Positions 1-64,000 of a stretch of 64,000 nucleotides of DNA are shown piece by piece. Source of the DNA: an uncultured Chloroflexia bacterium (GTDB taxonomy: Bacteria > Chloroflexota > Limnocylindria > Limnocylindrales > CSP1-4); contig CAVRGP010000011.1 in assembly GCA_963720755.1 (NCBI GenBank), positions 32,001-96,000 of the forward strand, in the 5' to 3' direction. The notes beneath the pieces were generated by a model that ran no database searches, was not told the DNA's origin, and saw only the letters and a program-made list of their open reading frames with translations. Each line of letters begins with the position of its first letter. Positions within the stretch are counted from its first letter, which is position 1. Position numbers and translations under genes: made by a program.

Positions 1-2
1 AG

Positions 3-2222
3 GCCCACGGCTACGTGTCGCTCATCCGAAGTGGCGAATATGAGAAGGCGTTCCAGCTCGTCCTCGACGCGACGCCGTTGGTCGGCACGCTCGGACGGGC
101 CTGCTATGCGCCGTGCGAGGTCGATTGCACCCGTGGCTCGCTCGAAGGGCCGCTGCCGATCCGACGGCTCAAGCGGTTCATCGCCGACGAGCACTACGAG
201 CGCTATGACGGTCCAGGCGTCGAGATCCCGGAGCCGAACGGCCACCGCATCGCGATCATCGGTTCGGGACCGGCCGGCCTGACCGCGGCCTGGCAGCTGG
301 CCCGCAAGGGTTATGGCGTGAAGATCCTCGAATCGGCGCCCAAGCCCGGCGGCTTCCTTCGCCTGGCCATCCCCGCCTACCGCCTCCCGACCGAGGTCGT
401 GGAGCGGGACATCTCCAACGTGACCGCGCTCGGTGTCGAGATCGCCGTGGACTCTCCGGTCGAGGACCTCGAGGGTCTCCACGACGACGGGTACGACGCC
501 GTGCTCGTCGCGACCGGGACGCCACTGTCGACCCGGATGGGCGTCCCCGGCGACCAGCTCGATGGCGTCCTGAGTGGCGTCTCCTTCCTCCGGGCGGTGA
601 AGCTCGGCGAGGGGGTCGACCTGCGCGATCGCAAGGTCGTCGTCATCGGTGGCGGCAACGTCGCCATGGATACCGCCCGGACCGCTAGGCGGATGGGTGC
701 CCGAGATGTCACCGTCGTCTACCGACGGACCCGTGCCGAGATGCCCGCCCACCATGTCGAGGCGGACGACACCGAAAAGGAAGGCGCCGGGTTCGTCTTC
801 CAGGCCGCACCGGTCGCCGTGATCGACGACGGCAACGGAGCGACCCGTGCCCTCCGCTGCACCAGGATGGCCGCCGGCGCCCCGGATGCCTCCGGCCGAA
901 GCCGGCCGGAACCGATCCCGGGCAGCGAGTTCGAGATCGACTGTGACGTGATCATCACGGCCATCGGGATGGCGCCCGACGCGGCTGCATTCGGCGGCCA
1001 GGTCCGGGCGAACGCGAACGGATCGATCGTCGTGGACGAGCGAACCCTCCAGACCGATGTGCCCTGGCTATTCGCCGCCGGGGACGTCGTGTCCGGCGCC
1101 TCGGACATCACCCGAGCGACCGGCCAGGGCCGGCGCGCGGCGTTCATGATCGACCGCTGGATCCAGGATCGCACCCTGGATGGGACCGAGGACTTCGACC
1201 TTCGCCTTCCGGTCGTCGACAAGGAAGCGGTACTGGCCCGACAGCAGGCTTACCGGCTGGCGCTGGCGGCCGATCCGAGCGAAGTCATCAGCCCTGCGCC
1301 GACCGACTTCCGCGAGGTCGAGCTGCCGATGACCGAGGCCGAGGCGCGCTATGGCGCCGGTCTCTGCCTGGACTGTGGCGTGTGCTCTGAATGTGGCGAG
1401 TGCGTCGACGCCTGCCCGGTCGACGACTGCATCGACCTGCGGGCGCGCGACGAGACGATGGATGTCGACGTCGGTGCCGTCGTCGTGGCGACCGGCTTCA
1501 AGTTGTTCGCCGCCGACCTCAAGCCGGAGTACGGCTTCGGCACCTTCAGGAACGTGATCACCGGCATGCAGATGGACCGTCTGCTCGCACCGACCCGCCC
1601 GTTCAACACGATCCTGCGGCCGGGCGACGGCAAGGTCCCGGAGCGGATCGCCTACGTCCTGTGCACCGGCTCGAGGGATGAGACCGTCGGCAACCCGCTC
1701 TGCTCGCGGTTCTGCTGCATGTACTCGATCAAGCAGAACCAGCTGATCATGGGTGCCCTGCCGATCGCCGACGTGACGGTCCACTACATGGACATCCGTG
1801 CTCCCGGCAAGCGCTACGACGAGTTCTACGAACAGGCCAAGGCCATGGGCGCGAACTACGTCAAGGGCCGGGTCGCCAAGATCACCGAAAAGGACAACGG
1901 CGACCTCATCCTCCGCTACGAGGATATCGAGCACGGCGGACAGCTCGTGGAAGCGGAGTACGACCTGGTCGTGCTGGCCGTCGGGGTCCAGCCCAACAGC
2001 GACGCACAGGCCCTCTTCCCGGAAGGCGGCCTGGCGACCGACGAATATCGCTACGTCGCGGAGACCGACGAGGACTCGAACCCAGGTCAGACCAGCATCC
2101 CCGGGGTGTACGTCGCGGGCGCCGCATCCGGCGCCAAGGACATCGCCGACTCGATCCTGCACGCAGGTTCGACGGTGGCGCAGGTAGCGGCCTACCTGGA
2201 GAGGGCGAAGGTGCCGGCATGA
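3..2222 (+). CDS. Large HdrA-like (HdrL-type) flavoprotein: GltD/NfnB-like NAD(P)H:FAD domain + ferredoxin + HdrA C-terminal part; 5'-truncated by window edge
   Basis: Frame open to window start; GRACYAPCEVDC, GSGPAG, GGGNVA motifs; CLDCGVCSECGECVDACP; HdrA motif CTGSRD..CSRFCCMYSIKQ; GAKDI. Confidence 0.85.
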   Translation, partial: AHGYVSLIRSGEYEKAFQLVLDATPLVGTLGRACYAPCEVDCTRGSLEGPLPIRRLKRFIADEHYERYDGPGVEIPEPNGHRIAIIGSGPAGLTAAWQLARKGYGVKILESAPKPGGFLRLAIPAYRLPTEVVERDISNVTALGVEIAVDSPVEDLEGLHDDGYDAVLVATGTPLSTRMGVPGDQLDGVLSGVSFLRAVKLGEGVDLRDRKVVVIGGGNVAMDTARTARRMGARDVTVVYRRTRAEMPAHHVEADDTEKEGAGFVFQAAPVAVIDDGNGATRALRCTRMAAGAPDASGRSRPEPIPGSEFEIDCDVIITAIGMAPDAAAFGGQVRANANGSIVVDERTLQTDVPWLFAAGDVVSGASDITRATGQGRRAAFMIDRWIQDRTLDGTEDFDLRLPVVDKEAVLARQQAYRLALAADPSEVISPAPTDFREVELPMTEAEARYGAGLCLDCGVCSECGECVDACPVDDCIDLRARDETMDVDVGAVVVATGFKLFAADLKPEYGFGTFRNVITGMQMDRLLAPTRPFNTILRPGDGKVPERIAYVLCTGSRDETVGNPLCSRFCCMYSIKQNQLIMGALPIADVTVHYMDIRAPGKRYDEFYEQAKAMGANYVKGRVAKITEKDNGDLILRYEDIEHGGQLVEAEYDLVVLAVGVQPNSDAQALFPEGGLATDEYRYVAETDEDSNPGQTSIPGVYVAGAASGAKDIADSILHAGSTVAQVAAYLERAKVPA

Positions 2223-3961
2223 CCGAGCAGGAACGGCGGATCGGGGTCTACGTCTGCCATTGCGGCGGCAACATCTCCGACTACGTCGACGTCGACCAGG
2301 TCGTCGCGGCCGCCCAGGGTGAACCCGGCGTCGTCGTCGCCCGCCAGATGATGTTCGCCTGCTCCGATTCCGGCCAACAGGAAATGGAGCGTGACATCGA
2401 GGAGCAACAGCTCGACGGCATGGTCGTCGCCTCGTGTTCACCGAAGCTCCACGTCGTGACCTTCCGCGGTGTGGCCAAGCGAGCCGGACTCAACCCGTAC
2501 GAGTACACCCAGGTCAACGTCCGCGAGCAGGCGTCGTGGATCCACTCGGACGACGCCCAGCAGACGACCGACAAGGCCATCCACCTGGTCAAGGCCGGGA
2601 TCGCCAGGACCCTCCTGACCGAACCACTCGAGCCCATCGTGGTCGAAACGACCCAGCGGACCCTCGTGGTCGGCGGGGGCGTGGCCGGACTGCGTGCGGC
2701 GATCGGCCTGGCCGACATCGGCCTCGGGGTCTTCCTCGTCGAACGCGAGCCGGTCCTCGGCGGCCGGGTCGGGACCTTCGGCGCGATGTACCCGACCGGC
2801 AAGAACGGCCGGGAGCTCATCGCCGAGCTGGTCGATGGCATCCGGCAGCGACCGTCGATCCGCGTCTTCACAGAGGCGGAGATGACCAGCAAGTCCGGGA
2901 CGTTCGGGAACTACGAGGTCGGGATCCGGGTCGGTGGAGCGAACCCGGAGACGCTGACCGTCGAGGTCGGCTCGGTCGTCATCACGACCGGCGTCGATAC
3001 CTACGTCCCCGAGGTGGGAGAGTACGGCTACGGCATCGAGGGCGTCCTGACCCTGCCCGAGTTCAAGGCCAGGATCGACGCGACGGACGGGCCACTCACC
3101 CATGCGGGCCGGCCGGTGCGGAGCATCGCCTACATCTACTGCGTCGGCAGTCGTGAACCGGCGGGCGAGCCGGGCGCGCACGAGTACTGCTCGCGCTATT
3201 GCTGCGCCGCGACCGTCGCCGCATCCGTCCAGATCGCGTCCCGCGACGCCGCCGTGCACCAGTACCACCTGTACCGGGACATGCGGACCTACGGCAAGTT
3301 CGAGACGATGTACACGGATTCGCGCAAGCTCGGGTCCGTCTACCTCAAGTTCGCCGACGACGCCCCGCCGAGCGTTGCCAGCGACGCGGCCGGCAACCTG
3401 CTCGTGACCGTCACGGACGTGCTCACCGGTGGCGAAGAGCTGACGATCCCGGTCGATCTCGTCGTCCTGGTGACGGGGATGATCCCCCGCCAGAACGAGG
3501 AGCTCAACAGCATCCTCAAGTTGCCGGTCGACAAGGACGGGTTCTACAACGAGATCCACCCGAAGCTCCGGCCGGTCGAAACGGTCGTCGACGGCGTGTT
3601 CATCGCCGGCGCCTGCCAGGGACCGAAGAATTCGAGCGAGAGCGTGGGCTCCGGACTGGCGGCGGTGACCCAGAGTGCGGTCATCCTCAAGAAGGGCTTC
3701 GCCGAGCTCGACCCTCTGGTCGCGGTCGTCGATACCGATGCCTGCACGGCCTGCGGCGTGTGCCTCGACGCCTGCCCGTACGGCGCCATCGACATGCACA
3801 CCGAGGGCGGAACGTCGGTGGCGGCCATCAGCGAGTCGGGCTGCAAGGGTTGTGGCGGGTGCGTCCCGGTCTGTCCGGAGAACGCGATCGACCTGCTCGG
3901 CTACACCGATGCGCAGATCACCTCGATGATCGACAAGCTCCTGGAGGTTTCGGTCGCATGA
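2219..3961 (+). CDS. hdrA: Heterodisulfide reductase subunit A-like (QmoA/B-like) FAD/Fe-S protein
   Basis: IGVYVCHCGGNI N-terminus, ASCSP, GGGVAG, YCVGSR..CSRYCC, GACQGPK, C-terminal 2x[4Fe-4S]; ATGA overlap with upstream gene. Confidence 0.9.
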   Translation: MTEQERRIGVYVCHCGGNISDYVDVDQVVAAAQGEPGVVVARQMMFACSDSGQQEMERDIEEQQLDGMVVASCSPKLHVVTFRGVAKRAGLNPYEYTQVNVREQASWIHSDDAQQTTDKAIHLVKAGIARTLLTEPLEPIVVETTQRTLVVGGGVAGLRAAIGLADIGLGVFLVEREPVLGGRVGTFGAMYPTGKNGRELIAELVDGIRQRPSIRVFTEAEMTSKSGTFGNYEVGIRVGGANPETLTVEVGSVVITTGVDTYVPEVGEYGYGIEGVLTLPEFKARIDATDGPLTHAGRPVRSIAYIYCVGSREPAGEPGAHEYCSRYCCAATVAASVQIASRDAAVHQYHLYRDMRTYGKFETMYTDSRKLGSVYLKFADDAPPSVASDAAGNLLVTVTDVLTGGEELTIPVDLVVLVTGMIPRQNEELNSILKLPVDKDGFYNEIHPKLRPVETVVDGVFIAGACQGPKNSSESVGSGLAAVTQSAVILKKGFAELDPLVAVVDTDACTACGVCLDACPYGAIDMHTEGGTSVAAISESGCKGCGGCVPVCPENAIDLLGYTDAQITSMIDKLLEVSVA

Positions 3962-4206
3962 ACGCCCCGAATCGCGAACTCCGCGAAGTCATCCGCGAAG
4001 AACCCGTCATGCGGGCCAGGATCCTCGAGTTGCTCGAAGCCGAGCCGAGGACCGTTCCCGAGATCGCCACGGCGATGGACTGCCCGACCCACGAAGTCCT
4101 GTTCTGGATCATGGGCATGCGCCGGTACGGCCGGGTCCGCGAGGTCAAGGGCGTGACCGACGAGGGCTACTTCCGCTACGAAGCCATCGGGAAGGATCCG
4201 TCATGA
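3958..4206 (+). CDS. Small winged-helix-like protein (82 aa) inside the hdr operon
   Basis: ATG 3958 overlaps hdrA stop, stop overlaps next ATG; RARILELLEAEPRTVPEIATAM HTH-like pattern. Confidence 0.75.
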   Translation: MNAPNRELREVIREEPVMRARILELLEAEPRTVPEIATAMDCPTHEVLFWIMGMRRYGRVREVKGVTDEGYFRYEAIGKDPS

Positions 4207-5387
4207 CCACCCTCGTCGACACCAACCTGCTCAACGATCTGCAGCGGTACGGCGCGGCTGACGTGTCGGCCTGCTTCAGCTGCGGGACCTGCACCGCGAG
4301 CTGTCCGCTGGTCAGCAACGACGCCACCTTCCCGCGCCGGATGATCCGGTATGCGCAGGTCGGCATGCGCGACCGACTCCTCTCGAGCAAGGAACTGTGG
4401 ACGTGCTACGCCTGCGGCGAGTGCTCGGAAACGTGCCCGACCCAGGCCGAGCCGAGCGAATTCATGGCAGCGGCACGACGGTACGCCATCGCCAACTACG
4501 ACCGGACCGGACTTGCCCGGACGATGTACACGCGGCCGGTCCTCGGGACCATCTTCGCGGTCGTCCTGGCGGCGTTCTTCGCCCTGTTCATGTACGCCGG
4601 CCACGGCCCGCAGAGCGCGGAGTCGCTCGACATCTTCGGGTTCATCCCCGAAGAGCTCATCCACAACATCGGGATCGGGGTCATGGTCCTCGTCTTCGCG
4701 GCCGGCCTCGTCGGCGTGGCCACGATGGCCCGAGCCGTCAGCCGGGACGGCGGGGTCGGCCTGCGCTCGATGTTCGGTGGGCGTGCTGCCCTGCGGCGAA
4801 CCGCGGGCGCCCTGTGGACGTCCCTCGCCATCGAGACCCTTGGCCAGCGACGATATCGCGACGACTGCGATACGGATGCGGCCGAGCAACCCTGGTACCT
4901 GCGGCGGTGGTTCCTCCACGCCGCGACGATGTGGGGCTTCCTGGGCCTCCTGGCCGCGACTGTCCTCGACTACGGCCTGGCCATCGTCGGGATCAAGGCC
5001 ACGGGCACGCCGGTGCCGATCTGGTACCCGGTCCGACTCCTCGGCACGGTCGCCGGGCTGATGCTCGTCTACGGCGCGACGATGTTGATCGTGCAGCGCT
5101 ACCGCGGAACGGAGCGCTCGGTCCGCCATTCGACCGCGGCCGATTGGACGCTGCTTGCCCTCGTCTGGATCACCGGTGTCACCGGTTTCGCCCTGGAGCT
5201 CGCCCTGTACCTGCCGAGCGCCCCCGCCTGGGGATACTGGGTCTTCCTGTTCCATGTCGCGATCGCCATGGAACTCGTCATCCTCGCGCCGTTCATGAAG
5301 CTGGCGCACGCGGTCTACCGACCCGTGGCGCTGTTCTTCCTCGCCCTCGCGGGCACGCCCGCGGAGCCCGGACCCGAGAGTGCGTGA
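4203..5387 (+). CDS. QmoC-like protein: HdrC-type 2x[4Fe-4S] domain fused to a multi-TM cytochrome b domain
   Basis: CFSCGTCTASCP and CYACGECSETCP; about 6 hydrophobic helices; candidate heme His in RRWFLH, FLFHV, KLAHAVYRP. Confidence 0.8.
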   Translation: MTTLVDTNLLNDLQRYGAADVSACFSCGTCTASCPLVSNDATFPRRMIRYAQVGMRDRLLSSKELWTCYACGECSETCPTQAEPSEFMAAARRYAIANYDRTGLARTMYTRPVLGTIFAVVLAAFFALFMYAGHGPQSAESLDIFGFIPEELIHNIGIGVMVLVFAAGLVGVATMARAVSRDGGVGLRSMFGGRAALRRTAGALWTSLAIETLGQRRYRDDCDTDAAEQPWYLRRWFLHAATMWGFLGLLAATVLDYGLAIVGIKATGTPVPIWYPVRLLGTVAGLMLVYGATMLIVQRYRGTERSVRHSTAADWTLLALVWITGVTGFALELALYLPSAPAWGYWVFLFHVAIAMELVILAPFMKLAHAVYRPVALFFLALAGTPAEPGPESA

Positions 5388-5437
5388 CTGAAACCGTCCG
5401 ACCACGTCAACGACAGCACCGACCTAGGAGGTCTGAC

Positions 5438-5932
5438 ATGACCGCAAGCCTGCCCCAAGTCTCCCTCGAGCACCACGATCGATTGATGCACCACCTCGAC
5501 ACGATGCCCGCCGTCGGCGACCTGATCGGGACGGCGTCCGTCGCCGAGTTGCGCCCGCGGGTCGACGAAGTGGTGGCGTTCCTCGACGGCTTGCTGATCC
5601 CGCATCTCGAGGCAGCCGAGCGCACGCTGTACCCGGAGCTCGAGCGGATGCTCCAGAACCGTCACTCGATGACACCGATGCGCCGTGAGCACGGTGAGAT
5701 CCGGAAGCTCGTGGCCGAACTCGTCCAGTCGCAGGGCCAGCTCGCGAGCGGGACCATGACGACGAGCCAGACGATCGCACTGCGCCGGGTGACCTTCCGG
5801 CTGTATGCGCTGCTCAAGGTCCACCTCGCCGAGGAGCGCCTGTACGAGGCGATCATCGAGCACGGGGTGTCGGCCGAGGAAGCCGAGAAGCTGGCCGTCG
5901 CGATGGACCACAGCGGCATCACCGCCTTCTGA
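5438..5932 (+). CDS. Hemerythrin/HHE-domain protein
   Basis: AGGAGG RBS 5426-5431; EHH, HLEAAE, MRREH, HLAEE helical metal-ligand motifs. Confidence 0.8.
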   Translation: MTASLPQVSLEHHDRLMHHLDTMPAVGDLIGTASVAELRPRVDEVVAFLDGLLIPHLEAAERTLYPELERMLQNRHSMTPMRREHGEIRKLVAELVQSQGQLASGTMTTSQTIALRRVTFRLYALLKVHLAEERLYEAIIEHGVSAEEAEKLAVAMDHSGITAF

Positions 5933-5979
5933 CGTCAACCGCCCGATAGGGACTCGAAGCGCCTATGCTCTTGAGGCAT

Positions 5980-6438
5980 ATGGACGACGGATCGAGCAAC
6001 CGCCGAGGCGCCGGCAAGGACGGGTCGGGTCGCCTCGCATCGGACCTGGACGACGCGGGGGTCCCGGTCCATCGAGGCTGGGCCCCGCTGAGTGGACGCC
6101 ACCGCTGGATGGAGCCGTTCGTGCTCGTCCTGCTGGCCGGCGGCGGCTCCCACGGCTATGCCATGACCGCCCAGCTGGAGGAGATGGGGATCACCGGTGG
6201 TCCGGTCGATATCGGGCAGGTGTATCGAACCCTCCGCGACCTCGAGGCGACCGGTCAGGTCACCTCGTCATGGTCGACCGAACCCGTCGGTCCGCAGCAC
6301 CGTGACTACGAACTGACCGCGGCCGGGTACGCCGCGATCGACGCCTGGGCCGCGGTCATGAAGGAGCGCGCGAGGCTCATCGGCGAGTTCAACGCCAGGT
6401 ACCTCGAAGCCGTGACGACCCCGCGCCGGCGACGGTGA
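5980..6438 (+). CDS. PadR-family transcriptional regulator
   Basis: SHGYAM..GQVYRTLRDLE..W...GPQHRDYELTAAG; start 5980 (GAGG) or 5965. Confidence 0.85.
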   Translation: MDDGSSNRRGAGKDGSGRLASDLDDAGVPVHRGWAPLSGRHRWMEPFVLVLLAGGGSHGYAMTAQLEEMGITGGPVDIGQVYRTLRDLEATGQVTSSWSTEPVGPQHRDYELTAAGYAAIDAWAAVMKERARLIGEFNARYLEAVTTPRRRR

Positions 6439-6445
6439 CGGTCAG

Positions 6446-6937
6446 CTAGAGGGGTTCGGCGCTGGCATGGTCGATGCCGTGAGCCAGCCTGTCCTTCTCC
6501 TCCGGGCTGAGGTTCCGGTCCAGCACGCCCAGGTAGAGTTCCTCCTCGGCGAGGTGGACCTTGAGCATCGCGTAGAGCCGGTAGAGGACGCGCCGCAACC
6601 CGATCTGATCGGCCTCGGTCAGGCGCTCTTCCGCGACCAGCGCACTGTATCCGCACAACGATCCGAACAGGCCGCGCAGCCGGTCATGTTCCTGCCGCAT
6701 CGGCGCCATGGAGTGGCGCTTGTCCATCACTTCTTCCAATCGCCCATAGAGGGTCGTTTCGATCGCCTCCATGTGCGGCACGAGCCGTCCGATGATGAAG
6801 CTGCACTCCTGCTGGAAGGTCGCGGAAAACACCTCCGGCGTGACGTTGCCGATCATCTCGGCGAGTTCCGGAAGGCGGTCGACGTGCGGGTCGATCTCGT
6901 CGTTGTGTTCGTGGGACGTTTCTGGCAACGACCGCAT
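6446..6937 (-). CDS. Hemerythrin/HHE-domain protein, paralogue of 5438-5932
   Basis: Shares HSMxPMRxEH and LRRVxxRLYAxLKVHLAEExLY with the first copy. Confidence 0.8.
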   Translation of the reverse strand: MRSLPETSHEHNDEIDPHVDRLPELAEMIGNVTPEVFSATFQQECSFIIGRLVPHMEAIETTLYGRLEEVMDKRHSMAPMRQEHDRLRGLFGSLCGYSALVAEERLTEADQIGLRRVLYRLYAMLKVHLAEEELYLGVLDRNLSPEEKDRLAHGIDHASAEPL

Positions 6938-7017
6938 GGGTTCGCCTTCCGCTCCGATCTGGAACGCCGGGTGTGGCGCGCTCAGGTGAGTCTGTCGAAC
7001 ATCCCGGACGACGGGGA

Positions 7018-7033
7018 AGGGCCGTTCGGCCCG
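7018..7033. promoter_or_regulatory. Palindromic DosR/OsdR-like operator
   Basis: AGGGCCGTTCGGCCCG (GGGCCG-NN-CGGCCC) about 80 nt upstream of the hemerythrin start at 6937. Confidence 0.5.
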
Positions 7034-7059
7034 TAGTCGGTGGTCGCCAGGGGAGGGCG

Positions 7060-7575
7060 TCAGGCGGTGATCGCCGCAGGAACGCCGCCGGTCTCGAGCG
7101 ACCCTGTTCGCTCGAACGGGCCGGTGATGATGACTTCTGCGGTCTGCTCCAAGCCGCTCCCGTCCCGAACGACATAGGCGTGGTGGACGGTCGTCATCCC
7201 GCTCGACAGGGTGGCCCCGACCGAGCAGTACTTGGTCGCCGACAACTCGATCGCCCGGCGAACCGCCTCGACATCGATCCCTTCGCCCTCCAGGACGTGG
7301 GTCACGTCGATCCGGGTGAACGCGTTCGGGTGGCCTTCCTGCTGATCGCCCGTGGCCTCGACCCGGTACCCGGACACCGGCTGGCGCTTCTTGCGCAGGA
7401 TCGAGATGACGTCCATCGCGGTGCAGCTGGCCAACGCGATCGGGATCAGTTCGGACGGACGCATCCCGGCATCGCCGCGAGCGTCATCGAGGATGAATGC
7501 GTGCCCGCTCCCGGAACGAGCGCTGAAGCGAAGTCCCTCGCCTTCGAGGGTGATGGTGGCTGTCTTGGCGGTCAC
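7060..7575 (-). CDS. OsmC/YhfA-family protein
   Basis: AGGAG RBS + GTG 7575; RPSELIPIALASCTAMDV..KK and SATKYCSV two-Cys pattern. Confidence 0.85.
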   Translation of the reverse strand: MTAKTATITLEGEGLRFSARSGSGHAFILDDARGDAGMRPSELIPIALASCTAMDVISILRKKRQPVSGYRVEATGDQQEGHPNAFTRIDVTHVLEGEGIDVEAVRRAIELSATKYCSVGATLSSGMTTVHHAYVVRDGSGLEQTAEVIITGPFERTGSLETGGVPAAITA

Positions 7576-7612
7576 GTTTGGCTCCTGGCCTTCTGTCGCG
7601 GATCCGCGACGA

Positions 7613-8011
7613 TCATCGGATGGACTGGACGACCCGCTCGAGGCGGGCTTTCGCGTCCTGCGCCACGGTCTGGATGGCGGGGGCGCCGACGATGCCGAGG
7701 GCGGCCATGGGGTCCATGGCCTCGACGATCGTCTCACTGCCCTCCTCGCGGAGGACGACATTGCAGGGGAGGAGTGTGCCGACCGACGGATCGGCCTCGA
7801 TGGCGCGGTGGGCGAGCGGCGGGTTGCAGGCGCCGAGAATCAGATATGGCGCTTGCTCGATCCCGAGCTTGTCCCGCATCGTCGCCTGGACGTCGATCTC
7901 GGTCAGCACCCCGAACCCCTCAGCCTTGAGGGCGGCGACGACACGCGGCCGAACCTCGGCCACCGTGCCGTGGACGCGGGTCCCGAACGTGAACCCCTGG
8001 GTGGCCGTCAT
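7613..8011 (-). CDS. DUF302-family protein
   Basis: GFGVLTEIDVQAT..ILGACNP..LLPCNVV signature. Confidence 0.85.
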   Translation of the reverse strand: MTATQGFTFGTRVHGTVAEVRPRVVAALKAEGFGVLTEIDVQATMRDKLGIEQAPYLILGACNPPLAHRAIEADPSVGTLLPCNVVLREEGSETIVEAMDPMAALGIVGAPAIQTVAQDAKARLERVVQSIR

Positions 8012-8385
8012 CCGGCGAGCCCCGGTCGGGCGTTCGGACGGGCCTCCGATTCGGCCGAGGCATAGGCACGGGTGTGGGTCGTTGATCGTCGCTCGACGAT
8101 GCGGTGGACGATGTCGCAGGCGTCGAGGATGGTCGGCTCGGCGATCCGGTAGAGGATCGCGTTGCCGGCACGACGGCTCTGGACGAGGTCGGCGTGACGC
8201 ATGACCGCGAGGTGCTGGCTGGCGTTCGGCAGGGTCACCCCGATCCCGTCCGCCAGCTCGGACACCGATCGTTCGCCGTCGCGCAGGGCGTCCAGCATCA
8301 TCAGCCGTTTCGGGTCGGTCAGGACCTTGCAGAGCTCGGCGTGGAGCCGATAGCGCTCCGTCTCGGGATCGTGGTCTTCAGGCAT
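8008..8385 (-). CDS. ArsR/SmtB-family regulator with two Cys
   Basis: AELCKVLTDPKRL..SVSELA..ASQHLAVM..R.G...Y..ILDACD; leaderless (TAGGCT 6 nt before ATG). Confidence 0.9.
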   Translation of the reverse strand: MPEDHDPETERYRLHAELCKVLTDPKRLMMLDALRDGERSVSELADGIGVTLPNASQHLAVMRHADLVQSRRAGNAILYRIAEPTILDACDIVHRIVERRSTTHTRAYASAESEARPNARPGLAG

Positions 8386-8404
8386 GGGTCCAGCCTACAA
8401 CTAG

Positions 8405-8420
8405 TTGCGTGATTGCGCAA
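8405..8420. promoter_or_regulatory. Inverted repeat, probable ArsR operator
   Basis: TTGCG-N6-CGCAA just upstream of the arsR -10 element (8392-8397). Confidence 0.5.
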
Positions 8421-8603
8421 TAGACAGAATAGACGTGTTCAGGGTTGGTACGACCGGAAGGGCGGTCGGGACCATCGGATGACTCGGGTCCGGGTGGGCC
8501 CCGGGTAGTCTGGCCCGAAGGTGCCCTGCACCCGATGCGGAGCGCGATCCAGCGCACCGTCACGAGGCATCCGGCTGGACCGGCTACACGTGAAGGATGA
8601 TCG

Positions 8604-9335
8604 ATGCGCTTGACCTCACGGACGATCGTCGTCCTCGGCGCCCTCCTCGGGATCGTCATCGTCTGGTCGTCGGATCAGATCCTCCCGGCGACGTCGGCCT
8701 ACCAGGCCCAGATGCGGATCTGGCTGTTCGCGCGGGCGGCCGGCATCACCGCCTATCTCATCCTGACCTTCGTGATCGCCATCGGCCTGATCCTCAGTCA
8801 CCCGGTCAACAAGTCGACCTGGAAGCTATCCAAGTGGATCTTCCCGTGGCACGAGAACCTGCTCGTCTTCACCATCGCCTTCACCACCGTCCACATCGTC
8901 ACGATCCTGCTCGACCCGTGGGCGGGCGTGGGCATCGTTGGCGCATTCATCCCGGGTCTGTCGAGCTTCCGGAGCGTGCCGATCGCGCTTGGCACGCTGG
9001 CTCTGTACGGATTGCTGCTGACCGGTCTGACCGCTCGGTACACCCAGCTCCTGCCACGGGGCGTGTGGCTCAAGATCCACCGTCTGAGCATCGTCGTCTG
9101 GGGTCTGAGCTGGAGCCACGGCATCCTGTCCGGCACGGACACCGGCGGGATCGCCCCGCTGTACGTGGTGACGGGGCTGCTGATCCTGGCGTCGGCGGCC
9201 TATCGCTACTGGGTCGGCAAACTGGGGCGCCCGACCTTCGCGTCAAGCCTCCCTGCGACCAGCCCTGAATGGGGTCCCGCCGGATCCACGCCCGCGGCCG
9301 CGGTCGCGCTCGGATCCGTGGAGGTTCGTTCGTGA
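8604..9335 (+). CDS. Ferric-reductase-like (MsrQ-like) transmembrane cytochrome b
   Basis: ARAAGITAY, WHENL..VHI, WLKIHRL..SHGILSGTD four-His pattern. Confidence 0.8.
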   Translation: MRLTSRTIVVLGALLGIVIVWSSDQILPATSAYQAQMRIWLFARAAGITAYLILTFVIAIGLILSHPVNKSTWKLSKWIFPWHENLLVFTIAFTTVHIVTILLDPWAGVGIVGAFIPGLSSFRSVPIALGTLALYGLLLTGLTARYTQLLPRGVWLKIHRLSIVVWGLSWSHGILSGTDTGGIAPLYVVTGLLILASAAYRYWVGKLGRPTFASSLPATSPEWGPAGSTPAAAVALGSVEVRS

Positions 9336-10123
9336 AGGGCCGGATGCGCCGCGGTGCCGTGATCGCCGGGGTGATCGCCAGCCTCCTCGTCGGCGTCCTG
9401 TCGATCCAGGTCGCGGCCGACCTCGCCGCCGCGGCCGCCCCGCCACCCGCGCCACCGGTCTCGCTCGACACCTTGAAGAGCCAGCTCGCCGCTGAGCAGG
9501 ATCGTGCCACCGGGCTGCAGCAACAGCTCGAGGACCTGATGGGCGTGACCGGCCAGCTGACCGATGCGCTGGATGCGACCCAGACCCAGGTCAACGACGA
9601 TGGCCTGTCGGCGACCGACCTTCGTCACAGACTGAAGGCGGCCGAAGCGAAGCTGGCGCTCGTCAATGGATTGCTCAGGAAGGCGAAAGCTCGCCTCGTC
9701 GCGCTCGGGCAGACGACGGCCGGTCTGTCTGCCGGAAGCGGGTCCTCGTCCGGCAAGGGCGGCGGAGGAGGTGGTGCCGGCGCTGCGGCGACCCCGGCGC
9801 CCACCGCGCCGCCGCCGGCGGCCCCGACCTTCAGTCTGTCCCTCAGCCTGGCGGGCGGTGGGGTCAAGGCGGCCTGGACGGCCTGCACGCTGAACAACTT
9901 CTACGCCTATGCGCTGGTTCGCTCGACCGACCGCGAGATCCACTACCCGCCCGAGGACAGGGACACCCTGGTCGCCCAGGTCAACTCGAGCTCGACGCTC
10001 ACCGCGACCGATGGGGCTGCCCCTTCCGGCACCCTCTGGTACCGGCTCTACTGTCTGACCCGGAGTGGGGGTGAGACCCGGATCGGGACGTCGACGTCCA
10101 CTGTCCAGATCTCCGTACCGTGA
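9332..10123 (+). CDS. Exported coiled-coil protein with Gly/Pro linker and C-terminal beta-rich (Fn3-like) domain
   Basis: GTGA overlap; basic + hydrophobic N-terminus; heptad region; W..C and WYRLYC. Confidence 0.7.
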   Translation: MKGRMRRGAVIAGVIASLLVGVLSIQVAADLAAAAAPPPAPPVSLDTLKSQLAAEQDRATGLQQQLEDLMGVTGQLTDALDATQTQVNDDGLSATDLRHRLKAAEAKLALVNGLLRKAKARLVALGQTTAGLSAGSGSSSGKGGGGGGAGAAATPAPTAPPPAAPTFSLSLSLAGGGVKAAWTACTLNNFYAYALVRSTDREIHYPPEDRDTLVAQVNSSSTLTATDGAAPSGTLWYRLYCLTRSGGETRIGTSTSTVQISVP

Positions 10124-10653
10124 GGCCGACGATGTCAAACGAACGACCGCCCACGAAGACGCCCGACACGAAGCGGCCCTATCACGTCGGCGTCGCGATC
10201 GGCCTGACGACCGGTGTCTATGCGATCAGTCTGCTCGCCACCACCCAGATGCAGATCACGACCGACCGGGCACTGATCGCGGACCGGGCGCCGGTGGCCA
10301 ACGCCATCGATGCGCTCGATCAGCATCACGATGAGCAGGAGGCCCGACTCCTCGAGGCGCGCCTCCGCTACCAGGACGGGACCGCCGGCTACGACGCCGT
10401 GGCCGAGCGACTGGCCGTCCTCGAAGCCCGCCTGGCCGCCGTGGGCAAGACCGTCGGCAAAGTAGAGCGGCTGAGCGACTCACTGCCGGGCAGCCTGGCG
10501 CTCGGCAGCATGCCGACAACGGTCGCTCGTGGTGGAGGCTCCGGCAGCTCGTCGGGTGGTGGGCACACGGCGATCAAGCTTCCGCCACCGCCGCCCGCCA
10601 AGGCGGCACCCCCACCGGCGAGCGGTGGGACGGGAGGGTCGGGCAAGCCTTGA
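10120..10653 (+). CDS. Membrane-anchored coiled-coil protein, candidate ApbE (FMN) substrate
   Basis: Single N-terminal TM, coiled coil, Gly/Pro tail ending SGGTGGSGKP; start 10120 or 10132. Confidence 0.65.
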   Translation: MRPTMSNERPPTKTPDTKRPYHVGVAIGLTTGVYAISLLATTQMQITTDRALIADRAPVANAIDALDQHHDEQEARLLEARLRYQDGTAGYDAVAERLAVLEARLAAVGKTVGKVERLSDSLPGSLALGSMPTTVARGGGSGSSSGGGHTAIKLPPPPPAKAAPPPASGGTGGSGKP

Positions 10654-11612
10654 CCGTCGGAACCGGAACGACCGCACCGTCGCAGGTGGCGAGCGAGCGG
10701 GTCTTCACCGGTCGGGCGCTCGGATCCCCGCTGCGACTGACCCTGCGCAACGTGCCCCTTGCCGAGGCCGAGACGGCGTGGAAGGCGGTCGTGGACGAGT
10801 TCGATGCCGTTGACGGGGCGATGTCCGCCTACCGAGCCGACAGTGAAGTCACCCAGCTCAACGAGCGCGCCGGGCATCGCGACGCCATCCGCGTGGAACG
10901 GCGTCTGTACGACGCGCTGGCGCTCGCGGACCGGGCGTGGCGGCGGACCGGCGGTCGCTTCGACACCCGAGTCCTCGCCGTCCTGCTCGATCTGGGCCGG
11001 CCCGGTGTGCAGCATGTCGATGTCCCGGACCCGGTCCCGACGCCGACCGATTCCGGTATCCGTCGCTTTCCTCGGGAACGGTCGATCTCGGTCTCGGCTC
11101 CGGTCGATCTCGGCGGTCTCGGCAAGGGCCTCGCACTGCGCTGGGCGTGGCGTCGCCTGGCTCCCATCGTGGACCTGCCCGGCAGAGGTGGGTTCATCGA
11201 AGCCGGAGGCGATCTCGTCGGGCATGGGCCGGGACCGGCCGGGGATGCCTGGCTCATCCGGATCGATTCACCGGATGGGGCGACCGACCCAGTGGCGGTC
11301 GTCGAGCTCGGGTCAGGCGGTCTGTGTACCTCCTCCACCGAGGTCTCGACCTGGGTGACGCCGGACGGTCAGGTCGTCCATCACCTCATCGACCCGCGAA
11401 CCGGCCGACCGGGTGGCCAGGGCCTGATGTCCGTGACCGTGGCCACGCCCGACCCGGCCTGGGCCGAGATCTGGAGCAAGGTCCTCTTCCTTGCCGGGCC
11501 GGAGGTGATCGGGCCGGAGGCGAGGAGCCTGGGACTGGCGGCCTGGTGGGTGACCAGGAGTGGCGGGCTGGAGATGACCCCGGCCGCCCGTCAGCGGACG
11601 GTCTGGTCCTGA
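10650..11612 (+). CDS. apbE: FAD:protein FMN transferase
   Basis: SAYRADSEVTQLN, TGGRFD, DLGGLGKG, EAGGD, TSS, HHLIDPRTG, SVTV motifs. Confidence 0.92.
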   Translation: MTVGTGTTAPSQVASERVFTGRALGSPLRLTLRNVPLAEAETAWKAVVDEFDAVDGAMSAYRADSEVTQLNERAGHRDAIRVERRLYDALALADRAWRRTGGRFDTRVLAVLLDLGRPGVQHVDVPDPVPTPTDSGIRRFPRERSISVSAPVDLGGLGKGLALRWAWRRLAPIVDLPGRGGFIEAGGDLVGHGPGPAGDAWLIRIDSPDGATDPVAVVELGSGGLCTSSTEVSTWVTPDGQVVHHLIDPRTGRPGGQGLMSVTVATPDPAWAEIWSKVLFLAGPEVIGPEARSLGLAAWWVTRSGGLEMTPAARQRTVWS

Positions 11613-11636
11613 CGCTCCCGGTCGGGGGATACGACC

Positions 11637-12647
11637 TCAGCGGATCGGCAGGATCAGGACGTACCGTCCGTACCACTCCTTGCGGGCCTTCGCGTACCCG
11701 GGTGTGTACGGATCGTCGAGAAGGCTGTCCCGTTCGTAGTAGCGCTGGAACCGCCACTTGTAGGTCATCGTGTAGCGCAGTGACTTGTACGTCATCCTGA
11801 GATCGACCGCGTGGGACCGGCGGAGTGGGTCGCTCAGGTAGAGCCCCCGAACGGTGAAGGCGTTGGTGTAGTGGCCGGCCGCATCCCGCGCCCACGGGTC
11901 GCCAGCGAGGCCGTCGTAGCCGGTGAGCATCTGCGCGTGCCGGCCGCGCCAACCCATGAGCCCGACCGGCTTGCCCGTCGCGATGAGCGCCCTGACGGCG
12001 GCCTTGATCGCCCGGTCGTAGGAACCATAGGACCGATCGTCGTAGACGCGAGATCCGGCCAGGAGCGTGTCGGCGCCCCAACCGTAGTAGTTCAGCGCGT
12101 TCCGCCAGCCATGCGGGTCGGATCCGTAGCCGCCGACGAGTGTGTCGTGACGGCGCTCCCAGGACAGGATCTCGTCCTGGACGGAGCGTGCGTTCGTCGG
12201 CAGCCAGATGAACCCATCGCCACCGGTCCCGCTCGAGGCGATGAAGTTGAGCATGCTCCGCGTCGAGGTCGCGGTGCAGGCTCGCCAATCGGGGTTCTGG
12301 AAGCCGAAACTCGTGGTGACGAACAGGTCCAGGGATCGGGGTGCGACCGGTGTCGGCGTCGGTGTCGGCGTCGGAGTTGGCGTGGGCGTGGGGGTCGGAC
12401 TTGGACTTGGGCTCGGACTTGGACTTGGGCTCGGACTTGGACTCGGACTTGGGGTCGGATCCGGGGTCGGCGACGGCGACGGCGAGACGGTCGGTGTCGG
12501 GCTCGGTGACGGATCCGCGGCGGCGGCCACGCGTGGCAGGGCAACGAGTGCCAGGGCGCCGCCAAGGACGCCGGCCATCGCGAATCGGCGAAGGATAGAG
12601 AGCCCGAGCAGCGAGCCAGGCATCGCCCTGGGTTGAGCAAGTCGCAT
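11637..12647 (-). CDS. Exported protein with (PS)n/(PT)n linker and papain-fold (peptidase C39-like) domain
   Basis: Signal peptide, Pro-Ser/Thr stalk, Q....ACTATS / [10 protein letters not shown] / YLSDP Cys-His-Asp order; start could be 12686 or 12623. Confidence 0.6.
12348..12510. repeat. Coding tandem repeats (6-nt and 18-nt units) for the PS/PT linker
   Basis: CGGACTTGGACTTGGGCT at 12396 and 12414, variant at 12432; GGTGTC/GGCGTC runs. Confidence 0.85.
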
Positions 12648-12728
12648 GGTCCACCCACCATACGACCGGGCCACGGCCCGGGACACCGCCCTGAAAGTAC
12701 TCGTGGAACAGGTCCGGCGAGGTTCGTC

Positions 12729-13694
12729 CTAGCGGTCGACTTCCGCCGGTTCGTCCCGTACGGCCGCTGTCACCACCGGAGCTGGTCGAAGCGAACCGCG
12801 CACCAGGGCCATCGGCCGGACGTCGAGGATGAGGCCGAGGGCGACGAACACCAGCAACGAGCCGAAGAGGAACGTCGGCGAGATCGACTCCGACAGGAAG
12901 ATGGCGCCCCAGACCGTGCCGAAGACCGGATTGAGGAATGTCACGGTACTCGTCGCCATCGGGCCGACATCGCGATTCAGGCGGAACAGGATCGGCCAGG
13001 CGATCGCCGTCGAGAGGATGCCGATCCCGAGCATGGCCACGACGGCCTCAGACGTGATCGTCGCATCCCCGGCCGTGACCGCCGCGAACGGCAGGAGCAT
13101 GAACGCAGCCGCGATGAGCTGCCCTGCTGCGAGCTGGACTGGCGGCTGGGGACCCATCCGACGCCGGATGTACGTGAGCGCGATGCCATATGACGCCGCG
13201 GCGAGCGTCGCGGCCACAACGCCGATCAGGGCATCCGGTGCCAGCTGGATGCCCTCGAGGCCGACGATGACGCCGACGCCGAGGAAGCCGATGACGATCG
13301 CCGCGATCCGTCGCTGGGTCGGCGCCTGCCGGAGCCAGATCGCGAGGATGATGGCCGTCCAGAACGGCGTCGTCGCGTTGATGATCGACCCCAGACCGGC
13401 CGTGATCGAGCGCTCCGCGAACGCGAACAACGCGAACGGAAGCGCCGCCATGAACAGGCCCACGATGAGGTAGTCGCGCCACGACGCCCGCATCGCCGCG
13501 ATTCGCGTCCGGCCGACGAACGGCAACAGGATGACGGCCGCGATCAGGACCCGGACGAAGGCGACGACCAGGGCGGGCAGCTCCGGAGCGGCGAGACGCA
13601 TGAACAGGAACGACCCACCGAACGCTGCGCCGCAATAGAGGAGGGACGCGACGACGACGGGCGATACCGACGCGCGCTCGGCAGGCCGGATCAC
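12729..13694 (-). CDS. EamA/DMT-family transporter
   Basis: About 10 TMs; FGGSFLFMR, NATTPFW, VTFLNPVFG..G.IFLSE; start uncertain. Confidence 0.85.
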   Translation of the reverse strand: MIRPAERASVSPVVVASLLYCGAAFGGSFLFMRLAAPELPALVVAFVRVLIAAVILLPFVGRTRIAAMRASWRDYLIVGLFMAALPFALFAFAERSITAGLGSIINATTPFWTAIILAIWLRQAPTQRRIAAIVIGFLGVGVIVGLEGIQLAPDALIGVVAATLAAASYGIALTYIRRRMGPQPPVQLAAGQLIAAAFMLLPFAAVTAGDATITSEAVVAMLGIGILSTAIAWPILFRLNRDVGPMATSTVTFLNPVFGTVWGAIFLSESISPTFLFGSLLVFVALGLILDVRPMALVRGSLRPAPVVTAAVRDEPAEVDR

Positions 13695-13860
13695 ACTGCC
13701 ACGCTCGTCGGCCTGGCCTGGCGCACGGGCGGTCGCGCCGCCAAGATGGCTCCGATGGCCATCGAAACGGGAACGCGCGTGATCCGCTGTGCGCGATGTC
13801 GGGCGTGGGTCTGGCGCATCGAGCCGACTGTATCCGATTGGTCGGGCGGATGGCGGGTCG

Positions 13861-15087
13861 ATGGATAGCGCGGATGTCGTCATCGCCGGGGCGGGGATCG
13901 CCGGCATCGCCACCGCCTGGCAGGTGGCCGAACAGCTCGGTGCGACGACCGCCGTCCTGATCGATCCGCGTCCGCCGCTGTCGCTCACCAGCGACCGGCC
14001 GGGTGCCAACTACCGTGATTGGTGGCCCCAGCGAACCATGGTCGAACTGGCGCAACGCAGCATCGGATCCGTCGAGCGCCTTGTCGCTGCCGGGGCCGAT
14101 GTCGCGATGGATCGTCGTGGCTACCTGTACGTGACTGCCGACCCGTCGGTCGCCGAGACGTTGCCGTCGTTCATCGAGCGGCACGTCGCGGCGGGGGTCG
14201 CGCGGACCGACGCGGACTTGTGGCTCGGTCCGGATGAGCTGGCGACGCGATTCCCGCACCTCGGTCGCGCGTCGCTGGGCGCGATCCACGCACGGCGAGC
14301 GGGGAGCCTCGATACGGTCGGGCTTGGGCGGGCGATGCTGGCGGCGGCGCAGCTTCGCGGGGTTCGGGTGGGGCGAGGGACCGTCGTGGCGGTCGGCACA
14401 GCGAACGGCCGCGTCGAAAGCGTGACGGTGACGACAGCCGATGGACATCGCCGGATCCACACGGATCGTTTCGTCAACGCGGCCGGGCCGTTCGCACTGG
14501 CGGTCGCACGGCTGGTCGGAGCCGATCTCGAGCTCCAGACCGTTCTTCGCCAGAAGGTCGTCTTCCGCGATCCGCTCGGGATCGTGCCTCGCGATGCACC
14601 ATTCACGATCGGCCTCGACGAGACCGATGGACTCCCAGCCGGAGTCCATATCAAGCCGGACGCTTCGATAGGCCCGGATACGATCAAGCTCGGGTGGGCT
14701 CGCGACCAGACGCCGTCCGAACCAGGCGTCGACCCGTCATGCCCTCCGGACTTCCCGGCCGTGGTCCTGGCGCGGGCCGCGACGATGGTGCCGGGCCTTG
14801 AGGCCTACCTTGCCCGAGCGCCCGACCTTCTGGCGCACGATGGCGGCTTCTATGCCCGTACCCCCGACGGCTTTCCGTTGATCGGCCCGCTCGGGCCTGA
14901 CGGCGCGTTCATCGTCGGTGGGATGGCGGGGTTCGGGACGATGATGGCGGCCGCGGCCGGCGAACTCGGCGCCGCCTGGGTTATCGGTGGCGACCGGCCG
15001 GACCTGGCCCAGAGCTTCGACCCGCGGCGGCCTACCGTGGCCCGACGGGTCGATGGTTCCGCGGCACCGCGGTACGGCGAGCTCTGA
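13861..15087 (+). CDS. FAD-dependent oxidoreductase (DAO/sarcosine-oxidase beta family)
   Basis: VVIAGAGIAG, VNAAGPF, FYARTPDGFPLIG, GMAGFG. Confidence 0.85.
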   Translation: MDSADVVIAGAGIAGIATAWQVAEQLGATTAVLIDPRPPLSLTSDRPGANYRDWWPQRTMVELAQRSIGSVERLVAAGADVAMDRRGYLYVTADPSVAETLPSFIERHVAAGVARTDADLWLGPDELATRFPHLGRASLGAIHARRAGSLDTVGLGRAMLAAAQLRGVRVGRGTVVAVGTANGRVESVTVTTADGHRRIHTDRFVNAAGPFALAVARLVGADLELQTVLRQKVVFRDPLGIVPRDAPFTIGLDETDGLPAGVHIKPDASIGPDTIKLGWARDQTPSEPGVDPSCPPDFPAVVLARAATMVPGLEAYLARAPDLLAHDGGFYARTPDGFPLIGPLGPDGAFIVGGMAGFGTMMAAAAGELGAAWVIGGDRPDLAQSFDPRRPTVARRVDGSAAPRYGEL

Positions 15088-15112
15088 CGAACAACCGGGC
15101 GGTCGAAGCGGA

Positions 15113-18100
15113 TCAGCCGACCGGGGCCGCTTCCTGGATCGTCGTGGGGGTCACCGGGTCGACCGGGCTCCACTCCGCCATCGTCGCCTCGAGTCGCTCG
15201 AGGAACGGGCGGGCGCGGAGGCGAACCAGGATCTCGCGGGCTCGCTCCGCCGCGGCGCGGACCTCCGGCTCGCCCGGCCCGAGCAGGGTCGTCATCTCGA
15301 TCGCGCAGAGCGCCTCATCCCAGACGGTCCCGAGGTCGCGCCACAGCCGCAACCCTGAGCGATACAGGTCGAGGGCCTCGCGCGGGCGGCCCTCGAGCGC
15401 GGCGATCCCGGCCTCGATGGTCATCACGTCCGCCTCGATCACCCGACCGCGCCGACCGATGGTTTCGACCGAGGCAAGATCCTGGCGTGCCGCGGCAGCG
15501 TCGCGGGCCAGGACCGAATCGTGGCCGGCTCGCAGGTTGACCTCCACGTGCTTCTGGGTCAGGAGCCGGCCATAGGCATGCGTGCGTGACCTGGCGAGCT
15601 CGTACTGACCAGCCGCAAACGCCTTGCCGGCCATAACGTCGGCGATCGCCGTCGCCTTGACCGTGTCATCGTCGCTCACGGCGACCGCCTCGAGCCGGGC
15701 GACCAGCTCCGCGGTCGCCTCACCGCGGTAGGCCAGGAGGTTGGTCAAGCCCGCCAGCCCCGTGACCCGGTCGAGCGGATCCACCTCGTCGTCGGTCAGT
15801 GTCGACAATTCAGCGGCGATCCAATCCCATTCCCCCAACCGCATGGCCGCGTCCCGAGCATTCTCGAAGAGGTGGAACGACCGGATGCCGAATCGCCGCG
15901 CGATGGCGAGACCGGCGCGTGCCGCCTCGAGCGACGCACGAGGGTCGTGATCGCCCTGAAGGGCGGAGAGGTTGTTGAGGCCGCGATTCTCCGGCATCGG
16001 GAACCCATGCTCGGCGGCCAGCCGCCGGCCGGTCTCGACCGCGCCGATCCCCTCGTACGGTCGACCCAGGTGAGTCAGGGCGGAGCCCCGTGTGATCAGT
16101 GTGTCCGCGACGACCTCGACGAGATCGACCCGCTCAGCCGAAGAGAGGACTCGATCGGCTACGGCGACCGAGCCGGTCAGGTCGCCGTTGAGGAACAAGG
16201 CTCGCGACAGCTGACCGTCGAGCTTGGCGAGGATGGCATCGTCGTCGAGGTCCCTGAATCGCTCCGACGCCTCGGTCAGGAGGGCAAGGGCCGGTTCGAA
16301 GTGGAAGAAGCTCAGCAGCGCCCAGCCGAATCCAGCCGTCGTGCGGGCTTCCGCGCTGCGATCCCCGAGCCCCGCCCACAGCGCGAGTGCTGCTTCGTAG
16401 TGAGACGTGGAAATGCTTACCCGCTGGAGCGAGGCCGCCGAGGCCGCGGCCCGGTCGTGGAGTGATGCCTCGTCGGCGGGATCCGAGGTGATGCTCAGGG
16501 CCTGCTCGCTCAAGGCGATCGCCTGTTCGTGCGCGCCCAGGCCGGCCGCTCGTTCGGCCCCGGCCCGTAGCGCAATCCTGGCCTGTGTCCCGAGCGTCTC
16601 CCGCTCCGGGCCATCGGGAGCGTTCGCGTGCGCCGCCAGGTAGTGCCCCGCCAGCGCACCGGCGAGCTCGTCTGACCCGAGCGACTCGAAGAACCGCGCG
16701 GCCGCAAGGTGTCGAACCTTCCGATCGGACCTCGCGAGAGTCGCATAGGCGACTTCGCGGATGAGGGCCTGGACGAACGCATATTGTCCGCGTTCCGGGG
16801 AGCGCGGGTCGGCCTCGAGTTCGAGGATCTCGCGGCGAACGAGGTCGTGGAGCGCAGGCTCGAGCGTCGCCAGATCGCGGCCGGCGACGGCCGCGACGCC
16901 ATCGACCGTGAAACTCTGGCCGAGCACGGCCGCATCCGAAACGAGCGCCCGTTCGGCGGGGTCGAGCGCATCCAGGCGGGACGCGATCAGGGCCGTGAGC
17001 GTGTCCGGGACGGCCAGCGAGCTGAGGTCGCCGACCGGGCGGTAGGTACCGTCCTCGAGGGTCAGCCGGCCCTCGGCCAGGAGCATCCGAACGGTCTCGA
17101 CCGCGTAGAGCGGGATGCCGTCTGCGCGGTCGACGATCGCCCGAGCGGCGGCCTCCGGCAGGCCGGGGACGAGACCAGCCAGGAGCTCCCGCATCGACGC
17201 GGCGTCCAGGGGTTCGAGGTAGAGCGAGTTGAACGCCCGCTTCCCGACGCCCCAATCGGACCGTCGATCGAGGAGCTCGGGGCGTGCCAGTGTGACCACG
17301 TAGATCGGGACGTTGCGGCTCCACTCCAGGAGATGGTCGACGAAGTCCATGAGCCCGCTATCCGCGAGATGGAAGTCCTCGAAGACCATGACCACGGGCC
17401 CGGTGGCGGCCAGACGCTCGAAGAAGGTCCGCCATGCACCGAAGAGTTGCTCGGATCCGACGCCCGACTCGACGCCCAGCAGGGTGAGCAGGGCCGCCTC
17501 GACCCATCGCCGCTCGTCGGGATCGGGAACGTACGTCGCGACCGTTTCCGCGATCTTCGTCCGGGTCGTGGCCTCTTCGTCGGCCTCGAGCAGGCCGCAG
17601 CGGCCGCGGACCATCTCGCCGAGTGCCCAGAACGTGATCCCGTCGCCGTAGGCCGGGCTGCGCCCGTCGTGCCACGCCACCAATTCGACCAGGCCGTCGA
17701 TGTACTTGAGGAATTCCCATGCCAGGCGCGTCTTGCCGACGCCGGCCGCCCCGATGACGCTGACCAGGCGCGGTCGCTGCTCCCGGCTCGTCGCGTGGTA
17801 GAGGTCTTTCAGCAGGCGCAGTTCGTCCGAGCGTCCGACGAACGGCGCCTCGAGCGCGTCCGAGCGGTTGCGACCGCCCCGCTCGGAGACGACGCGCATA
17901 GCGCGCCACGCCGGGATCGGGCTCGTCTTGCCCTTGAGGACCTGCTCACCCGCGGCCTCGAACGCGATCGCCTTGGACGCGGCTCGCTGGGTCAATTCAC
18001 CGACCAGGACGGCGCCGGTGGGTGCCACGGACTGCAATCGGGAGGCCGTATTCACGAGGTCGCCCGCCACCATCCCCTGGCCGACCGCGTCCAGGGTCAC

Positions 18101-18643
18101 GGCCGCCTCGCCGGTCAGGACCCCGGCCCTCGCCTCGATGGAAGGCCCAAGCGTTCGCACGGCGTCGACCAGTTCCAGTGCGGCCCGGACACCGCGCTCG
18201 GCATCATCCTCCCGGGCGACCGGGGCGCCCCAGACGGCCATGACCGCATCGCCGATGAACTTCTCGACCGTGCCGCCGTAGCGCTCGATGATGTCCCTGG
18301 CAAGTTCGAAGTAGCGGGTCAGCGTCTCGCGGACCTCTTCGGCGTCACGGCCCTCTGCGTAGGTCGTGAACCCGACCAGGTCGGCGAACAGGATCGTGAC
18401 GAGGCGCCGCTCCGCGACCGGCGCCGTCGTCGTCGCGTGGGCAGCCCCGGCCGCCGCGATACGTGGGGCAATGGCGGGAGCCGCCCCGGGGGTCAGCTGG
18501 GTTGCGCATTCACCGCAGAAGCGATCGCCGGGGTCGACCGCGGCGCCGCAATTCGGACAGCTGTTGGCGAGCGGGCTCGCACACCCGACACAGAACTTTC
18601 GTCCCGGCTTGTTCTCGGTGCCGCAATTCGAACAGATCGCCGT
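15113..18643 (-). CDS. Class III adenylate/guanylate cyclase with double zinc ribbon, STAND ATPase and TPR region
   Basis: 4x CxxC, FADLVGFT, EKFIGDAVMA, VNTASRLQ, GAAGVGKT, FEDFH; best RBS points to ACG 18643 (alternative TTG 18682). Confidence 0.9.
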   Translation of the reverse strand, partial: TAICSNCGTENKPGRKFCVGCASPLANSCPNCGAAVDPGDRFCGECATQLTPGAAPAIAPRIAAAGAAHATTTAPVAERRLVTILFADLVGFTTYAEGRDAEEVRETLTRYFELARDIIERYGGTVEKFIGDAVMAVWGAPVAREDDAERGVRAALELVDAVRTLGPSIEARAGVLTGEAAVTLDAVGQGMVAGDLVNTASRLQSVAPTGAVLVGELTQRAASKAIAFEAAGEQVLKGKTSPIPAWRAMRVVSERGGRNRSDALEAPFVGRSDELRLLKDLYHATSREQRPRLVSVIGAAGVGKTRLAWEFLKYIDGLVELVAWHDGRSPAYGDGITFWALGEMVRGRCGLLEADEEATTRTKIAETVATYVPDPDERRWVEAALLTLLGVESGVGSEQLFGAWRTFFERLAATGPVVMVFEDFHLADSGLMDFVDHLLEWSRNVPIYVVTLARPELLDRRSDWGVGKRAFNSLYLEPLDAASMRELLAGLVPGLPEAAARAIVDRADGIPLYAVETVRMLLAEGRLTLEDGTYRPVGDLSSLAVPDTLTALIASRLDALDPAERALVSDAAVLGQSFTVDGVAAVAGRDLATLEPALHDLVRREILELEADPRSPERGQYAFVQALIREVAYATLARSDRKVRHLAAARFFESLGSDELAGALAGHYLAAHANAPDGPERETLGTQARIALRAGAERAAGLGAHEQAIALSEQALSITSDPADEASLHDRAAASAASLQRVSISTSHYEAALALWAGLGDRSAEARTTAGFGWALLSFFHFEPALALLTEASERFRDLDDDAILAKLDGQLSRALFLNGDLTGSVAVADRVLSSAERVDLVEVVADTLITRGSALTHLGRPYEGIGAVETGRRLAAEHGFPMPENRGLNNLSALQGDHDPRASLEAARAGLAIARRFGIRSFHLFENARDAAMRLGEWDWIAAELSTLTDDEVDPLDRVTGLAGLTNLLAYRGEATAELVARLEAVAVSDDDTVKATAIADVMAGKAFAAGQYELARSRTHAYGRLLTQKHVEVNLRAGHDSVLARDAAAARQDLASVETIGRRGRVIEADVMTIEAGIAALEGRPREALDLYRSGLRLWRDLGTVWDEALCAIEMTTLLGPGEPEVRAAAERAREILVRLRARPFLERLEATMAEWSPVDPVTPTTIQEAAPVG

Positions 18644-18733
18644 GGCCGAACCCTCCTGATGGTCGAAGCGTAGCGTAGCCAAAGGCCTTCCCCCGCGTCC
18701 ACGCTACTGTGTCGGCGACAGGGAGGGCTAGCC

Positions 18734-19717
18734 ACGACCGAGACCGATCCGGATCATCTCCCAGCACTCGGCCGGCGGAACGACCGTCTGCTGATGGTCG
18801 CCATGCTCGGCTACGCGCTGTTGGTCGTCGTGATCATGTTCGAGCGCGGGCTGGCGCTCACGCCGGATGTCCTGGCGGTGGCGTTCGGCCTGTCGGCGGT
18901 CATCCTCGGTCGGGGCCGGCTCTTCCTCCGGGACTGGATCCCGTTCATCGCCCTGCTCCTCGCCTACGAGTTGATGCGCGGGATCGCCGACGACACGGGG
19001 TTGTCCGTCCACGTGCAGGACATGGCCATCGCCGAGCGCCTCCTGACCTTCGGAGCGCTCCCGACCCACATCCTCCAGTCCGCCCTTCGCCCGGCTACCG
19101 GGACGGACCCATTCGCCATCCTCGCGACCACCGTGTACATGCTCCACTTCGCATTGCCGCTGGCGACCGGCTACGTGCTGTGGGTCTGGCGCCGCCCGCA
19201 GTTCTACGATTTCGTGGCCGGTCTCATCGTCCTGAGCCTGGCCGGGTTCGTGACCTACCTGCTCATCCCCGCGGCGCCGCCGTGGTACGTCGCGCGGGCC
19301 GGCGGGCTGGCCGGGCCGGACGGCGCCCCCCTGATCGAGTACCTCAAACCCGCGGCCTTCGAGGAGATCGCGAGAGCGCTCGGGTTCGACGGCAAGTACC
19401 TGTATTCGATGGCGTTCGGGAGCGTGAACCCGAACCTGGTGGCGGCGTTCCCGTCACTCCATGTCGCCTATCCGTTCCTGACCTTCCTGGCCCTGCGTCG
19501 AGCGTTCGGACGGGTCGGTTGGCTGGCCTTCGGGTACGCCGTCCTGGTGGCCTTCTCAGTGATCTACACGGGCGATCACTGGCTGATCGACGTCATCGCC
19601 GGGATGGCCTACGCGTACGTGGCCTTCTATCTCGTCGTGGACTCCCCGCCGTGGCTTCGGGCTCGGATCGACCGGGCCTGGTCGACGGTCAGCTCATTCA
19701 GGCCGCGGCGGCGATGA
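18734..19717 (+). CDS. PAP2 superfamily (AUR1/IPC-synthase-like) membrane protein
   Basis: PAAPPW, AAFPSLHVA, DHWLIDV; RBS points to ACG 18734 (first ATG 18794). Confidence 0.8.
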   Translation, partial: TTETDPDHLPALGRRNDRLLMVAMLGYALLVVVIMFERGLALTPDVLAVAFGLSAVILGRGRLFLRDWIPFIALLLAYELMRGIADDTGLSVHVQDMAIAERLLTFGALPTHILQSALRPATGTDPFAILATTVYMLHFALPLATGYVLWVWRRPQFYDFVAGLIVLSLAGFVTYLLIPAAPPWYVARAGGLAGPDGAPLIEYLKPAAFEEIARALGFDGKYLYSMAFGSVNPNLVAAFPSLHVAYPFLTFLALRRAFGRVGWLAFGYAVLVAFSVIYTGDHWLIDVIAGMAYAYVAFYLVVDSPPWLRARIDRAWSTVSSFRPRRR

Positions 19718-19961
19718 GCTCCGCGAGGACCTCGTCCGAGGGTTCCATCGCGAGGGTCCCGTCGGGGGTCACGACGACCGGCGTGGAGCGGAACCCGGCA
19801 TCGTGGAGTCGGTCCCGGATCGCCATGTCCCGGTCGAGCCGGACGTAGCGGAACGCCCGTCCGGCGGCAACGAACCGAGCGCGTGCTCGAGTCGTGTCCT
19901 CGCAGGTGTCGAGGCCGTAGATGACGGTGACCGTGGGATCCCGGAAGTCGTCGTTGCTCAC
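19698..19961 (-). CDS. Glutaredoxin/mycoredoxin-like protein, CxxT
   Basis: VIYGLDTCEDT, GFRSTPVV..PDG..EPS. Confidence 0.75.
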   Translation of the reverse strand: MSNDDFRDPTVTVIYGLDTCEDTTRARARFVAAGRAFRYVRLDRDMAIRDRLHDAGFRSTPVVVTPDGTLAMEPSDEVLAELIAAAA

Positions 19962-19977
19962 GGGGTCCAGTCTGGCA

Positions 19978-20655
19978 TCAGGCGAGGCTGAACGTCAGCT
20001 GGATGCTGTCCCAGTTGAGGATCAGGTCGCCGATCCCGACGGCCACCAGGAGGAGCCCGCTGACGATCTCGATCGCCCGGTGGTGACTGGTGATGAACCG
20101 GACGACCTGGACGCGCCGGGCGCCGGCCAGCAGCGACAGGAGGACCAGCGGCAGCCCGAACCCGAGGCCATAGGCGAGGAAGGTGAGGATCCGCGGGAGT
20201 GTCTCGGTCAGGCCGACCGAATAGGCGATGAGCGAGATGGCGAAGACGCCCGCGCATGGCAGCGCGAGTGGGCCGAGCATCACGCCATACAGGTAGGCCT
20301 GGCCGAACGGGTTGGCCACGATCGGGACGGTCGTCCCCGGCAGGCGCTCGAACGGGTTGCGACCGGACAGGAGGAGCAGTCCCAGCGCGATCAGCACGAA
20401 GTCCACCGCCGGGATGAGGAAGGCCAGGAGCGACCCGATCGGGACGGCCACGATGACGAGGACGACCGCGACCGCGAGCATCGTGGTCAGGACACCACCC
20501 AGGATGATCAGACCGAGGAACCCGGTCCCGCGCCGACCGGCGAGCGCCCCCGTGTTGGCCGACAGGTAGGCGAGGAAGCTTGGGTAGAGCGGGAGCAGGC
20601 ACGGGCTGGCGGCACTGGCGAGCCCCAGCGAGAACGCCAGCCAGAGACCCTCCAG
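19978..20655 (-). CDS. ccdA: CcdA/DsbD-type transmembrane thiol-disulfide electron transporter
   Basis: Frame extends past the track's ORF start to SPCLLPLYPSFLAYL; second Cys in LPCAG; GLGFGLP; apparent CTG start at 20655. Confidence 0.85.
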   Translation of the reverse strand: MEGLWLAFSLGLASAASPCLLPLYPSFLAYLSANTGALAGRRGTGFLGLIILGGVLTTMLAVAVVLVIVAVPIGSLLAFLIPAVDFVLIALGLLLLSGRNPFERLPGTTVPIVANPFGQAYLYGVMLGPLALPCAGVFAISLIAYSVGLTETLPRILTFLAYGLGFGLPLVLLSLLAGARRVQVVRFITSHHRAIEIVSGLLLVAVGIGDLILNWDSIQLTFSLA

Positions 20656-20657
20656 GT

Positions 20658-21348
20658 CTAGGCTCCGTTCGCCTGGGCGAGGCTGACGATGTCGCCGACG
20701 CTCTTGCGTCCAAAGTCGGTCAGGGTCACTTTGCCGTCCGTCCCGATCACCACGATCGGCGTCGACGGCGGGTTGAGCACCTGGTCGCCGAACTCGGCGG
20801 CAAGCGCACGGGCGACCTTCGCGCCGGCGACGGCGTACTGGCCGGGGAAGCTATTGCTCTTGCGGTACCGGGCGAGACTGGTCGCGTCCTCACTCGGATC
20901 GATATCGAGGACGACGTAGCTGACCGAATCGGCCGGAAGCTGTCCGAGCGCCGAACGGACGTCGCCCTGCTGGGCGCGGCATGTGGGGCACCAGATGGCC
21001 ATCGTCTCGATGATGATGACCTTGCCGGCTTGGTCGGCGATCCGGAAGCTCTCGCCGGTCGTCACGTCGACGAGCTCGGCCGTTGCCCACGCCTGGTCCA
21101 GGATCGGAGCGAGGCCGACGGAATGGCTGGCCATCGCGGTCGCGGTCGCGGTCGCGCGCCGTCCCGGCCGGGGTCGTCGCCGGGGAGGCCGATGCCGCAT
21201 CCGCCGACGGGGCGGCGCTCATGGCCGCAGGTGACGGCTCCCCGGTCGCTGCTTGTCCGGCGCCTGTGCACGCTGACAGGGCGAGCGACAGGGCGGCGAC
21301 GGTCACGGCCAGGCCGGCCAGGCCGGCCAGTCGGTGATGGTCGGTCAT
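20658..21348 (-). pseudogene. TlpA-like thioredoxin lipoprotein with a frameshift near 21155
   Basis: RBS + ATG 21348 and lipobox LSAC in one frame, WCPTC domain in another; span 691 nt = 3n+1. Confidence 0.75.
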
Positions 21349-21469
21349 GAGTTCCTCTTTTCGATGGGTGGCCCAGCATGACGGATCCACGTGACGTTCC
21401 CGTGACCGGTCGCTCCGCTGGTACCGTGACCGAAACGCGAACCATTCGGGGCATCGAAGGGAGGTCGTC

Positions 21470-21883
21470 ATGACGGAGTACTCGGGGACCGGGACCAGGG
21501 AAGACCCGTGGATGCTCAAGACACCGCCGGGCACGTCCGACTATCAGATGTACCTCGATGAGGCCGCGGACCCGCCGGTGATCGTGTGCCAGGTCGGTGG
21601 CACGCAGCTCAAGTACGACCGGCGCGCGATCGACGACCTCCACGCGATGCTCAAGGCCCACGGCGACTGGATGCCCCTCGGCGGGGCGGATGAGCAGAAG
21701 ACCCCGCAGGAGGGCACGGTCGAGGCGTGGGGTCGGTCGGCCGACAACCCGATCGGCGGCTGGTATGGCACGAAGAAGGGTCTTCGTGGCCGGTTCGGCG
21801 TGTACATGCCGCCGTTGCTCGAGGCGCTCGGGCTCGCCGAGGTCACCCACGACCCGAAGAACAACCGGATGCGGGCCCGCTAG
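21470..21883 (+). CDS. Conserved hypothetical protein (possibly DUF6855)
   Basis: GGAGG RBS, strong GC3 bias; family recalled from DPW.LKTPP..S and NPIGGWYG.KKGLRGRF. Confidence 0.7.
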   Translation: MTEYSGTGTREDPWMLKTPPGTSDYQMYLDEAADPPVIVCQVGGTQLKYDRRAIDDLHAMLKAHGDWMPLGGADEQKTPQEGTVEAWGRSADNPIGGWYGTKKGLRGRFGVYMPPLLEALGLAEVTHDPKNNRMRAR

Positions 21884-21898
21884 GCCCGGTCCGGCGCG

Positions 21899-22609
21899 TT
21901 ATCCGGGTACGGCCGTCGCGGCCGCCGCGAACGAGGCCATGTCCGGGAAGGTCGCGTCCGGCGTGGCCTGCGCCGGCGGGGTCGCCCCAGACCCCGGCCG
22001 TCCCTGGCGCCGGTCGATCCAGACGGTGGTCAGCCCCAGGCGCTTGGCCGTCACGTGGTCGTGGAACAGGCTCTGGGCGACGTGGAGGATCCGGTCCCGG
22101 GGTACCCCGATGCGCTCGAAGGCGACCTCGAAACCACGCTCGTTCGGCTTGTACGCGCCGACCTGCTGTGCCGTCACCACCCAGTCGAAGTCGGTCTGCA
22201 GACGGGTCGCCGATCGGGCGAACAGGTCGTCGTCGCAGTTGGTGATGACGCCCAGGCGGAAGCGCGACTGGAGCCGCCGGAGGGCCGCCGTCGAGTCTGG
22301 GAAGGCCGGCCACCGACCCACGGAGTCGGAGAACCCATTCACCTCGGCCGGGGTCGGGACCACGCCGAACCTCGCCGCCACGCCCAGGAGCGCGAATGCA
22401 AGGATGTCTCGATAGCGCAGGTACGGCCCGGCTTCCGCCCGTGCCTCCAGCGTGGCGTACTCCTCGAGCAGCCGGTCGTCGGTCGCCTCGATCCCGCGCG
22501 GCGCCAGGACTGCCTGGAGTCCGGCGAGGATCCCGGCCTCCCAATCGATGAGCGTCCCGTAGCAATCGAAGGTGATGGCGTCGAATCGCCTGTAGTCGAG
22601 GCCTGTCAT
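21899..22609 (-). CDS. Haloacid dehalogenase type II-like HAD hydrolase
   Basis: [29 protein letters not shown]. Confidence 0.9.
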
Positions 22610-22667
22610 CGGCCTATCTTGCCGAAAGCCGACCGGCGGTGCACGGACGCTGCTAGCATCCGGGCTG

Positions 22668-24344
22668 ATGGCAGCGAAGCGCTATGACTTCATCATCGTC
22701 GGTGGTGGCTCAGCCGGCTGTGTGCTCGCCAACCGGCTGTCGGTCGATCCGGGGACGCAGGTGCTCGTCATCGAGGCCGGGCGGCCGGACTATCGCTTCG
22801 ATGTCTTCATCCACATGCCGGCGGCGTTGACCTTCCCGATCGGCAGTCCCTACTACGACTGGCAATACGAGTCCGAACCGGAGCCGTTCATGGGCGGTCG
22901 CCGGATCTACCACGCCCGGGGCAAGGTCCTCGGTGGCTCGTCGAGCATCAACGGCCAGATCTTCCAGCGCGGCAATCCGCTCGATTACGAGCGCTGGGCG
23001 GCCGATGCGGGCATGGGGTCGTGGGACTACGCCCACTGCCTGCCCTACTTCAAGAAGATGGAGACGTGCCTCGCCGCGGCCCCGGACGACCCCTGGCGCG
23101 GACATGACGGCCCGCTGATCCTCGAGCGCGGCCCGGCGACCAACCCGTTGTTCACCGCCTTCTTCGCTGCCTGCCAGGAGGCCGGCTACCACCTGACCGA
23201 GGACGTCAATGGGTACCGGCAGGAGGGCTTCGCCCCGTTCGACCGGAACATCCACAACGGCCGCCGACTGTCCGCATCGCAGGCCTACCTGCGTCCCGTT
23301 CGCGGTCGCAAGAACCTCACGGTCCGGACGCGAACCTTCGTCAGCGGCGTCGTCTTCGACGGCAGGCGGGCGGTCGCCGTCGACATCGAGCGACGCGGTG
23401 GCGGGACCGAGCGGATCGAGGGCGGCGAGATCATCCTGGCGGGTGGTGCGATCAACTCCCCCCAGCTCCTGCAGTTGTCGGGGGTCGGGGCTGCGGCGGA
23501 CCTCGCGACCCTCGGCATCCCGGTCGTGGCCGACCTGGCCGGTGTCGGGGCCAACCTGCAGGACCACCTCGAGGTCTACATCCAGTACAAGTCGCTCCAA
23601 CCGGTGTCCATGCAACCGACGGCGACCCAGAAGTGGCGCCGGCCGTTCATCGGCGCGGAGTGGCTGTTCCTGCGCCGTGGTCCGGGGGCCACCAACCATT
23701 TCGAAGGCGGCGGTTTCGCTCGCTCGAATGACCAGGTCGCCTATCCGAACCTGATGTTCCACTTCCTGCCGCTCGCGATCCGCTACGACGGGAGCGCCGG
23801 ATCCGCGGGCCACGGCTATCAGGTGCACGTCGGGCCGATGTACTCGGACGCTCGCGGCACGGTCTCACTCAAGACGACCGACCCGCACGACCATCCCGCG
23901 CTCCGTTTCAACTACCTGTCGACCGAGCAGGATCGCCAGGAGTGGGTCGAGGCCGTCAGGGTCGCCCGGCGGATCCTGAACCAGCCCGCCCTCGAGTCGT
24001 TCAACGGGGGCGAAACCTCGCCCGGAGCTTCCGTGACGACCGACGACGAGATCCGCGACTGGGTCGCACGCGATGGCGAGACCGCGTTGCACCCCTCGTG
24101 CACGGCGCGGATGGGCGTCGATGGCGACTCGGTCCTCGACCCGACCACGATGCGGGTCCACGGCGTGGATGGTCTGCGCGTGGTCGATGCCTCTGCGATG
24201 CCGTACGTGACCAACGGCAACATCTACGCGCCGGTGATGATGCTCGCGGAGAAGGCCGCTGACCTGATCCTGGGGAATACGCCGCTGCCGCCGCAGGACA
24301 CACCCTTCTACCGGCACGGTCAGGCCGACCCGACGGCCAGGTGA
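22668..24344 (+). CDS. betA: Choline dehydrogenase (GMC oxidoreductase)
   Basis: [52 protein letters not shown]. Confidence 0.9.
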
Positions 24345-25144
24345 GCGCGACGCAGTCCGACACGCGCCAGATCGACCAGATCGTCCGCCTCGTGCGCGCC
24401 GTCCTCGGCGCCGATGCGATCGGGGCGTACCTCCACGGTTCGACCGCCCGAGGCGAACTCCGGCCGCACAGCGATATCGATGTCCTCGTCGCGTCGGCGC
24501 GCCCGACGACGCCGCAGGAGAAGCGGACCCTGATCGATCGTCTCCTACGGATGTCTGGGCGCGGAGATCCGAGCGGGCGCGCCCGATCGATCGAACTGAC
24601 CATCGTCGTCGACGCCGAGATCCGGCCCTGGCACTACCCACCGCGCTTCGATTTCCTGTACGGCGACTGGCTGCGGCCCGACTTCGAGGCCGGAAAGCTG
24701 ACGCCGTGGGAGACGCCGAACCCGGATCTGGCGCCCATCATCACGATGGCTCGCCTCGGCGACCGGGCGGTCTTCGGCCCACCGCCGGCGACCTATTTCG
24801 ATCCGGTCCCGCGGGCCGATCTCGACCGGGCGATCGTGGCCGGGATCCCGGGTCTGCTCGACGACCTCGACTCCGATACCGCCAACGTCAGCCTGACCTT
24901 CGCCCGGATCTGGGTGACCCTCGCAACCGGCGAGATCCGATCCAAGGATGCCGCCGCCGAGTGGGTCCTCGATCGACTGCCGGAAGAGCATCGGCCGGTC
25001 CTGATCCGTGCTCGGGCCGTCTATCTCGGTGACGAGGACGACCGCTGGGACGACCTGCGCGCCGAGGCCCGGTCGTTCGCCGAGTACGTCATCGGCGAGA
25101 TCGAATGGCTCTCGACGGACGAATCGCCTCGGGCCGGCACGTGA
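24341..25144 (+). CDS. Aminoglycoside adenylyltransferase-like (ANT(9)/AadA fold, DUF4111)
   Basis: [57 protein letters not shown]. Confidence 0.85.
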
Positions 25145-25229
25145 CCAGATCGCCTCGCCGCTTGACCGGGATGCCGATCGGCAGGGAACATCCGCGCACT
25201 AGGTCAGCGCTTGCCCAGGAGGACAGACC

Positions 25230-25595
25230 GTGACGGCCCCGACCACTGTCGACGAGTACCTGGGCGCCCTGCCCGACGAGCGCCGGACGGTTCTCGAGGG
25301 CATCCGGGCGACGATCCGGGCGGCGGCTCCCGACGCCACCGAATCGATCGCCTACCAGATGCCGGCGTTCCGCTCCAACGGGCGCTTTCTCGTCTCCTAC
25401 GCCGCGTTCAAACGACATTTCAGCCTGTTCCCGGCGAGTGACGCCGTCGTGGCGGCTGTCGGTGGCGAGCTGGAACCATTCCTGGCCGAAAAGGCGACGA
25501 TCCGCTTCACCACCGACGACCCCATCCCGCTGGACCTCGTGACGAGGATCGTGGAGGTTCGGCTGGCGGAACTGGCCGGAACGAACGGGTCATGA
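25230..25595 (+). CDS. DUF1801/YdhG-like protein
   Basis: TVDEYL..LP, A.ESIAYQMPAF, YAAFKRHFSLFP, KATIRF. Confidence 0.85.
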   Translation: MTAPTTVDEYLGALPDERRTVLEGIRATIRAAAPDATESIAYQMPAFRSNGRFLVSYAAFKRHFSLFPASDAVVAAVGGELEPFLAEKATIRFTTDDPIPLDLVTRIVEVRLAELAGTNGS

Positions 25596-25633
25596 TCGCC
25601 GGCGACGACCCGGTGGCAGAACGAGGAAACCGC

Positions 25634-26578
25634 ATGCGCATCGGGATCGTGCTCCCCATCGCCGAGGATGACGGAGGTGCGGGCATCCTCAGCTACGTCC
25701 AGATCCGCGACGTGGCCGTGGCCGCCGAGCAGGCCGGGCTGGACTCGGTCTGGGTGTTCGATCACCTGCTCTACCGGTTCGACGGTGAAACGACCGGGAT
25801 CCACGAGTGCTGGACGATCCTTGCCGCGATCGCCGAGGCGACGAAGCGGGTCGAGCTCGGGACCATCGTCATGTGCACCTCCTTTCGGAACCCGGCGCTG
25901 CTGGCCAAGATGGCGGCCACGCTCGATCACCTCAGCGGCGGCCGGCTCATCCTCGGGATCGGCGCGGGCTGGCACGATCCCGAATACGACGCATTCGGCT
26001 ATCCGATCGATCACCGGGTCGGCCGGTTCGAGGAGGCATTGACGGTCATCCGGGGGCTGATCCGCGATGGTCGAGCGGATCTCGATGGCCGGTACGTCAC
26101 GGCCCGCGATGCCGTCCTTCGCCCGCCGGCGCGGCCGGACCTGCCCATCCTGATCGCCGCGAAACGCCCCCGGATGCTCGAACTGACCGCCCGTCATGCC
26201 GATGCCTGGAATCTCGCCTGGTTCGGCCTTCCGGACGAGCGACTGGCGCGGGTGCGTGGCGAATTGCTGGAGACGTGCCGACGGGTCGGCCGCGATCCCT
26301 CGACCTTGGCGTTGACGGTCGGGATCACGGTCCGCTACCCGTCGCTCGCGCCGTCGGGGGCGGGCGAAGCCGATGCTCCACAGACACCGGGGCTCACCGG
26401 AACGCCTGCCGAGATCGCCGACGGTCTGCTGGCCCATGCCCAGGCCGGCGCCGCCCACGCGATCGCGGTCCTCGAGCCGTGCACGCCGGAGACCGTAGAG
26501 GCGTTCGCCGAAGCGGTCGAGTTGTTCCGGGCGAAGTGGGGCACCGCGGCCGGATATGAGGCGGCGCCGTCCGCCTAG
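25634..26578 (+). CDS. LLM-class flavin-dependent oxidoreductase
   Basis: DSVWVFDH, FRNPALLAKMAATLDHLSGGRLILGIGAGW. Confidence 0.9.
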   Translation: MRIGIVLPIAEDDGGAGILSYVQIRDVAVAAEQAGLDSVWVFDHLLYRFDGETTGIHECWTILAAIAEATKRVELGTIVMCTSFRNPALLAKMAATLDHLSGGRLILGIGAGWHDPEYDAFGYPIDHRVGRFEEALTVIRGLIRDGRADLDGRYVTARDAVLRPPARPDLPILIAAKRPRMLELTARHADAWNLAWFGLPDERLARVRGELLETCRRVGRDPSTLALTVGITVRYPSLAPSGAGEADAPQTPGLTGTPAEIADGLLAHAQAGAAHAIAVLEPCTPETVEAFAEAVELFRAKWGTAAGYEAAPSA

Positions 26579-27477
26579 AGGTCCTCGATCCCGCGGATGG
26601 ACAGACGAGGTCCGCGTCGGGGCGGTCGGATCCCGCTCAATTCCAACAGGCGCATGACCCTGGCTCGATGCCCGCGATACGGCTCCAGGAGCTCGAGCAT
26701 CCGGTCGTCCGTCCCTCGCGCCTCGCCCGCGAGTGCGTACGCCACGAGGTGCGGCAGATGGAAGTCACCGACGCTGACCGCATCGGGATCGCCGAAGGCC
26801 CGGGCGCCGACTTCCGCGGCGGTCCACGGCCCGATGCCGGGCACGGCCGTCAGTCGTGCGTATGCCTCCGGCAGCGGCAGCTCGACGGTCCCCTCGAACC
26901 AGGTCGCCCGGGCGGACACGCGGCGGATGAGGTCGGCCCGTCGCCGTTCCACCCCGAACGGGTGGTAGCGGTAGTAGGGGAGTGCGGCCAGCGTCGAAGG
27001 CGTCGGAGCCAGGCGCAGTCGCCATTCCGGTGGACCGGGGGCGGGTTCGCCGTGGGTCCGAAGCAGTCGGCGCCAGGCGAGCGATGCTTCGAGGCCGGTG
27101 ACCTTCTGTTCGAGGATGCCCGGGATCAGCGACTCGAGGACGGCTCCGGTCCGTGGGATCCGAACCCCGGGTAAGCGCCGGGCGAGGCTGGCGACGAGGG
27201 GATGTCCGATCGGGATCGGTTCGAGCTCGGACGCCAGGCCCAGCAGTCGCGGGACATCGTCGAGCGCCCGCTCGGCGCCCGGCCCATGCGCCTCGGCGAC
27301 GATCCGCTGGCCGTCGCGGTTCAGGGCGATCGCCGCGGGGCCATCCGCCGTCCGGGTCGCGCGCCACACCCGGTCCGCGCTCAACCGGATGGTCGCGTCG
27401 GCGGGGCCGTGGGAGAGCGGCGCGAGCGTGCGCCCAAGATCAAGGTCGCCGTTGACGACGAAGGTCCGAGTGGCCAC
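26575..27477 (-). CDS. alkA: DNA-3-methyladenine glycosylase II (HhH-GPD)
   Basis: ILEQKVT, L..VPGIGPWTA, AFGDPDAVSVGD. Confidence 0.8.
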   Translation of the reverse strand: MATRTFVVNGDLDLGRTLAPLSHGPADATIRLSADRVWRATRTADGPAAIALNRDGQRIVAEAHGPGAERALDDVPRLLGLASELEPIPIGHPLVASLARRLPGVRIPRTGAVLESLIPGILEQKVTGLEASLAWRRLLRTHGEPAPGPPEWRLRLAPTPSTLAALPYYRYHPFGVERRRADLIRRVSARATWFEGTVELPLPEAYARLTAVPGIGPWTAAEVGARAFGDPDAVSVGDFHLPHLVAYALAGEARGTDDRMLELLEPYRGHRARVMRLLELSGIRPPRRGPRLSIRGIEDL

Positions 27478-27565
27478 GACGTGGATGCTCGCATGGATCC
27501 GATTACGTCACGATGTGCGCCGAAACCAGCCGGGACCACGGATCCGTGGTACCTTCGGCCCAGAC

Positions 27566-28174
27566 GTGCACCTGAAGAAGGTCGTCGCGAGCGTGGCGCT
27601 CATCGCCACCCTCGCCACGGTAGCCGTCCCTGGTCCAGCCGGTTCTCGGGTCCCCAGCCCAGCCGCCAGCGTGGACCCCGGTCTCTTCCAGCGAGTGGAG
27701 GTCGCGACGCTCGTGCGTGGGACGACGATGACGATCCAGCCCCTCGATCCAGGGGCGAACTCCGCTGGAGCCCTGGATCACGGTTCGACCCTGGTCGAGC
27801 CGGACCTGCGAAACGAGCCACCCCCGGCTCTGGTTCGACCCACCCAGAAGGACCCGACGGCCCAGTCGATCGCCAAGAACTACTGGCGGTTCGACGGGAA
27901 CATCTCGTGGTACGGCCCCGGCCTGTACGGGAACGGGACCGCGTGCGGTTTCAAGCTCACCAAGTCACTCGTCGGCGTCGCCCACCGAACCCTGCCATGC
28001 GGGACGATGGTCACCTTCCGCAACGTATCGACCGGCGCATCGATCACCGTGCCGGTCGTCGATCGCGGGCCGTACGTGTCCGGTCGTACGTGGGACCTGA
28101 CCCGCGGCGCCTGCGCGCTCATCGATCACTGCTACACCGGCACCATCGAATGGAAGTTCGCCTCGAGTCATTGA
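27566..28174 (+). CDS. RlpA-like double-psi beta-barrel (lytic transglycosylase-like) exported protein
   Basis: Signal peptide; SWYGPG.YG..TACG, AHRTLPCGT, VVDRGPY, DLT. Confidence 0.8.
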   Translation: MHLKKVVASVALIATLATVAVPGPAGSRVPSPAASVDPGLFQRVEVATLVRGTTMTIQPLDPGANSAGALDHGSTLVEPDLRNEPPPALVRPTQKDPTAQSIAKNYWRFDGNISWYGPGLYGNGTACGFKLTKSLVGVAHRTLPCGTMVTFRNVSTGASITVPVVDRGPYVSGRTWDLTRGACALIDHCYTGTIEWKFASSH

Positions 28175-28182
28175 CCGCCCGA

Positions 28183-28620
28183 TCAGGCAGGTGGCTCCCA
28201 TCCCGGTGGCGCGAGCTCGAAGCCCTCGAATCGGAAGGCCGGTGCGACGATGCACCCGACCAGCGTCCAGTCGCCCAGCGGACGGGCTGCCTGCCAGACC
28301 CCGGCCGGGACGACCGCCTGCACGACCCCGTCGCCATCGAGGTCGCCGGACAGGCGATGGACCATCACCTCGCCGTCACCCTCGGCCCACGTCCGCAACT
28401 CGAGCGGGTCGCCGGCGGCGAACTGCCAGACCTCGTCCGCATCCACCCGGTGCCAATGGGACCGTTCCCCCGCGGCGAGCAGATAGAGGATCGCGCTGCT
28501 GCTCGGTCGAGCGCCCTCGTCCGCCTGCGCCCGCCACGTCTCGGCGTACCAGCCGCCCTCGGGGTGGGCGACCAAGCCGTATGCGGCGATCGCCTGTTCC
28601 GTCCGCGTGAGTCGGTGCAT
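28183..28620 (-). CDS. Cupin_5 (DUF985) protein
   Basis: HPEGGWY.ETWR, SAILYLL, SHWHRVDADEVW, CIVAPAFRFEGFEL. Confidence 0.9.
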   Translation of the reverse strand: MHRLTRTEQAIAAYGLVAHPEGGWYAETWRAQADEGARPSSSAILYLLAAGERSHWHRVDADEVWQFAAGDPLELRTWAEGDGEVMVHRLSGDLDGDGVVQAVVPAGVWQAARPLGDWTLVGCIVAPAFRFEGFELAPPGWEPPA

Positions 28621-28706
28621 CCTGCGAGGATAGCCGCAGCCGATAGCGCCCCATCCGATCCGAGCCCACGCGCGAACGGTCGATAGCACCAGGAGACGCC
28701 CACAGG

Positions 28707-30332
28707 ATGACCGAGCACACGTCGTCACCATCGATGGACACGGAGGGTCGCGGCCGCTGGATCGGTCTCGCCTTGCTCAGCGTCGGCGTCGCGATGATCA
28801 TCGTCGACGCGACGATCGTGAACGTCGCCGTCCCGTCGATCATCACCGAACTGAACGTGGACGGGACGGCCGCCGAGTGGATCAACTCGTCGTACGCGCT
28901 GGTGTTCGCCGCGCTTCTGATCACGCTCGGGCGGATCGGCGACGTGTCCGGCCGTCGACGGCTCTACCTGCTCGGGCTCGTCATCTTCATGGGAGCTTCC
29001 ATGCTGGCGGGTCTGGCCCCGACGGGCGAGCTGCTGATCGCCGCACGCATCCTCCAGGGCGTGGGGGCGGCGATGATCCTGCCATCCACCCAATCCATCC
29101 TGAATACGAACTTTCGCGGCCGTGATCGGGCGATCGCCTTCGCCATCTGGGGATCGGTCATCGGCGGGATGGCGGCCCTGGGCCCGTTGCTGGGCGGCTG
29201 GCTGACGACCAATCTGAGCTGGCGCTGGGCGTTCTACATCAACCTGCCGATCGGCCTGCTGGCGATCGTCGGAACGTTGATCTACATCCGTGAATCGAGC
29301 GATCCGGAGGCCAGACGAGGATTCGATCTGCCGGGCTTCGTGCTCATCACGATCGGACTGTCCGCGATCGTGTTCGGACTCATCGAAGGCCGGACCTATG
29401 GCTGGCTGACGCCGAACCAGCCATTCACAGTGCTCGGCTGGACGTGGCCGCTCGATTCGATCTCGATCATCCCGTTCGCGATCGGTGGGGGCCTGCTGTT
29501 GCTCGGGTTGTTCTGGTGGCTTGAATCGCGTCGTGAGCGGGCGGGCAAGTTCTTCCTGTTCGACGTGACGCTCTGGAGCTACCGCGCCTTCCGCTTCGGC
29601 AACCTGGCCGGCACGATCGTGTCGCTGGGTGAGTTCGGCCTTCTGTTCGTCCTGCCCCTGTTCCTCCAGGCGGTCCTCGGCCTGACGGCCTTCGAGACGG
29701 GCGTCGTCTTCCTGGCGCTCGCGATCGGGGCGTTCGTCGCCGCGCCGATGGCCGGAGCCCTGGCACCGCGGATCGGACCTCGCCGGGTCGTCACGAGCGG
29801 GATGGCGCTCGAGGCGATCGGGATCCTCGCAACGACCCTGCTGATCTCGGCCGATCTTGACGCGCGACTGCTGCTGGCCCCGCTCTTCGTCTACGGCATC
29901 GGCGTCGGGTTCGCGACCGCGCAGCTCACCAGCGTCACCCTGTCGGACGTGCCGGCCGAGCGATCCGGACTGGCTTCCGGGACGAACTCGACGGCCCGGC
30001 AGATCGGTTCGGCGCTCGGGATCGCGATCCTGGGGACCGTCCTGTTCACCTCCCTCGCCCATGAAACGGCGGCCAATCTCGCGGAGGTCCCGGGATTGCC
30101 GCCCGCCGCCCAGGCCGGGATCGTCGACGCGATCGATGGGTCCGCCGGGCAGGCGCTGACCACGATCCGGAAGGACCCGGCCTATGCCCCGGTCGTCGAG
30201 CCGATCGAACGTGCCTTCGTCGACGCGACGCGATACGCCGGATTTGTCGCCTTCGCCTTCGTCATCCTCGGCCTCGTCTTCTCCTTCCTGTTGCCCGAGA
30301 CTCGCCCGGATCTCGTCGCCGACGTACCGTAG
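28707..30332 (+). CDS. DHA2 (EmrB/QacA) MFS transporter
   Basis: DATIVNVAVPSI, GRIGD..GRRR, GPLLGG.LT...SWRWAFYINLP. Confidence 0.92.
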   Translation: MTEHTSSPSMDTEGRGRWIGLALLSVGVAMIIVDATIVNVAVPSIITELNVDGTAAEWINSSYALVFAALLITLGRIGDVSGRRRLYLLGLVIFMGASMLAGLAPTGELLIAARILQGVGAAMILPSTQSILNTNFRGRDRAIAFAIWGSVIGGMAALGPLLGGWLTTNLSWRWAFYINLPIGLLAIVGTLIYIRESSDPEARRGFDLPGFVLITIGLSAIVFGLIEGRTYGWLTPNQPFTVLGWTWPLDSISIIPFAIGGGLLLLGLFWWLESRRERAGKFFLFDVTLWSYRAFRFGNLAGTIVSLGEFGLLFVLPLFLQAVLGLTAFETGVVFLALAIGAFVAAPMAGALAPRIGPRRVVTSGMALEAIGILATTLLISADLDARLLLAPLFVYGIGVGFATAQLTSVTLSDVPAERSGLASGTNSTARQIGSALGIAILGTVLFTSLAHETAANLAEVPGLPPAAQAGIVDAIDGSAGQALTTIRKDPAYAPVVEPIERAFVDATRYAGFVAFAFVILGLVFSFLLPETRPDLVADVP

Positions 30333-30336
30333 GCAC

Positions 30337-30609
30337 ATGTGCCGAAGCATCAAGACCCTGCGTCGAGCCGACGAGGCGGCGACGACGGGTGAACTGGAGG
30401 CCGCCGCCCGCCAGTTCGTCCGCAAGATCAGCGGCTATCGTGTGCCCAGTTCCCGAAACGCCGAGGCGTTCGAAGGTGCGATCGCGGAGATCGCGGCGAC
30501 GTCCGCGCGGTTGATGGAGTCCCTCGGGGTCGATGTCGAGGAAGGCCCCGATCGGTGGACCCCCCGCCCGCGACCGGCCGGGGACGATCGGTCGCAGATC
30601 CGAGCGTGA
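30337..30609 (+). CDS. DUF2277-family protein
   Basis: MCRSIKTL..AAARQFVRKISG..PS..N.EAF. Confidence 0.85.
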   Translation: MCRSIKTLRRADEAATTGELEAAARQFVRKISGYRVPSSRNAEAFEGAIAEIAATSARLMESLGVDVEEGPDRWTPRPRPAGDDRSQIRA

Positions 30610-31832
30610 CACCGCAGCCCTGGTGGGTCCGGCCCGGCCTCGACGTGGTTGCCGGCCGTTTGCGTATCGCCGGCGTGGATGCCGAATCCCTGGCTCGGGA
30701 ACACGGAACACCGCTGTTCCTGTACGACCGTGTCCGCTTTGCGGAGAACGCTCGACGGCTCCAGGACGCCCTGGATGTCGTCGGGATCCCGTATCGGTTG
30801 CGACTTGCACTCAAGGCCAATCCCGCGCCGGAGGTCCTCGAGGTGTTCCGCGGTCTAGGCCCGGCAGGGTCGGCCCGCAGTGTCGGGATCGATGCCTGTT
30901 CGCCGGGTGAGGTCGAACGGGCGATCGAGTGCGGATGGCGAGCGGACGAGATCAGCTACACCGGGACGAACGTCTCCGAGCGCGATCTCGACGTCCTCCT
31001 CGCCAGCGGCGTCCACCTGAACCTCGATGCGATCAGCCAGATCGAACGATATGGCCGGCGCGCTCCGGGCACGACGATCGGCGTCAGGATCGACCCGGGC
31101 GTGGGGGTCGGCTACAACGAACATCTCGAGTACGCGGGCGACCGACCGACCAAGTTCGGGATCGGGATCGATCGTCTCCCGGACGCGATGGCCGCCGCCG
31201 CGAACCACGGCCTGGCGATCGACACCGTCCATTTCCATGCCGGTTCGGGCTGGCTGTCGGCCGGCCTGACCGGGTTCGAGGCGGCGCTGCCGGTGGCCGT
31301 CCTCGCCGTCGATAGACTGCGTGGCGCCGGCCATGAGATCGCCGAGGTCAATGTCGGTGGCGGTCTTGGCGTCCCGGCCCGCGAGGATGAGCGCTCGGTC
31401 GATCTCGGCGCGTATGCGGCGGTCCTGGCTCGACACCTCGGACCGCTCGGCGTGACCGTCGGGTGCGAGCCCGGGGACCTGCTGACCAAGGACGCCGCGA
31501 TCCTGCTCGGCGAGGTCGTCACCGTCGAACGACGGCGCGGGGTGACGTTCGTCGGCCTCGATATCGGCTGGAATGTCAATTGCTCGTACTTCATCTACCG
31601 ATATGCCCAGGAGATCGTCGTCTGTCGCTCCGCCGATGCGGCACGGACGGAAGTGGTCACCGTTGCCGGCCACATCAACGAGGTGAGCGACGTCTTCGCC
31701 GAGGACTACCCGATGTCGCCGGTCGCCGAGGGGGATTTGGTCGCGCTCCTCAACGCGGGCGGGTACCACCAGGCGATGAGTTCGACCCACTGCCTGCGCC
31801 CGATGGGTGGCGCGATCTTCCTCGACCGATGA
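30606..31832 (+). CDS. LysA-like group IV PLP-dependent decarboxylase (divergent)
   Basis: GTPLFLYD, LKANP PLP lysine, DACSPGE, TKFG, HFHAGS, VGGG, EPG. Confidence 0.8.
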   Translation: MTPQPWWVRPGLDVVAGRLRIAGVDAESLAREHGTPLFLYDRVRFAENARRLQDALDVVGIPYRLRLALKANPAPEVLEVFRGLGPAGSARSVGIDACSPGEVERAIECGWRADEISYTGTNVSERDLDVLLASGVHLNLDAISQIERYGRRAPGTTIGVRIDPGVGVGYNEHLEYAGDRPTKFGIGIDRLPDAMAAAANHGLAIDTVHFHAGSGWLSAGLTGFEAALPVAVLAVDRLRGAGHEIAEVNVGGGLGVPAREDERSVDLGAYAAVLARHLGPLGVTVGCEPGDLLTKDAAILLGEVVTVERRRGVTFVGLDIGWNVNCSYFIYRYAQEIVVCRSADAARTEVVTVAGHINEVSDVFAEDYPMSPVAEGDLVALLNAGGYHQAMSSTHCLRPMGGAIFLDR

Positions 31833-31881
31833 GCCTGCGTCGGCGGCGCCCCCGAGGGTGCGGCCATATCATGGCGCGGAC

Positions 31882-32745
31882 ATGACGACTGACGGACCCC
31901 CGCCGACCCGGCACGTGACCAGTCGGCGGATCGTGGCGGTCCGTGGTGCGTCGCTCGAGATCCGCGATGACCGGGTCGTGGGCGAGGCGCCGCTCGAGAT
32001 CCGTGCGGCCGGCCCCGGCCAGGAGTCCATCGCCGTGGCGGTGACCATGCGGACACCCGGCAACGAAGCGGAACTGGCGGTCGGGTTCCTGGCCACGGAA
32101 GGCCTCCTCGCGGGTCAGGACGTGCTTCGGACGACGGGGGGCGACCCGGCGAACCTGAGCCAGCCCGACGACACGATCGTGGTCCGATTGTCGCAACCGT
32201 TCGACGACTCGGTCGTCGCCGAACGGCATTTCGTCGCGACGGCGTCGTGCGGGATCTGCGGCAAGGCATCGATCGATGAGGTCGCCCTCCGAGTGGAGCC
32301 GTTGCCGGACGGCCCGGTCGTCGATCGGTCGGTGATCCTGGCGCTGCCGGACCTCCTTCGCGCGGCGCAACGTGCGTTCGACGAAACGGGTGGACTCCAC
32401 GCTGCGGGCCTGTTCACGCCGAAGGGGGAGCTCCTGGCGTTGCGCGAGGATGTCGGCCGCCACAACGCGCTCGACAAACTGGTCGGGTCGCAGGTCCTGG
32501 CCGGCACGATGCCCCTCCACGACCGGATCCTGATGGTCTCGGGCCGGGTCAGCTTCGAGATCGTCCAGAAGGCTGCGGCGGCCGGCATCCCCATCGTCTG
32601 CGCCGTCTCCGCGCCATCGGATCTGGCGATCGAGACGGCAGAGCGACTCGGCGTGACGCTCGTCGGCTTTCTGCGCGGGACCGGCTTCAACGTCTACGCC
32701 CACGATGCCCGGATCGACCTGCGCGACCTCAGCGGCCTGGGCTGA
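31882..32745 (+). CDS. fdhD: Formate dehydrogenase accessory sulfurtransferase
   Basis: MRTPG, SCGICG, FDETGGLHAA, REDVGRHNALDK, SGRVSFEIVQKA. Confidence 0.95.
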   Translation: MTTDGPPPTRHVTSRRIVAVRGASLEIRDDRVVGEAPLEIRAAGPGQESIAVAVTMRTPGNEAELAVGFLATEGLLAGQDVLRTTGGDPANLSQPDDTIVVRLSQPFDDSVVAERHFVATASCGICGKASIDEVALRVEPLPDGPVVDRSVILALPDLLRAAQRAFDETGGLHAAGLFTPKGELLALREDVGRHNALDKLVGSQVLAGTMPLHDRILMVSGRVSFEIVQKAAAAGIPIVCAVSAPSDLAIETAERLGVTLVGFLRGTGFNVYAHDARIDLRDLSGLG

Positions 32746-32775
32746 CCTCGAGCGAACTGCCCCGGTGCGGGCGGC

Positions 32776-33822
32776 CTACGGCTTGGGTCGGTTGTTGACG
32801 AACTCGAAGCCGAACCGGCCCTTGATGCACAGGTGGCCGTCCGTGACCGATGAGTCGGACGGTGAGGTGACCTTCACGATCCGGTCGTCCTGCGCGTGGA
32901 GCGACACCGCGCAGCCGACGCCGCAGTAGGGGCAGATCGTATCGGTGACGGTCTGAGCGGACTCGTCCCAGGTACCCGCCTCGCGCATGTCGTACTCCGA
33001 CTTGAACATGAGCGCGCCGGTCGGGCACACCCCGATGCAGTTGCCGCAATAGACGCACGCCGATTCGGGTAGGGGGACCGCCGATTCGGTCGAGATCCGG
33101 GCGTCGAATCCGCGCCCGGCGACCGCGATCGCAAAGGTGTTCTGGGCCTCCTCGCCACAGGCATCGACGCACTTGTAGCAGAGGATGCACTTCGAGTAGT
33201 CGCGCACGTACAGGTCGTTGTCGACCTTGGTCGGCTGGGCGACCGTGGCAGCCATGGCATCGCCCGCCGGGGCGTGGTGATGGCCGCTTTCGCGCTGGTC
33301 TCGATCACCCGCAGGAGCCGCCGGGGCGGGCGGCCCGAACCGCTCGGGATCCGCGCCGTAGCGCCCCGCGTAGGCGGCGATGGATCCGTCCGGAGCGATC
33401 GGCCCGGTGAGCGAGAGGTCCACGCTCGACCCGAGGAATTCGAGGACCAGTTTGCGCGACAACCGGACGCGGTCCGAGTCGGTCTGGATCTCCATCCCTG
33501 CTTCGACCTTGCGCGAGCAGGCCGGCACGAGGACCCGGGAGCCGGTGACTTCCACGACGCAGACGCGGCAGACGTTGACCGGCGAGAGGTTCTCCGCGTA
33601 GCACAGCGTCGGCGTATCGATGCCGACTTCCCGACAGGCGCCGAGGATCGTCGTCCCCGCCGCCACGGACACCTCGGCGCCGTCGACGGTGAGTTCGACC
33701 TGGGGTGGCGGCTCGACCGGCGGCGGCCCCGGCGGCACCGATGCCCGGGCCGGCGAGGACATCAGGATGGCGGCGAGGGTCTCCGGATCGGAGGTCGCGC
33801 TCGGCGTCGCGTGATCGGTCAC
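32776..33822 (-). CDS. Fe-S subunit of NAD-linked FDH (stand-alone FdsA/NuoG N-terminal part)
   Basis: PTLC..CRVC..PAC [2Fe-2S]; CILCYKCVDAC, CVYCGNCIGVCP; ends TICPYCGVGC..HLCIKGRFG. Confidence 0.88.
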   Translation of the reverse strand: MTDHATPSATSDPETLAAILMSSPARASVPPGPPPVEPPPQVELTVDGAEVSVAAGTTILGACREVGIDTPTLCYAENLSPVNVCRVCVVEVTGSRVLVPACSRKVEAGMEIQTDSDRVRLSRKLVLEFLGSSVDLSLTGPIAPDGSIAAYAGRYGADPERFGPPAPAAPAGDRDQRESGHHHAPAGDAMAATVAQPTKVDNDLYVRDYSKCILCYKCVDACGEEAQNTFAIAVAGRGFDARISTESAVPLPESACVYCGNCIGVCPTGALMFKSEYDMREAGTWDESAQTVTDTICPYCGVGCAVSLHAQDDRIVKVTSPSDSSVTDGHLCIKGRFGFEFVNNRPKP

Positions 33823-35675
33823 AGGGCCACCATACCCGGCTGACGGAAGGCCGACTCGATCGCCGACGACGCGGTCTGGCCGAGGCCGCAGATGGAAGCA
33901 TCGCGCATCGCCTGGCCGATCTCGCGCAGGAGCACCAATTCGTCATCGCGCGATCGAACGGACGACCCGGCCGCCAGCCGTGCGAGGAGCTCCTCCTGTC
34001 GAACGCTCCCGACCCGGCATGGGACGCACTGGCCGCACGATTCGTCACGGAAGAACTGGGCGATCCGGCGGAGTGTATCGACGAGGTCGGCGGTCTCGTC
34101 GAAGACCATGATCACCCCGGATCCGAGGGTCGCGCCTGCCGCGCGGGTCGCCTCGAAGGTCAAGGGCAGGTCCAGCGCATCCGGACCCACGAACACGCCG
34201 GCGGCACCGCCGAGCAGGATCGTCCGGATGGGTCGGCCCCCGGGGACGCCGCCGGCCATCTCGATCAGTTCGCGCAGGGTCGCCCCGAATTCGACCTCGT
34301 AGACGCCCGGCCGGGCGACGTGTCCGGACAGGCAGAAGAGCTTCGAGCCGGTCGATCCTTCGGTTCCGATCCGGGCGAAGGCAGTGCCGCCATCGGTCAG
34401 GATCCGGAGGACGTTGGCCAGGGTCTCCACGTTGTTGACGACCGTCGGCTTGCCGAACAGCCCGACCTCGACCGGGAAGGGTGGCTTGTTGCGAGGCTCC
34501 CCGCGCTTGCCCTCGATCGATTCGAAGAGCGCGGTCTCCTCGCCGCAGATGTAGGCCCCCGCCCCGCGCCGGACCTCGATATCGAACGCGAGACCGGAGC
34601 CGAGGATGTCCGGGCCGAGGAGGCCGGCGGCGCGTGCCTGATCGATCGCCCCACGCACGCGGGCCTCCGCCTCCGGGTATTCACCCCGGATGTAGAGGTA
34701 GCCCTTCGAGGCGCCGCTCGCGAACGCGCCGATCGTCATGGCCTCGACGGTCGCGAACGGATCGCCTTCGAGCAGGACCCGGTCCTTGAACGTCCCGGGT
34801 TCCGACTCGTCGGCGTTGCACACGAGGTAGTGTGGCTGGGCCGTCTGGGCGGCGACCGCGTCCCACTTGCGTCCGGTCGGGAAAGCCGCGCCGCCACGTC
34901 CCATCAGCTTGGAGGCCGTCACCTCGGCGACGACCCCGGCCGGGCCGATCTCGATGGCGCGCGCCAGGGCGACATACCCACCATGGGCGCGGTAGTCGTC
35001 GAGCGAGTCCGGGTCGACGACGCCGACCCGGGCGAGCAGACCGGTCGGTGGCGGGCCGTCGCTCGGAGGATCGCGGAAGCCATCCGAACCGGCGGCGTGA
35101 TCCGCGTTCTCGAGAAGCCGCGCGACCGTCACGGCGTCGACCCGCCCGAAGGCACTGGCTCCGGCTCGCTCGCCGGCCACGGTCAGCAGGCAAGCCGGCG
35201 CCGCATCGCACAGCCCGAGACATGGGCTGCGCAGCCAGGTCGCGTGGCCGTCGTCCATCGGCGCCCCGGCCTGGCCGAGGCTTCGGGTCAGATCCGCGCA
35301 GATCCCTTCCGCACCCGCCAGCCGGCAGGCGATGTCATCGCAGACATGGGCGACGACGGGCGGGCGTGGGGTCGTCGCGAACAGCGAGTAGAAGGTGGCG
35401 ACGCCATACGCTTCCGCCGGCGGCACGGCCAGGCGCTTGCAGATGTAGTTCAGGGCCGGGGTGCTGATCCAGCCGATCCGCGACTGGACCGCGTGGAGCG
35501 CCGGCAGGAGTTCCGAGCGTCTCGACCGGATCTCGTGGCCGCCTCGAGCGACGTGGCCATCCGGTCCGGGATCGCGCGGGCCACCGTCCCAGCGGGATCC
35601 GGGCGGGCCGAGGACGGCATCGACGGCCGCCCGTTCCACGGGCGACGCGAGGGGGCCGATCACGTGCAGGTCCAT
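33819..35675 (-). CDS. Fused NuoE/NuoF-like (FdsG+FdsB) diaphorase subunit
   Basis: VATFY, CDDIAC, CLGLC..AP; GRGGAAFPTGRKW, NADESEPGTFKDR, GAYICGEETAL, ESCGQCVPCR. Confidence 0.9.
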   Translation of the reverse strand: MDLHVIGPLASPVERAAVDAVLGPPGSRWDGGPRDPGPDGHVARGGHEIRSRRSELLPALHAVQSRIGWISTPALNYICKRLAVPPAEAYGVATFYSLFATTPRPPVVAHVCDDIACRLAGAEGICADLTRSLGQAGAPMDDGHATWLRSPCLGLCDAAPACLLTVAGERAGASAFGRVDAVTVARLLENADHAAGSDGFRDPPSDGPPPTGLLARVGVVDPDSLDDYRAHGGYVALARAIEIGPAGVVAEVTASKLMGRGGAAFPTGRKWDAVAAQTAQPHYLVCNADESEPGTFKDRVLLEGDPFATVEAMTIGAFASGASKGYLYIRGEYPEAEARVRGAIDQARAAGLLGPDILGSGLAFDIEVRRGAGAYICGEETALFESIEGKRGEPRNKPPFPVEVGLFGKPTVVNNVETLANVLRILTDGGTAFARIGTEGSTGSKLFCLSGHVARPGVYEVEFGATLRELIEMAGGVPGGRPIRTILLGGAAGVFVGPDALDLPLTFEATRAAGATLGSGVIMVFDETADLVDTLRRIAQFFRDESCGQCVPCRVGSVRQEELLARLAAGSSVRSRDDELVLLREIGQAMRDASICGLGQTASSAIESAFRQPGMVAL

Positions 35676-35716
35676 CGCTACCGAGTGTAAGACGAACGAC
35701 TCGCCGCAGTCTCCGC

Positions 35717-36490
35717 CTAGCGCTGCTCGAACACGACCATGAGGGTCTCGCCCGCGTCGCGCAGTTCGAGCTTCGCGCCACGGGCGGCGAAGGTGGTCGC
35801 CTGCTCGAGGGCCGCCAGGTACTGCGTCTCCTGGGTGTTCAAGGCCTCGTCCGCGCAAGCCCGCTTGGTCGATGCCAGCGGGCCGATCTTGATCGAGGTG
35901 CCGTCGACGGTCACCGGACCACTGAAGGTGTTGCACGAGCCGTCGCCGCTGACCGTGCCGGCCTGGTCGAAGATGGCCGTCGGGTCCGACCCGGTCACGA
36001 CGCTGGTCACGCCGCCGGTCCCGTTGTTGTAGCCGGTCACGTGCCAGGTCACGCCGTCCAGGGTCGCCGGTGGGATCGCCGCGTAGATGAGGATCTCGTT
36101 CCCGCCCGAGTCGTACATCGTCAGCGTGTCGCTCGTGGCGGTGTAGGTACGGACCTTACCGAGGTTCATGATGTAGGCGGTCTCGATGTCGGCCTGCGGC
36201 GAGGGGCACCCGATCAGGGTCATCGGCCCGACATCGATCTTGAGCGCGTTGCCGTCGACGGTGTAGGAGGCGGCATAGCGGTTGCAACCCGTGGATCCGC
36301 TGATCGTGGCACCCCGGATCGTCGCATCGACGGTCACGGGATCCGGGATGTCCACCATGGAACGGCCGTCGTCCTGCGTGGTGAGCTGCCAGTCGCCTTC
36401 GAGCTGGCCGCCGCTGCCGCCGCTGCCCGTGACGCAGCCCGACAGGACCGCCGCGAGCGAGATGCCGGCGAGTCCCACGGTCATTCGCAT
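35717..36490 (-). CDS. Lipoprotein with two META (HslJ-like) domains
   Basis: Lipobox LSGC; SGSTGCNRY..TLIGC and SGDGSCNTF..STKRAC. Confidence 0.85.
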   Translation of the reverse strand: MRMTVGLAGISLAAVLSGCVTGSGGSGGQLEGDWQLTTQDDGRSMVDIPDPVTVDATIRGATISGSTGCNRYAASYTVDGNALKIDVGPMTLIGCPSPQADIETAYIMNLGKVRTYTATSDTLTMYDSGGNEILIYAAIPPATLDGVTWHVTGYNNGTGGVTSVVTGSDPTAIFDQAGTVSGDGSCNTFSGPVTVDGTSIKIGPLASTKRACADEALNTQETQYLAALEQATTFAARGAKLELRDAGETLMVVFEQR

Positions 36491-36607
36491 GGTCGATCGA
36501 CCCTCCTCCGGCACCGAGGTCGTCCACGTGCCGACGCTGAGGATAGCGCGACCACGCGCCTGCTACTGTTCATCGTGATTTCGCAGACAGCTGGAGGTGG
36601 GGGGACG

Positions 36608-37810
36608 ATGACGCAGGACGCGGTGGAGGCGACCCAGGATCGCCCGGCGAGCCGCCGTCGGAGTGGTCTCGCCGGCCTGGCGCTCGTCCTCGCCTGTGTG
36701 TCCATCCTCGTGTCCACCGTCGCCGTCTGGACCCACCAGGTCGCGTTCAACACGGAGCGGTTCACCGCGCTGGCCAGCGGCGTGCTCGCCGACCCGGCCG
36801 TCATCGACCCACTGGCGAACCGGATCAGCACGCAGGTCGTCACCGCCGTCGACGTCCAGGGACGGATCGCCGAGAAGCTGCCGACCGCGGCCCAGCCGCT
36901 GGCCGCGCCCATCACGCTGGCGATCCGCGACGCGCTCGACAAGCGTCTCCAGATCGCCCTTGCGAGGCCACAGGTCCAGGCCGGTCTGACCAAGGTGATC
37001 TCGGTCACCCACGCCGGGATCATGCACCTGTTGCGTGACGACCCGGACGCGGTGTCCGTCGTGGACGGATACATCGTCATCTCGGCCTTCCCGGTCGTCG
37101 AGGCCGCCCTCGTGGAGCTGCAGGACGTCGGGTTGATCCCGGCAGGCATCCAGATCCCGGACCTGTCATCGCCTGAAGCGCCGGATGTGCTTGCCCAGCG
37201 ACTCGAGAGCGTGCTCGGGATCACCCTTCCCGACGGGTTCGGGACGATCCAGCTGATGAAGGCCGATCGGCTGCTTGCCGCTCGGTCTGCGGTCCGCGCC
37301 TTCGACCTGATCGTCGTCGGGTTGTTGATCCTGACGGTGCTCCTCATCGTCCTGGCCGTTTGGCTCGCGACCCACCGCCTGCGGATGGTCATCTACCTGG
37401 GTCTGGGGACGATCGTCGCGTTCGTGCTTGCCCGCCTCGCGATCGGCGCGATCGAGAACGCGGCGCTTGCGGGCGTGGCTGACGCGGACTTGATCGGGGC
37501 GATCCGGGCCGTGGTCGATGTGACCCTCGCCGATCTGCGACGGATCACGGCGGTCGTCCTGATCGGGACGGTCGTTCTGGTCGTTGCTGCGGCCCTGGGT
37601 ATCTTCCGATCCAGCGGAGCCACGATCCCGAGGGACCGCGCCTCACTCGAGCGGATCGGCCTGGTCGCGATCGCGTTCGTCGTGATCTGGCTCGCCGTCG
37701 GGCCGGAGATCGCGTTGCTCGGGGTCGTGCTCGTCGTCGCCCTCGAACTCATCGCGCGAGCGCTGGCGTCGCGCTCGGCTGACGACGCGGCGCCCACCGC
37801 CGAGGCGTAG
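36608..37810 (+). CDS. Integral membrane protein of unknown function
   Basis: GGAGG RBS, N-terminal TM, soluble domain, about 5 C-terminal TMs. Confidence 0.7.
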   Translation: MTQDAVEATQDRPASRRRSGLAGLALVLACVSILVSTVAVWTHQVAFNTERFTALASGVLADPAVIDPLANRISTQVVTAVDVQGRIAEKLPTAAQPLAAPITLAIRDALDKRLQIALARPQVQAGLTKVISVTHAGIMHLLRDDPDAVSVVDGYIVISAFPVVEAALVELQDVGLIPAGIQIPDLSSPEAPDVLAQRLESVLGITLPDGFGTIQLMKADRLLAARSAVRAFDLIVVGLLILTVLLIVLAVWLATHRLRMVIYLGLGTIVAFVLARLAIGAIENAALAGVADADLIGAIRAVVDVTLADLRRITAVVLIGTVVLVVAAALGIFRSSGATIPRDRASLERIGLVAIAFVVIWLAVGPEIALLGVVLVVALELIARALASRSADDAAPTAEA

Positions 37811-37814
37811 CTCG

Positions 37815-38525
37815 GTGACCGAAGCCGAGCCGGCCGGCTCGACGGACGATTCCCAGGGCGATGCGACGCTTCGCGGGATGGCCAGTGCGGCCCGTGACGC
37901 ATGGCGGGACGAACGCGTCGAGGTCGTCGCGGCGGTCCTGCTGTCACTGGCGACCGTGTTGTCCGCATGGGGGGCCTACCAGGCGACACGGTGGGGCGGC
38001 AACCAGGCGAATAGCTACGCGGAGGCAGCGGAACTCCGCTCAGAGGCGGCAAGTCATACCACCGTCGCCTCTCGCCAGATCCAGATCGATGTGGCCACCT
38101 ACCTTGCCTGGTCCGACGCCGCCCTGGGTGGGGACGAGACGTTGGCAAAGTACATCGAGGACCGTTTCCGGACGGAGTTCCTCGTCGCCTTCGAGGCGTG
38201 GCTTGGTGAACGTCCGCCGGACATCGCGTTGATCCCGATCGGCACACCATTCGAACGACCCGAGTACGTCCTTGCGGAACAACAGGCGGCCGACGCGAAA
38301 ACCGTCGAGGCCGAGCGGGCGCTCTCGGACGCCCAGAAAGCGAATCAGACCGGGGACGACTTCGTCCTGACCGCGGTCCTGTTCGCGTCGGTCCTGTTCT
38401 TCGCCGGGATCGCCGCCCGCTTGCGGCCGCAATGGCTCCGCTGGGCGATGCTCGGGGTCGGGATGCTGATCTTCGCGATCGGTCTGGTGGTCGAGTTCTC
38501 GCTCCCCCAGAACGTCGGGTTCTAG
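37815..38525 (+). CDS. Membrane protein (DUF4337-like)
   Basis: LLSLATVLSAWGAYQA..W and VLFASVLFFAGI; 3 TMs. Confidence 0.65.
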   Translation: MTEAEPAGSTDDSQGDATLRGMASAARDAWRDERVEVVAAVLLSLATVLSAWGAYQATRWGGNQANSYAEAAELRSEAASHTTVASRQIQIDVATYLAWSDAALGGDETLAKYIEDRFRTEFLVAFEAWLGERPPDIALIPIGTPFERPEYVLAEQQAADAKTVEAERALSDAQKANQTGDDFVLTAVLFASVLFFAGIAARLRPQWLRWAMLGVGMLIFAIGLVVEFSLPQNVGF

Positions 38526-40447
38526 GCTCGAGGCGCGACCGGCTCGGGCTGGCCGAGCTTCTCGATCCGGATGGCGGTGGCCTTGAACTCGGCCGTGCCG
38601 GACTTGGGGTCGGTCGCGTCGATGGTCAGCAGGTTGACCGCCACATCGTCCTGGAAATGCATGGTCATGAAGGTCAGACCGGGTCGCAGGCTGGGGTCGA
38701 TCCGGACCGGCACCTCGACCTGGCCGCGACGGGACACGACCCGGACGATCTCGCCGTCGGCGAGATCGTAGGTCGCGGCATCCTCCGGGCTGGTGTCGAG
38801 GCTCTCGCCGCGACGGAGGGGGGAGGTGTACCCGCCGGATTGAACGCCCGTGTTGTACGAATCGAGTCGGCGTCCGGTCGTGAGTCGGATCGGGAAGGTC
38901 TCGTCCAAGCGGTCGACGGGCGGATCGTGGTCGACCGGGACGAACGGCACCCGATGGCCGGGCATCGGATCCTCCCACAACCGTGAGTGCAGGAAGAGCT
39001 CACCCGGGTGGTTCTCATCCCAGCACGGCCACTGGATCCCGCCGAGTGCCTCGAGCCGGGCGTAGCTCATCCCGGCGAAGGCGGGGGCCAGCCGGCGGAC
39101 CTCATCCCAGACCGCCTCGGGATCCGGTTCGCCCCAGCCGGCACCCATCCGGTTCGCGAGGTCGAACACGATGGCGAGGTCGTCGCGGGCGCCCGGCGGT
39201 GGCTCGACCGCCTTGCGGACACGCTGGACGCGGCGCTCGGAATTGGTGACGGTCCCCTCCGCTTCGGCCCAGGCCGCGGTGGCCGGCAGGACGACATCGG
39301 CGAGCGCCGCGGTCCTGGTCAGGAACAGGTCCTGGACGACGAGGAAGTCGAGGTCGGAGAGGAGGTGGATCGTCCGCTTCTGATCCGCCTCAGACTGGAC
39401 GGGGTTCTCGCCGATGCAGTAGATGGCGGTCAGGTCGCCTCGCTCCATCGCGTCGAACATCCCGGACAGGTGCCAGCCGCGCTTGGGTGGCACCGTCACG
39501 CCCCAGGCGGCGTCGAACGGCGCCCGCAGCGCGTCGTTCTCGATGTGCTGGAACCCGGGCAGGCGGTCGGGCAGGGCGCCCATATCGCCGCCACCCTGGA
39601 CGTTGTTCTGGCCGCGCAGCGGGTTGACGCCGCTGCCATAGCGTCCGACGTGCCCGGTCAGCAGGACGAGCGAGATGAGTGCCAGCACATTGTCGACCGC
39701 GTTGTGGTGCTCGGTGATCCCAAGCGTCCAGCACAGGATCGCCCGGGGAGCCGTCGCGAACGCGTGGGCCAGATCCCGGATCGCTTCGGCCGGGACGCCG
39801 GTCTCGCGCTCGGCGTACTCGAGGGTGTACGGCTCCACCTTCGCCTTGTAGGCATCGAAATCCATCGTCGCCCGGGCGATGAACTCGCGGTTCTCGAGTC
39901 CCGCCGCGATGATCTCGCGGCCGACCGCGTTGGCCAGGGCGATGTCGCTGCCGACGTCGAGGCCGAGCCAGCGGTCCGCCCACTCCGCGCTCGACGTCCG
40001 GCGAGGGTCGATGGCGTACAGGCGGGCACCGTTGTGGATGCCCTTGAGCAGGTGGTGGAAGAAGATCGGATGGGTCTCGCGGGCGTTGCTGCCCCACAGG
40101 ACGATCAGGTCCGTGTCTTCGATCTCACGATATGAGGATGTGCCGCCCCCGGCACCGAACACTGTCGCCAGACCGGCGACGCTAGGGGCGTGTCACGTCC
40201 GGTTGCAGCTGTCGATGTTGTTGCTGCCCAGGACCGCCCGGCTGAACTTCTGGGCAGCGAAGTTGACCTCGTTGGTCGCCTTGCTGCAGCTGAAGGTGCC
40301 GAAGGTCGTCGGGCCGTGGGCCGCCATGGCGGCCTGGAACCCGGCTACGGTCCGGTCGAGCGCCTCGTCCCAGCTCGCGGGTCGAAGCTCGCCGCCCTTC
40401 GTGTCGCGCACGAGGGGCTGGGTCAGTCTCACGTAGGGCTTCGCCAA
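38522..40447 (-). CDS. fdhF: Selenocysteine-containing Mo/W-bisPGD formate dehydrogenase catalytic subunit (641 aa, Sec at 40195-40193)
   Basis: NNIDSCNRT-TGA-HAPSVAGL continues in frame into the 38522-40162 ORF; SECIS follows; PLRGQNNVQG; AGGAGG + TTG start. Confidence 0.93.
40164..40192 (-). promoter_or_regulatory. Bacterial SECIS element
   Basis: mRNA UGA CACGCCCCUAGC GUCGCC-GGUCU-GGCGAC hairpin with GGU loop, similar to E. coli fdhF SECIS. Confidence 0.85.
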
Positions 40448-40511
40448 GGGTGGCCTCCTGCGGTTCGACGACCCCGCGAGTGTAGCGCGTGCTGTCGGTA
40501 TCCGGCGGCGC

Positions 40512-42689
40512 TCAGCGGTCGTCGTCGCGGCCCGGTTGTGAGAAGAAGACCCGGAACAGGACGACGAAGCTCACCACGAGGGTCACCGCGAACGCGATCA
40601 TCGCCAGGTAGGCGACGCCCTGGAACTGGGTGAGTGACGGCTGGAGCAGGATGGCCATCACGATCGCTGTGCCGATGAGCTGGCCGACGACGATGACCCC
40701 GACCGTCGCCTGGCGGCCGATGTCGCTGACGCTCGCGATCGAGCGCTCCAGGCCCTTGGTGTCGACCTCGACGACGAACTTGCCCTTGTTGAACTGGTCG
40801 ATCCACTTGAGCGCTGCGTCCTCCATCGACGGCGCCCGCCGGGCGAGTTCCTTGCCGACCCGGACCGCGCTGCTCTGGAGTTGCTTCTGGATCTTCTCCG
40901 GCGTGAACGACTCCAGCAGCGCCGCCCTGGCCTCGATCACCGCAGCCTCGCCCAGATCGATGTCGAACGACAAGGCCCTGGCCGTCTCCTCGGCCTGGAT
41001 GACCGCCTTGATCGCCAGCGTCAGCTGGCTGTCCATGCGCAGGCCGTTGTTCAGCACCGCGCTCAGGAAGGCGCCGATGGCCGAGCCGAACGACGTCGCC
41101 TTGCCGTAGATGAGGTACTGACGGGCGAGCCGGTCGATGTCGTCGCGGAACCCGGCCTCGTCGTACTGGCCTGACGGCGTGCTGAGTGCCAGCAGCCCGT
41201 CGCCGATGCCAGGGATATCCACATCCTTGATCGCGTAGATGAGGCCGAGCAGATCGATCCGCTGCTGGGAGTTCAGTTTCCCGACGAGACCCAGGTCGAG
41301 GAAGATGATCTGTTTCGAGTCCGGATCGGCCAGGATGTTGCCGGGATGCGGATCGCCGTGGAAGAAGCCGTCGATCAGGACCTGCTTGATGATCGCCCGG
41401 ATGAAGACCGTGCCCAGCTCGGTCGTATCGAAGCCCGCCGCGCGCAGCTCGTCCGCCTTCGAGATCTTGATCCCCGTGACGAACTCCATCGTGATGACCC
41501 GCTGACCGGACAGGTCGTCCCAGACGAGCGGGACATGGATCGACGGGAACCTGGTCATCCCGTCGGCGAGGCGCCGGGCGTGGTAGGCCTCGTTCCGATA
41601 ATCCAGTTCCTTGAGGACGCCCTGGGCGAACTCGGCCACGATGCCGCGCAGCCCGACCTTGCGGGCGATCGACAGGCGCTTTTCGGCGACCCCGGCCAGC
41701 TCCTGCATGACCCCGAGGTCGGCCTGGGTCTTGGCCACGATCCTGGGACGCTGGACCTTCACCGCGACGACCGTGCCGTCATGGAGCCGAGCCTGGTGGA
41801 CCTGCGCGGTCGAGGCGGCCGCGAACGGCACCGGATCGAAGGTCTCGTACAGCTCCTCCGGGGAAGCCCCGAGTTCCTTGGTGATGATGGCGACGACGTC
41901 GTCGTAGGCGAACGGCGTCGCCTCGTTCTGGAGCTTCGACAGCGCCTCGATCCATTCGGCCGGCAGGATGTCGCTCCGGCTGGCCATCATCTGGCCGATC
42001 TTCACGTAGGTCGGCCCGAGCTGCTGGAGCATTCCCGCGATCCGCTCGGGACCGCTCGCCTCCAGCAGATGATCCTTGTTCCCGATGACCACCCGGTCGA
42101 ACCAGCGGCGGACCGCGCCGACCGGGGTGTCGGCCAGGGCGATGTCCAGCCCGGTCGCATAGATCAGGTTGTAGACCTGCTGGAGGCGCAGGTTCTCGAG
42201 GATCGCATTGCGCCGTGGCGTCGGCAGCGATTCGAGGAAGGCCCACATGCCGCGCCCGGTTTCCGATCGCAGATCCGGCCGGCTCAGACCGAGGCCCGCG
42301 TCCAGGAGCGTCGACAGCGCGGTGTAGAGGGCGGCTGCGACGACGACCCAGACGATGGTCGGCTCGGCCACGGTCGCGATCTTGATCGGGGCGATGACCC
42401 CGGTGATCCAGATCGCGGCGGCGTTGATGATCACCACGAAGAGGCCCATCGACGACAGCAGGAGTCGACCGGTCAGGGCGACGAGGACGGGACGGGCGAA
42501 CCGGTTGACCAGGACCAGGATCGCGGCCCACGTCAGGAAGCCGACGATCCCCGCATCCCGCAGCCCGAGGATCGGCGCCGACGAGGACCCGAATGGGAAC
42601 GGCTGCCCGACCGAAACGACGCCGAGCAGCAGGACGATGAACGCGAGCACGATGGCATCGAGGACGACCTCGACGAAGAAACGTCGCAT
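40512..42689 (-). CDS. ABC1/UbiB (AarF) atypical kinase with N-terminal 4-TM holin-like (YvlD/DUF360) domain
   Basis: LVNRFARPVL..L....L.SMGLF..IINA; LGPTYVKIGQ, AAASTAQVH, VAVKVQRP, FFHGDPHPGN, LDLG. Confidence 0.85.
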   Translation of the reverse strand: MRRFFVEVVLDAIVLAFIVLLLGVVSVGQPFPFGSSSAPILGLRDAGIVGFLTWAAILVLVNRFARPVLVALTGRLLLSSMGLFVVIINAAAIWITGVIAPIKIATVAEPTIVWVVVAAALYTALSTLLDAGLGLSRPDLRSETGRGMWAFLESLPTPRRNAILENLRLQQVYNLIYATGLDIALADTPVGAVRRWFDRVVIGNKDHLLEASGPERIAGMLQQLGPTYVKIGQMMASRSDILPAEWIEALSKLQNEATPFAYDDVVAIITKELGASPEELYETFDPVPFAAASTAQVHQARLHDGTVVAVKVQRPRIVAKTQADLGVMQELAGVAEKRLSIARKVGLRGIVAEFAQGVLKELDYRNEAYHARRLADGMTRFPSIHVPLVWDDLSGQRVITMEFVTGIKISKADELRAAGFDTTELGTVFIRAIIKQVLIDGFFHGDPHPGNILADPDSKQIIFLDLGLVGKLNSQQRIDLLGLIYAIKDVDIPGIGDGLLALSTPSGQYDEAGFRDDIDRLARQYLIYGKATSFGSAIGAFLSAVLNNGLRMDSQLTLAIKAVIQAEETARALSFDIDLGEAAVIEARAALLESFTPEKIQKQLQSSAVRVGKELARRAPSMEDAALKWIDQFNKGKFVVEVDTKGLERSIASVSDIGRQATVGVIVVGQLIGTAIVMAILLQPSLTQFQGVAYLAMIAFAVTLVVSFVVLFRVFFSQPGRDDDR

Positions 42690-42792
42690 CCGGGCCTCCG
42701 GGGTGAGCCGCTCACGAGTCGATCGCGTCGTAGCGTGACGGATCCCTATTGTCGGACATGCGGGCACGCGATGCAGGCGCCGCGCGGGCAGA

Positions 42793-43857
42793 TCAGACGA
42801 GCGCGACCGTGCCCGTTCCCGTCCGATCGGACTCGACGCGTCCGATCCACCGATGGCCCGCCCCGACCGCCTCGAGGGCCGTGTCGACCGCGCTGACGCG
42901 GTCTGCCGGCACACTCGCCAGCAGCCCACCCGAGGTCTGTGGGTCGTGCGCCAGGGCCACGGCCGGGCGGTCCGTGTCCTGCCCCAGATGCAGTGAACCG
43001 GCGACGAACCGGCGGTTGTGGGCCGCGCCGTCCGTCTCGACACCTGCCGCGGCCGCCTCGATCGCCCCGGCCAGTGCCGGGAGCGTCGCCGCCTCGAAGA
43101 CGAAGCGTGTCCGGGACGCACGGGCCATCTCCAGCCCGTGGCCCAGCAGCCCGAACCCGGTCACGTCGGTGGCGGCCCGGATCCCGCACCCGACGAGCGC
43201 ATCGGCGGCGACACGGTTGAGGCCGCGCATGCTGTCGATCGCCCCGGCCAGGTCGCTCGCACTCGCCTTGCCCTGACGGACGCCGGACACGAGCAGGCCG
43301 GTGCCCAGTGGCTTGGTCAGGACCAGCCGGTCGCCCGGGGAGGCGCCGCCCTTGCGCAGGAGCCGGTCGGGATGGGCGGCCCCGATGACCGCGAGACCGT
43401 ACTTGGGTTCTGCGTCGCGGATCGTGTGTCCACCGGCGAGCGTGCCGCCGGCCTCGCGGACCTTGGCCGATGCCCCGGCGAAGATCTCGGTCATGACCTC
43501 ATGCGGGAGATCCTCCGGGAACGCCGCGATCGAGAGCGCGAACAGGACCCGGCCACCCATCGCGAAGACATCGGACAGCGCGTTCGCCGCGGCGATCTCG
43601 CCGAAGGTCCGCGGGTCGTCGACGAGTGGCGGGAAGAAGTCGAGGGTGCCGATGATCGCGAGGTCGTCCGTGACCCGGTAGACGGCGCCATCGTCCGGTG
43701 GCGTAAGGCCTGCGATCAGCGCGTCGGGAGCGTCGATCGCCGCCGCCGCTCCGAGTCCGGCCAGGGCCTCGGCCAGCAGATCCGCCCCGAGCTTGGCCGC
43801 ACAGCCCCCGCAGTCGGTCAGCTCGGTCAACCGGAACGGTCGGTCGCTCGTCGTCAT
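42793..43857 (-). CDS. selD: Selenophosphate synthetase (Cys form)
   Basis: LTELTDCGGCAAK, DDGAVY, DFFPP, AANALSDVFAMGG, GGHT, TDVTGFGLLGH, DPQTSGGLL. Confidence 0.95.
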   Translation of the reverse strand: MTTSDRPFRLTELTDCGGCAAKLGADLLAEALAGLGAAAAIDAPDALIAGLTPPDDGAVYRVTDDLAIIGTLDFFPPLVDDPRTFGEIAAANALSDVFAMGGRVLFALSIAAFPEDLPHEVMTEIFAGASAKVREAGGTLAGGHTIRDAEPKYGLAVIGAAHPDRLLRKGGASPGDRLVLTKPLGTGLLVSGVRQGKASASDLAGAIDSMRGLNRVAADALVGCGIRAATDVTGFGLLGHGLEMARASRTRFVFEAATLPALAGAIEAAAAGVETDGAAHNRRFVAGSLHLGQDTDRPAVALAHDPQTSGGLLASVPADRVSAVDTALEAVGAGHRWIGRVESDRTGTGTVALV

Positions 43858-43898
43858 CCGCCGATGATAGAACGCTGCCTCGCGCTACCATCCGCGGT

Positions 43899-43995
43899 GG
43901 GAGCGGTCGGGTCCCGGTGGGTCCCCTGGTCTTCAAAACCAGTGGCGCGGCGCTCGGCGCGGCGCGGTGGGTTCGACTCCCACGCGTTCCCGCCA
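43899..43995 (+). tRNA. selC: tRNA-Sec (anticodon UCA)
   Basis: 6-bp D stem with CGGU loop, CTGGT-CTTCAAA-ACCAG arm, long variable arm, GTGGG-TTCGACT-CCCAC, G discriminator + CCA. Confidence 0.95.
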
Positions 43996-44004
43996 GGAGG
44001 GCCG

Positions 44005-45402
44005 ATGCCACCCGTCCACCCGCGTCCACCCAGCATCGAGCGGTTGCTCGCGGTCGCTCGTCCGCGCCTTCCGGATGCCACGGATCCCGACGCGCTGACG
44101 ATGGCGGCCCGGGCGGTGGTCGCCGACGAGCGAGCCCGGATCCGATCGGGCGAACCGCCGGCGACCGTCGAGCTGCTGGCCGACGACCTCGCTCGGCGGA
44201 TCGACGCCTTTGCCGACCCGCTCGGCGAGGCGAGCGGCCTGCGGCCCGTTCTCAACGCGACCGGTGTCGTTCTCCATACGAACCTCGGTCGGGCGCCTTG
44301 GCCGCAGGCGGCCATCATCGCCGCGGACCGCGCGGCCAGGACCTACTCGCTCCTCGAACTCGATCGCGACTCCGGCCGTCGTGGGCCGCGCTTCCGGATC
44401 GCGGAGACGCACCTCATCGCCCTGACCGGTGCCGAAGACGCAATCGTCGCCGTGAATAACGCTGCTGCCGTGGCGCTGGCCGTCGGGCTGGCCGGGAAGC
44501 ATGGCGTGGCCGTGTCCCGGGGCGAGCTCGTCGAGATCGGCGGCGGCGTCCGGATCCCGGAGATCATCCGGCGGACGGGCGCTCGGCTGGTCGAGGTCGG
44601 GACGACCAACCGGACGCGGGTCGCGGACTTCGAGGCACCGCTGGCCGAAGGGCGGGCGACCGTCGTCCTGCGGGTCCACCCTTCCAATTTCGCCCAGCTG
44701 GGGTTCGTCGAGGCGCCCGATCCGGGCGAGCTGGCCACCCTCGCCCACGCCCACGGGGCCATCGTGGTCGATGATCTCGGCAGCGGCGCGTTGCTCGACA
44801 CCGCCGCCTTCGGCCTCAGCCATGAGCCGATGCCGTCCGAGCGGCTGGCTGCCGGCGCAGACCTGGTCACGTTCAGCGGCGACAAGCTGGTCGGTGGGCC
44901 GCAGGCGGGATTGATCGCCGGCCGAGCCGATCTGATCGCCCGGTTGCGGAAGGATCCATTCGCCCGTGCCGTTCGGCCGGAGAAGACGATCCTCGCCGCG
45001 CTCGCGGCGACGCTTGGCCTGTATCGTGCGGGCCGCGCCACGATGGAGATCCCGGTGTGGCGGATGATCGCGATGACCGAGGCGGTCCTGACGGCCCGCG
45101 CGGAGGCGATCGTGGCCGGGCTCGGGGCCGCACTGCCGCCAGACCTCCTGGCTCGGGTGTCGATCACCGCGCTGGACTCGACGGTCGGCGGCGGTTCGCT
45201 CCCCGGCGGGATCCTGCCCTCGGTGGGGATCCGGATCGCGGGTCCTGCTCCGGAGGCGCTGACCGCCCACCTTCGGGCGGGGGATCCGGCCGTGATCGGA
45301 CGGATCGGGGACGGCGCCGTCCTCCTGGACCTGCGGACGATCGACCCGGCCGATGATCAGGGACTCGAGGTCGCGGTGACCAAAGCGTTGCGCGGCGCCT
45401 GA
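44005..45402 (+). CDS. selA: L-seryl-tRNA(Sec) selenium transferase
   Basis: NATGVVLHTNLGRAP, VNNAAA, SRGELVEIGG, EVGTTNRT, VHPSNF, DDLGSG, FSGDKLVGGPQAG. Confidence 0.95.
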   Translation: MPPVHPRPPSIERLLAVARPRLPDATDPDALTMAARAVVADERARIRSGEPPATVELLADDLARRIDAFADPLGEASGLRPVLNATGVVLHTNLGRAPWPQAAIIAADRAARTYSLLELDRDSGRRGPRFRIAETHLIALTGAEDAIVAVNNAAAVALAVGLAGKHGVAVSRGELVEIGGGVRIPEIIRRTGARLVEVGTTNRTRVADFEAPLAEGRATVVLRVHPSNFAQLGFVEAPDPGELATLAHAHGAIVVDDLGSGALLDTAAFGLSHEPMPSERLAAGADLVTFSGDKLVGGPQAGLIAGRADLIARLRKDPFARAVRPEKTILAALAATLGLYRAGRATMEIPVWRMIAMTEAVLTARAEAIVAGLGAALPPDLLARVSITALDSTVGGGSLPGGILPSVGIRIAGPAPEALTAHLRAGDPAVIGRIGDGAVLLDLRTIDPADDQGLEVAVTKALRGA

Positions 45403-45408
45403 CCACCG

Positions 45409-47247
45409 ATGACCGTCGTCGTCGGCACGGCCGGCCACATCGATCACGGCAAGACGACCCTGCTCCGCGCGCTGACCGGCATCGATGCGGATCGGCTCCC
45501 GGAGGAGCGCCGACGCGGGATGACGATCGACGTTGGCTACGCCCACATGGCATTCGCCGATGGCACGGAGCTCGACTTCATCGACGTGCCGGGGCATGAC
45601 CGTCTGGTCGGCAACATGCTCGTCGGCGCGGGCGAGATCGATGCCGCACTGCTGGTCGTCGCCGCGGACGACGGCCCTCGGGCCCAGACCCGCGAACACC
45701 TGGCGTTGCTCGATGCGCTTTCCATCCGCCACGGGGTCGCGGTCGTGACCAAGGCCGATGTGGCCGGAGCGGAGCGGACCGCGGCGATCGTGGCCGAGGT
45801 CGAGGCACTGCTCGACGGCACGACGCTGCGCGGATCGGGCGTGATCCCGGTCTCGGCGGTGACGGGGCACGGTCTCGACATGCTCCGCGAGGCGCTCGAA
45901 CTGTTGCGCGATCGCGTCGAGGCGGACCGCGGAAGGCTGCCGGGCCGGCCCGGACCTCGCCTGTCGATCGACCGCGTCTTCACGGTCAAGGGTCGTGGCG
46001 TGGTCGTGACGGGCACCCTGCGCGGTGGCCGGCTGGCGGCCGGCGACAGACTCCGGCTCGTCCCGGGCGATCGGTCGGTGCGGGTCCGTGAGGTCCAGGT
46101 CCACAGCGTGCAGGTGGGTCATGCCGGACCAGGCAGGGCCGCGCTCAACCTTGCCCGGTCCGACGCCATCGGGCTCCATCGCGGTCACGTCCTGGCCGAC
46201 GACCCTGCCGTTGTGGCGAGTGAACGGCTGCTCGTCGCGCTGGCCGGACCCCTGCCGGACCGCGCCCGCGCTCGCCTCCACCTCGGCACGTCCGCGGTCG
46301 ACGCGAGCGTCGGCCGGAGTGGACATGATGCGATCGACCTGTCGGATGGCCGGGCCGCGGCGATCCTCCGCTTGTCCGAGCCCGTGGCGGTCGCGATCGG
46401 CGACCCGCTCGTGCTTCGCCGCGGATCGTCCGAGGAACGGATCGTCGGGGGGATCGTGCTCGACCCGCGTCCCGCCCGAGGCATCTCCCGGCGGCGTCAG
46501 ACGGCCGAGCGGGTCGACCGGCTGGCGCTCGCGGTCACGAGCGCCGACGCCGGTTCGATCGCCCGAGCGCGACTGGATCTGCATGGCTTGCTGGAGTCCG
46601 GAGCCGGTCCATCGATCGCCCCCGACGTCGCCGGATCGGTGGCAGACGCCGTCGTCGAGGCCGTTGCCGAGCCCGTCGCGCTCGCCGATGCCCGGACGCT
46701 GGCCGCCCGGATGTTGCGACGGATCGTCACGGCGGATCGCTCGGCAGCTGCGGCCGCGGGCGAGTCGATGGTCAGGGAACTGATCGCGGGCGGCCGGTTC
46801 GTCCGGGATGGAGCGATGCTGCGTCCCGCGGGTGCGGCATCCGCGCCACCGGTGTCGTCCGATCCTGTCCTCGCGGCCGCGATGGACCGGCTGGAGAGGT
46901 CGCTCGACGAGGCGTCACCGCCGGGCCTCGAGGCGGCCGCCCGGGCCGCCGGCTGCTCCGACACCGGCATCCGCGAACTCGAGCGGACCGGTCGGATCGT
47001 CATCCTGGAGCCCGATCTCGCCTACGCCGCGCGCGCCTACCGATCGCTGGTCGAGACAGCGGTCACCATGGCCACCCAGGCACCGCTCACGCCGGCGGCA
47101 CTGCGCGACGCCACCGGGACGAGCCGGCGGTACGTGCTGGCGATCTTGACCGACCTGGATCGGCGGGCGATCCTCCGGCGAGCGCCCGACGGGCACGTCC
47201 CTGGTCCGAGATCCGGCGCGCCGACGATCGCCCCGGGTGGCCGATGA
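45409..47247 (+). CDS. selB: Selenocysteine-specific elongation factor
   Basis: GTAGHIDHGKT, RGMTIDVG, DVPGH, QTREHL, IDRVFTVKG.G.VVTGT, C-terminal GTSRRY winged helix. Confidence 0.95.
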   Translation: MTVVVGTAGHIDHGKTTLLRALTGIDADRLPEERRRGMTIDVGYAHMAFADGTELDFIDVPGHDRLVGNMLVGAGEIDAALLVVAADDGPRAQTREHLALLDALSIRHGVAVVTKADVAGAERTAAIVAEVEALLDGTTLRGSGVIPVSAVTGHGLDMLREALELLRDRVEADRGRLPGRPGPRLSIDRVFTVKGRGVVVTGTLRGGRLAAGDRLRLVPGDRSVRVREVQVHSVQVGHAGPGRAALNLARSDAIGLHRGHVLADDPAVVASERLLVALAGPLPDRARARLHLGTSAVDASVGRSGHDAIDLSDGRAAAILRLSEPVAVAIGDPLVLRRGSSEERIVGGIVLDPRPARGISRRRQTAERVDRLALAVTSADAGSIARARLDLHGLLESGAGPSIAPDVAGSVADAVVEAVAEPVALADARTLAARMLRRIVTADRSAAAAAGESMVRELIAGGRFVRDGAMLRPAGAASAPPVSSDPVLAAAMDRLERSLDEASPPGLEAAARAAGCSDTGIRELERTGRIVILEPDLAYAARAYRSLVETAVTMATQAPLTPAALRDATGTSRRYVLAILTDLDRRAILRRAPDGHVPGPRSGAPTIAPGGR

Positions 47248-47828
47248 CCGCCGCGCGGGTCAGCGCGGTCATCCTGGCCGGGGGGCGCTCCGAGCGGTTC
47301 GGGCGCGACAAGCTGGCTGAACCGATCGATGGCCGACCCGTCCTCGTGCACGCCATCGAGGCTGTCCGCGTCCACGCGACCGAGATCGTGGTCGTGGCCC
47401 CGCCGGGGGTGACGCCGGCGCTGCCACTGGGCGTCCGACTGGTGCACGACACGGTCGCCTACCGGGGGCCGTTGGCCGGGTTGTCAACCGGGCTCCTGGC
47501 CTGCCGCGAACCGGTCGCTCTCGTGATCGGGGGCGACATGCCGTGGCTCGCGGACGCGGTCGTCGCCTTGCTCATCGCCCGCATCGTGGATGCCGACACC
47601 GATGCTGTCGTCCTCGAACATGACGGCCGGCCGCGCCCGCTCCCATCGATCGTTCGACGGGATCGCGCGCTCGAGATGGCAGATCGGTTCCTGGACCGCG
47701 GCGAACGGAGCCTGCGAGCCCTGGTCGAAGGGCTCGGTGCGGTCGTCATCGGCGAAGTGGAGTGGCGAATGGCCGATCCAGATGGCCGGACCATGCACGA
47801 CATCGACACGGTGGCCGACCTCGATTGA
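47244..47828 (+). CDS. mobA: Molybdenum cofactor guanylyltransferase
   Basis: ILAGGRSERFGRDK, GPLAGL, GDMP, DIDT..D. Confidence 0.88.
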   Translation: MTAARVSAVILAGGRSERFGRDKLAEPIDGRPVLVHAIEAVRVHATEIVVVAPPGVTPALPLGVRLVHDTVAYRGPLAGLSTGLLACREPVALVIGGDMPWLADAVVALLIARIVDADTDAVVLEHDGRPRPLPSIVRRDRALEMADRFLDRGERSLRALVEGLGAVVIGEVEWRMADPDGRTMHDIDTVADLD

Positions 47829-47856
47829 GCCGTCGGCGGATCGCGGGCCGGGTGGA

Positions 47857-49509
47857 TCAGCCCTCGAGGCCGGGATCCTCGTGGACGGCGACGCCGTCGA
47901 TGAATGTCGCAACGACCCGGGCGTCGCCGATCGCACCCGACGCCCGATCGAACAGGTCGCGATCGAGCACGACGAGGTCCGCCGACTTGCCGACCTCGAT
48001 CGACCCGAGCTCGTCATCCAGGTGGTTCACCCAGGCGCTTCCGGTCGTGAAGCCGGCCAACGCGTCGAGCAGGTCGAGGCGCTCGGCGGGCAGCAGTGGA
48101 TCCCCGTCTCGCGCTTCCTCGCCGACCCGGGTGACCGCGACCTCCATCTGGAGCAGCGGGTCCGCGGTGGACACGCTCCAGTCGGAGCCCATAGCCAGCC
48201 TCGCACCCGCGCGAAGGAGGGAACCGAACGGATACAGCCGGCCGGAGACCTCGGGCCCGAGGAAGGGGATGTTCAGGGTGTCCAGCTGATCCCCGTGGCA
48301 GGCCCAGTAGGCCTGTGCGTTGGCGGTCACGTCGAGCGCGGCGAAGCGCCCGAGATCGTCGGGATGGATCACCTCGATGTGGGCGACATGCGGCCGGGTG
48401 TCGGACGGTCCGTTCGTCCGTCGCGCGGCGTCGACCGCGTCGAGGGCCTCGCGCACGGCACCGTCACCGATGGCGTGGAAATGCGGCTGGAACCCGAGCC
48501 CGTCGAGTCTGGAGACATAGTCGCCGAGTTCGACCGGATCGATCAGGCTCATCCCGCGGATGTCGGTCGGGTGGCCGTTGGCGTCGAGGTACGGCTCGAG
48601 CATCGCTGCCGTGAAGCTATCGATGATGCCGTCCAGGAAGAACTTCACGCTGGTCGGCGTGTAGCGGCCGATCGACGTCCGATCCCGACGCTCGATCAGT
48701 TCCTCGATCTGTTCAGGCCCGCGCGTCTCGTCCCAGCCAAGGGCGCCGATCACGCGCGCCGTGAGTTCGCCGGCTCCGGCCAGCGTCGTGTAGGCGATCT
48801 CCCCCTCATGGGGCCACACATTGGCGTCCTGCCAGTGGGTGATGCCCAGGCCGTGGAGCTCGGCCTGCGCGGCCCTCAGGCCCGCGACCAGGTCGTTCGG
48901 ATCTGGTCGCGGTGCGACGCGCTCGACCAAGACGTAGGCAGCCTCCTGGAGGGCCCCCGAAGGTCGGCCGTCGGCGTCTCGCTCGATCCTTCCGCCGGTC
49001 GGATCAGGCGTGTCCGCGTCGATCCCGGCCGCCACGAGCGCCGCGGAATTGACCCAGGCGGTATGCCCGTCCGCGCTGAACAGCAGGACCGGCCGGTCCG
49101 GGACCACACGATCCAGATCCGATCGGTGGGGTCGTCCACCGGGGAAGTCGGCCATCGCCCAGCCATCCCCGAGGATCCATGGGACATCGGGATGGCTCAG
49201 CGCGTACGCCCCGACCGCCTCCACGTACTCGGCAAGGCCGTGGCGACCCTCCAGGCTGCACCGCAGACGCCCGAGCCCGGCTTCCACCGGATGGGTGTGC
49301 GCGTCGCCGAAACCCGGGGTCATCGACCGCCCGCGCAGATCGACCACGCGCGTGGCCGGACCGATGGCCGCCCGGATCTCCGCGTCACGGCCGACAGCGA
49401 CGATCCTGCCGGCCCGCACGGCGAGGGCACTGGCGAAGCGGCGATCGCGGTCCATGGTGGCGACGCGGCCATCCAGGAAGACGAGGTCGGCTGGCCGATC
49501 GGATCGCAT
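47857..49509 (-). CDS. Amidohydrolase_3 (YtcJ-like) metal-dependent hydrolase
   Basis: PGFGDAHTH, GHTAWVNSAAL, KFFLDG, HAIGD, AHIE, GSDW, GSIEVGKSADLVVL. Confidence 0.9.
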   Translation of the reverse strand: MRSDRPADLVFLDGRVATMDRDRRFASALAVRAGRIVAVGRDAEIRAAIGPATRVVDLRGRSMTPGFGDAHTHPVEAGLGRLRCSLEGRHGLAEYVEAVGAYALSHPDVPWILGDGWAMADFPGGRPHRSDLDRVVPDRPVLLFSADGHTAWVNSAALVAAGIDADTPDPTGGRIERDADGRPSGALQEAAYVLVERVAPRPDPNDLVAGLRAAQAELHGLGITHWQDANVWPHEGEIAYTTLAGAGELTARVIGALGWDETRGPEQIEELIERRDRTSIGRYTPTSVKFFLDGIIDSFTAAMLEPYLDANGHPTDIRGMSLIDPVELGDYVSRLDGLGFQPHFHAIGDGAVREALDAVDAARRTNGPSDTRPHVAHIEVIHPDDLGRFAALDVTANAQAYWACHGDQLDTLNIPFLGPEVSGRLYPFGSLLRAGARLAMGSDWSVSTADPLLQMEVAVTRVGEEARDGDPLLPAERLDLLDALAGFTTGSAWVNHLDDELGSIEVGKSADLVVLDRDLFDRASGAIGDARVVATFIDGVAVHEDPGLEG

Positions 49510-49581
49510 GGTCGGAGCATCGCATGCCGCCCGCGACCGGGCCGGCGAATCTCGCCCGTCGCGACGAGCTAGCATCGGCGG

Positions 49582-50136
49582 ATGACCAGTGTCCAGCTCC
49601 TCCACGCGGGGTATGCCCGACCTGACGGCCGCGTCGGCAGCAGCATCGTCCTGGTCCGCGACGGTGATGCTGTCATCGTGAGCGACCCGGGGATGGTCGC
49701 CCACCGCTCGCTGATCCTCGACCCACTGGCCGCGGCAGGGGTCGTCCCGGATGCCGTCACCCACGTCTTCCTGAGCCACCACCACCCGGACCACACCGTC
49801 AACATCGCCCTGTTCCCGAATGCCGAGGTGGTCGACTTCTGGGCCCGCTACCGCGACGACCTGTGGCTCGATCACGACGGCGACGGTCACCGGCTGGGCC
49901 CGAACAGCGAGCTATGGCTGACTCCCGGGCACACCGAGGAGGACGCCAGCCTCATCGTCACCGCGGATGATGCCGTCTACGCGATGACCCACCTGTGGTG
50001 GTATCAGGATCGGACCCCCGAGGTCGATCCGCTCGGGTCGGACCAGGCGGCGATCGAACGCGGCCGGGAGCGGGTGCTGGCCGCTGCCGATATCGTCATC
50101 CCAGGCCACGGGGCACCGTTCCGGGTCAGCGACTGA
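49582..50136 (+). CDS. Metallo-beta-lactamase-fold hydrolase
   Basis: DPG, SHHHPDH, TPGHT, PGHG. Confidence 0.85.
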   Translation: MTSVQLLHAGYARPDGRVGSSIVLVRDGDAVIVSDPGMVAHRSLILDPLAAAGVVPDAVTHVFLSHHHPDHTVNIALFPNAEVVDFWARYRDDLWLDHDGDGHRLGPNSELWLTPGHTEEDASLIVTADDAVYAMTHLWWYQDRTPEVDPLGSDQAAIERGRERVLAAADIVIPGHGAPFRVSD

Positions 50137-50145
50137 CCGTCTCGG

Positions 50146-50892
50146 TCAGTCCGCCGCGCGGCGCGCCACGATATTCAGTCGGACATAGTCGATCATCGGC
50201 TCCGGCAGCCGGCTCGCGACCGCGCGGACGAAGGCGTCGCGCTCGGCCGTGGGCAGTCGGTCGAGGTGAGCGCCGAGGATCACCGTCCGGAGGTAGGCCT
50301 CGAACGGCTCGCCCGGCTCGAACCAGGTCGGCTCATCCTGGAGCCAGCACTCGATGTCCACGAACCCGGCCGCATCGAGCCGACGGGCCGTTTCCATCGG
50401 GCCCTGGAAGTTCGCGTCGCCCAGCCAGCCGTCCCCGACCGTCGCCAGGACGCTCTGGACCGCCGCGATGTTGTCCCCACCACCACATTGGGCGACGAGC
50501 CAGCCACCGGGGCGGACGATGCCGGCCAGGTTGTCGAACAGCGCATCGTGATCGGCGATCCAGTGGAAGGTGGCCGTCGACAGCACGGCGTCCACGGCCA
50601 CGTCGAGTGGGAGCGGCATTCGCAGGTCGGTCTCGATGAACCGGACGCGATCGGCGTAGCGCGCCAGGCGGCCCCGCGCCACGTCGATCATGGCCGGCGA
50701 GGCATCCACGGCGATGACCTGGCCGCGCGGCAACCGTTCCGCCAGCAACTCGGTCACCCGACCGCTCCCGCAACCCGCGTCGAGGACCCGCTCGTCACCG
50801 GCCAGTGGCAGTCGGTCGAGGACGGCCGCGCCCCAGCGCGTTGCCGGGTCGGCGACCCGATCGTAAGCCCGTCCGTCCCAGTCGCGGACCAT
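50146..50892 (-). CDS. Class I SAM methyltransferase (Tam-like)
   Basis: VLDAGCGSG, VDASPAM, STATFHW, YVRLN. Confidence 0.85.
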   Translation of the reverse strand: MVRDWDGRAYDRVADPATRWGAAVLDRLPLAGDERVLDAGCGSGRVTELLAERLPRGQVIAVDASPAMIDVARGRLARYADRVRFIETDLRMPLPLDVAVDAVLSTATFHWIADHDALFDNLAGIVRPGGWLVAQCGGGDNIAAVQSVLATVGDGWLGDANFQGPMETARRLDAAGFVDIECWLQDEPTWFEPGEPFEAYLRTVILGAHLDRLPTAERDAFVRAVASRLPEPMIDYVRLNIVARRAAD

Positions 50893-50894
50893 CG

Positions 50895-52481
50895 TCAGTC
50901 GCCTGGCACGGATGGATCGGCGAGCCCAGACGCGGCGACTCGCCGACCCGATGGTTCGCGCAGCCCATACCAGGAGATGAGTGCGCCGATCACCAGCAGG
51001 GCGGCACACACCAGCATGGCCAGGTGGAACGCCTCGATCGAGGCATGATTCGATGCAGCCACCTGGGCGGGCGTTGCGGCCGCACCCGGGGGGTTGAGCG
51101 GCTGGAAGATCTTGCGGACGGCGGGATCGGCCGTATCGATCCCCGTCGATCCTCCGAGTGAGGCGTAGTAGACGGCGCTGATGGGGATGAAGATGAGCGC
51201 ACCGAGCAGCGGCTGGCCCACCCGTGAGATCGAATTGTTGACCGCCGAGCCGATCCCCGAGAAGCGACCGGAGATCGAGCCCATCAGCGCGTTCGTGAGC
51301 GGGGCCACGACCAGCGAGATCCCCAGTCCGAACAGCAGCGTGTACGGCACCACGTCTGTGAACACCGAAACCGGCGGGACGAGGCTGGCCGCGTCCTCGA
51401 GCGAGGCCCGCCAGGGCGCCGAATCGAACGGCAGACGCGTGAACCAGAGCACGCCGGCGGCCATCAGCAGCGGGCCGGCGACCAGGAACGGCCGCGAGCC
51501 GATCCGGCCCGCGAGCGTCCCGACTCGGGTCGACAGCAGCGCCAGCATGAGGCCCGTCGGCAGGCCGACGATGCCGGCCCCGAGGGCCGTGTAGCCGATG
51601 GCGCCCTGGAGAATGACCGCCTGGTAGAAGAACGTGACGTACAGGCCACCGTAGATGAAGAACGTTGCGAGGTTGACCGAGGCGAACACCCGCGATCGGA
51701 AGAGGCCAAGCGGCACGAGTGGGTGCGGCCGGCGAGCCATCAGGATCGGGAAGGCCACCAGCGCGACCACCCCGATCGCGATGGCGATCCATGCGGCCGC
51801 ATCGGCCCAGGCATTGGCTCCACCGCGGATCACCCCGAACGCGAGCCCGCCGACAGCCAGTGCGGCGACGAACGCCCCGAGCCAGTCGAACCGACCGGTC
51901 GCCTCCTCGTCGCGTGACTCCGATACGTGGGTGAGCGTGGCCCACAGGGCGAACGTGAGGAGAGGGACGTTGATCAGGAAGGCGACCCGCCAACCGACCG
52001 TGTCCACGATCGTCCCCCCGATGATCGGCCCGAGCACGAGCAATGCCGAGGTCGCGGCCGCCCACATCCCAAAGGCGCGAGCGCGCTGGACGCCATCGAA
52101 GGCATGGGTGATCAACGCGAGGGAACCGGGGATGAGCAACGCTCCGGCCGCCCCCTGGAACAGGCGGAACACGACCAGGATCTCGAGCGTCGGCGCGAGC
52201 CCGCACAGGGCGGAGGTCAGGCCGAAGCCGATCAGACCGATGGCGTAGACGCGCCGCCTGCCGTAGTAGTCGGATAGCGCCCCGGCCAGGATGAGCAGGG
52301 CGGCCAGCACGGCCAGATAGCCACCGACGATGTAGGCCTGGCCCTCCAGGACGCCGATCATGGAGCCGGGCAGGTCGGTGCCGATGTGTCGGAGGGCGAC
52401 GTTGACGATGGTCCCGTCGAGGAAGACCGCTCCCGAGCCGATGACCGTGCAGATGATCGTCCAGCGTTGGCGTCGGGTCAT
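50895..52481 (-). CDS. DHA2-type MFS transporter
   Basis: DGTIVNVAL, GALSDYYGRRR, GPIIGG....GWR.AFLINVP. Confidence 0.9.
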   Translation of the reverse strand: MTRRQRWTIICTVIGSGAVFLDGTIVNVALRHIGTDLPGSMIGVLEGQAYIVGGYLAVLAALLILAGALSDYYGRRRVYAIGLIGFGLTSALCGLAPTLEILVVFRLFQGAAGALLIPGSLALITHAFDGVQRARAFGMWAAATSALLVLGPIIGGTIVDTVGWRVAFLINVPLLTFALWATLTHVSESRDEEATGRFDWLGAFVAALAVGGLAFGVIRGGANAWADAAAWIAIAIGVVALVAFPILMARRPHPLVPLGLFRSRVFASVNLATFFIYGGLYVTFFYQAVILQGAIGYTALGAGIVGLPTGLMLALLSTRVGTLAGRIGSRPFLVAGPLLMAAGVLWFTRLPFDSAPWRASLEDAASLVPPVSVFTDVVPYTLLFGLGISLVVAPLTNALMGSISGRFSGIGSAVNNSISRVGQPLLGALIFIPISAVYYASLGGSTGIDTADPAVRKIFQPLNPPGAAATPAQVAASNHASIEAFHLAMLVCAALLVIGALISWYGLREPSGRRVAASGLADPSVPGD

Positions 52482-52576
52482 GCAGGCTCCGGCGGGGCGC
52501 TCGAGAGCGCGATGGTGTCCCGGGGCAGTTTCGCAGCGACGACGGGGTTCGGGCAAGGGACCGCTAGACTCGACCG

Positions 52577-53284
52577 ATGCCTGGACCCGTGGCGCTCGTC
52601 GGCGCCGGTGAGTTCCTCCCTGCGATGCTCGGTTTCGACGATTCGCTGCTCAGGTCGAGCGGCCGGACCAGACCGCGGGTTGTCATCCTGCCGACCGCGT
52701 CGTACCCGGATGGCCCGTCCGTGTTCGCGGACTGGGCGGCCCGCGGTGTCGCCCACTTCAGCCAGCTTGGTGCCGAAGTCGAGCCGGTCCTGGTTCGCGA
52801 TCGCCTGGGAGCCGACGACCCGGCGGCCGCGCAGGCCATCGGCGAGGCCGATCTCGTCTACCTCTCCGGTGGGAAGCCGTCGTACCTGCTGGACTCCCTG
52901 CTCGGGAGCGCGGTCGCGGCGGCCCTCGTCGATGCGCATGCGAGAGGCGCGATCCTGGTCGGTTGCTCGGCCGGCGCGATGGCGCTCGCCGCCCGGACGT
53001 TCGAACTCCGGGCCGGCGCTGCCCCGTGGCCACTTCGCTGGCGCGATGGTCTCGGGTTCGTGCCGGGCATGTCGGTCGTGCCCCATTACGACGCCTGGCC
53101 GGAGGCGTTGTCTGCGCTCATCGCGCTCCAGGCGCCTCGGGCGTCGGTCGTGCTCGGGATCGACGAGGAGACGGCCGTCGTCGGGCGGGACGGGGCGTGG
53201 CAGGTATACGGCCGGTCGAGGGTCACGGTCTGGCGCGGGCGGCGGCGCGATCGCTACCGGGCCGGCGAGACCTTTCGGCTGTGA
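52577..53284 (+). CDS. Peptidase S51 (dipeptidase E/cyanophycinase-like)
   Basis: ILPTAS, YLSGG, GCSAGA nucleophile, PHYD, GIDEET. Confidence 0.85.
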   Translation: MPGPVALVGAGEFLPAMLGFDDSLLRSSGRTRPRVVILPTASYPDGPSVFADWAARGVAHFSQLGAEVEPVLVRDRLGADDPAAAQAIGEADLVYLSGGKPSYLLDSLLGSAVAAALVDAHARGAILVGCSAGAMALAARTFELRAGAAPWPLRWRDGLGFVPGMSVVPHYDAWPEALSALIALQAPRASVVLGIDEETAVVGRDGAWQVYGRSRVTVWRGRRRDRYRAGETFRL

Positions 53285-53294
53285 GCCGTGCCGG

Positions 53295-53633
53295 TCAGTC
53301 GGGTCGGACGGTCCGGAAGCAGTCCGAGCAGTACACCGGACGATCCATCCGCGGCTTGAACGGGACCTGGGCCTGGTTGCCGCACGACGAGCAGACGACG
53401 GCGAAGTACTCGCGACTCGCCCGGTCGTCGCCGCGCTCGTAGCCGCGTGGGCCGCCGATCTCGCGCGCGTCGTAGCCGCCATCCCGGCTCGCTCGGCGGC
53501 TGGCACGGCAACTGGTGCATCGCTTCGGGTCGCTGACGAAACCCTTCTGCTGGTAGTACTCCTGATCGGCCGCGGAGTGGATGAATTCCACCCCGCAATC
53601 GACACAGTTCAGGGTCCGATCGACGTAGGTCAC
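53295..53633 (-). CDS. Zinc-ribbon + CxxC-x17-CxxC protein
   Basis: DRTLNCVDCG..KGF..PKRCTSC; CSSCG....VPFKP...RPVYCSDC; GGAGG RBS. Confidence 0.9.
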   Translation of the reverse strand: MTYVDRTLNCVDCGVEFIHSAADQEYYQQKGFVSDPKRCTSCRASRRASRDGGYDAREIGGPRGYERGDDRASREYFAVVCSSCGNQAQVPFKPRMDRPVYCSDCFRTVRPD

Positions 53634-53852
53634 GATGCTCCTCCGAGGGGCAATACAGGTCAGGGGTGTGCCAGTCGCGGGGCGGCCGCATCAGCAGTCG
53701 GGACGTGCAGGTCTGGCGGAGTTGGCCGGGACACGCGCCCAGGTGCCGATGTTGGGTCCCTGTCGCTCGGGGCGCACCGGTTCGATGACCGCGAGGATAC
53801 ATCGACTCGGCGAAATGGGCTGTCGAAGCATCGTCTGCCCGCGGCTGCAGCC

Positions 53853-53871
53853 GTGACACCGTACCTGTCAC
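53853..53871. promoter_or_regulatory. Palindrome GTGACA-N7-TGTCAC, putative operator
   Basis: Perfect 6-bp arms in the divergent intergenic region before sbcD. Confidence 0.4.
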
Positions 53872-53967
53872 AATGTCGACGGACCTTTGCTTCGGCGAGC
53901 GGGGAGTCATGGGGGCGCCTCGCTCGCACCGTTCGCCTCGGGCCGCGAGGAGGGACCCCGCCACCTG

Positions 53968-55134
53968 ATGCTCAGGATCATCCATACGGCCGATGTCCAC
54001 CTCGGGGCGCGTCATGACGACCTCGGCGAGCAGGCGGCCGCCCAACGGGAACGCCAGTTCGCCGCATTCCAGGCCGCGGTGGACCTCGCCATCACGGAGC
54101 GGGTCGACCTCTTCCTGGTCGCGGGCGACCTGTTCGACTCGAACGTCCAGCCGCGCCGCTCGGTCGAACGCGTCGCCGCCGAGCTCAAGCGTCTGGCCGA
54201 CGTTCGGATCCGATCCGTGATCATCCCGGGCACCCATGACGTCTACGATCGGGCATCCATCTACCGCGCCTACGACCTGCCCGCGATGGCTGGGCTCGGC
54301 CAGGACTCGGACCTGATCACCGTCCTTCACCCGGATCGGTCGTCGGTCCATCTCGCGTCGCTCGACGCGGTGGTGATCGGCAAGGTCTTCGCGACCAAGC
54401 GCGCGCCAGCCAGTCCGCTCCTCGGCATCGGCGCCCTCGCGGATCAGCCCGCAACCTGGCGGATCGGGATGGTCCACGGCTCGATCTCGATCCCGGGCAA
54501 GACGGATCGCGACGAGGTCGTGATCACATCCGAAGAGATCGCCGCAAGCGGGTTCGACTATCTCGCCCTCGGGCACTGGCATTCCGCCCAGGTCGGCAAG
54601 CTCGGGTCCGTGACCTATGCCTACGCGGGCGCGCCGGAAGCGGTCGCCCTGGACCAGGATCGCGCCGGCAAGGTCCTGCTCGTCGAGCTCGAGGAGCGGG
54701 ACGGGCAGCGGTCCGTGACCGTCGAGGAACGGCAGGTGGGCCGGACGAGGTTCCTCAAGCAGGAGATCGATGCCGCCGCCATCGCCAGCCAGCCGGCCCT
54801 GATCACCCTGCTGGCTGCCCACGCGAGCGAGGATCTGGTCCTGGACGCCCGACTCGTCGGCGTTCGGCCGGACGACCTGGACCTGGATCTCACCGAGGTC
54901 GAGGCCGCCCTCGTGACCTCGTTCCTCAAGGTTCGGGTCCGCGACGCATCCGTCCCGGCCCTGACCGAGGGTCCGTTGCCGTCCGAGGACACGATCGCCG
55001 GTGCGTTCATCCGCGACCTCGAAGCACGGATCAAGGCCCTCGAGGCCTCCGGATCCACGGCGGAGGCCGCCGAAGATCGCGACGCTCTGCGCCTTGGGCG
55101 GCTGCTCCTCGCCGGTCACGAGGTGTCCCTGTGA
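53968..55134 (+). CDS. sbcD: SbcD/Mre11-family (YhaO-like) nuclease
   Basis: HTADVHLG, AGDLFD, PGTHD, HG, YLALGHWH, YAGAPE. Confidence 0.85.
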   Translation: MLRIIHTADVHLGARHDDLGEQAAAQRERQFAAFQAAVDLAITERVDLFLVAGDLFDSNVQPRRSVERVAAELKRLADVRIRSVIIPGTHDVYDRASIYRAYDLPAMAGLGQDSDLITVLHPDRSSVHLASLDAVVIGKVFATKRAPASPLLGIGALADQPATWRIGMVHGSISIPGKTDRDEVVITSEEIAASGFDYLALGHWHSAQVGKLGSVTYAYAGAPEAVALDQDRAGKVLLVELEERDGQRSVTVEERQVGRTRFLKQEIDAAAIASQPALITLLAAHASEDLVLDARLVGVRPDDLDLDLTEVEAALVTSFLKVRVRDASVPALTEGPLPSEDTIAGAFIRDLEARIKALEASGSTAEAAEDRDALRLGRLLLAGHEVSL

Positions 55135-57323
55135 GGGTCAGGCGGATCAGCGGTGAGCAGTTCCGTCGATACCCGACATTCGATATCGAACTCGCTCCGG
55201 GGCTGACGGTCGTCCGCGGCCCCAACGAGGCGGGCAAGACGACGATCCAGCGAGCGCTCGAGCTTGCCCTGACCCGGCGCGCGACGAGCACAGCCGCTGA
55301 ACTCGAGGCGCTTCGCCCGTGGGGAGCACCGGCAGATGTCCGCTCCACCATCACGGTCGAGTTCGAGCAGGACGATGAGGATGGCCGCAAGTCCGGGACG
55401 CTCGAGAAGACGTTTGCCGGGGCCCGTGGCACGGTCCGGCTCGATTACGACGGTCAGTCGATCACCGATCCTGCGTTGGCCGATCAGGTCCTCGCGGAGT
55501 TGACCGGCATCCCGACCGAGGGGTTCTTCCGGTCCACGGCGTCGGTCCACCACTTCGAACTGAGTGACCTGTCACGCGACGAGGGTGCGCTGCGCGATCG
55601 TCTCCAGTCATCCATCAGCGGGGCGGACCGGGGGACGAGCCGGGCGCGCAAGAAGCTGGACAAGGCACTCCACGACCTGACCACCAAGGGCGAGCGGAAT
55701 CCCGGCCGCCTCAAGGTCGCAGAGCAGGCGGTCGAGCAGGCTCAGGCAGCCCTGGACCAGGGCGAGCTGGCGCTTGCCCAGCTCGAACGCGACCGGGATG
55801 CGGCGTCGTCGGCGCGCGACCGCCGGACGGAAGTGGAGCTCGCGCTCGCGGAGCGACGCAGCCTGCTGGAGAAGGCTCGTCAGGCTGAGCGTCTGGTGGC
55901 CGAACGCACGGCTGCGAGCGAGCGCTACGAACGCTACCGCCAGGCGGTCGAGGTCGCGGCGGAGCTGGATACGCTCGCCGGTGCGCACCCATCGCCCAAT
56001 CCACTCCCGGTCGTCCGGGCAACGGTGGAGCGCCTGCGCGTGCTCGACGGCCGCGCCCGTGAGCTGCGCGCCGCGTTGGCCGGTGAGGTCGAGGTCTCGT
56101 TCGATGTCGAACCCGAACCGACCTGGCGCCCGTTGTCACGCGTCTCGATCGCGATGGTGGTCATCGGGATCCTCCTTGCGGCCGGTCCGGTCATCCTGAG
56201 TCTCCTGGGGATCACGGGCCAGGTCGTGGTCGTCCAGGCGATCGGCGCCGTCGTCGCGCTGGTCGGCGTGGCCGTCGCCGCTGTTGCCCTGTGGCTGCGT
56301 CGCAGCGACAAGATGCATGCCCAGCTGCGCGACGTGGAGATCGATCGGCGCCTTCGCGGGCGGTCCGAGATCGAGGCGGAACTCCGGGACGTCGAGGCGA
56401 AGACCGCCGGCCAGCTCGGGTCGCTCGGTCTGGCCGACCTCGCCGAGGCCGAGGATCTGCTGGCCCGTGAAGAGGCGCACGTCGCCAAGATCGACCGCCT
56501 GTCGGCGCAACTCGAGGGCCTGGTCGGAAAGGAACCGAGCGAGACGCTGGCTCCCCAACGGGACGCGGCCGCGCTCGAGATCGAGCAGAAGACCAGCGCC
56601 ATCGAGGCGCTCGGACCGATCGCCAAGGAGCCACGGGCGCGGGAGCGGCTCGAGGTGGAGGTCCGCGATCAGGAGGGAGCCCTCGAGAGGGCACGCGACG
56701 ATGAGGCCAACGCGCGCGCCCGGGTCGAGGCCAACGCCGTCGATGCCGAACAGGTCGCCGGACAGGCCGAGCGCCTGGCCGCGTGGCGTGAGCAACTGGC
56801 CGGTGCGCAGCGTCGCCAGCGGGTGTACGCGACCACGCTGGCGGCGATCGATGCCGCGGAGCAGGCCACGATGAAGACCGCCACCAGGTATCTCGAGGCG
56901 CACATGGTCCGCGACCTGGCCGCCGTGACCGGCGGCCGCTACCGTCGAGTGCGGGTCGACGACAAGACGCTGGACATCGAGGTTCGGGCGCCAGAGAAGG
57001 GCGACTGGGTGTCAGTGACGTCCCTGAGCCAGGGGACGCTCGACCTGGTCTACCTCGTCGCTCGGCTCGGCCTGGTCAGGCTCGTCACCGGCGATCGTCG
57101 ACCGCCGCTCGTGTTCGACGATCCGTTCGTGACCCTTGACGACGAGCGGGCGGCTCGGGCCCTCGGCCTGCTCCGGTCGGTCGCGGCCGACTTCCAGGTC
57201 ATCTACCTGACGACTTCGCCGCGCTACGACAAGGCAGCGGACGCCGTCGTCGTCCTCGAGGGACCGACCAGTGTCGATCCGGGTGCCGAGGCCGACGCGG
57301 CACCGCCCTCGAGATCCGCCTGA
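55131..57323 (+). CDS. Rad50/SbcC-like (YhaN-type) ATPase with central transmembrane hairpin
   Basis: GPNEAGKTT, coiled coils, two hydrophobic helices, LSQGT signature, FDDPF. Confidence 0.85.
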   Translation: MRVRRISGEQFRRYPTFDIELAPGLTVVRGPNEAGKTTIQRALELALTRRATSTAAELEALRPWGAPADVRSTITVEFEQDDEDGRKSGTLEKTFAGARGTVRLDYDGQSITDPALADQVLAELTGIPTEGFFRSTASVHHFELSDLSRDEGALRDRLQSSISGADRGTSRARKKLDKALHDLTTKGERNPGRLKVAEQAVEQAQAALDQGELALAQLERDRDAASSARDRRTEVELALAERRSLLEKARQAERLVAERTAASERYERYRQAVEVAAELDTLAGAHPSPNPLPVVRATVERLRVLDGRARELRAALAGEVEVSFDVEPEPTWRPLSRVSIAMVVIGILLAAGPVILSLLGITGQVVVVQAIGAVVALVGVAVAAVALWLRRSDKMHAQLRDVEIDRRLRGRSEIEAELRDVEAKTAGQLGSLGLADLAEAEDLLAREEAHVAKIDRLSAQLEGLVGKEPSETLAPQRDAAALEIEQKTSAIEALGPIAKEPRARERLEVEVRDQEGALERARDDEANARARVEANAVDAEQVAGQAERLAAWREQLAGAQRRQRVYATTLAAIDAAEQATMKTATRYLEAHMVRDLAAVTGGRYRRVRVDDKTLDIEVRAPEKGDWVSVTSLSQGTLDLVYLVARLGLVRLVTGDRRPPLVFDDPFVTLDDERAARALGLLRSVAADFQVIYLTTSPRYDKAADAVVVLEGPTSVDPGAEADAAPPSRSA

Positions 57324-58198
57324 ACGAGGTCGACCCGACCCAGACGGCAACGGTCGTCTTCGGGCTCGCCGCGGCCGTCGCCTGGGGTGGCGGCGATTTC
57401 GGGGGCGGGCTCCTGAGCCGGCGCACGGCGCTGTTCGGCGTCGTCCTTGTATCCCAGCTGGCCGGTCTGGTCGTGGCCGCCGTGCTCGCCGTCGTCACGG
57501 CCGAATCCGCGATGTCGACCGCGGACCTCGCCTGGTGTCTTCTCGGAGGGATCGCCGGCGGGATCGGCGTCACCGCCCTCTATCGAGGGCTCGCCGAGGG
57601 GCGGATGGCGGTGATGGCGCCGTTGACCGCCGTGATCGCCGCCTCGATCCCGGTGACGGTCGGGATCCTGACCGAAGGCGTCCCGCCGGCGTTGGTGGTC
57701 GCGGGCATGATCATCGCGTTCATCGCCGTCATCCTCGTTTCGAGCGTCGACGTCTCGAGCGTCGACGACCGGTCGGCGGGCCTCTATGGCCTGAGGTTCG
57801 CGCTCATTGCCGGCATCGGGATCGGGACGTTCGGCGTCTGTCTGGCCCAGGTGAGCCATGGCCACATCTTCGGTCCGCTCGTCCTCATGCGCGCCATCCA
57901 GGTCGTTCTCATCGCCGCCGTCGCGCTCGCCACTCGGGCGGCCTGGCGACCGGCCCGGAAACTCGTGCCGGCCATCGTCGCCGTCGGGGTCCTGGACCTG
58001 GCGGGCAACGGTGCCTACTTCTTCGCCATCCAGGCCGGCTCGCTCGCGATCGCGACCGTGGTGTCGTCGCTGTACCCGGTGACCACGGTGATCCTCGCCA
58101 CGGTGCTGCTGCACGAGCGGGTGTCGCGTGCGCATGCTGTCGGGATCGCGCTTGCCGTCGTGGCGCTGGTCGCGATCGCGGCTGGAGCGACCGGCTGA
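57320..58198 (+). CDS. EamA/DMT-family transporter
   Basis: Conserved N-terminal GL.AAV.WG.GDF.GG lies upstream of first canonical start (57473); CTG 57320 overlaps upstream TGA; SSLYPV.TV.LA...L.ER. Confidence 0.8.
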   Translation: MNEVDPTQTATVVFGLAAAVAWGGGDFGGGLLSRRTALFGVVLVSQLAGLVVAAVLAVVTAESAMSTADLAWCLLGGIAGGIGVTALYRGLAEGRMAVMAPLTAVIAASIPVTVGILTEGVPPALVVAGMIIAFIAVILVSSVDVSSVDDRSAGLYGLRFALIAGIGIGTFGVCLAQVSHGHIFGPLVLMRAIQVVLIAAVALATRAAWRPARKLVPAIVAVGVLDLAGNGAYFFAIQAGSLAIATVVSSLYPVTTVILATVLLHERVSRAHAVGIALAVVALVAIAAGATG

Positions 58199-58235
58199 AG
58201 GGACGGCGGTCCTGACGAGTAGACTCCAGGGCACC

Positions 58236-58544
58236 ATGACCGACGTGACGATCGAACCCACCTGGCTGATCGAGGCGACCTACGCCCCCGACGGAGCCGA
58301 AACGCGAGGCCCCTTCCGCGCCCGCCACATCGCCCGGCTGGTCGATCTCAAGCGAGCCGGCGTGCTCGTCGAAGTGGGGGCCTTCAGCGACGTGTCGGCG
58401 TCGATCCTGATCGTCCGCGCAGCTGATGAAGCCGCGGCGCTCGACATCGCCCGCGAGGACATCTACATGGCGAATGGCGTCTGGGTCGAGGTCCGGGCAC
58501 GCCCGTTCGGGCGGATCGTCACGAACGATGGCGGTGGATCCTGA
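58236..58544 (+). CDS. YciI-family protein
   Basis: R.PFRARH...L, G.L..VGAF.D, A..D.Y..NGV. Confidence 0.75.
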   Translation: MTDVTIEPTWLIEATYAPDGAETRGPFRARHIARLVDLKRAGVLVEVGAFSDVSASILIVRAADEAAALDIAREDIYMANGVWVEVRARPFGRIVTNDGGGS

Positions 58545-59049
58545 TCCTGGACAGTTCGGCTGGGTCGCGCAGCACGATGACGTCGGCGAACCCTTCGTTG
58601 GCAAGTGTCGAGCCTTCGAGTGACGCCCTGAGCTGATCCAGATGTCGACGGACCACGACCGGATCGACGACCCGTGGTCGACCGAGGTTCTGCGCCAGGA
58701 CCACTGCCTCGGGTGGATCGATGACCAATGCGATCGTCGGCAGCTCGGCGTCATCCGCCAGAGCGAGGAGCGCCCGCCGAGCGCGCGCCTGGACGTTGGT
58801 CGCGTCGATCACGGTCAGTCGCCGGGCCGCCAATCGGCCGGCCACAGCTCGGTGAAGGCGTTGGAATGCGGCGCGTGTCGCCGACTGATCCGCTTCGTCG
58901 CCGGACACGATCGACCGGAACCGGTCGGACGACAGGACCTCGTCCGATGCGAAGTGCCCGGCGGCGAACGTGGACTTGCCGGCACCAGCCGCCCCGATCA
59001 GGACGATCAGGCTCGGGTCGGGTACGACGATCTCGCGTCCGTGATCCAT
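58519..59049 (-). CDS. Stand-alone P-loop kinase (AAA_33, Pnkp kinase-domain-like)
   Basis: PDPSLIVLIGAAGAGKSTFA, SSD.FR, RL....LTVIDATN. Confidence 0.8.
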   Translation of the reverse strand: MDHGREIVVPDPSLIVLIGAAGAGKSTFAAGHFASDEVLSSDRFRSIVSGDEADQSATRAAFQRLHRAVAGRLAARRLTVIDATNVQARARRALLALADDAELPTIALVIDPPEAVVLAQNLGRPRVVDPVVVRRHLDQLRASLEGSTLANEGFADVIVLRDPAELSRIRIHRHRS

Positions 59050-59105
59050 CGGGCGATGATGCCCCAGGCGACGTCCGCGAGTCGCCGGCGTGCGAACCAT
59101 GGTCG

Positions 59106-60551
59106 ATGACTGATTCGACAGCGATCGTCTGGTTTCGCCGGGATCTGCGGATCCACGACCACCCGGCTCTTGTCGCGGCGGCCGCGGCGCATCGGACGGT
59201 CGTCCCCTTGTACGTGCTCGACCCGCGCCTGATCGGTGGGCGATCGGCCAGCCCGAATCGAACCTGGTTCCTCCTCGGATCGATCCGTTCGCTCGCATCC
59301 GAACTTGCCGATCGCGGCGCCCCGCTGGTCGTCCGGGTCGGTGATCCGGTGAGCGTCGTGCCGGACGTCGCCGCTGCCGCAGGCGCACACGATGTGTATG
59401 TTTCGCGCGATCACGGGCCGTACGGTCGCGCTCGAGACGCGGCGGTGGCCGGGGCCATCGGGGCGGGACGCCTGCATGCCGAGCCGGGGGTCCTTGTCCA
59501 CGAGCCGGAGACGATCGCTACGCTCGATGGGCGTCCGTTCAGCATCTACTCGCCATTCCGACGGACCTGGGAACGGCGGCTTCGTCGGGCGCCGCTCGCG
59601 TCGCCTGTCCGCCTTGCCGGCCACCGGATCGATCCCGGCACGATCCCGACGCTTGGCGACCTCGACCTCCCCTCATCCCCGACGGCGGATCCGGACCTCC
59701 TGCCCGAACCCGGCGAGGCCGCGGCCCGGCGACGACTCGAGCGGTGGCTGGCCCACGGCATCGATCGCTACGCGACCACCCGCGACCGACTCGACCTGGT
59801 CGACGGCACGTCGCGGCTGTCGGCCGACCTCCACCTGGGTCTCCTGTCCGCCACGGAGGTGGTCGATCGCGCCCTTGGCCCCGGTGATGGCCGACAGCGG
59901 TTCCTCGATCAACTCATCTGGCGTGAGTTCTATGCCCACGTCCTCTTCCACCGACCGGACGTGCGTCGCCGCGAGTTCCGAGCGGATCTCGCGGGCCTCG
60001 CGTGGTCGAACGACGGGGCCGCGTTGGCTGCCTGGCGCGCGGGAACGACCGGCTTTCCGGTCGTGGACGCCGCGATGCGCCAGCTGGCCGCGTGCGGCTG
60101 GATGCACAATCGGGCCAGGATGATCGTCGCCTCGTTCCTGACCAAGGACCTGCTCATCGACTGGCGGGCCGGCGAGGCGCATTTCATGCACCACCTGGTG
60201 GACGGCGATCTCGCCTCGAACAACGGGGGCTGGCAGTGGGCCGCCTCGACCGGGACGGATCCGCAGCCGTACTTCAGGATCTTCAATCCCGTCCTGCAGG
60301 GCCGAACCCACGATCCGCATGGCGAATATGTCCGACGCTGGGTGCCCGAGCTCCGGAACGTCCCACCCGAGCACATCCATGCTCCATGGGAGATGACCGA
60401 GGTGGTGGCACGGCGGTCCGGGGTCCAGGTCGGGTCGGACTACCCGGCCCCGATCGTCGATCACGCCGATGCCCGCGCGCGGGCGTTGGCCGCCTACCGA
60501 CTGGCGCGGTCTGTCCACAGCTCGTCCACATCGGCCACCGAATGGGGATAA
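59106..60551 (+). CDS. phrB: Class I CPD DNA photolyase
   Basis: WFRRDLRIHDHPAL, TSRLS..L..G, LIWREFY, GWMHNRARMIVASFLTKDL, SNNGGWQW, YFRIFNP. Confidence 0.93.
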   Translation: MTDSTAIVWFRRDLRIHDHPALVAAAAAHRTVVPLYVLDPRLIGGRSASPNRTWFLLGSIRSLASELADRGAPLVVRVGDPVSVVPDVAAAAGAHDVYVSRDHGPYGRARDAAVAGAIGAGRLHAEPGVLVHEPETIATLDGRPFSIYSPFRRTWERRLRRAPLASPVRLAGHRIDPGTIPTLGDLDLPSSPTADPDLLPEPGEAAARRRLERWLAHGIDRYATTRDRLDLVDGTSRLSADLHLGLLSATEVVDRALGPGDGRQRFLDQLIWREFYAHVLFHRPDVRRREFRADLAGLAWSNDGAALAAWRAGTTGFPVVDAAMRQLAACGWMHNRARMIVASFLTKDLLIDWRAGEAHFMHHLVDGDLASNNGGWQWAASTGTDPQPYFRIFNPVLQGRTHDPHGEYVRRWVPELRNVPPEHIHAPWEMTEVVARRSGVQVGSDYPAPIVDHADARARALAAYRLARSVHSSSTSATEWG

Positions 60552-60584
60552 CTTCCGCGGTGTTTGGACCGATTTCGTGGACAA
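60511..60584. promoter_or_regulatory. Cluster of four DnaA-box-like 9-mers
   Basis: CTGTCCACA 60511, TCGTCCACA 60522, reverse TTATCCCCA 60543-51, reverse TTGTCCACG 60576-84; each one mismatch from TT(A/G)TCCACA. Confidence 0.55.
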
Positions 60585-60625
60585 CCCCGTTGTGGTGCCC
60601 CCATGGCGGGCCGTATATTTCTCTT

Positions 60626-60806
60626 GCCCGAAGGGGCAGGTTGAACCGCCAGACCGGTCAGGGGAGCGATCCTCAGGACGGTCCCGGGAACCAGGTTCGC
60701 AGGTCGCAAGGCCCGCGAGCGAGGGACTCGGCGACGACCAGGGACTGTGGACTTGTTCGCAGCCTCAGGACCCGTCGAACGGAGGTCCCCACCAGTTCCT
60801 TCGGGC
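60626..60806 (+). ncRNA. Candidate rod-shaped structured RNA (6S/Ms1-like)
   Basis: TTGTGG-18-TATATT promoter; 5' and 3' ends pair; internal stems; apical GCAA tetraloop. Confidence 0.55.
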
Positions 60807-60816
60807 GTTTCCATGC

Positions 60817-60858
60817 GCCCGGCACGGCCCCCAGCCGCCCGGCACGGCCCACAACCGC
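60817..60858. repeat. 20-nt tandem duplication
   Basis: GCCCGGCACGGCCCCCAGCC / GCCCGGCACGGCCCACAACC. Confidence 0.7.
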
Positions 60859-61090
60859 GTGGTCTCTGCCGCTGAGTATCCTCGTTCGTGTTCGGCTACA
60901 CCACAGGCCACATCTTCGCCAGCTACACATGGGGCTCGTGCCTGACACGGATCGGACGTCCAACGAGGCCGCCGGAACGACCGAGGGCGGTAGGCGTCCG
61001 CAGAAGACGAACCATGCTGCTATCTGGCGAGGACCCCGGACCAGTCGGGATCCTGGGCAGCATCCTCGCGACTTCCGCTAGTCTCCGCAG

Positions 61091-62380
61091 GTGCCCACGA
61101 CCTTGACCGAGCCCGATCTCGCCACGCCCCGCGCCGGGCAGGATTGGCGGATCCTCGTCGCCGTCTTCTGGGTCACCTCGATGGTCGAAGGCCTCGGCGT
61201 CAGCCAGATCTTCGCGCTGCTGCCGTCCTACCTGCACCAGATGGGCGTCCCGGACAGCCAGCGGCTCACGTTCATCGGGATCTTCAGTGCCCTGATCTTC
61301 GTGGTCGGGATGCCGCTCGTCCCGGTGTGGGGCGCCTGGGCCGACAAGTACAGCCGGAAGGTCGTCATCGTCCGGAGCGCCATCGTCGAGGCGGTCGTAC
61401 TCGCCGCAGTCGCCCTGGCCCGCGAACCCTGGCAGGTCGCACTGGCGATGCTCCTCGTCGGCCTCCAGCTGGGCAATACGGGCATCATGCTGGCGGGGAT
61501 CCGAGACGTGACGCCGCGCCGACGGCTGGGCACGACGATCGCCCTGTTCGGCGCGTCCGGCCCGGTCGGGTTCGCCGTCGGCCCGGCCCTGGCCGGCATC
61601 CTGATCGACGGTTTCGGCTGGGCCATCCCGGCGGTCTTCGGTTTCTCGGCCCTCCTGTCCGTCGGGACCGCGGTGCTGGTCACCTTCGGTTCGAAGGAGA
61701 TCCGTCCCGAGGTCGTGCCGACCGGCCGGATCGTGGACCTCGCCTTCTCGTCGCTCCGCGGCGTCCTAACCGACAAGGCCACGCGACGGATCTTCACGAT
61801 CTTCGGCATCTCGTTCGTGGCGATCCAGATGAGCCGGCCGTACATCCCGATCCTGGTCGAGGGGATCAACGGGCTCGGTCCCGGACTGGCGTCCGCGATC
61901 GCGCTGGTCGCCGGGACGGGGGCGCTGGTCGGGGCGCTCGTCTCACCGCTCGGCGGGGTCATCGGCGATCGGATCGGCTTCCGGCCGGTGCTCATCGCCG
62001 CTCTCGGCGGCGCCAGTGTCGTGCTGTTCACGATGCCACTGGTCGGGTCGATCGGGGTCCTGGCCCTGCTGGCGGTCGGGCTCGGGGCGGCGACCGCGAC
62101 CGTCAGCTCGATGATCTTCGGGTTGCTCGCCACGGAGCTCCCGCCGGAGCGCCGCTCCGCCGCGCTCAATCTCGTCTACCTGCCGCTCTATGCCGCCGGG
62201 ATCATCGGACCGGCCGCCGGCGCGCTGATCGCGTCGGTCAGCGGGGTCCACGGGCTGTTCGTCGCCGCATCGGCGGTGTTCCTGTTCGGCGCCATCACGA
62301 TCTGGCTGCGGCGCAACCCGGCGGTGAGCCCGCACCACGTCGCCGCCTCGGAACTGCCGCCGACACCCGTCGAGTTCTGA
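61091..62380 (+). CDS. DHA1-type MFS transporter
   Basis: 12 TMs; PVWGAWADKYSRK, GPALAG, GG.IGDRIG. Confidence 0.9.
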   Translation: MPTTLTEPDLATPRAGQDWRILVAVFWVTSMVEGLGVSQIFALLPSYLHQMGVPDSQRLTFIGIFSALIFVVGMPLVPVWGAWADKYSRKVVIVRSAIVEAVVLAAVALAREPWQVALAMLLVGLQLGNTGIMLAGIRDVTPRRRLGTTIALFGASGPVGFAVGPALAGILIDGFGWAIPAVFGFSALLSVGTAVLVTFGSKEIRPEVVPTGRIVDLAFSSLRGVLTDKATRRIFTIFGISFVAIQMSRPYIPILVEGINGLGPGLASAIALVAGTGALVGALVSPLGGVIGDRIGFRPVLIAALGGASVVLFTMPLVGSIGVLALLAVGLGAATATVSSMIFGLLATELPPERRSAALNLVYLPLYAAGIIGPAAGALIASVSGVHGLFVAASAVFLFGAITIWLRRNPAVSPHHVAASELPPTPVEF

Positions 62381-62390
62381 GTCCGACGCG

Positions 62391-63356
62391 TCAGCCCGGC
62401 CGTCTCCGCGCGACCACGAAGCCGGCGACGAGCAGCGCGACCAGCGACCCGCCCAGCAGCACCGCGGCTTCGCGCGCCGCCACGAACTGGTAGCGCTCGC
62501 CCGGGATGACGACGTCGACCATCGGGTAGCGCGGGTTGCCGAACTCGTCGAACGGGTCGCCCTGACCGCCCTGGTAGAAGTAGTCGAAGCCCACGAGGGT
62601 GCCGTCGGGCAGAACGAACTTCTGGTCGAGATACCTGTCGCCCGGCTGGGCGCCCACGAAGGCCCCGCCGGAGCCGGTCGGATCGGCCGGGATGGCGACC
62701 GCCTCGCCGCGCAGGATGCCGTCGTACACGTTGATCACGCCAGTCAGCGCGATCGTCGCCACCAGCGTCGAGACGAGGATCGTCGGCAGCGCGCGGCCCA
62801 TGATCGCTCCGACGACCACCGCGATGGCGAACATGACGATCGCCCGTGCAGCGAGCAGGCCGCCGCGGACGCCATAGCCGTCGAACGAGCGTGACAGGTC
62901 TGCGCCCGGCTGGCCGGCCGCGAAGAACAGGTCCATCGCGGCGCCGGCAAGGACGGTCAGGAGGACGACGACCGCGAGGATCGGCAGCATCCGTGATGCG
63001 TACCAGCGCCAGCGTGACGGTCCCAGCGACCAGGCGAGCCGGACGGTCCCGCGCTCGAGCTCGCGGGCGACGATGGGTGCTCCGAGGAACAGTCCCAACG
63101 CGAACGTGACGATGAGCAGGGGCGCCAGCAGCAGGCCGCTGAGCCAGCCCTGCGCGTCATTGAACCGGTCGGCGGCGACCTGGCACGTCGACGGAATCGC
63201 GTCGTTCAGGATGCGGCAGTCGGCTCCGGGCTGGAGGCTGATCAGGTAGAGCGATGCGACGAACAGCGCCACGATGAGGGCCCCGAGCGCGGCACCGAAC
63301 GTCACGAGCTCGAAGCGCTGGAGACGCAGGGTCAGGCGCGTGCCGTCGAACCTCAC
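62391..63356 (-). CDS. ABC transporter permease
   Basis: GLFLGAPIVARELERGT.RLAW; about 6 TMs; GTGA overlap with the ATPase gene. Confidence 0.85.
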   Translation of the reverse strand: MRFDGTRLTLRLQRFELVTFGAALGALIVALFVASLYLISLQPGADCRILNDAIPSTCQVAADRFNDAQGWLSGLLLAPLLIVTFALGLFLGAPIVARELERGTVRLAWSLGPSRWRWYASRMLPILAVVVLLTVLAGAAMDLFFAAGQPGADLSRSFDGYGVRGGLLAARAIVMFAIAVVVGAIMGRALPTILVSTLVATIALTGVINVYDGILRGEAVAIPADPTGSGGAFVGAQPGDRYLDQKFVLPDGTLVGFDYFYQGGQGDPFDEFGNPRYPMVDVVIPGERYQFVAAREAAVLLGGSLVALLVAGFVVARRRPG

Positions 63357-64000
63357 GCCGCTCGACCCCCGGTCGTCGCCCGACTCGACCGAGTGCGACC
63401 TGCCGCCAGATGGCCGAGGACGACCTCCTCGAGGGTCGCCGGCCGGCTTCCCGGCACAGCCGCGCCACGCACGAGGCTCAGGCGCTCGCCCATGGGACCG
63501 GGGAATGATCCGACGATCGTCGCGGTCGACCCGAGGTCGATCGACTGCCCGCCGTCCGGCGTCTCGACGATGACGTGCTCCGCGATGGCGGCCGCGATCG
63601 ACAGGTCGAGAAGCGTCCGGCCGCCCCCGAGGACCAGCAGCCGATCACATGCCTGCTCGATGTCGGTGATCACATGGGAGGACAAGAGGACCGTCGAGCC
63701 GTCAGCGCGGGCGGCGTCGACCAGCACGTGCAGGAATTCGCGTCGCGCCAGCGGATCGAGGCTGGCCAGGGGTTCGTCGAGCAGCAGGACCGGCGCTCGG
63801 GTCCCGAGTGCCAGGGCGAGCCCGACCTGTGCCTGCTGGCCGCCGGAGAGCTCGTCCGCCCGCGACTGCAGCGGGATGTCGAGGTCATCGAGACGTCGCC
63901 GCGCGATACCCGCGTCGAACCCCGGCCGCAGCGTGCGGGCGAGGATGACGTGCTCCTCGACCGTGAGCTCGCGATACAGCGACGGCGCCTGTGGCACATA
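63353..64000 (-). CDS. ABC transporter ATP-binding protein (5'-truncated by window edge)
   Basis: YVPQ, LSGGQ, LLLDEP, LDP, SSH. Confidence 0.9.
   Translation of the reverse strand, partial: YVPQAPSLYRELTVEEHVILARTLRPGFDAGIARRRLDDLDIPLQSRADELSGGQQAQVGLALALGTRAPVLLLDEPLASLDPLARREFLHVLVDAARADGSTVLLSSHVITDIEQACDRLLVLGGGRTLLDLSIAAAIAEHVIVETPDGGQSIDLGSTATIVGSFPGPMGERLSLVRGAAVPGSRPATLEEVVLGHLAAGRTRSSRATTGGRAA

Follow-up and report, generated by a model that had tools for sequence, protein, structure and literature searches.

Conserved CTG and ACG codons as apparent translation starts of four genes in a soil Chloroflexota genome

The window is a stretch of 64,000 nt from a soil Chloroflexota genome, here called G000, which we compared with sister genomes that carry the other G numbers. 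The initial annotation counted about 62 genes in it, which is roughly right (our own gene caller finds 54 that lie entirely within it), and gave four of them a start that is not ATG, GTG, or TTG. These codons do lie where they were reported, namely, ACG 18643(-), ACG 18734(+), CTG 20655(-), and CTG 57320(+). The features of the four genes and their surroundings are as follows.

15113..18643, minus strand: gene 1, coding sequence from its ACG with the stop included (Pfam Guanylate_cyc, AAA_16, DZR, TPR_12)
18641..18643, minus strand: proposed ACG start of gene 1; the SD-ACG block is also present in G064 and G018
18652..18656, minus strand: SD GGAGG of gene 1, 8 nt 5' of the ACG, conserved in G064 and present as GGGGAGGA in G018
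18680..18682, minus strand: TTG in frame with gene 1, a competing start and the one a gene caller would take
18721..18727, plus strand: SD GGGAGGG of the PAP2 gene, 6 nt 5' of its ACG
18734..19717, plus strand: PAP2-superfamily membrane protein gene, putative start ACG 18734-18736 (Pfam and ortholog comparison)
18794..18796, plus strand: first canonical ATG of the PAP2 frame, where the public gene call starts
19978..20655, minus strand: ccdA-like (DsbD_TM-like) membrane protein gene, putative start CTG 20653-20655
20479..20481, minus strand: first canonical ATG of the ccdA-like frame, where the public gene call starts
20658..21200, minus strand: AhpC/TSA-redoxin-like gene upstream of the ccdA-like gene; its stop TAG 20658-20660 ends 2 nt before the CTG
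20663..20666, minus strand: SD GGAG of the ccdA-like gene, 7 nt 5' of the CTG, inside the end of the redoxin gene
55131..57323, plus strand: SMC/AAA_23-like ATPase gene upstream of the DMT gene; its stop TGA 57321-57323 overlaps the CTG
57320..58198, plus strand: EamA/DMT transporter gene, putative start CTG 57320-57322 (Pfam EamA)

The product of gene 1 is a double zinc ribbon/class III cyclase/AAA_16/TPR protein, and its Pfam DZR domain begins at residue 4 when the protein is counted from the ACG. The SD and the ACG are common to G000, G064, and G018 (3/3), and neither G064 nor G018 has an in-frame canonical codon within 22 codons upstream of the ACG. In 17 of 19 paralogs, an ATG, GTG, or TTG start stands two codons before the first Cys. 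The TTG at 18682(-), which the initial annotation omitted, lies in frame 13 codons upstream of the ACG in G000, and a 1-nt indel puts it out of frame in G064. Directly downstream of this TTG is a TACGCT sequence resembling a -10 box, which recurs before the paralogs when the alignments are read by eye and may be a promoter element.

The PAP2 frame contains no ATG, GTG, or TTG before ATG 18794, and the 307-aa product from that ATG has an exact match in the public protein collection. Between the ACG and this first ATG the frame encodes a conserved RN(D/E)RLL motif, and in a paralog clade an ATG stands 15 residues before the RND motif, the same distance as the ACG. The ACG and its SD occur in eight distinct sequences, G000 included (5/5 close orthologs and three further distinct loci among 19), and all eight members of this ACG clade have a GGAGG-type motif 6 to 9 nt before the ACG. 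The motif is kept as nucleotides, being translated in differing frames among these sequences. A CTG at 18707 is in frame upstream of the ACG in G000 and out of frame in G064 through a 1-nt indel; the intergenic region that gene 1 and the PAP2 gene share carries such indels between the two genomes on both sides. The region upstream of the two ACG codons is non-coding, with the caveat that three of the eight PAP2 ACG-clade sequences (G018, G015, and L089) carry an ATG or GTG in frame six codons ahead of the ACG, and this could be the real PAP2 start there.

For the ccdA-like gene, the GGAG at 7 nt and the preceding stop 2 nt away are as originally described, and its frame has no ATG, GTG, or TTG from the stop at 20850 to ATG 20481. 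The 167-aa product from ATG 20481 has an exact match in the public protein collection, and this call drops 58 residues, the cysteine of the SPCLLP motif among them. The warning that standard gene callers would truncate these proteins is thus borne out for at least two of them, the ccdA-like and PAP2 proteins. Across five orthologs the start codon is CTG in two, GTG in G014, and ATG in G015; the G018 ortholog has CTG at the same codon. The name ccdA itself stands only in part, since the SPCLLP motif is present but no match exceeds a curated cut-off (PF02683, E = 0.14 and 11.9 bits against a cut-off of 27.1; the DsbD part of NF045694, E = 2.5e-6 and 25.9 bits against 805), which leaves the family assignment weak. 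Both alignments begin at residue 6 or 7.

The CTG of the DMT gene overlaps the TGA of the gene upstream as CTGA, as had been noted, and in G000 the first canonical codon to follow the upstream stop is a GTG 51 codons downstream. An ortholog search found a match in 59 of 61 genomes, and among the best 20 of these, which we examined (51 to 81% identity), the junction is C-TG-A in all 20, so that the start position is CTG throughout with no canonical counterpart. The last codon of the upstream gene meanwhile varies (GCC, GTC, AGC, GGC, ACC, CCC). In-frame canonical codons are missing upstream in 16 of the 20 orthologs, and in 14 of the 20 the first downstream one is at least 37 codons away.

The same four-nucleotide stop-start overlap occurs at other genes, and its frequency in relatives is 20/20 for the DMT gene, 24/30 for mpg, and 17/23 for a DUF4032 kinase-like gene (g743; in-frame CTGA, partly read by eye). 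All 61 junctions read in these three families begin with C. At NTGA junctions across G000, the base before TGA is A in 245, G in 165, and T in 33. That C is found at 61 of 61 junctions, with no drift among C, G, and A, points to selection for a weak codon and not to neutrality. A control on junctions that lack a start gave 11/298 for NTGA, 3/67 for TGA at -2, and 5/27 for TAG; because these fractions are similar across frames and stop types, CTGA does not stand out by that count alone. The first codon of mpg is CTG in 28 of 30 genus genomes, of which four keep CTG without the TGA overlap, and a class-level alignment read by eye has GTG or ATG at the aligned codon in g9, g5, and g7, three further genera of the family. 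The Pfam MPG domain begins at residue 8, and the first canonical codon is at +38. A further gene, g1437, has an SD and CTGA in G000 and ATG in G005.

Genome-wide, starts of this kind are much rarer than the roughly 6% that the window implied: a crude screen of our own over 2,564 genes supports about 8 to 15 of them (0.3 to 0.6%, a lower bound). In an SD-anchored scan, CTG was not enriched (39 vs 34 and 26). ACG was the most enriched codon 6 to 10 nt after an orphan GGAG or GAGG (48 vs 20 and 29), a marginal excess (Fisher p = 0.0019 before correction for about 60 codons); several of its hits have an ATG 6 codons upstream, and many were explained otherwise on inspection. The one extra ACG candidate that we followed, g2477, turned out to be a frameshift.

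Most other candidates were also set aside. A homology tally against 1.97 of the 3.02 Mb of G005 (803 pairs, identity of at least 50%) yielded apparent N-terminal extensions that were mostly off-frame or antisense alignments of conserved DNA, while g574 and g1786 are frameshifts in G000 and the 16 candidates inspected on the G005 side are mostly frameshifts in G005. Among the candidates rejected from a dead-zone screen of our own, g2477, g516, g1702, g1854, and g2368 are frameshifted or fragmentary, g606 is the programmed +1 frameshift of prfB, and g995 is a false extension. For g300 (araA), g725 (ruvB), g2012 (truA), and g1556, an ATG shortly downstream fits the family N terminus. The CTGA of mutY (g1738) is common only to the 96%-identical G064, which gives little support, and most of the other 28 loci examined have a -10-like box, a few bases, and then GTG or ATG.

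The four genes of the window thus seem, from comparison of their sequences, to begin at weak CTG or ACG starts. The pattern goes beyond chance, since each of the four codons is either kept in the sister genomes or aligned with a canonical start there. We consider it probable that these are gene-specific weak starts held by selection, with an SD or a CTGA overlap as helper. The ordinary formyl-Met initiator tRNA would pair with a near-cognate codon, a first-base mismatch for CUG and a second-base mismatch for ACG, and initiate weakly. Against such starts stands their low activity in E. coli, where CUG initiates at about 1 to 2% of the AUG level and codons outside the near-cognate group, ACG included, at 0.1 to 1%, according to the available text of bioRxiv 10.1101/063800. 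The GGAGG-type SD 6 to 8 nt 5' of both ACG genes and the ccdA-like gene may act as a strong helper, whereas at the CTGA overlap of the DMT gene, and of several genes elsewhere in the genome, the ribosome that terminates on the upstream gene would restart. Selection would retain the weak codon in particular genes, probably so that little product is made or its ratio to the upstream protein stays small and constant. We infer the reading of these codons by fMet-tRNA, the low output, and the selection for it; the weak starts would not be the outcome of generally sloppy initiation.

Generally sloppy initiation was nonetheless the explanation first put forward, in which IF3, the initiator tRNA, or 16S rRNA is altered throughout the lineage and GC pressure neutrally turns ATG and TTG into ACG and CTG. 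The 8 to 15 genes exceed the two or three non-canonical starts known in E. coli, and the SD is weak genome-wide, with 789 of 1,119 high-confidence starts lacking GGAG within 25 nt. IF3 also has an Ala/Pro-rich extension of about 120 residues at its C terminus. In 8 of 24 orthologs, one to a genome, a UbiA-family gene (g1277) lacks any canonical codon over the stretch that reaches from the preceding stop to +15; its aligned Leu codon, however, is CTC as often as CTG, and a missing canonical codon alone therefore does not identify a start codon. The parts of the initiation machinery that we checked look ordinary and speak against this explanation. The 3' end of 16S rRNA is the canonical GGATCACCTCCTTTCT, and inspection of the initiator tRNA, which had been proposed as a check, revealed nothing altered in the sister genomes. 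A search of the G000 assembly did not find the gene, and in six of six sister genomes it is canonical, with the C1xA72 mismatch, A11, and the three G-C pairs. Of 60 sister genomes searched for its anticodon stem-loop motif, 57 contain a match with no more than one mismatch. Two tRNA-Thr(CGU) genes, considered as a possible initiator-like tRNA dedicated to ACG, proved to be ordinary elongators. The proposed inspection of infC likewise gave no sign of lost discrimination. The G000 gene has retained an apparent non-canonical start of its own, ATC, preceded by AGGGGA and 6 nt, and residue 2 of the protein started there aligns with residue 1 of a solved IF3; such a start only makes sense if IF3 still discriminates. 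Together with the conserved C at NTGA junctions and the low genome-wide rate, this makes lineage-wide relaxed fidelity unlikely.

It is also distinctly improbable that translation starts elsewhere, at a downstream canonical codon, a nearby weak codon, or an upstream TTG or CTG in G000. The public gene calls do begin at the downstream ATG 20481 and ATG 18794, but such starts would strip the ccdA-like protein of its helix with the conserved SPCLLP cysteine, the DMT of its first helix, PAP2 of its RNDRLL motif, and gene 1 of its zinc ribbons, and amino acid conservation extends right to the proposed starts. The upstream TTG of gene 1 and CTG of the PAP2 gene are in frame in G000 but are thrown out of frame in G064 by the indels described above, and the ATC that forms codon 3 of the gene 1 ACG frame would sit 14 nt from the SD.

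C-to-U editing of the mRNA, which would turn ACG into AUG and CUG into UUG, is what happens at plastid start codons, where ACG is either edited to AUG or used unedited; that system is organellar and relies on PPR-DYW editing factors. The likeness lies in an ACG where homology places the start. A single C-to-U change would make each of the four codons canonical, and ACG in particular is conserved instead of being replaced by ATG. No system that edits C to U in bacterial mRNA is known to us, however, and the DYW deaminase family PF14432, the plastid factor, had no match in G000 (a weak test, since none of 14 control genomes matched either). CTG is, moreover, already an accepted bacterial start codon. 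Conserved CTG starts in Deinococcus have been demonstrated by proteomics without editing, according to the available text of PMC2830850, and we regard editing as very unlikely. Assembly or sequencing error, or decay of the genes, can be dismissed as extremely improbable despite the frameshifted genes in G000 (g574, g1786, g2477, and g516) and the many in G005, since the conservation of the codons already contradicts error, the reading frames are intact and conserved, independently assembled genomes have the same codons, and contigs from 3 to 4 soil runs cover 18643, 18734, and 20655, three of the four sites, without a differing letter.

Conserved gene-specific weak starts have some precedent. 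The autoregulatory start of infC is non-canonical in other bacteria as well, being AUU in E. coli and ATA in Deinococcus and Thermus in the text available of PMC2830850. The window genes resemble infC in that a weak near-cognate start is conserved in a particular gene, but they do not encode translation factors, no feedback loop is evident, and two of them use ACG, which is outside the infC repertoire. Another parallel is offered by the conserved CTG and ATC starts of Deinococcus rpsL, dnaA, and Deide_03051 (Baudet et al. 2010, PMC2830850, as far as its text was available), which are likewise gene-specific, conserved in related genomes, and overlooked by gene callers; the Deinococcus starts are backed by N-terminal peptides, whereas those in the window are known from genome comparison. 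ACG does not occur in the main text of that article. Our literature search, which covered material outside supplementary tables, found no natural bacterial ACG start and nothing joining "Limnocylindria" with "start codon." The DMT junction has the identical 4-nt geometry of the ATGA, GTGA, and TTGA overlaps that couple translation through termination-reinitiation but differs from them in its C, and "CTGA" has no occurrence in the available text of five sources on gene overlaps (PMC3887535, PMC10666635, PMC6728339, PMC2174442, and bioRxiv 10.64898/2026.09.10.750558).

At somewhat less than an even chance, the SD-ACG arrangement and the CTGA overlap could be two selected attenuators in this genus. 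ACG would then be the eighth natural bacterial start, and the C maintained against G, A, and T would limit output of the downstream protein to a small, constant fraction of that of the upstream protein. CTG belongs to the start set of NCBI table 11 and ACG does not; should ACG function as a bacterial start when a strong SD precedes it, that set is incomplete. Gene finders that accept only ATG, GTG, and TTG deprive these proteins of their first helix or motif, and the two truncated calls already public imply that N-terminal errors are systematic in annotations of this abundant soil lineage. If the CTGA overlaps are indeed selected, they would represent a simple and previously overlooked means of setting the expression ratio of neighboring genes.

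All four weak start codons that the initial annotation had proposed are present in the sequence exactly as placed, within a genome bin (G000) of 3.01 Mb on 15 contigs with 68% G+C, where the window occupies C11:32001-96000.

Proposed weak start codons in the window and the signals beside them
18643, minus strand: ACG start of gene 1, behind GGAGG and 8 nt
18734, plus strand: ACG start of the PAP2 gene, behind GGGAGGG and 6 nt
20655, minus strand: CTG start of the ccdA-like gene, behind GGAG and 7 nt, 2 nt past the upstream TAG
57320, plus strand: CTG start of the DMT gene, overlapping the upstream TGA

By Pfam, the gene 1 product carries a double zinc ribbon, a class III cyclase domain, AAA_16 and TPR, the PAP2 gene product is PAP2_3, the DMT product is EamA, and the genes upstream of the ccdA-like and DMT genes encode a redoxin and an SMC-like ATPase. 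The name ccdA is tentative: the SPCLLP motif is present, and the matches to DsbD are sub-threshold.

Generally relaxed initiation fidelity, the explanation that had been favored for these codons, is not supported by anything that could be checked. The 3′ end of the G000 16S rRNA is canonical, the initiator genes inspected in sister genomes are all textbook tRNA-fMet (6/6), and 57 of 60 sister genomes contain the initiator anticodon stem-loop motif with no more than one mismatch. G000 itself has a single CAU tRNA, which is not initiator-like, and the initiator gene is missing from its assembly. This sole CAU tRNA (G000:C15:373213-373287) pairs G1 with U72 and C11 with G24 and is mismatched at A31-G39; typical of neither an initiator nor an elongator tRNA-Met, it might be tRNA-Ile2. 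ARAGORN also placed a tRNA-SeC (anticodon TCA) in the window at 43899-43995 (G000:C11:75899-75995), and thus some in-frame TGA codons in G000 may encode selenocysteine. For the IF3 gene, infC, no canonical codon could serve as the start; AGGGGA followed by 6 nt and ATC fits, and residue 2 of the product (about 1252-2123 of G000:C15:509460-512708) aligns with residue 1 of a solved IF3. Judged from sequence, the IF3 start is probably ATC, and because infC itself would then lie on a poor start codon, it can be argued that IF3 still discriminates. At its C terminus the protein also bears an Ala/Pro-rich tail of about 120 residues, which the solved IF3 chains aligned with it lack. C-to-U editing of the start codons in mRNA, the second explanation offered earlier, found no positive support.

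Each comparative search drew on the same 60 genomes of the genus, which are mutually related. Canonical codons are missing from the DMT frame between the upstream stop and a GTG 51 codons downstream, and the gene has matches in 59 of 61 genus genomes. At its junction, C-TG-A is present in all 20 best loci (51-81% identity), at the aligned codon in 19 and one codon later in one, and none of the 20 has GTGA, ATGA or TTGA. The last codon of the upstream gene is GCC, GTC, AGC, GGC, ACC or CCC, always with C as its third base. Sixteen of these loci lack an upstream in-frame canonical codon, and in 14 the first downstream one is at least 37 codons away. In the ccdA-like frame, ATG, GTG and TTG are absent over the 123 codons from the upstream stop to ATG 20481. 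Among five orthologs, the CTG behind GGAG and a TAG stop is found in G000 and in a second genome of the genus (G018); the same codon is GTG in G014 and ATG in G015, and the G002 ortholog has an ATG six codons upstream of the aligned position.

The PAP2 frame has no canonical codon before ATG 18794, and the conserved motif RN(D/E)RLL lies upstream of this first ATG in G000. ACG behind a GGAGG-type motif is kept in all five close orthologs, and a wider search added three distinct ACG sequences to give eight including G000; in three of these eight an in-frame ATG or GTG directly precedes the Shine-Dalgarno (SD) motif. The residues behind the ACG are variable, and a paralog clade has ATG at an equivalent distance from RN(D/E)RLL. 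Since the GGAGG is read in differing frames between genomes, it is conserved as an RNA signal rather than as protein. In 13 of the 19 PAP2 loci shown the ACG is absent, mostly with ATG or GTG a few bases past a TAGATT-like box. Many PAP2 (L090-L101) and mutY (L208-L235) orthologs have such a −10-like box (TAGATT, TATCGT or TATCCT) with ATG or GTG 6-10 nt later; their mRNAs look leaderless from sequence, which suggests that leaderless starts are common in the lineage.

Gene 1 has a rival start that the initial annotation did not mention, an in-frame TTG at 18682(-). Its SD-ACG block is kept in two other genomes, G064 and G018, neither of which has an in-frame canonical codon within 22 codons upstream, and in G064 a 1-nt indel shifts the upstream TTG out of frame. 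A second 1-nt indel in G064, on the other side, puts CTG 18707 upstream of the PAP2 ACG out of frame. In the ACG-started gene 1 protein the DZR domain begins at residue 4. Paralogs in other genomes have ATG, GTG or TTG two codons before the first Cys in 17 of 19 cases, and one paralog (L050, on G057:C7) has CTG, behind GAGGA and 9 nt, at exactly that position. The family of gene 1 (15113-18643; zinc-ribbon/cyclase/AAA_16/TPR) is greatly enlarged in this genus; a single genome can contain as many as 14 matches, and G000 has four. Translation from alternative start sites is contradicted by the conserved N-terminal sequence and by the frame-breaking indels upstream. Assembly error is contradicted both by the conservation of the codons in other genomes, which is the independent evidence, and by contigs of four soil-metagenome runs within a single study (one run possibly the source sample), which have zero mismatched letters at 18643 and 18734 (three records) and at 20655 (three records).

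Conserved putative CTG starts also occur outside the window. The first codon of mpg aligns as CTG in 28 of the 30 genus genomes; 24 of these have CTGA overlaps, and four retain CTG though the upstream stop does not overlap it. No canonical codon lies within 12 codons on either side in 29 of the 30; the product matches the Pfam glycosylase domain from residue 8 onward, and the first canonical codon in G000 is at +38. Beyond the genus but within the family, an alignment read by eye shows GTG at this codon in genus g9 and in two genomes of g5, ATG in g7 and CTG in g4. For a DUF4032 gene, g743, 17 of 23 loci share the upstream gene and overlap it at an in-frame CTGA (shifted cases read by eye), and one further locus has TAG followed by CTG. 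That upstream gene ends K-K-L-stop, with Leu encoded by CTC and never CTG. Where a gene ends in TGA and no downstream start overlaps it, the base before the stop is C in about 67% of cases (903/1356), and the Leu codons CTC and CTG are equally common. Against this background, the C in 61 of 61 NTGA junctions is, on these counts, not neutral, the related genomes not being independent observations.

Using our own codon-score gene caller (2,564 genes, 87% coding) with curation by eye, we found 45 G000 genes whose first canonical codon is preceded by 12 or more codons of coding-like sequence and 23 at a CTGA junction without a canonical codon from −30 to +10 codons, 64 genes combined. After inspection and follow-up searches, eight starts have comparative or homology support: the four window genes, mpg, g743 (DUF4032/Kdo kinase-like), g1437 and infC. 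Roughly seven others are plausible from the G000 sequence by itself: mutY, a second EamA gene, two ECF sigma factors, a methyltransferase, a small membrane protein and, as a candidate, a UbiA gene. Weak starts thus number 8-15 of 2,564 genes (0.3-0.6%), a lower bound; of the four window genes, the automated screen recovered only two. The window rate (4 of 54-62 genes) therefore far exceeds the genome-wide average that these counts could establish. When G000 was compared by homology with 1.97 Mb of another genus genome (G005), the 803 ortholog pairs yielded only two true cases, plus two G000 frameshifts.

The UbiA-family prenyltransferase gene (G000:C11:652035-652856 and L287-L309) has the conserved N terminus L-I-R-L-T-H-P-F-P. 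Between the upstream stop and +15, 8 of 24 genomes offer no canonical codon. At the position three codons upstream, three genomes have ATG or TTG, and most of the rest have ATC, GTC, CTG or CTC. Another screen candidate, prfB (release factor 2; G000:C2:101934-103124, plus strand), was rejected, its lack of a canonical start being explained by a classic programmed +1 frameshift site, CTT TGA C. Single-nucleotide frameshifts were seen in conserved G000 genes (C11:388485-389954, C11:139813-140334, C13:7822-8334 and the alpha-amylase-family gene g516 on C2), and they account for most of the 16 inspected G005-side candidates among the 803 pairs, with many sites in G005. These could be assembly indel errors or real decay.

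ACG is not among the start codons of table 11. In E. coli, CUG has about 1-2% of AUG activity and the remaining codons, including ACG, 0.1-1%, still with N-terminal Met (bioRxiv 10.1101/063800). Proteomics has proven conserved CTG and ATC starts of particular genes in Deinococcus (PMC2830850); ACG does not appear in the main text of that paper. The term "CTGA" did not occur in the gene-overlap papers listed by the search, and among the texts covered none dealt with start codons of this lineage. Taken from sequence, the best reading is near-cognate initiation, in which ordinary fMet-tRNA would initiate at the weak codon with the help of a strong SD motif or of termination-reinitiation at a CTGA overlap, and gene-specific selection would keep initiation weak in these particular genes.

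Follow-up and report, generated by a model that had tools for sequence, protein, structure and literature searches.

Results

The small RNA gene and its conservation

The window analysed here is a stretch of 64,000 nucleotides from a soil Chloroflexota of the class Limnocylindria. It contains a small RNA gene of ∼181–182 nt on the + strand (60626–60807), located between a photolyase gene and a gene for an MFS_1 transporter (61091–62380, + strand, assigned by Pfam). The RNA is real, expressed and strongly folded; its stretch scores 209.8 bits with CM R1, and contigs from RNA libraries lie over 60621–60810. Near-full-length copies with 75–93% identity are present in 32 of the 36 same-genus genomes, and the RNA also occurs in at least four further genera. 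Copy number is one per carrying same-genus genome, the window's own included, except for two copies in genome G035. The conserved block begins at 60574 and ends just past the closing stem and the short tail of the RNA. At the loci of other genera, the neighbours of the orthologues are ParB-like, TK/NUDIX or Cpn60 genes.

A terminal clamp around three hairpins

The RNA adopts a branched architecture in which a 15-bp clamp (P1), formed by the 5′ and 3′ ends, encloses three hairpins (P2, P3 and P4). All elements are placed on the + strand. P1 contains 12 bp, an A·A mismatch and 3 further bp, with 60626–60641 as the 5′ strand and 60791–60806 as the 3′ strand. This pairing of GCCCGAAGGGGC-A-GGT with ACC-A-GTTCCTTCGGGC had been noticed in a sequence-only reading of the same DNA and holds in relatives, being 99.3% paired across 29 distinct same-genus sequences. 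Covariation in P1 consists of a single GAU/AUC swap in the 3-bp extension of one relative; paralogues and a sister family have A-U replaced by G-C and G-C replaced by U-A. Two tandem G·U pairs in P1 place the pairing on the RNA of the + strand. Folding of the + strand gives a ΔG of −96.8 kcal/mol and a z of −2.73, with 1 of 200 shuffles equally good; the − strand (z −0.78; 43 of 200) folds no better than shuffled sequence.

The clamp opens into junction J1/2 (60642–60658), which contains the near-invariant GAACCGCCAG in invariant alignment columns. P2 (60659–60676) is a GA-GNRA-UC module (GGGGA-GCGA-UCCUC) that is 95.6% paired, with compensatory changes at five of its seven pairs. P3 (60684–60731; helix 3 of the same-genus model) is a long arm with internal loops and a GCAA cap and is 98.9% paired. 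P4 (60732–60777) is an arm capped by CUUG, and 11 of its 11 pairs are compensatory. Junction J4/1 (60778–60790), taken from the alignment, leads back to the clamp. The 3′ tail (60807–60812), GUUUCC here and GCUUUCGUGUG in relatives, is a U-run located 3′ of the clamp; it is kept in all paralogues and is presumed to be a termination signal. Local pairing in J1/2 differs among relatives, and two consensus folds disagree in this region. An all-against-all scan for column covariation was dominated by phylogenetic noise and yielded no usable pseudoknot.

In the 29 same-genus sequences, 98.1% of cells are paired under the branched model, which has 13 compensatory pairs compared with one to three in slid controls. 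Extending the alignment to 46 sequences from at least five genera gives 95.7% pairing, compensatory changes at 28 of the 49 pairs and a covariation score of 0.352 versus at most 0.091 when slid; this alignment (A2) was fitted to the branched model and so favours it.

The sequence-only reading had instead drawn a 6S/Ms1-like rod with an open bubble, and here covariation backs the four-way branch. A closing stem is present, but the helices that would flank the bubble are only 76.7–84.4% paired. The GAGCGA/UUGUUC helix is 83.9% paired with zero compensatory changes, the GGACC/GGUCC hairpin is 84.4% paired with none compensatory, and the ACGGUCCC/GGGACUGU helix, at 76.7%, has two pairs broken in 22 and 15 of the 29 sequences. 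The proposed alternative pairing of the 3′ arm with CGCCCG (60816–60821) involves window-specific sequence and is not kept in relatives. Of the inner helices of that drawing, the apical GUUCGC-GGUC-GCAA-GGCC-GCGAGC hairpin survives, with 94.5% pairing and three pairs changed on both sides.

It had also been held that no credible open reading frame covers the RNA. Open frames of some length do run across the RNA, as high-G+C DNA would lead one to expect; the alignment shows paired substitutions as well as indels of 1 and 2 bases, and a coding reading is therefore not supported.

The promoter and its DnaA-box-like sites

A −10 hexamer, TATATT (60614–60619, + strand; TACATT, TATCGT or TATGGT in relatives), lies upstream of the RNA, whose initial GCCCG begins at 60626, the seventh base after it, exactly as first read. 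A −35-like TTGTGG (60590–60595, + strand), also read from the sequence and with its TTG conserved, is separated from the −10 hexamer by 18 nt. A consensus promoter scanner called no sigma-70 site at the RNA promoter. The terminator-like hairpin that a consensus scanner placed at 60586–60610 is regarded as a chance call because it lies within the spacer of the promoter and relatives do not keep it.

Four DnaA-box-like 9-mers are arrayed upstream. The most distal, CTGTCCACA (60511–60519, + strand), is located at −115/−116 relative to the start of the RNA, within the 3′-terminal part of the photolyase gene, and is followed at 11 bp by TCGTCCACA (60522–60530, + strand; −104/−105). TTATCCCCA (60543–60551, − strand; −83) overlaps the photolyase stop codon 21–22 bp further on, and another 33 bp separates it from TTGTCCACG (60576–60584, − strand; −50; CGTGGACAA on the + strand), which adjoins the −35 region. 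Counted as the same place and orientation at 60 homologous loci, the −50 box is occupied in 60, the −83 box in 56, and the two distal, less conserved boxes in 28 (−105) and 42 (−116); elsewhere between −250 and +10, only 10 box hits occur at these 60 loci. At intervals of 11, 22 and 33 bp, all four sites look towards the same side of the helix.

Clusters with at least three boxes within 110 bp are rare in the 3.0-Mb genome. There are only five—namely, the dnaA-dnaN gap, the RNA promoter, the promoter of paralogue #2, the region upstream of nrdJ and one doubtful case. The 9-mers at the RNA promoter match boxes in the dnaA-dnaN gap, and the same 9-mer recurs upstream of nrdJ, although of 23 family genomes just 7 have a box array at nrdJ. 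The gene for DnaA of this genome is located at C2:121931–123841. The sites are thus of origin type, clustered and conserved in position (28–60 of 60 loci). The link to DnaA suggested in the sequence-only reading has a real footing in these position-conserved, helically phased boxes, and we infer from the sequence that DnaA binds the four of them; a factor other than DnaA could read them instead.

Expression and ends of the RNA

The expectation of a structured RNA gene, unannotated and with a promoter of its own, is borne out, and RNA-library contigs contain the RNA. Four libraries from four studies, made from soil, sediment and plant samples, hold 154, 2430, 5 and 268 contigs on 60621–60810; these are assembled contigs rather than raw reads, carry neither strand nor level, and come from libraries that may include DNA. 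Depth in k-mers reaches about 8,755× in a single contig, though depth is a poor measure.

The libraries contain molecules whose ends match the clamp. At the 5′ end, adapter sequence adjoins 60625 in three contigs of library X8. At the 3′ end, an adapter follows 60803 in libraries X12 and X15, a poly(A) run follows 60807 in one contig of X12, and the contig pieces listed stop at 60803–60807. In three of the four libraries, no mapped contig continues into unlike sequence. The flanks (60450–60620 and 60811–61000) have zero contig cover in all four libraries, which says little because the contigs derive from relatives with different flanks.

A family of clamp RNAs

The RNA is one member of an undescribed RNA family with a DnaA-box-studded promoter. 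The frame of the family is a GCCCGAAGGGGC/GUUCCUUCGGGC clamp and U-run together with the DnaA-box-like promoter module, all of which the RNA possesses. Three clamp RNAs are present in the window's genome; the two others, at C11:298693–298769 and C15:544934–545014, and many more RNAs of the family lie within the same promoter module and clamp. The interiors differ greatly between members, range from about 50 to >260 nt and are fully structured. Short paralogues of 77–81 nt have clamp and promoter in common with the ∼181-nt RNA, and the clamp and promoter of the paralogues sit before unrelated genes. The short paralogues have no Rfam match at E ≤ 10⁻².

The exact clamp pattern was found in 41 of 62 other family genomes, compared with 0 for a reversed-pattern control, and in a sister family the boxes accompany a variant clamp whose end pair shows a compensatory change. 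Other exact copies of the clamp strands in the window's genome are all isolated and ascribed to chance. A third family of the class (f45) gave 3 weak model matches in 38 genomes, and the 2 inspected both lack clamp and boxes. A scan of public genomes with a 17-base pattern, which is no census, returned at least 42 full frames in at least 38 loci, with the −50 box in 41 of the 42 listed; among the matches listed (at least 121 loci), 83 are without the frame and represent chance matches in other phyla.

Comparison with known RNAs

The search for 6S, Ms1, raiA and SRP models that had been proposed as a check gave no match: none of the Rfam 15 families, Chloroflexi-1 (RF01698) among them, matches within the RNA at E ≤ 10 (search range 60400–61200). 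Two hits outside the RNA, mir-4878 (60464–60536; E 0.41) and CRISPR-DR15 (61116–61153; E 5), are considered chance. In a 2010 survey, the Chloroflexi-1 motif was restricted to Chloroflexus aggregans. The RNA was not found in the papers that our searches reached, those on structured noncoding RNAs and metatranscriptomes of Chloroflexi included, and these searches returned no paper describing small RNAs driven by DnaA boxes and none on small RNAs of Limnocylindria.

The genes for SRP RNA, RNase P RNA and tmRNA are located elsewhere in the genome. RF00013, the 6S model, has no match in the window at the gathering score or in the whole genome at E ≤ 10; it matches in 29 of 121 Chloroflexota genomes, compared with none of the 13 genomes searched in this class (f1 0/3, f3 0/9 and the window's own).

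Bacterial Y RNAs need a Ro60/Rsr (TROVE) protein in the genome, usually encoded by an adjacent gene. PF05731 (TROVE, Ro60/Rsr) was not found in this genome, which is 93.6% complete, and the identification as a Y RNA was rejected. Complements of four conserved loop and junction motifs gave scattered matches within genes and zero at gene starts.

The RNA resembles raiA-motif RNA and OLE in being a multi-stem junction of ∼200 nt with conserved junction nucleotides, strong covariation, its own promoter and terminator, and a function that is not known. It differs from them in phylum, shows no similarity in sequence or model, and has a DnaA-box module and a clamp common to paralogues. OmrA/OmrB, Qrr1–5, csRNAs and RsmX/Y/Z are paralogous sRNAs that work together with Hfq or CsrA through GGA loops or short unpaired seeds. 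Like these, the clamp RNAs have several genes per genome, with common regulator sites, promoter and termini and divergent middles; unlike in OmrA/OmrB-type families, the ends pair into an invariant clamp, the interiors are structured and the presumed regulator is DnaA.

Discussion

On balance, the RNA is probably an independent, stable, trans-acting structured RNA of a DnaA-controlled paralogous family, a reading that we hold with moderate confidence. In this model, a sigma-A-type promoter (TTGTGG, 18 nt, TATATT) lies below four DnaA-box-like sites on one face (−116, −105, −83 and −50), and DnaA, the reader of the origin 9-mers, would set the rate of transcription, so that the level of the RNA would report the status of replication initiation. 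The clamp and U-run would act as an intrinsic terminator, and trimming after termination would leave a blunt, exonuclease-resistant RNA that accumulates. The conserved junction and tetraloops may build a compact structure whose partner is a protein, or conceivably a ligand, and not an mRNA recognised through base pairing; it is the architecture alone that points to protein binding. Taken together, DnaA-set transcription, the clamp terminator and a compact binding fold would make the clamp-RNA family an RNA arm of the DnaA regulon.

A different identity, in keeping with the rod first proposed, is that the RNA is the functional 6S (or Ms1-like) RNA of the class, which, its unusual fold notwithstanding, would bind RNA polymerase and sequester it in response to growth state. 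Its length of ∼181 nt, the long closing stem of its 5′ and 3′ ends, its own promoter and its high k-mer depth in RNA libraries are all 6S-like, and this genome has the other housekeeping RNAs (SRP, RNase P and tmRNA) and belongs to a class in which canonical 6S was not detected in the genomes searched. We nevertheless consider this identity distinctly unlikely: no Rfam model matches inside the RNA at E ≤ 10, and the rod and bubble helices are 77–84% paired with many broken cells, compared with 93–100% and compensatory changes for P3 and P4, which build a four-way branch where 6S has a rod with a bubble at its centre. In other Chloroflexota, the canonical 6S RNAs have no sequence, clamp or boxes in common with it; an upstream DnaA-box array and short paralogues with the same clamp are further departures from 6S, and the paralogues of 77–81 nt, with the same clamp and promoter, are too short to mimic an open promoter. 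Ms1 is likewise a structured small RNA, with a proposed action on the transcription machinery (PMC9130861, PMC4191392). In PMC9130861, it is described as an RNA of ∼230–300 nt in Actinobacteria, encoded between genes for a HAD-IB hydrolase (SerB-like) and an oxidoreductase. The RNA of the window departs from that description: it is ∼181 nt long, its host is a member of the Chloroflexota and not an actinobacterium, its neighbours are photolyase and MFS genes with no HAD-IB hydrolase/oxidoreductase neighbourhood, and no Rfam model matches it.

Two further explanations place the function outside a free RNA. That the functional unit is the DNA, a box cluster titrating or remodelling DnaA with transcription and RNA secondary, would have parallels in datA and DARS of E. 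coli and in the DnaA-box clusters of B. subtilis. The appearance of the RNA promoter and the promoter of paralogue #2 among so few box clusters in the genome, and the helically phased spacing of the sites, fit such a role. It is very unlikely as the main explanation, given that the transcribed part is strongly selected for RNA structure (28 of 49 pairs compensatory, and tandem G·U pairs that fit the + strand RNA only) and that the RNA is present in RNA libraries. The other explanation makes the RNA part of the MFS transcript, as a cis-acting 5′ leader with riboswitch or attenuator function and the clamp as a switchable terminator. In 26 of 30 same-genus loci, the MFS gene does lie downstream in the same orientation, with a varying upstream gene (photolyase in 4 of 30), the gap is just 51–66 nt in nine of the 26, and the conserved junction nucleotides are like an aptamer core. 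Over all these loci, however, the gap varies from 51 to 468 nt, and the MFS gene adjoins the RNA in none of 34 other-genus loci; among the ten of these that are annotated, one has an unrelated MFS_1 gene downstream and the rest have ParB-like, NUDIX/TK, Cpn60, PPase or PNP genes. A −10-like hexamer, TAGTCT (61079–61084, + strand), is located 6 nt before the MFS GTG, outside the RNA, and TAGkCT recurs near the MFS gene start in 22 of the 26 loci, which suggests that the MFS gene has its own promoter and a separate leaderless transcript. The RNA contig pieces listed stop at the clamp, where adapters or a poly(A) run are attached, and the genes downstream of paralogues sharing this clamp and promoter are unrelated. 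We tentatively attribute the 26 of 30 linkage to retained gene order and reject the leader as highly improbable, since the gene association is not kept across taxa, the MFS gene has a separate −10-like hexamer and the contigs end at the clamp.

A role of the box cluster in titrating DnaA and a role of the RNA are not mutually exclusive.

DnaA-box arrays at the promoters of DnaA-regulated genes are known from sda and dnaA of B. subtilis and nrdAB of E. coli; the cell-cycle sRNA CcnA of Caulobacter is a further related case. As in these cases, the array here adjoins a promoter, and boxes also lie upstream of a ribonucleotide reductase gene; the product differs from those of sda, dnaA and nrdAB in being a structured RNA family and not a protein. 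A bolder proposal is that DnaA directly drives clamp RNAs that relay the status of replication initiation to a further core machine, the ∼181-nt member being a structurally new functional replacement for 6S. We regard this combination as unlikely. If true, the RNA would be a signalling RNA from DnaA to RNA polymerase (or the ribosome), with no described counterpart.

Uncultured Chloroflexota of the Limnocylindria type are frequent in soil and sediment; to our knowledge, they have no genetic system, and we know of no regulatory RNAs in them. The present data raise the question of what replaces 6S RNA in this class. If DnaA really drives the RNA, replication initiation would be directly linked to riboregulation, and the clamp RNAs would provide a natural set of the kind 'same frame, different cargo' for studies of clamp-based termination and stability.

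A conserved branched RNA closed by a clamp

The ∼181-nt RNA (60626–60807, forward strand) is contained in a 539-base intergenic gap, with a photolyase gene (58728–60551; Pfam FAD_binding_7 and DNA_photolyase) upstream and an MFS_1 transporter gene (61091–62380) downstream. TATATT at 60614–60619, GCCCG from 60626 and the 12+3-bp pairing of 60626–60641 with 60791–60806, which forms the clamp (P1), are all present as described in an earlier sequence-only reading. The forward strand folds with an energy of −96.8 kcal/mol (z −2.73), equalled by one of 200 shuffles; the reverse strand does not stand out (z −0.78, equalled by 43 of 200). Rfam 15 at the gathering score returned tRNA-Sec as the sole match in the entire window (RF01852, 65.5 bits; 43899–43991, forward strand), and no match within the RNA at E ≤ 10.

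The homologues and covariation that this reading proposed to look for were both found. Searched at the DNA level, 61 related genomes yielded copies of nearly full length in 32 of the 36 from the same genus (75–93% identity); the four that lack one are 59–89% complete, and a single copy is present in the genome to which the window belongs. Conservation runs from 60574 to at most about 15 bases past the clamp. On an alignment of 30 copies (A1), a branched model in which P1 encloses hairpins P2, P3 and P4 has 98.1% of cells paired and 13 pairs changed on both sides, against 1–3 in slid controls. The 6S/Ms1-like rod originally proposed reaches 90.4% as a whole structure, with 7 such pairs against 1–2 when slid. 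Its clamp and apical hairpin hold, but the three rod-specific helices are poorly kept in relatives (83.9%, 76.7% and 84.4% paired; two of the three without compensatory change), and the rod fold was rejected. A covariance model made from A1 (R1) was used to build a second alignment (A2) of 46 copies spanning five or more genera. In A2, 95.7% of cells pair under the branched model, compensatory changes affect 28 of its 49 pairs and covariation scores 0.352 versus at most 0.091 when slid; A2, unlike A1, is fitted to the branched model and hence favours it. The segment that links P1 to P2, which bears the near-invariant GAACCGCCAG, differs in its pairing from relative to relative.

Discrete molecules in RNA libraries

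Of 20 listed sequencing runs, 8 were recorded as RNA, and four RNA-library runs from four studies were compared with 60450–61000. Contigs matching 60621–60810 at ≥85% identity numbered 154, 2430, 5 and 268; being contigs rather than reads, they give neither strand nor level, and some DNA carry-over is formally possible. Together, the pieces listed cover the entire RNA (e.g., 60625–60699, 60643–60741, 60699–60797 and 60719–60803). Three contigs of one run (X8) have sequencing adapter directly against 60625; adapter also comes after 60803 in two other runs (X12 and X15), and one X12 contig has a poly(A) run after 60807. No matched contig extends into unlike sequence in three of the four runs. 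The RNA libraries thus contain discrete molecules that start and finish at the clamp. Overall, there is little doubt that this is a real, independent structured RNA.

Relation to known RNAs and to neighbouring genes

The RNA had been read as 6S- or Ms1-like, and in size and closing stem it does fit 6S RNA. SRP RNA, RNase P RNA and tmRNA were found elsewhere in the genome and the 6S family (RF00013) was not; RF00013 matches 29 of 121 Chloroflexota genomes and none of the 13 Limnocylindria genomes searched. However, the RNA lacks the rod, gives no covariance-model match and shares nothing with the canonical 6S of other Chloroflexota; thus, a 6S-like function is unsupported by structure and improbable. 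Ms1 does not fit either: the RNA differs in gene neighbourhood, length and taxon from Ms1 as described (PMC9130861). A Y RNA was rejected because no TROVE protein is encoded in the genome.

Another explanation would make the RNA a cis-leader of the MFS gene, which lies 3′ of it in 26 of 30 same-genus loci (the photolyase gene lies 5′ in 4 of 30). Neither gene is near the RNA in the 34 loci outside the genus; neighbours at ten annotated loci of orthologues include ParB-like, thymidine kinase/NUDIX or Cpn60 genes. The gap from the RNA to the MFS start is 284 nt in the window, ranges from 51 to 468 nt across loci and is 51–66 nt in nine relatives. A TAGkCT hexamer occurs in 22 of 26 loci, usually 6–7 nt 5′ of the MFS GTG or ATG, a position compatible with a separate, leaderless MFS transcript. 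With that transcript apparently separate, a cis-leader role is unlikely.

In this genome the RNA adjoins DNA-repair genes, an SbcC/Rad50-like ATPase gene (55131–57323, forward strand; AAA_23, SMC_N and SbcC_Walker_B) lying upstream of the photolyase gene. Directly 3′ of the RNA, a 14-base direct repeat, GCCCGGCACGGCCC, is present in two copies 20 bases apart (60817–60850), in a spacer not common to relatives.

A phased array of DnaA-box-like sites

Four DnaA-box-like 9-mers (at most one mismatch to TT[AG]TCCAC[AG]) lie upstream of a −35-like TTGTGG (60590–60595, forward strand). Counted from the RNA start, and over 60 homologous loci (28 from this genus, 32 from other genera), the box at −116 (60511, forward) is occupied in 42 loci, that at −105 (60522, forward) in 28, that at −83 (60543, reverse) in 56 and that at −50 (60576, reverse) in all 60. 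Only 10 matches occur elsewhere in the 260 bases examined at these loci. The spacings of 11, 22 and 33 bp place the four sites on one helix face.

The 3.0-Mb genome contains 1297 such 9-mers and only five clusters of at least three within 110 bp. Two are the promoters of this RNA and of a second clamp RNA; a further one is a single palindrome and doubtful. Another, with about eight sites, occupies the gap (C2:123842–124203; L248 2515–2876) between dnaA (C2:121931–123841) and dnaN, both identified by Pfam. There, the first four boxes share one orientation and the next four the opposite, followed by an A+T-richer stretch; this gap is a likely replication origin. The remaining cluster (C11:351622–351705; L245 about 7600–7710; spacings 32, 22 and 21 bp) lies about 300–370 nt before the class II ribonucleotide reductase gene nrdJ, and arrays of at least three boxes precede nrdJ in 7 of 23 family genomes. 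In logic, the arrangement resembles that of DnaA-box-driven genes such as sda and nrdAB. From the sequence of the sites, we infer that DnaA may read them, and control of the RNA by DnaA is probable.

In several relatives (e.g., G158, G139, G426, G095, G136, G069 and G061) the nrdJ match is split into at least two pieces about 1.1–1.3 kb apart within a single open frame of 1,340–2,790 aa, which looks like intein insertion.

DnaA on the phased boxes would control a sigma-A promoter. Once its 3′ strand has emerged, the clamp would form and act with the U-run to end transcription; trimming would then yield an RNA that is closed and stable. The conserved junction and the GNRA- and CUUG-capped arms could make a compact protein-binding fold, and action through protein binding is a tentative suggestion from the modelled structure. 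The composite picture of an independent, stable, structured RNA that would be under DnaA control and act by binding protein is one to which we lean slightly.

A family of paralogous RNAs in a common frame

R1 also matched RNAs of about 92–100, 142, 160, 173 and 289 nt, which share with the RNA only the box, promoter, clamp (GCCCGAAGGGGC...GUUCCUUCGGGC) and tail GYUUUCGUGUG, a combination termed the frame. The window's own genome has three clamp RNAs in all. One of 77 nt (C11:298693–298769; L246 2194–2270) lies between moaA and a PNP_UDP_1 nucleoside phosphorylase gene, and one of 81 nt (C15:544934–545014; L247 2435–2515) between hflX and a PLP-dependent enzyme gene; both have box, promoter and tail in common with the RNA. 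At these two loci other genera have versions of 190–205 nt, and several distant R1 matches are long versions of these paralogues, with moaA, phosphorylase or GTPase neighbours. The paralogous RNAs have no match in Rfam; the RNA itself belongs to no Rfam family, and the literature searched gave no description of it. Nearest in logic are small-RNA paralogues whose regulated promoters are shared and whose ends are conserved, such as OmrA/B, Qrr, csRNA and Rsm; structured orphan RNAs, the raiA motif among them, are also analogous.

R1 matches 67 of the family's 108 other genomes, none of 42 in a small-genome sister family and 4 of 41 in the sister family f3. An exact match to the clamp pattern is present in 41 of 62 family genomes and absent from all 138 of four other families of the class; a reversed-pattern control gave no matches. 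At the four f3 loci read, from three genomes, boxes are present and the terminal G-C pair of the clamp is swapped to U-A; in two paralogues, an A-U pair within the clamp is replaced by G-C. Among the matches listed, at least 42 full frames occur in 38 of 121 public loci, on contigs labelled as Limnocylindrales, Chloroflexia, Chloroflexota or Anaerolinea-type MAGs.

All paralogues and genera keep the tail (60807–60820) as GYUUUCGUGUG, which exceeds the requirement for a U-run; its TTCGTG recurs in the sequence flanking the −50 box. The 77-nt type (C11:298693–298769; L082–L093) has a conserved loop motif, GAGAUCACAUCAAGG, or GAUCACCUCAA in some relatives, which we take to resemble the 3′ end of 16S rRNA; the GAGAUCACAUCAAGG loop could be an anti-Shine-Dalgarno mimic or a coincidence. 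One ∼83-nt type (L099–L101 and L104) carries the same 10–12-base string, AUCUAGUGAUC, on both rod strands, and the facing copies would create an internal loop, UAGU/UAGU, that is symmetric and contains tandem G·A pairs.
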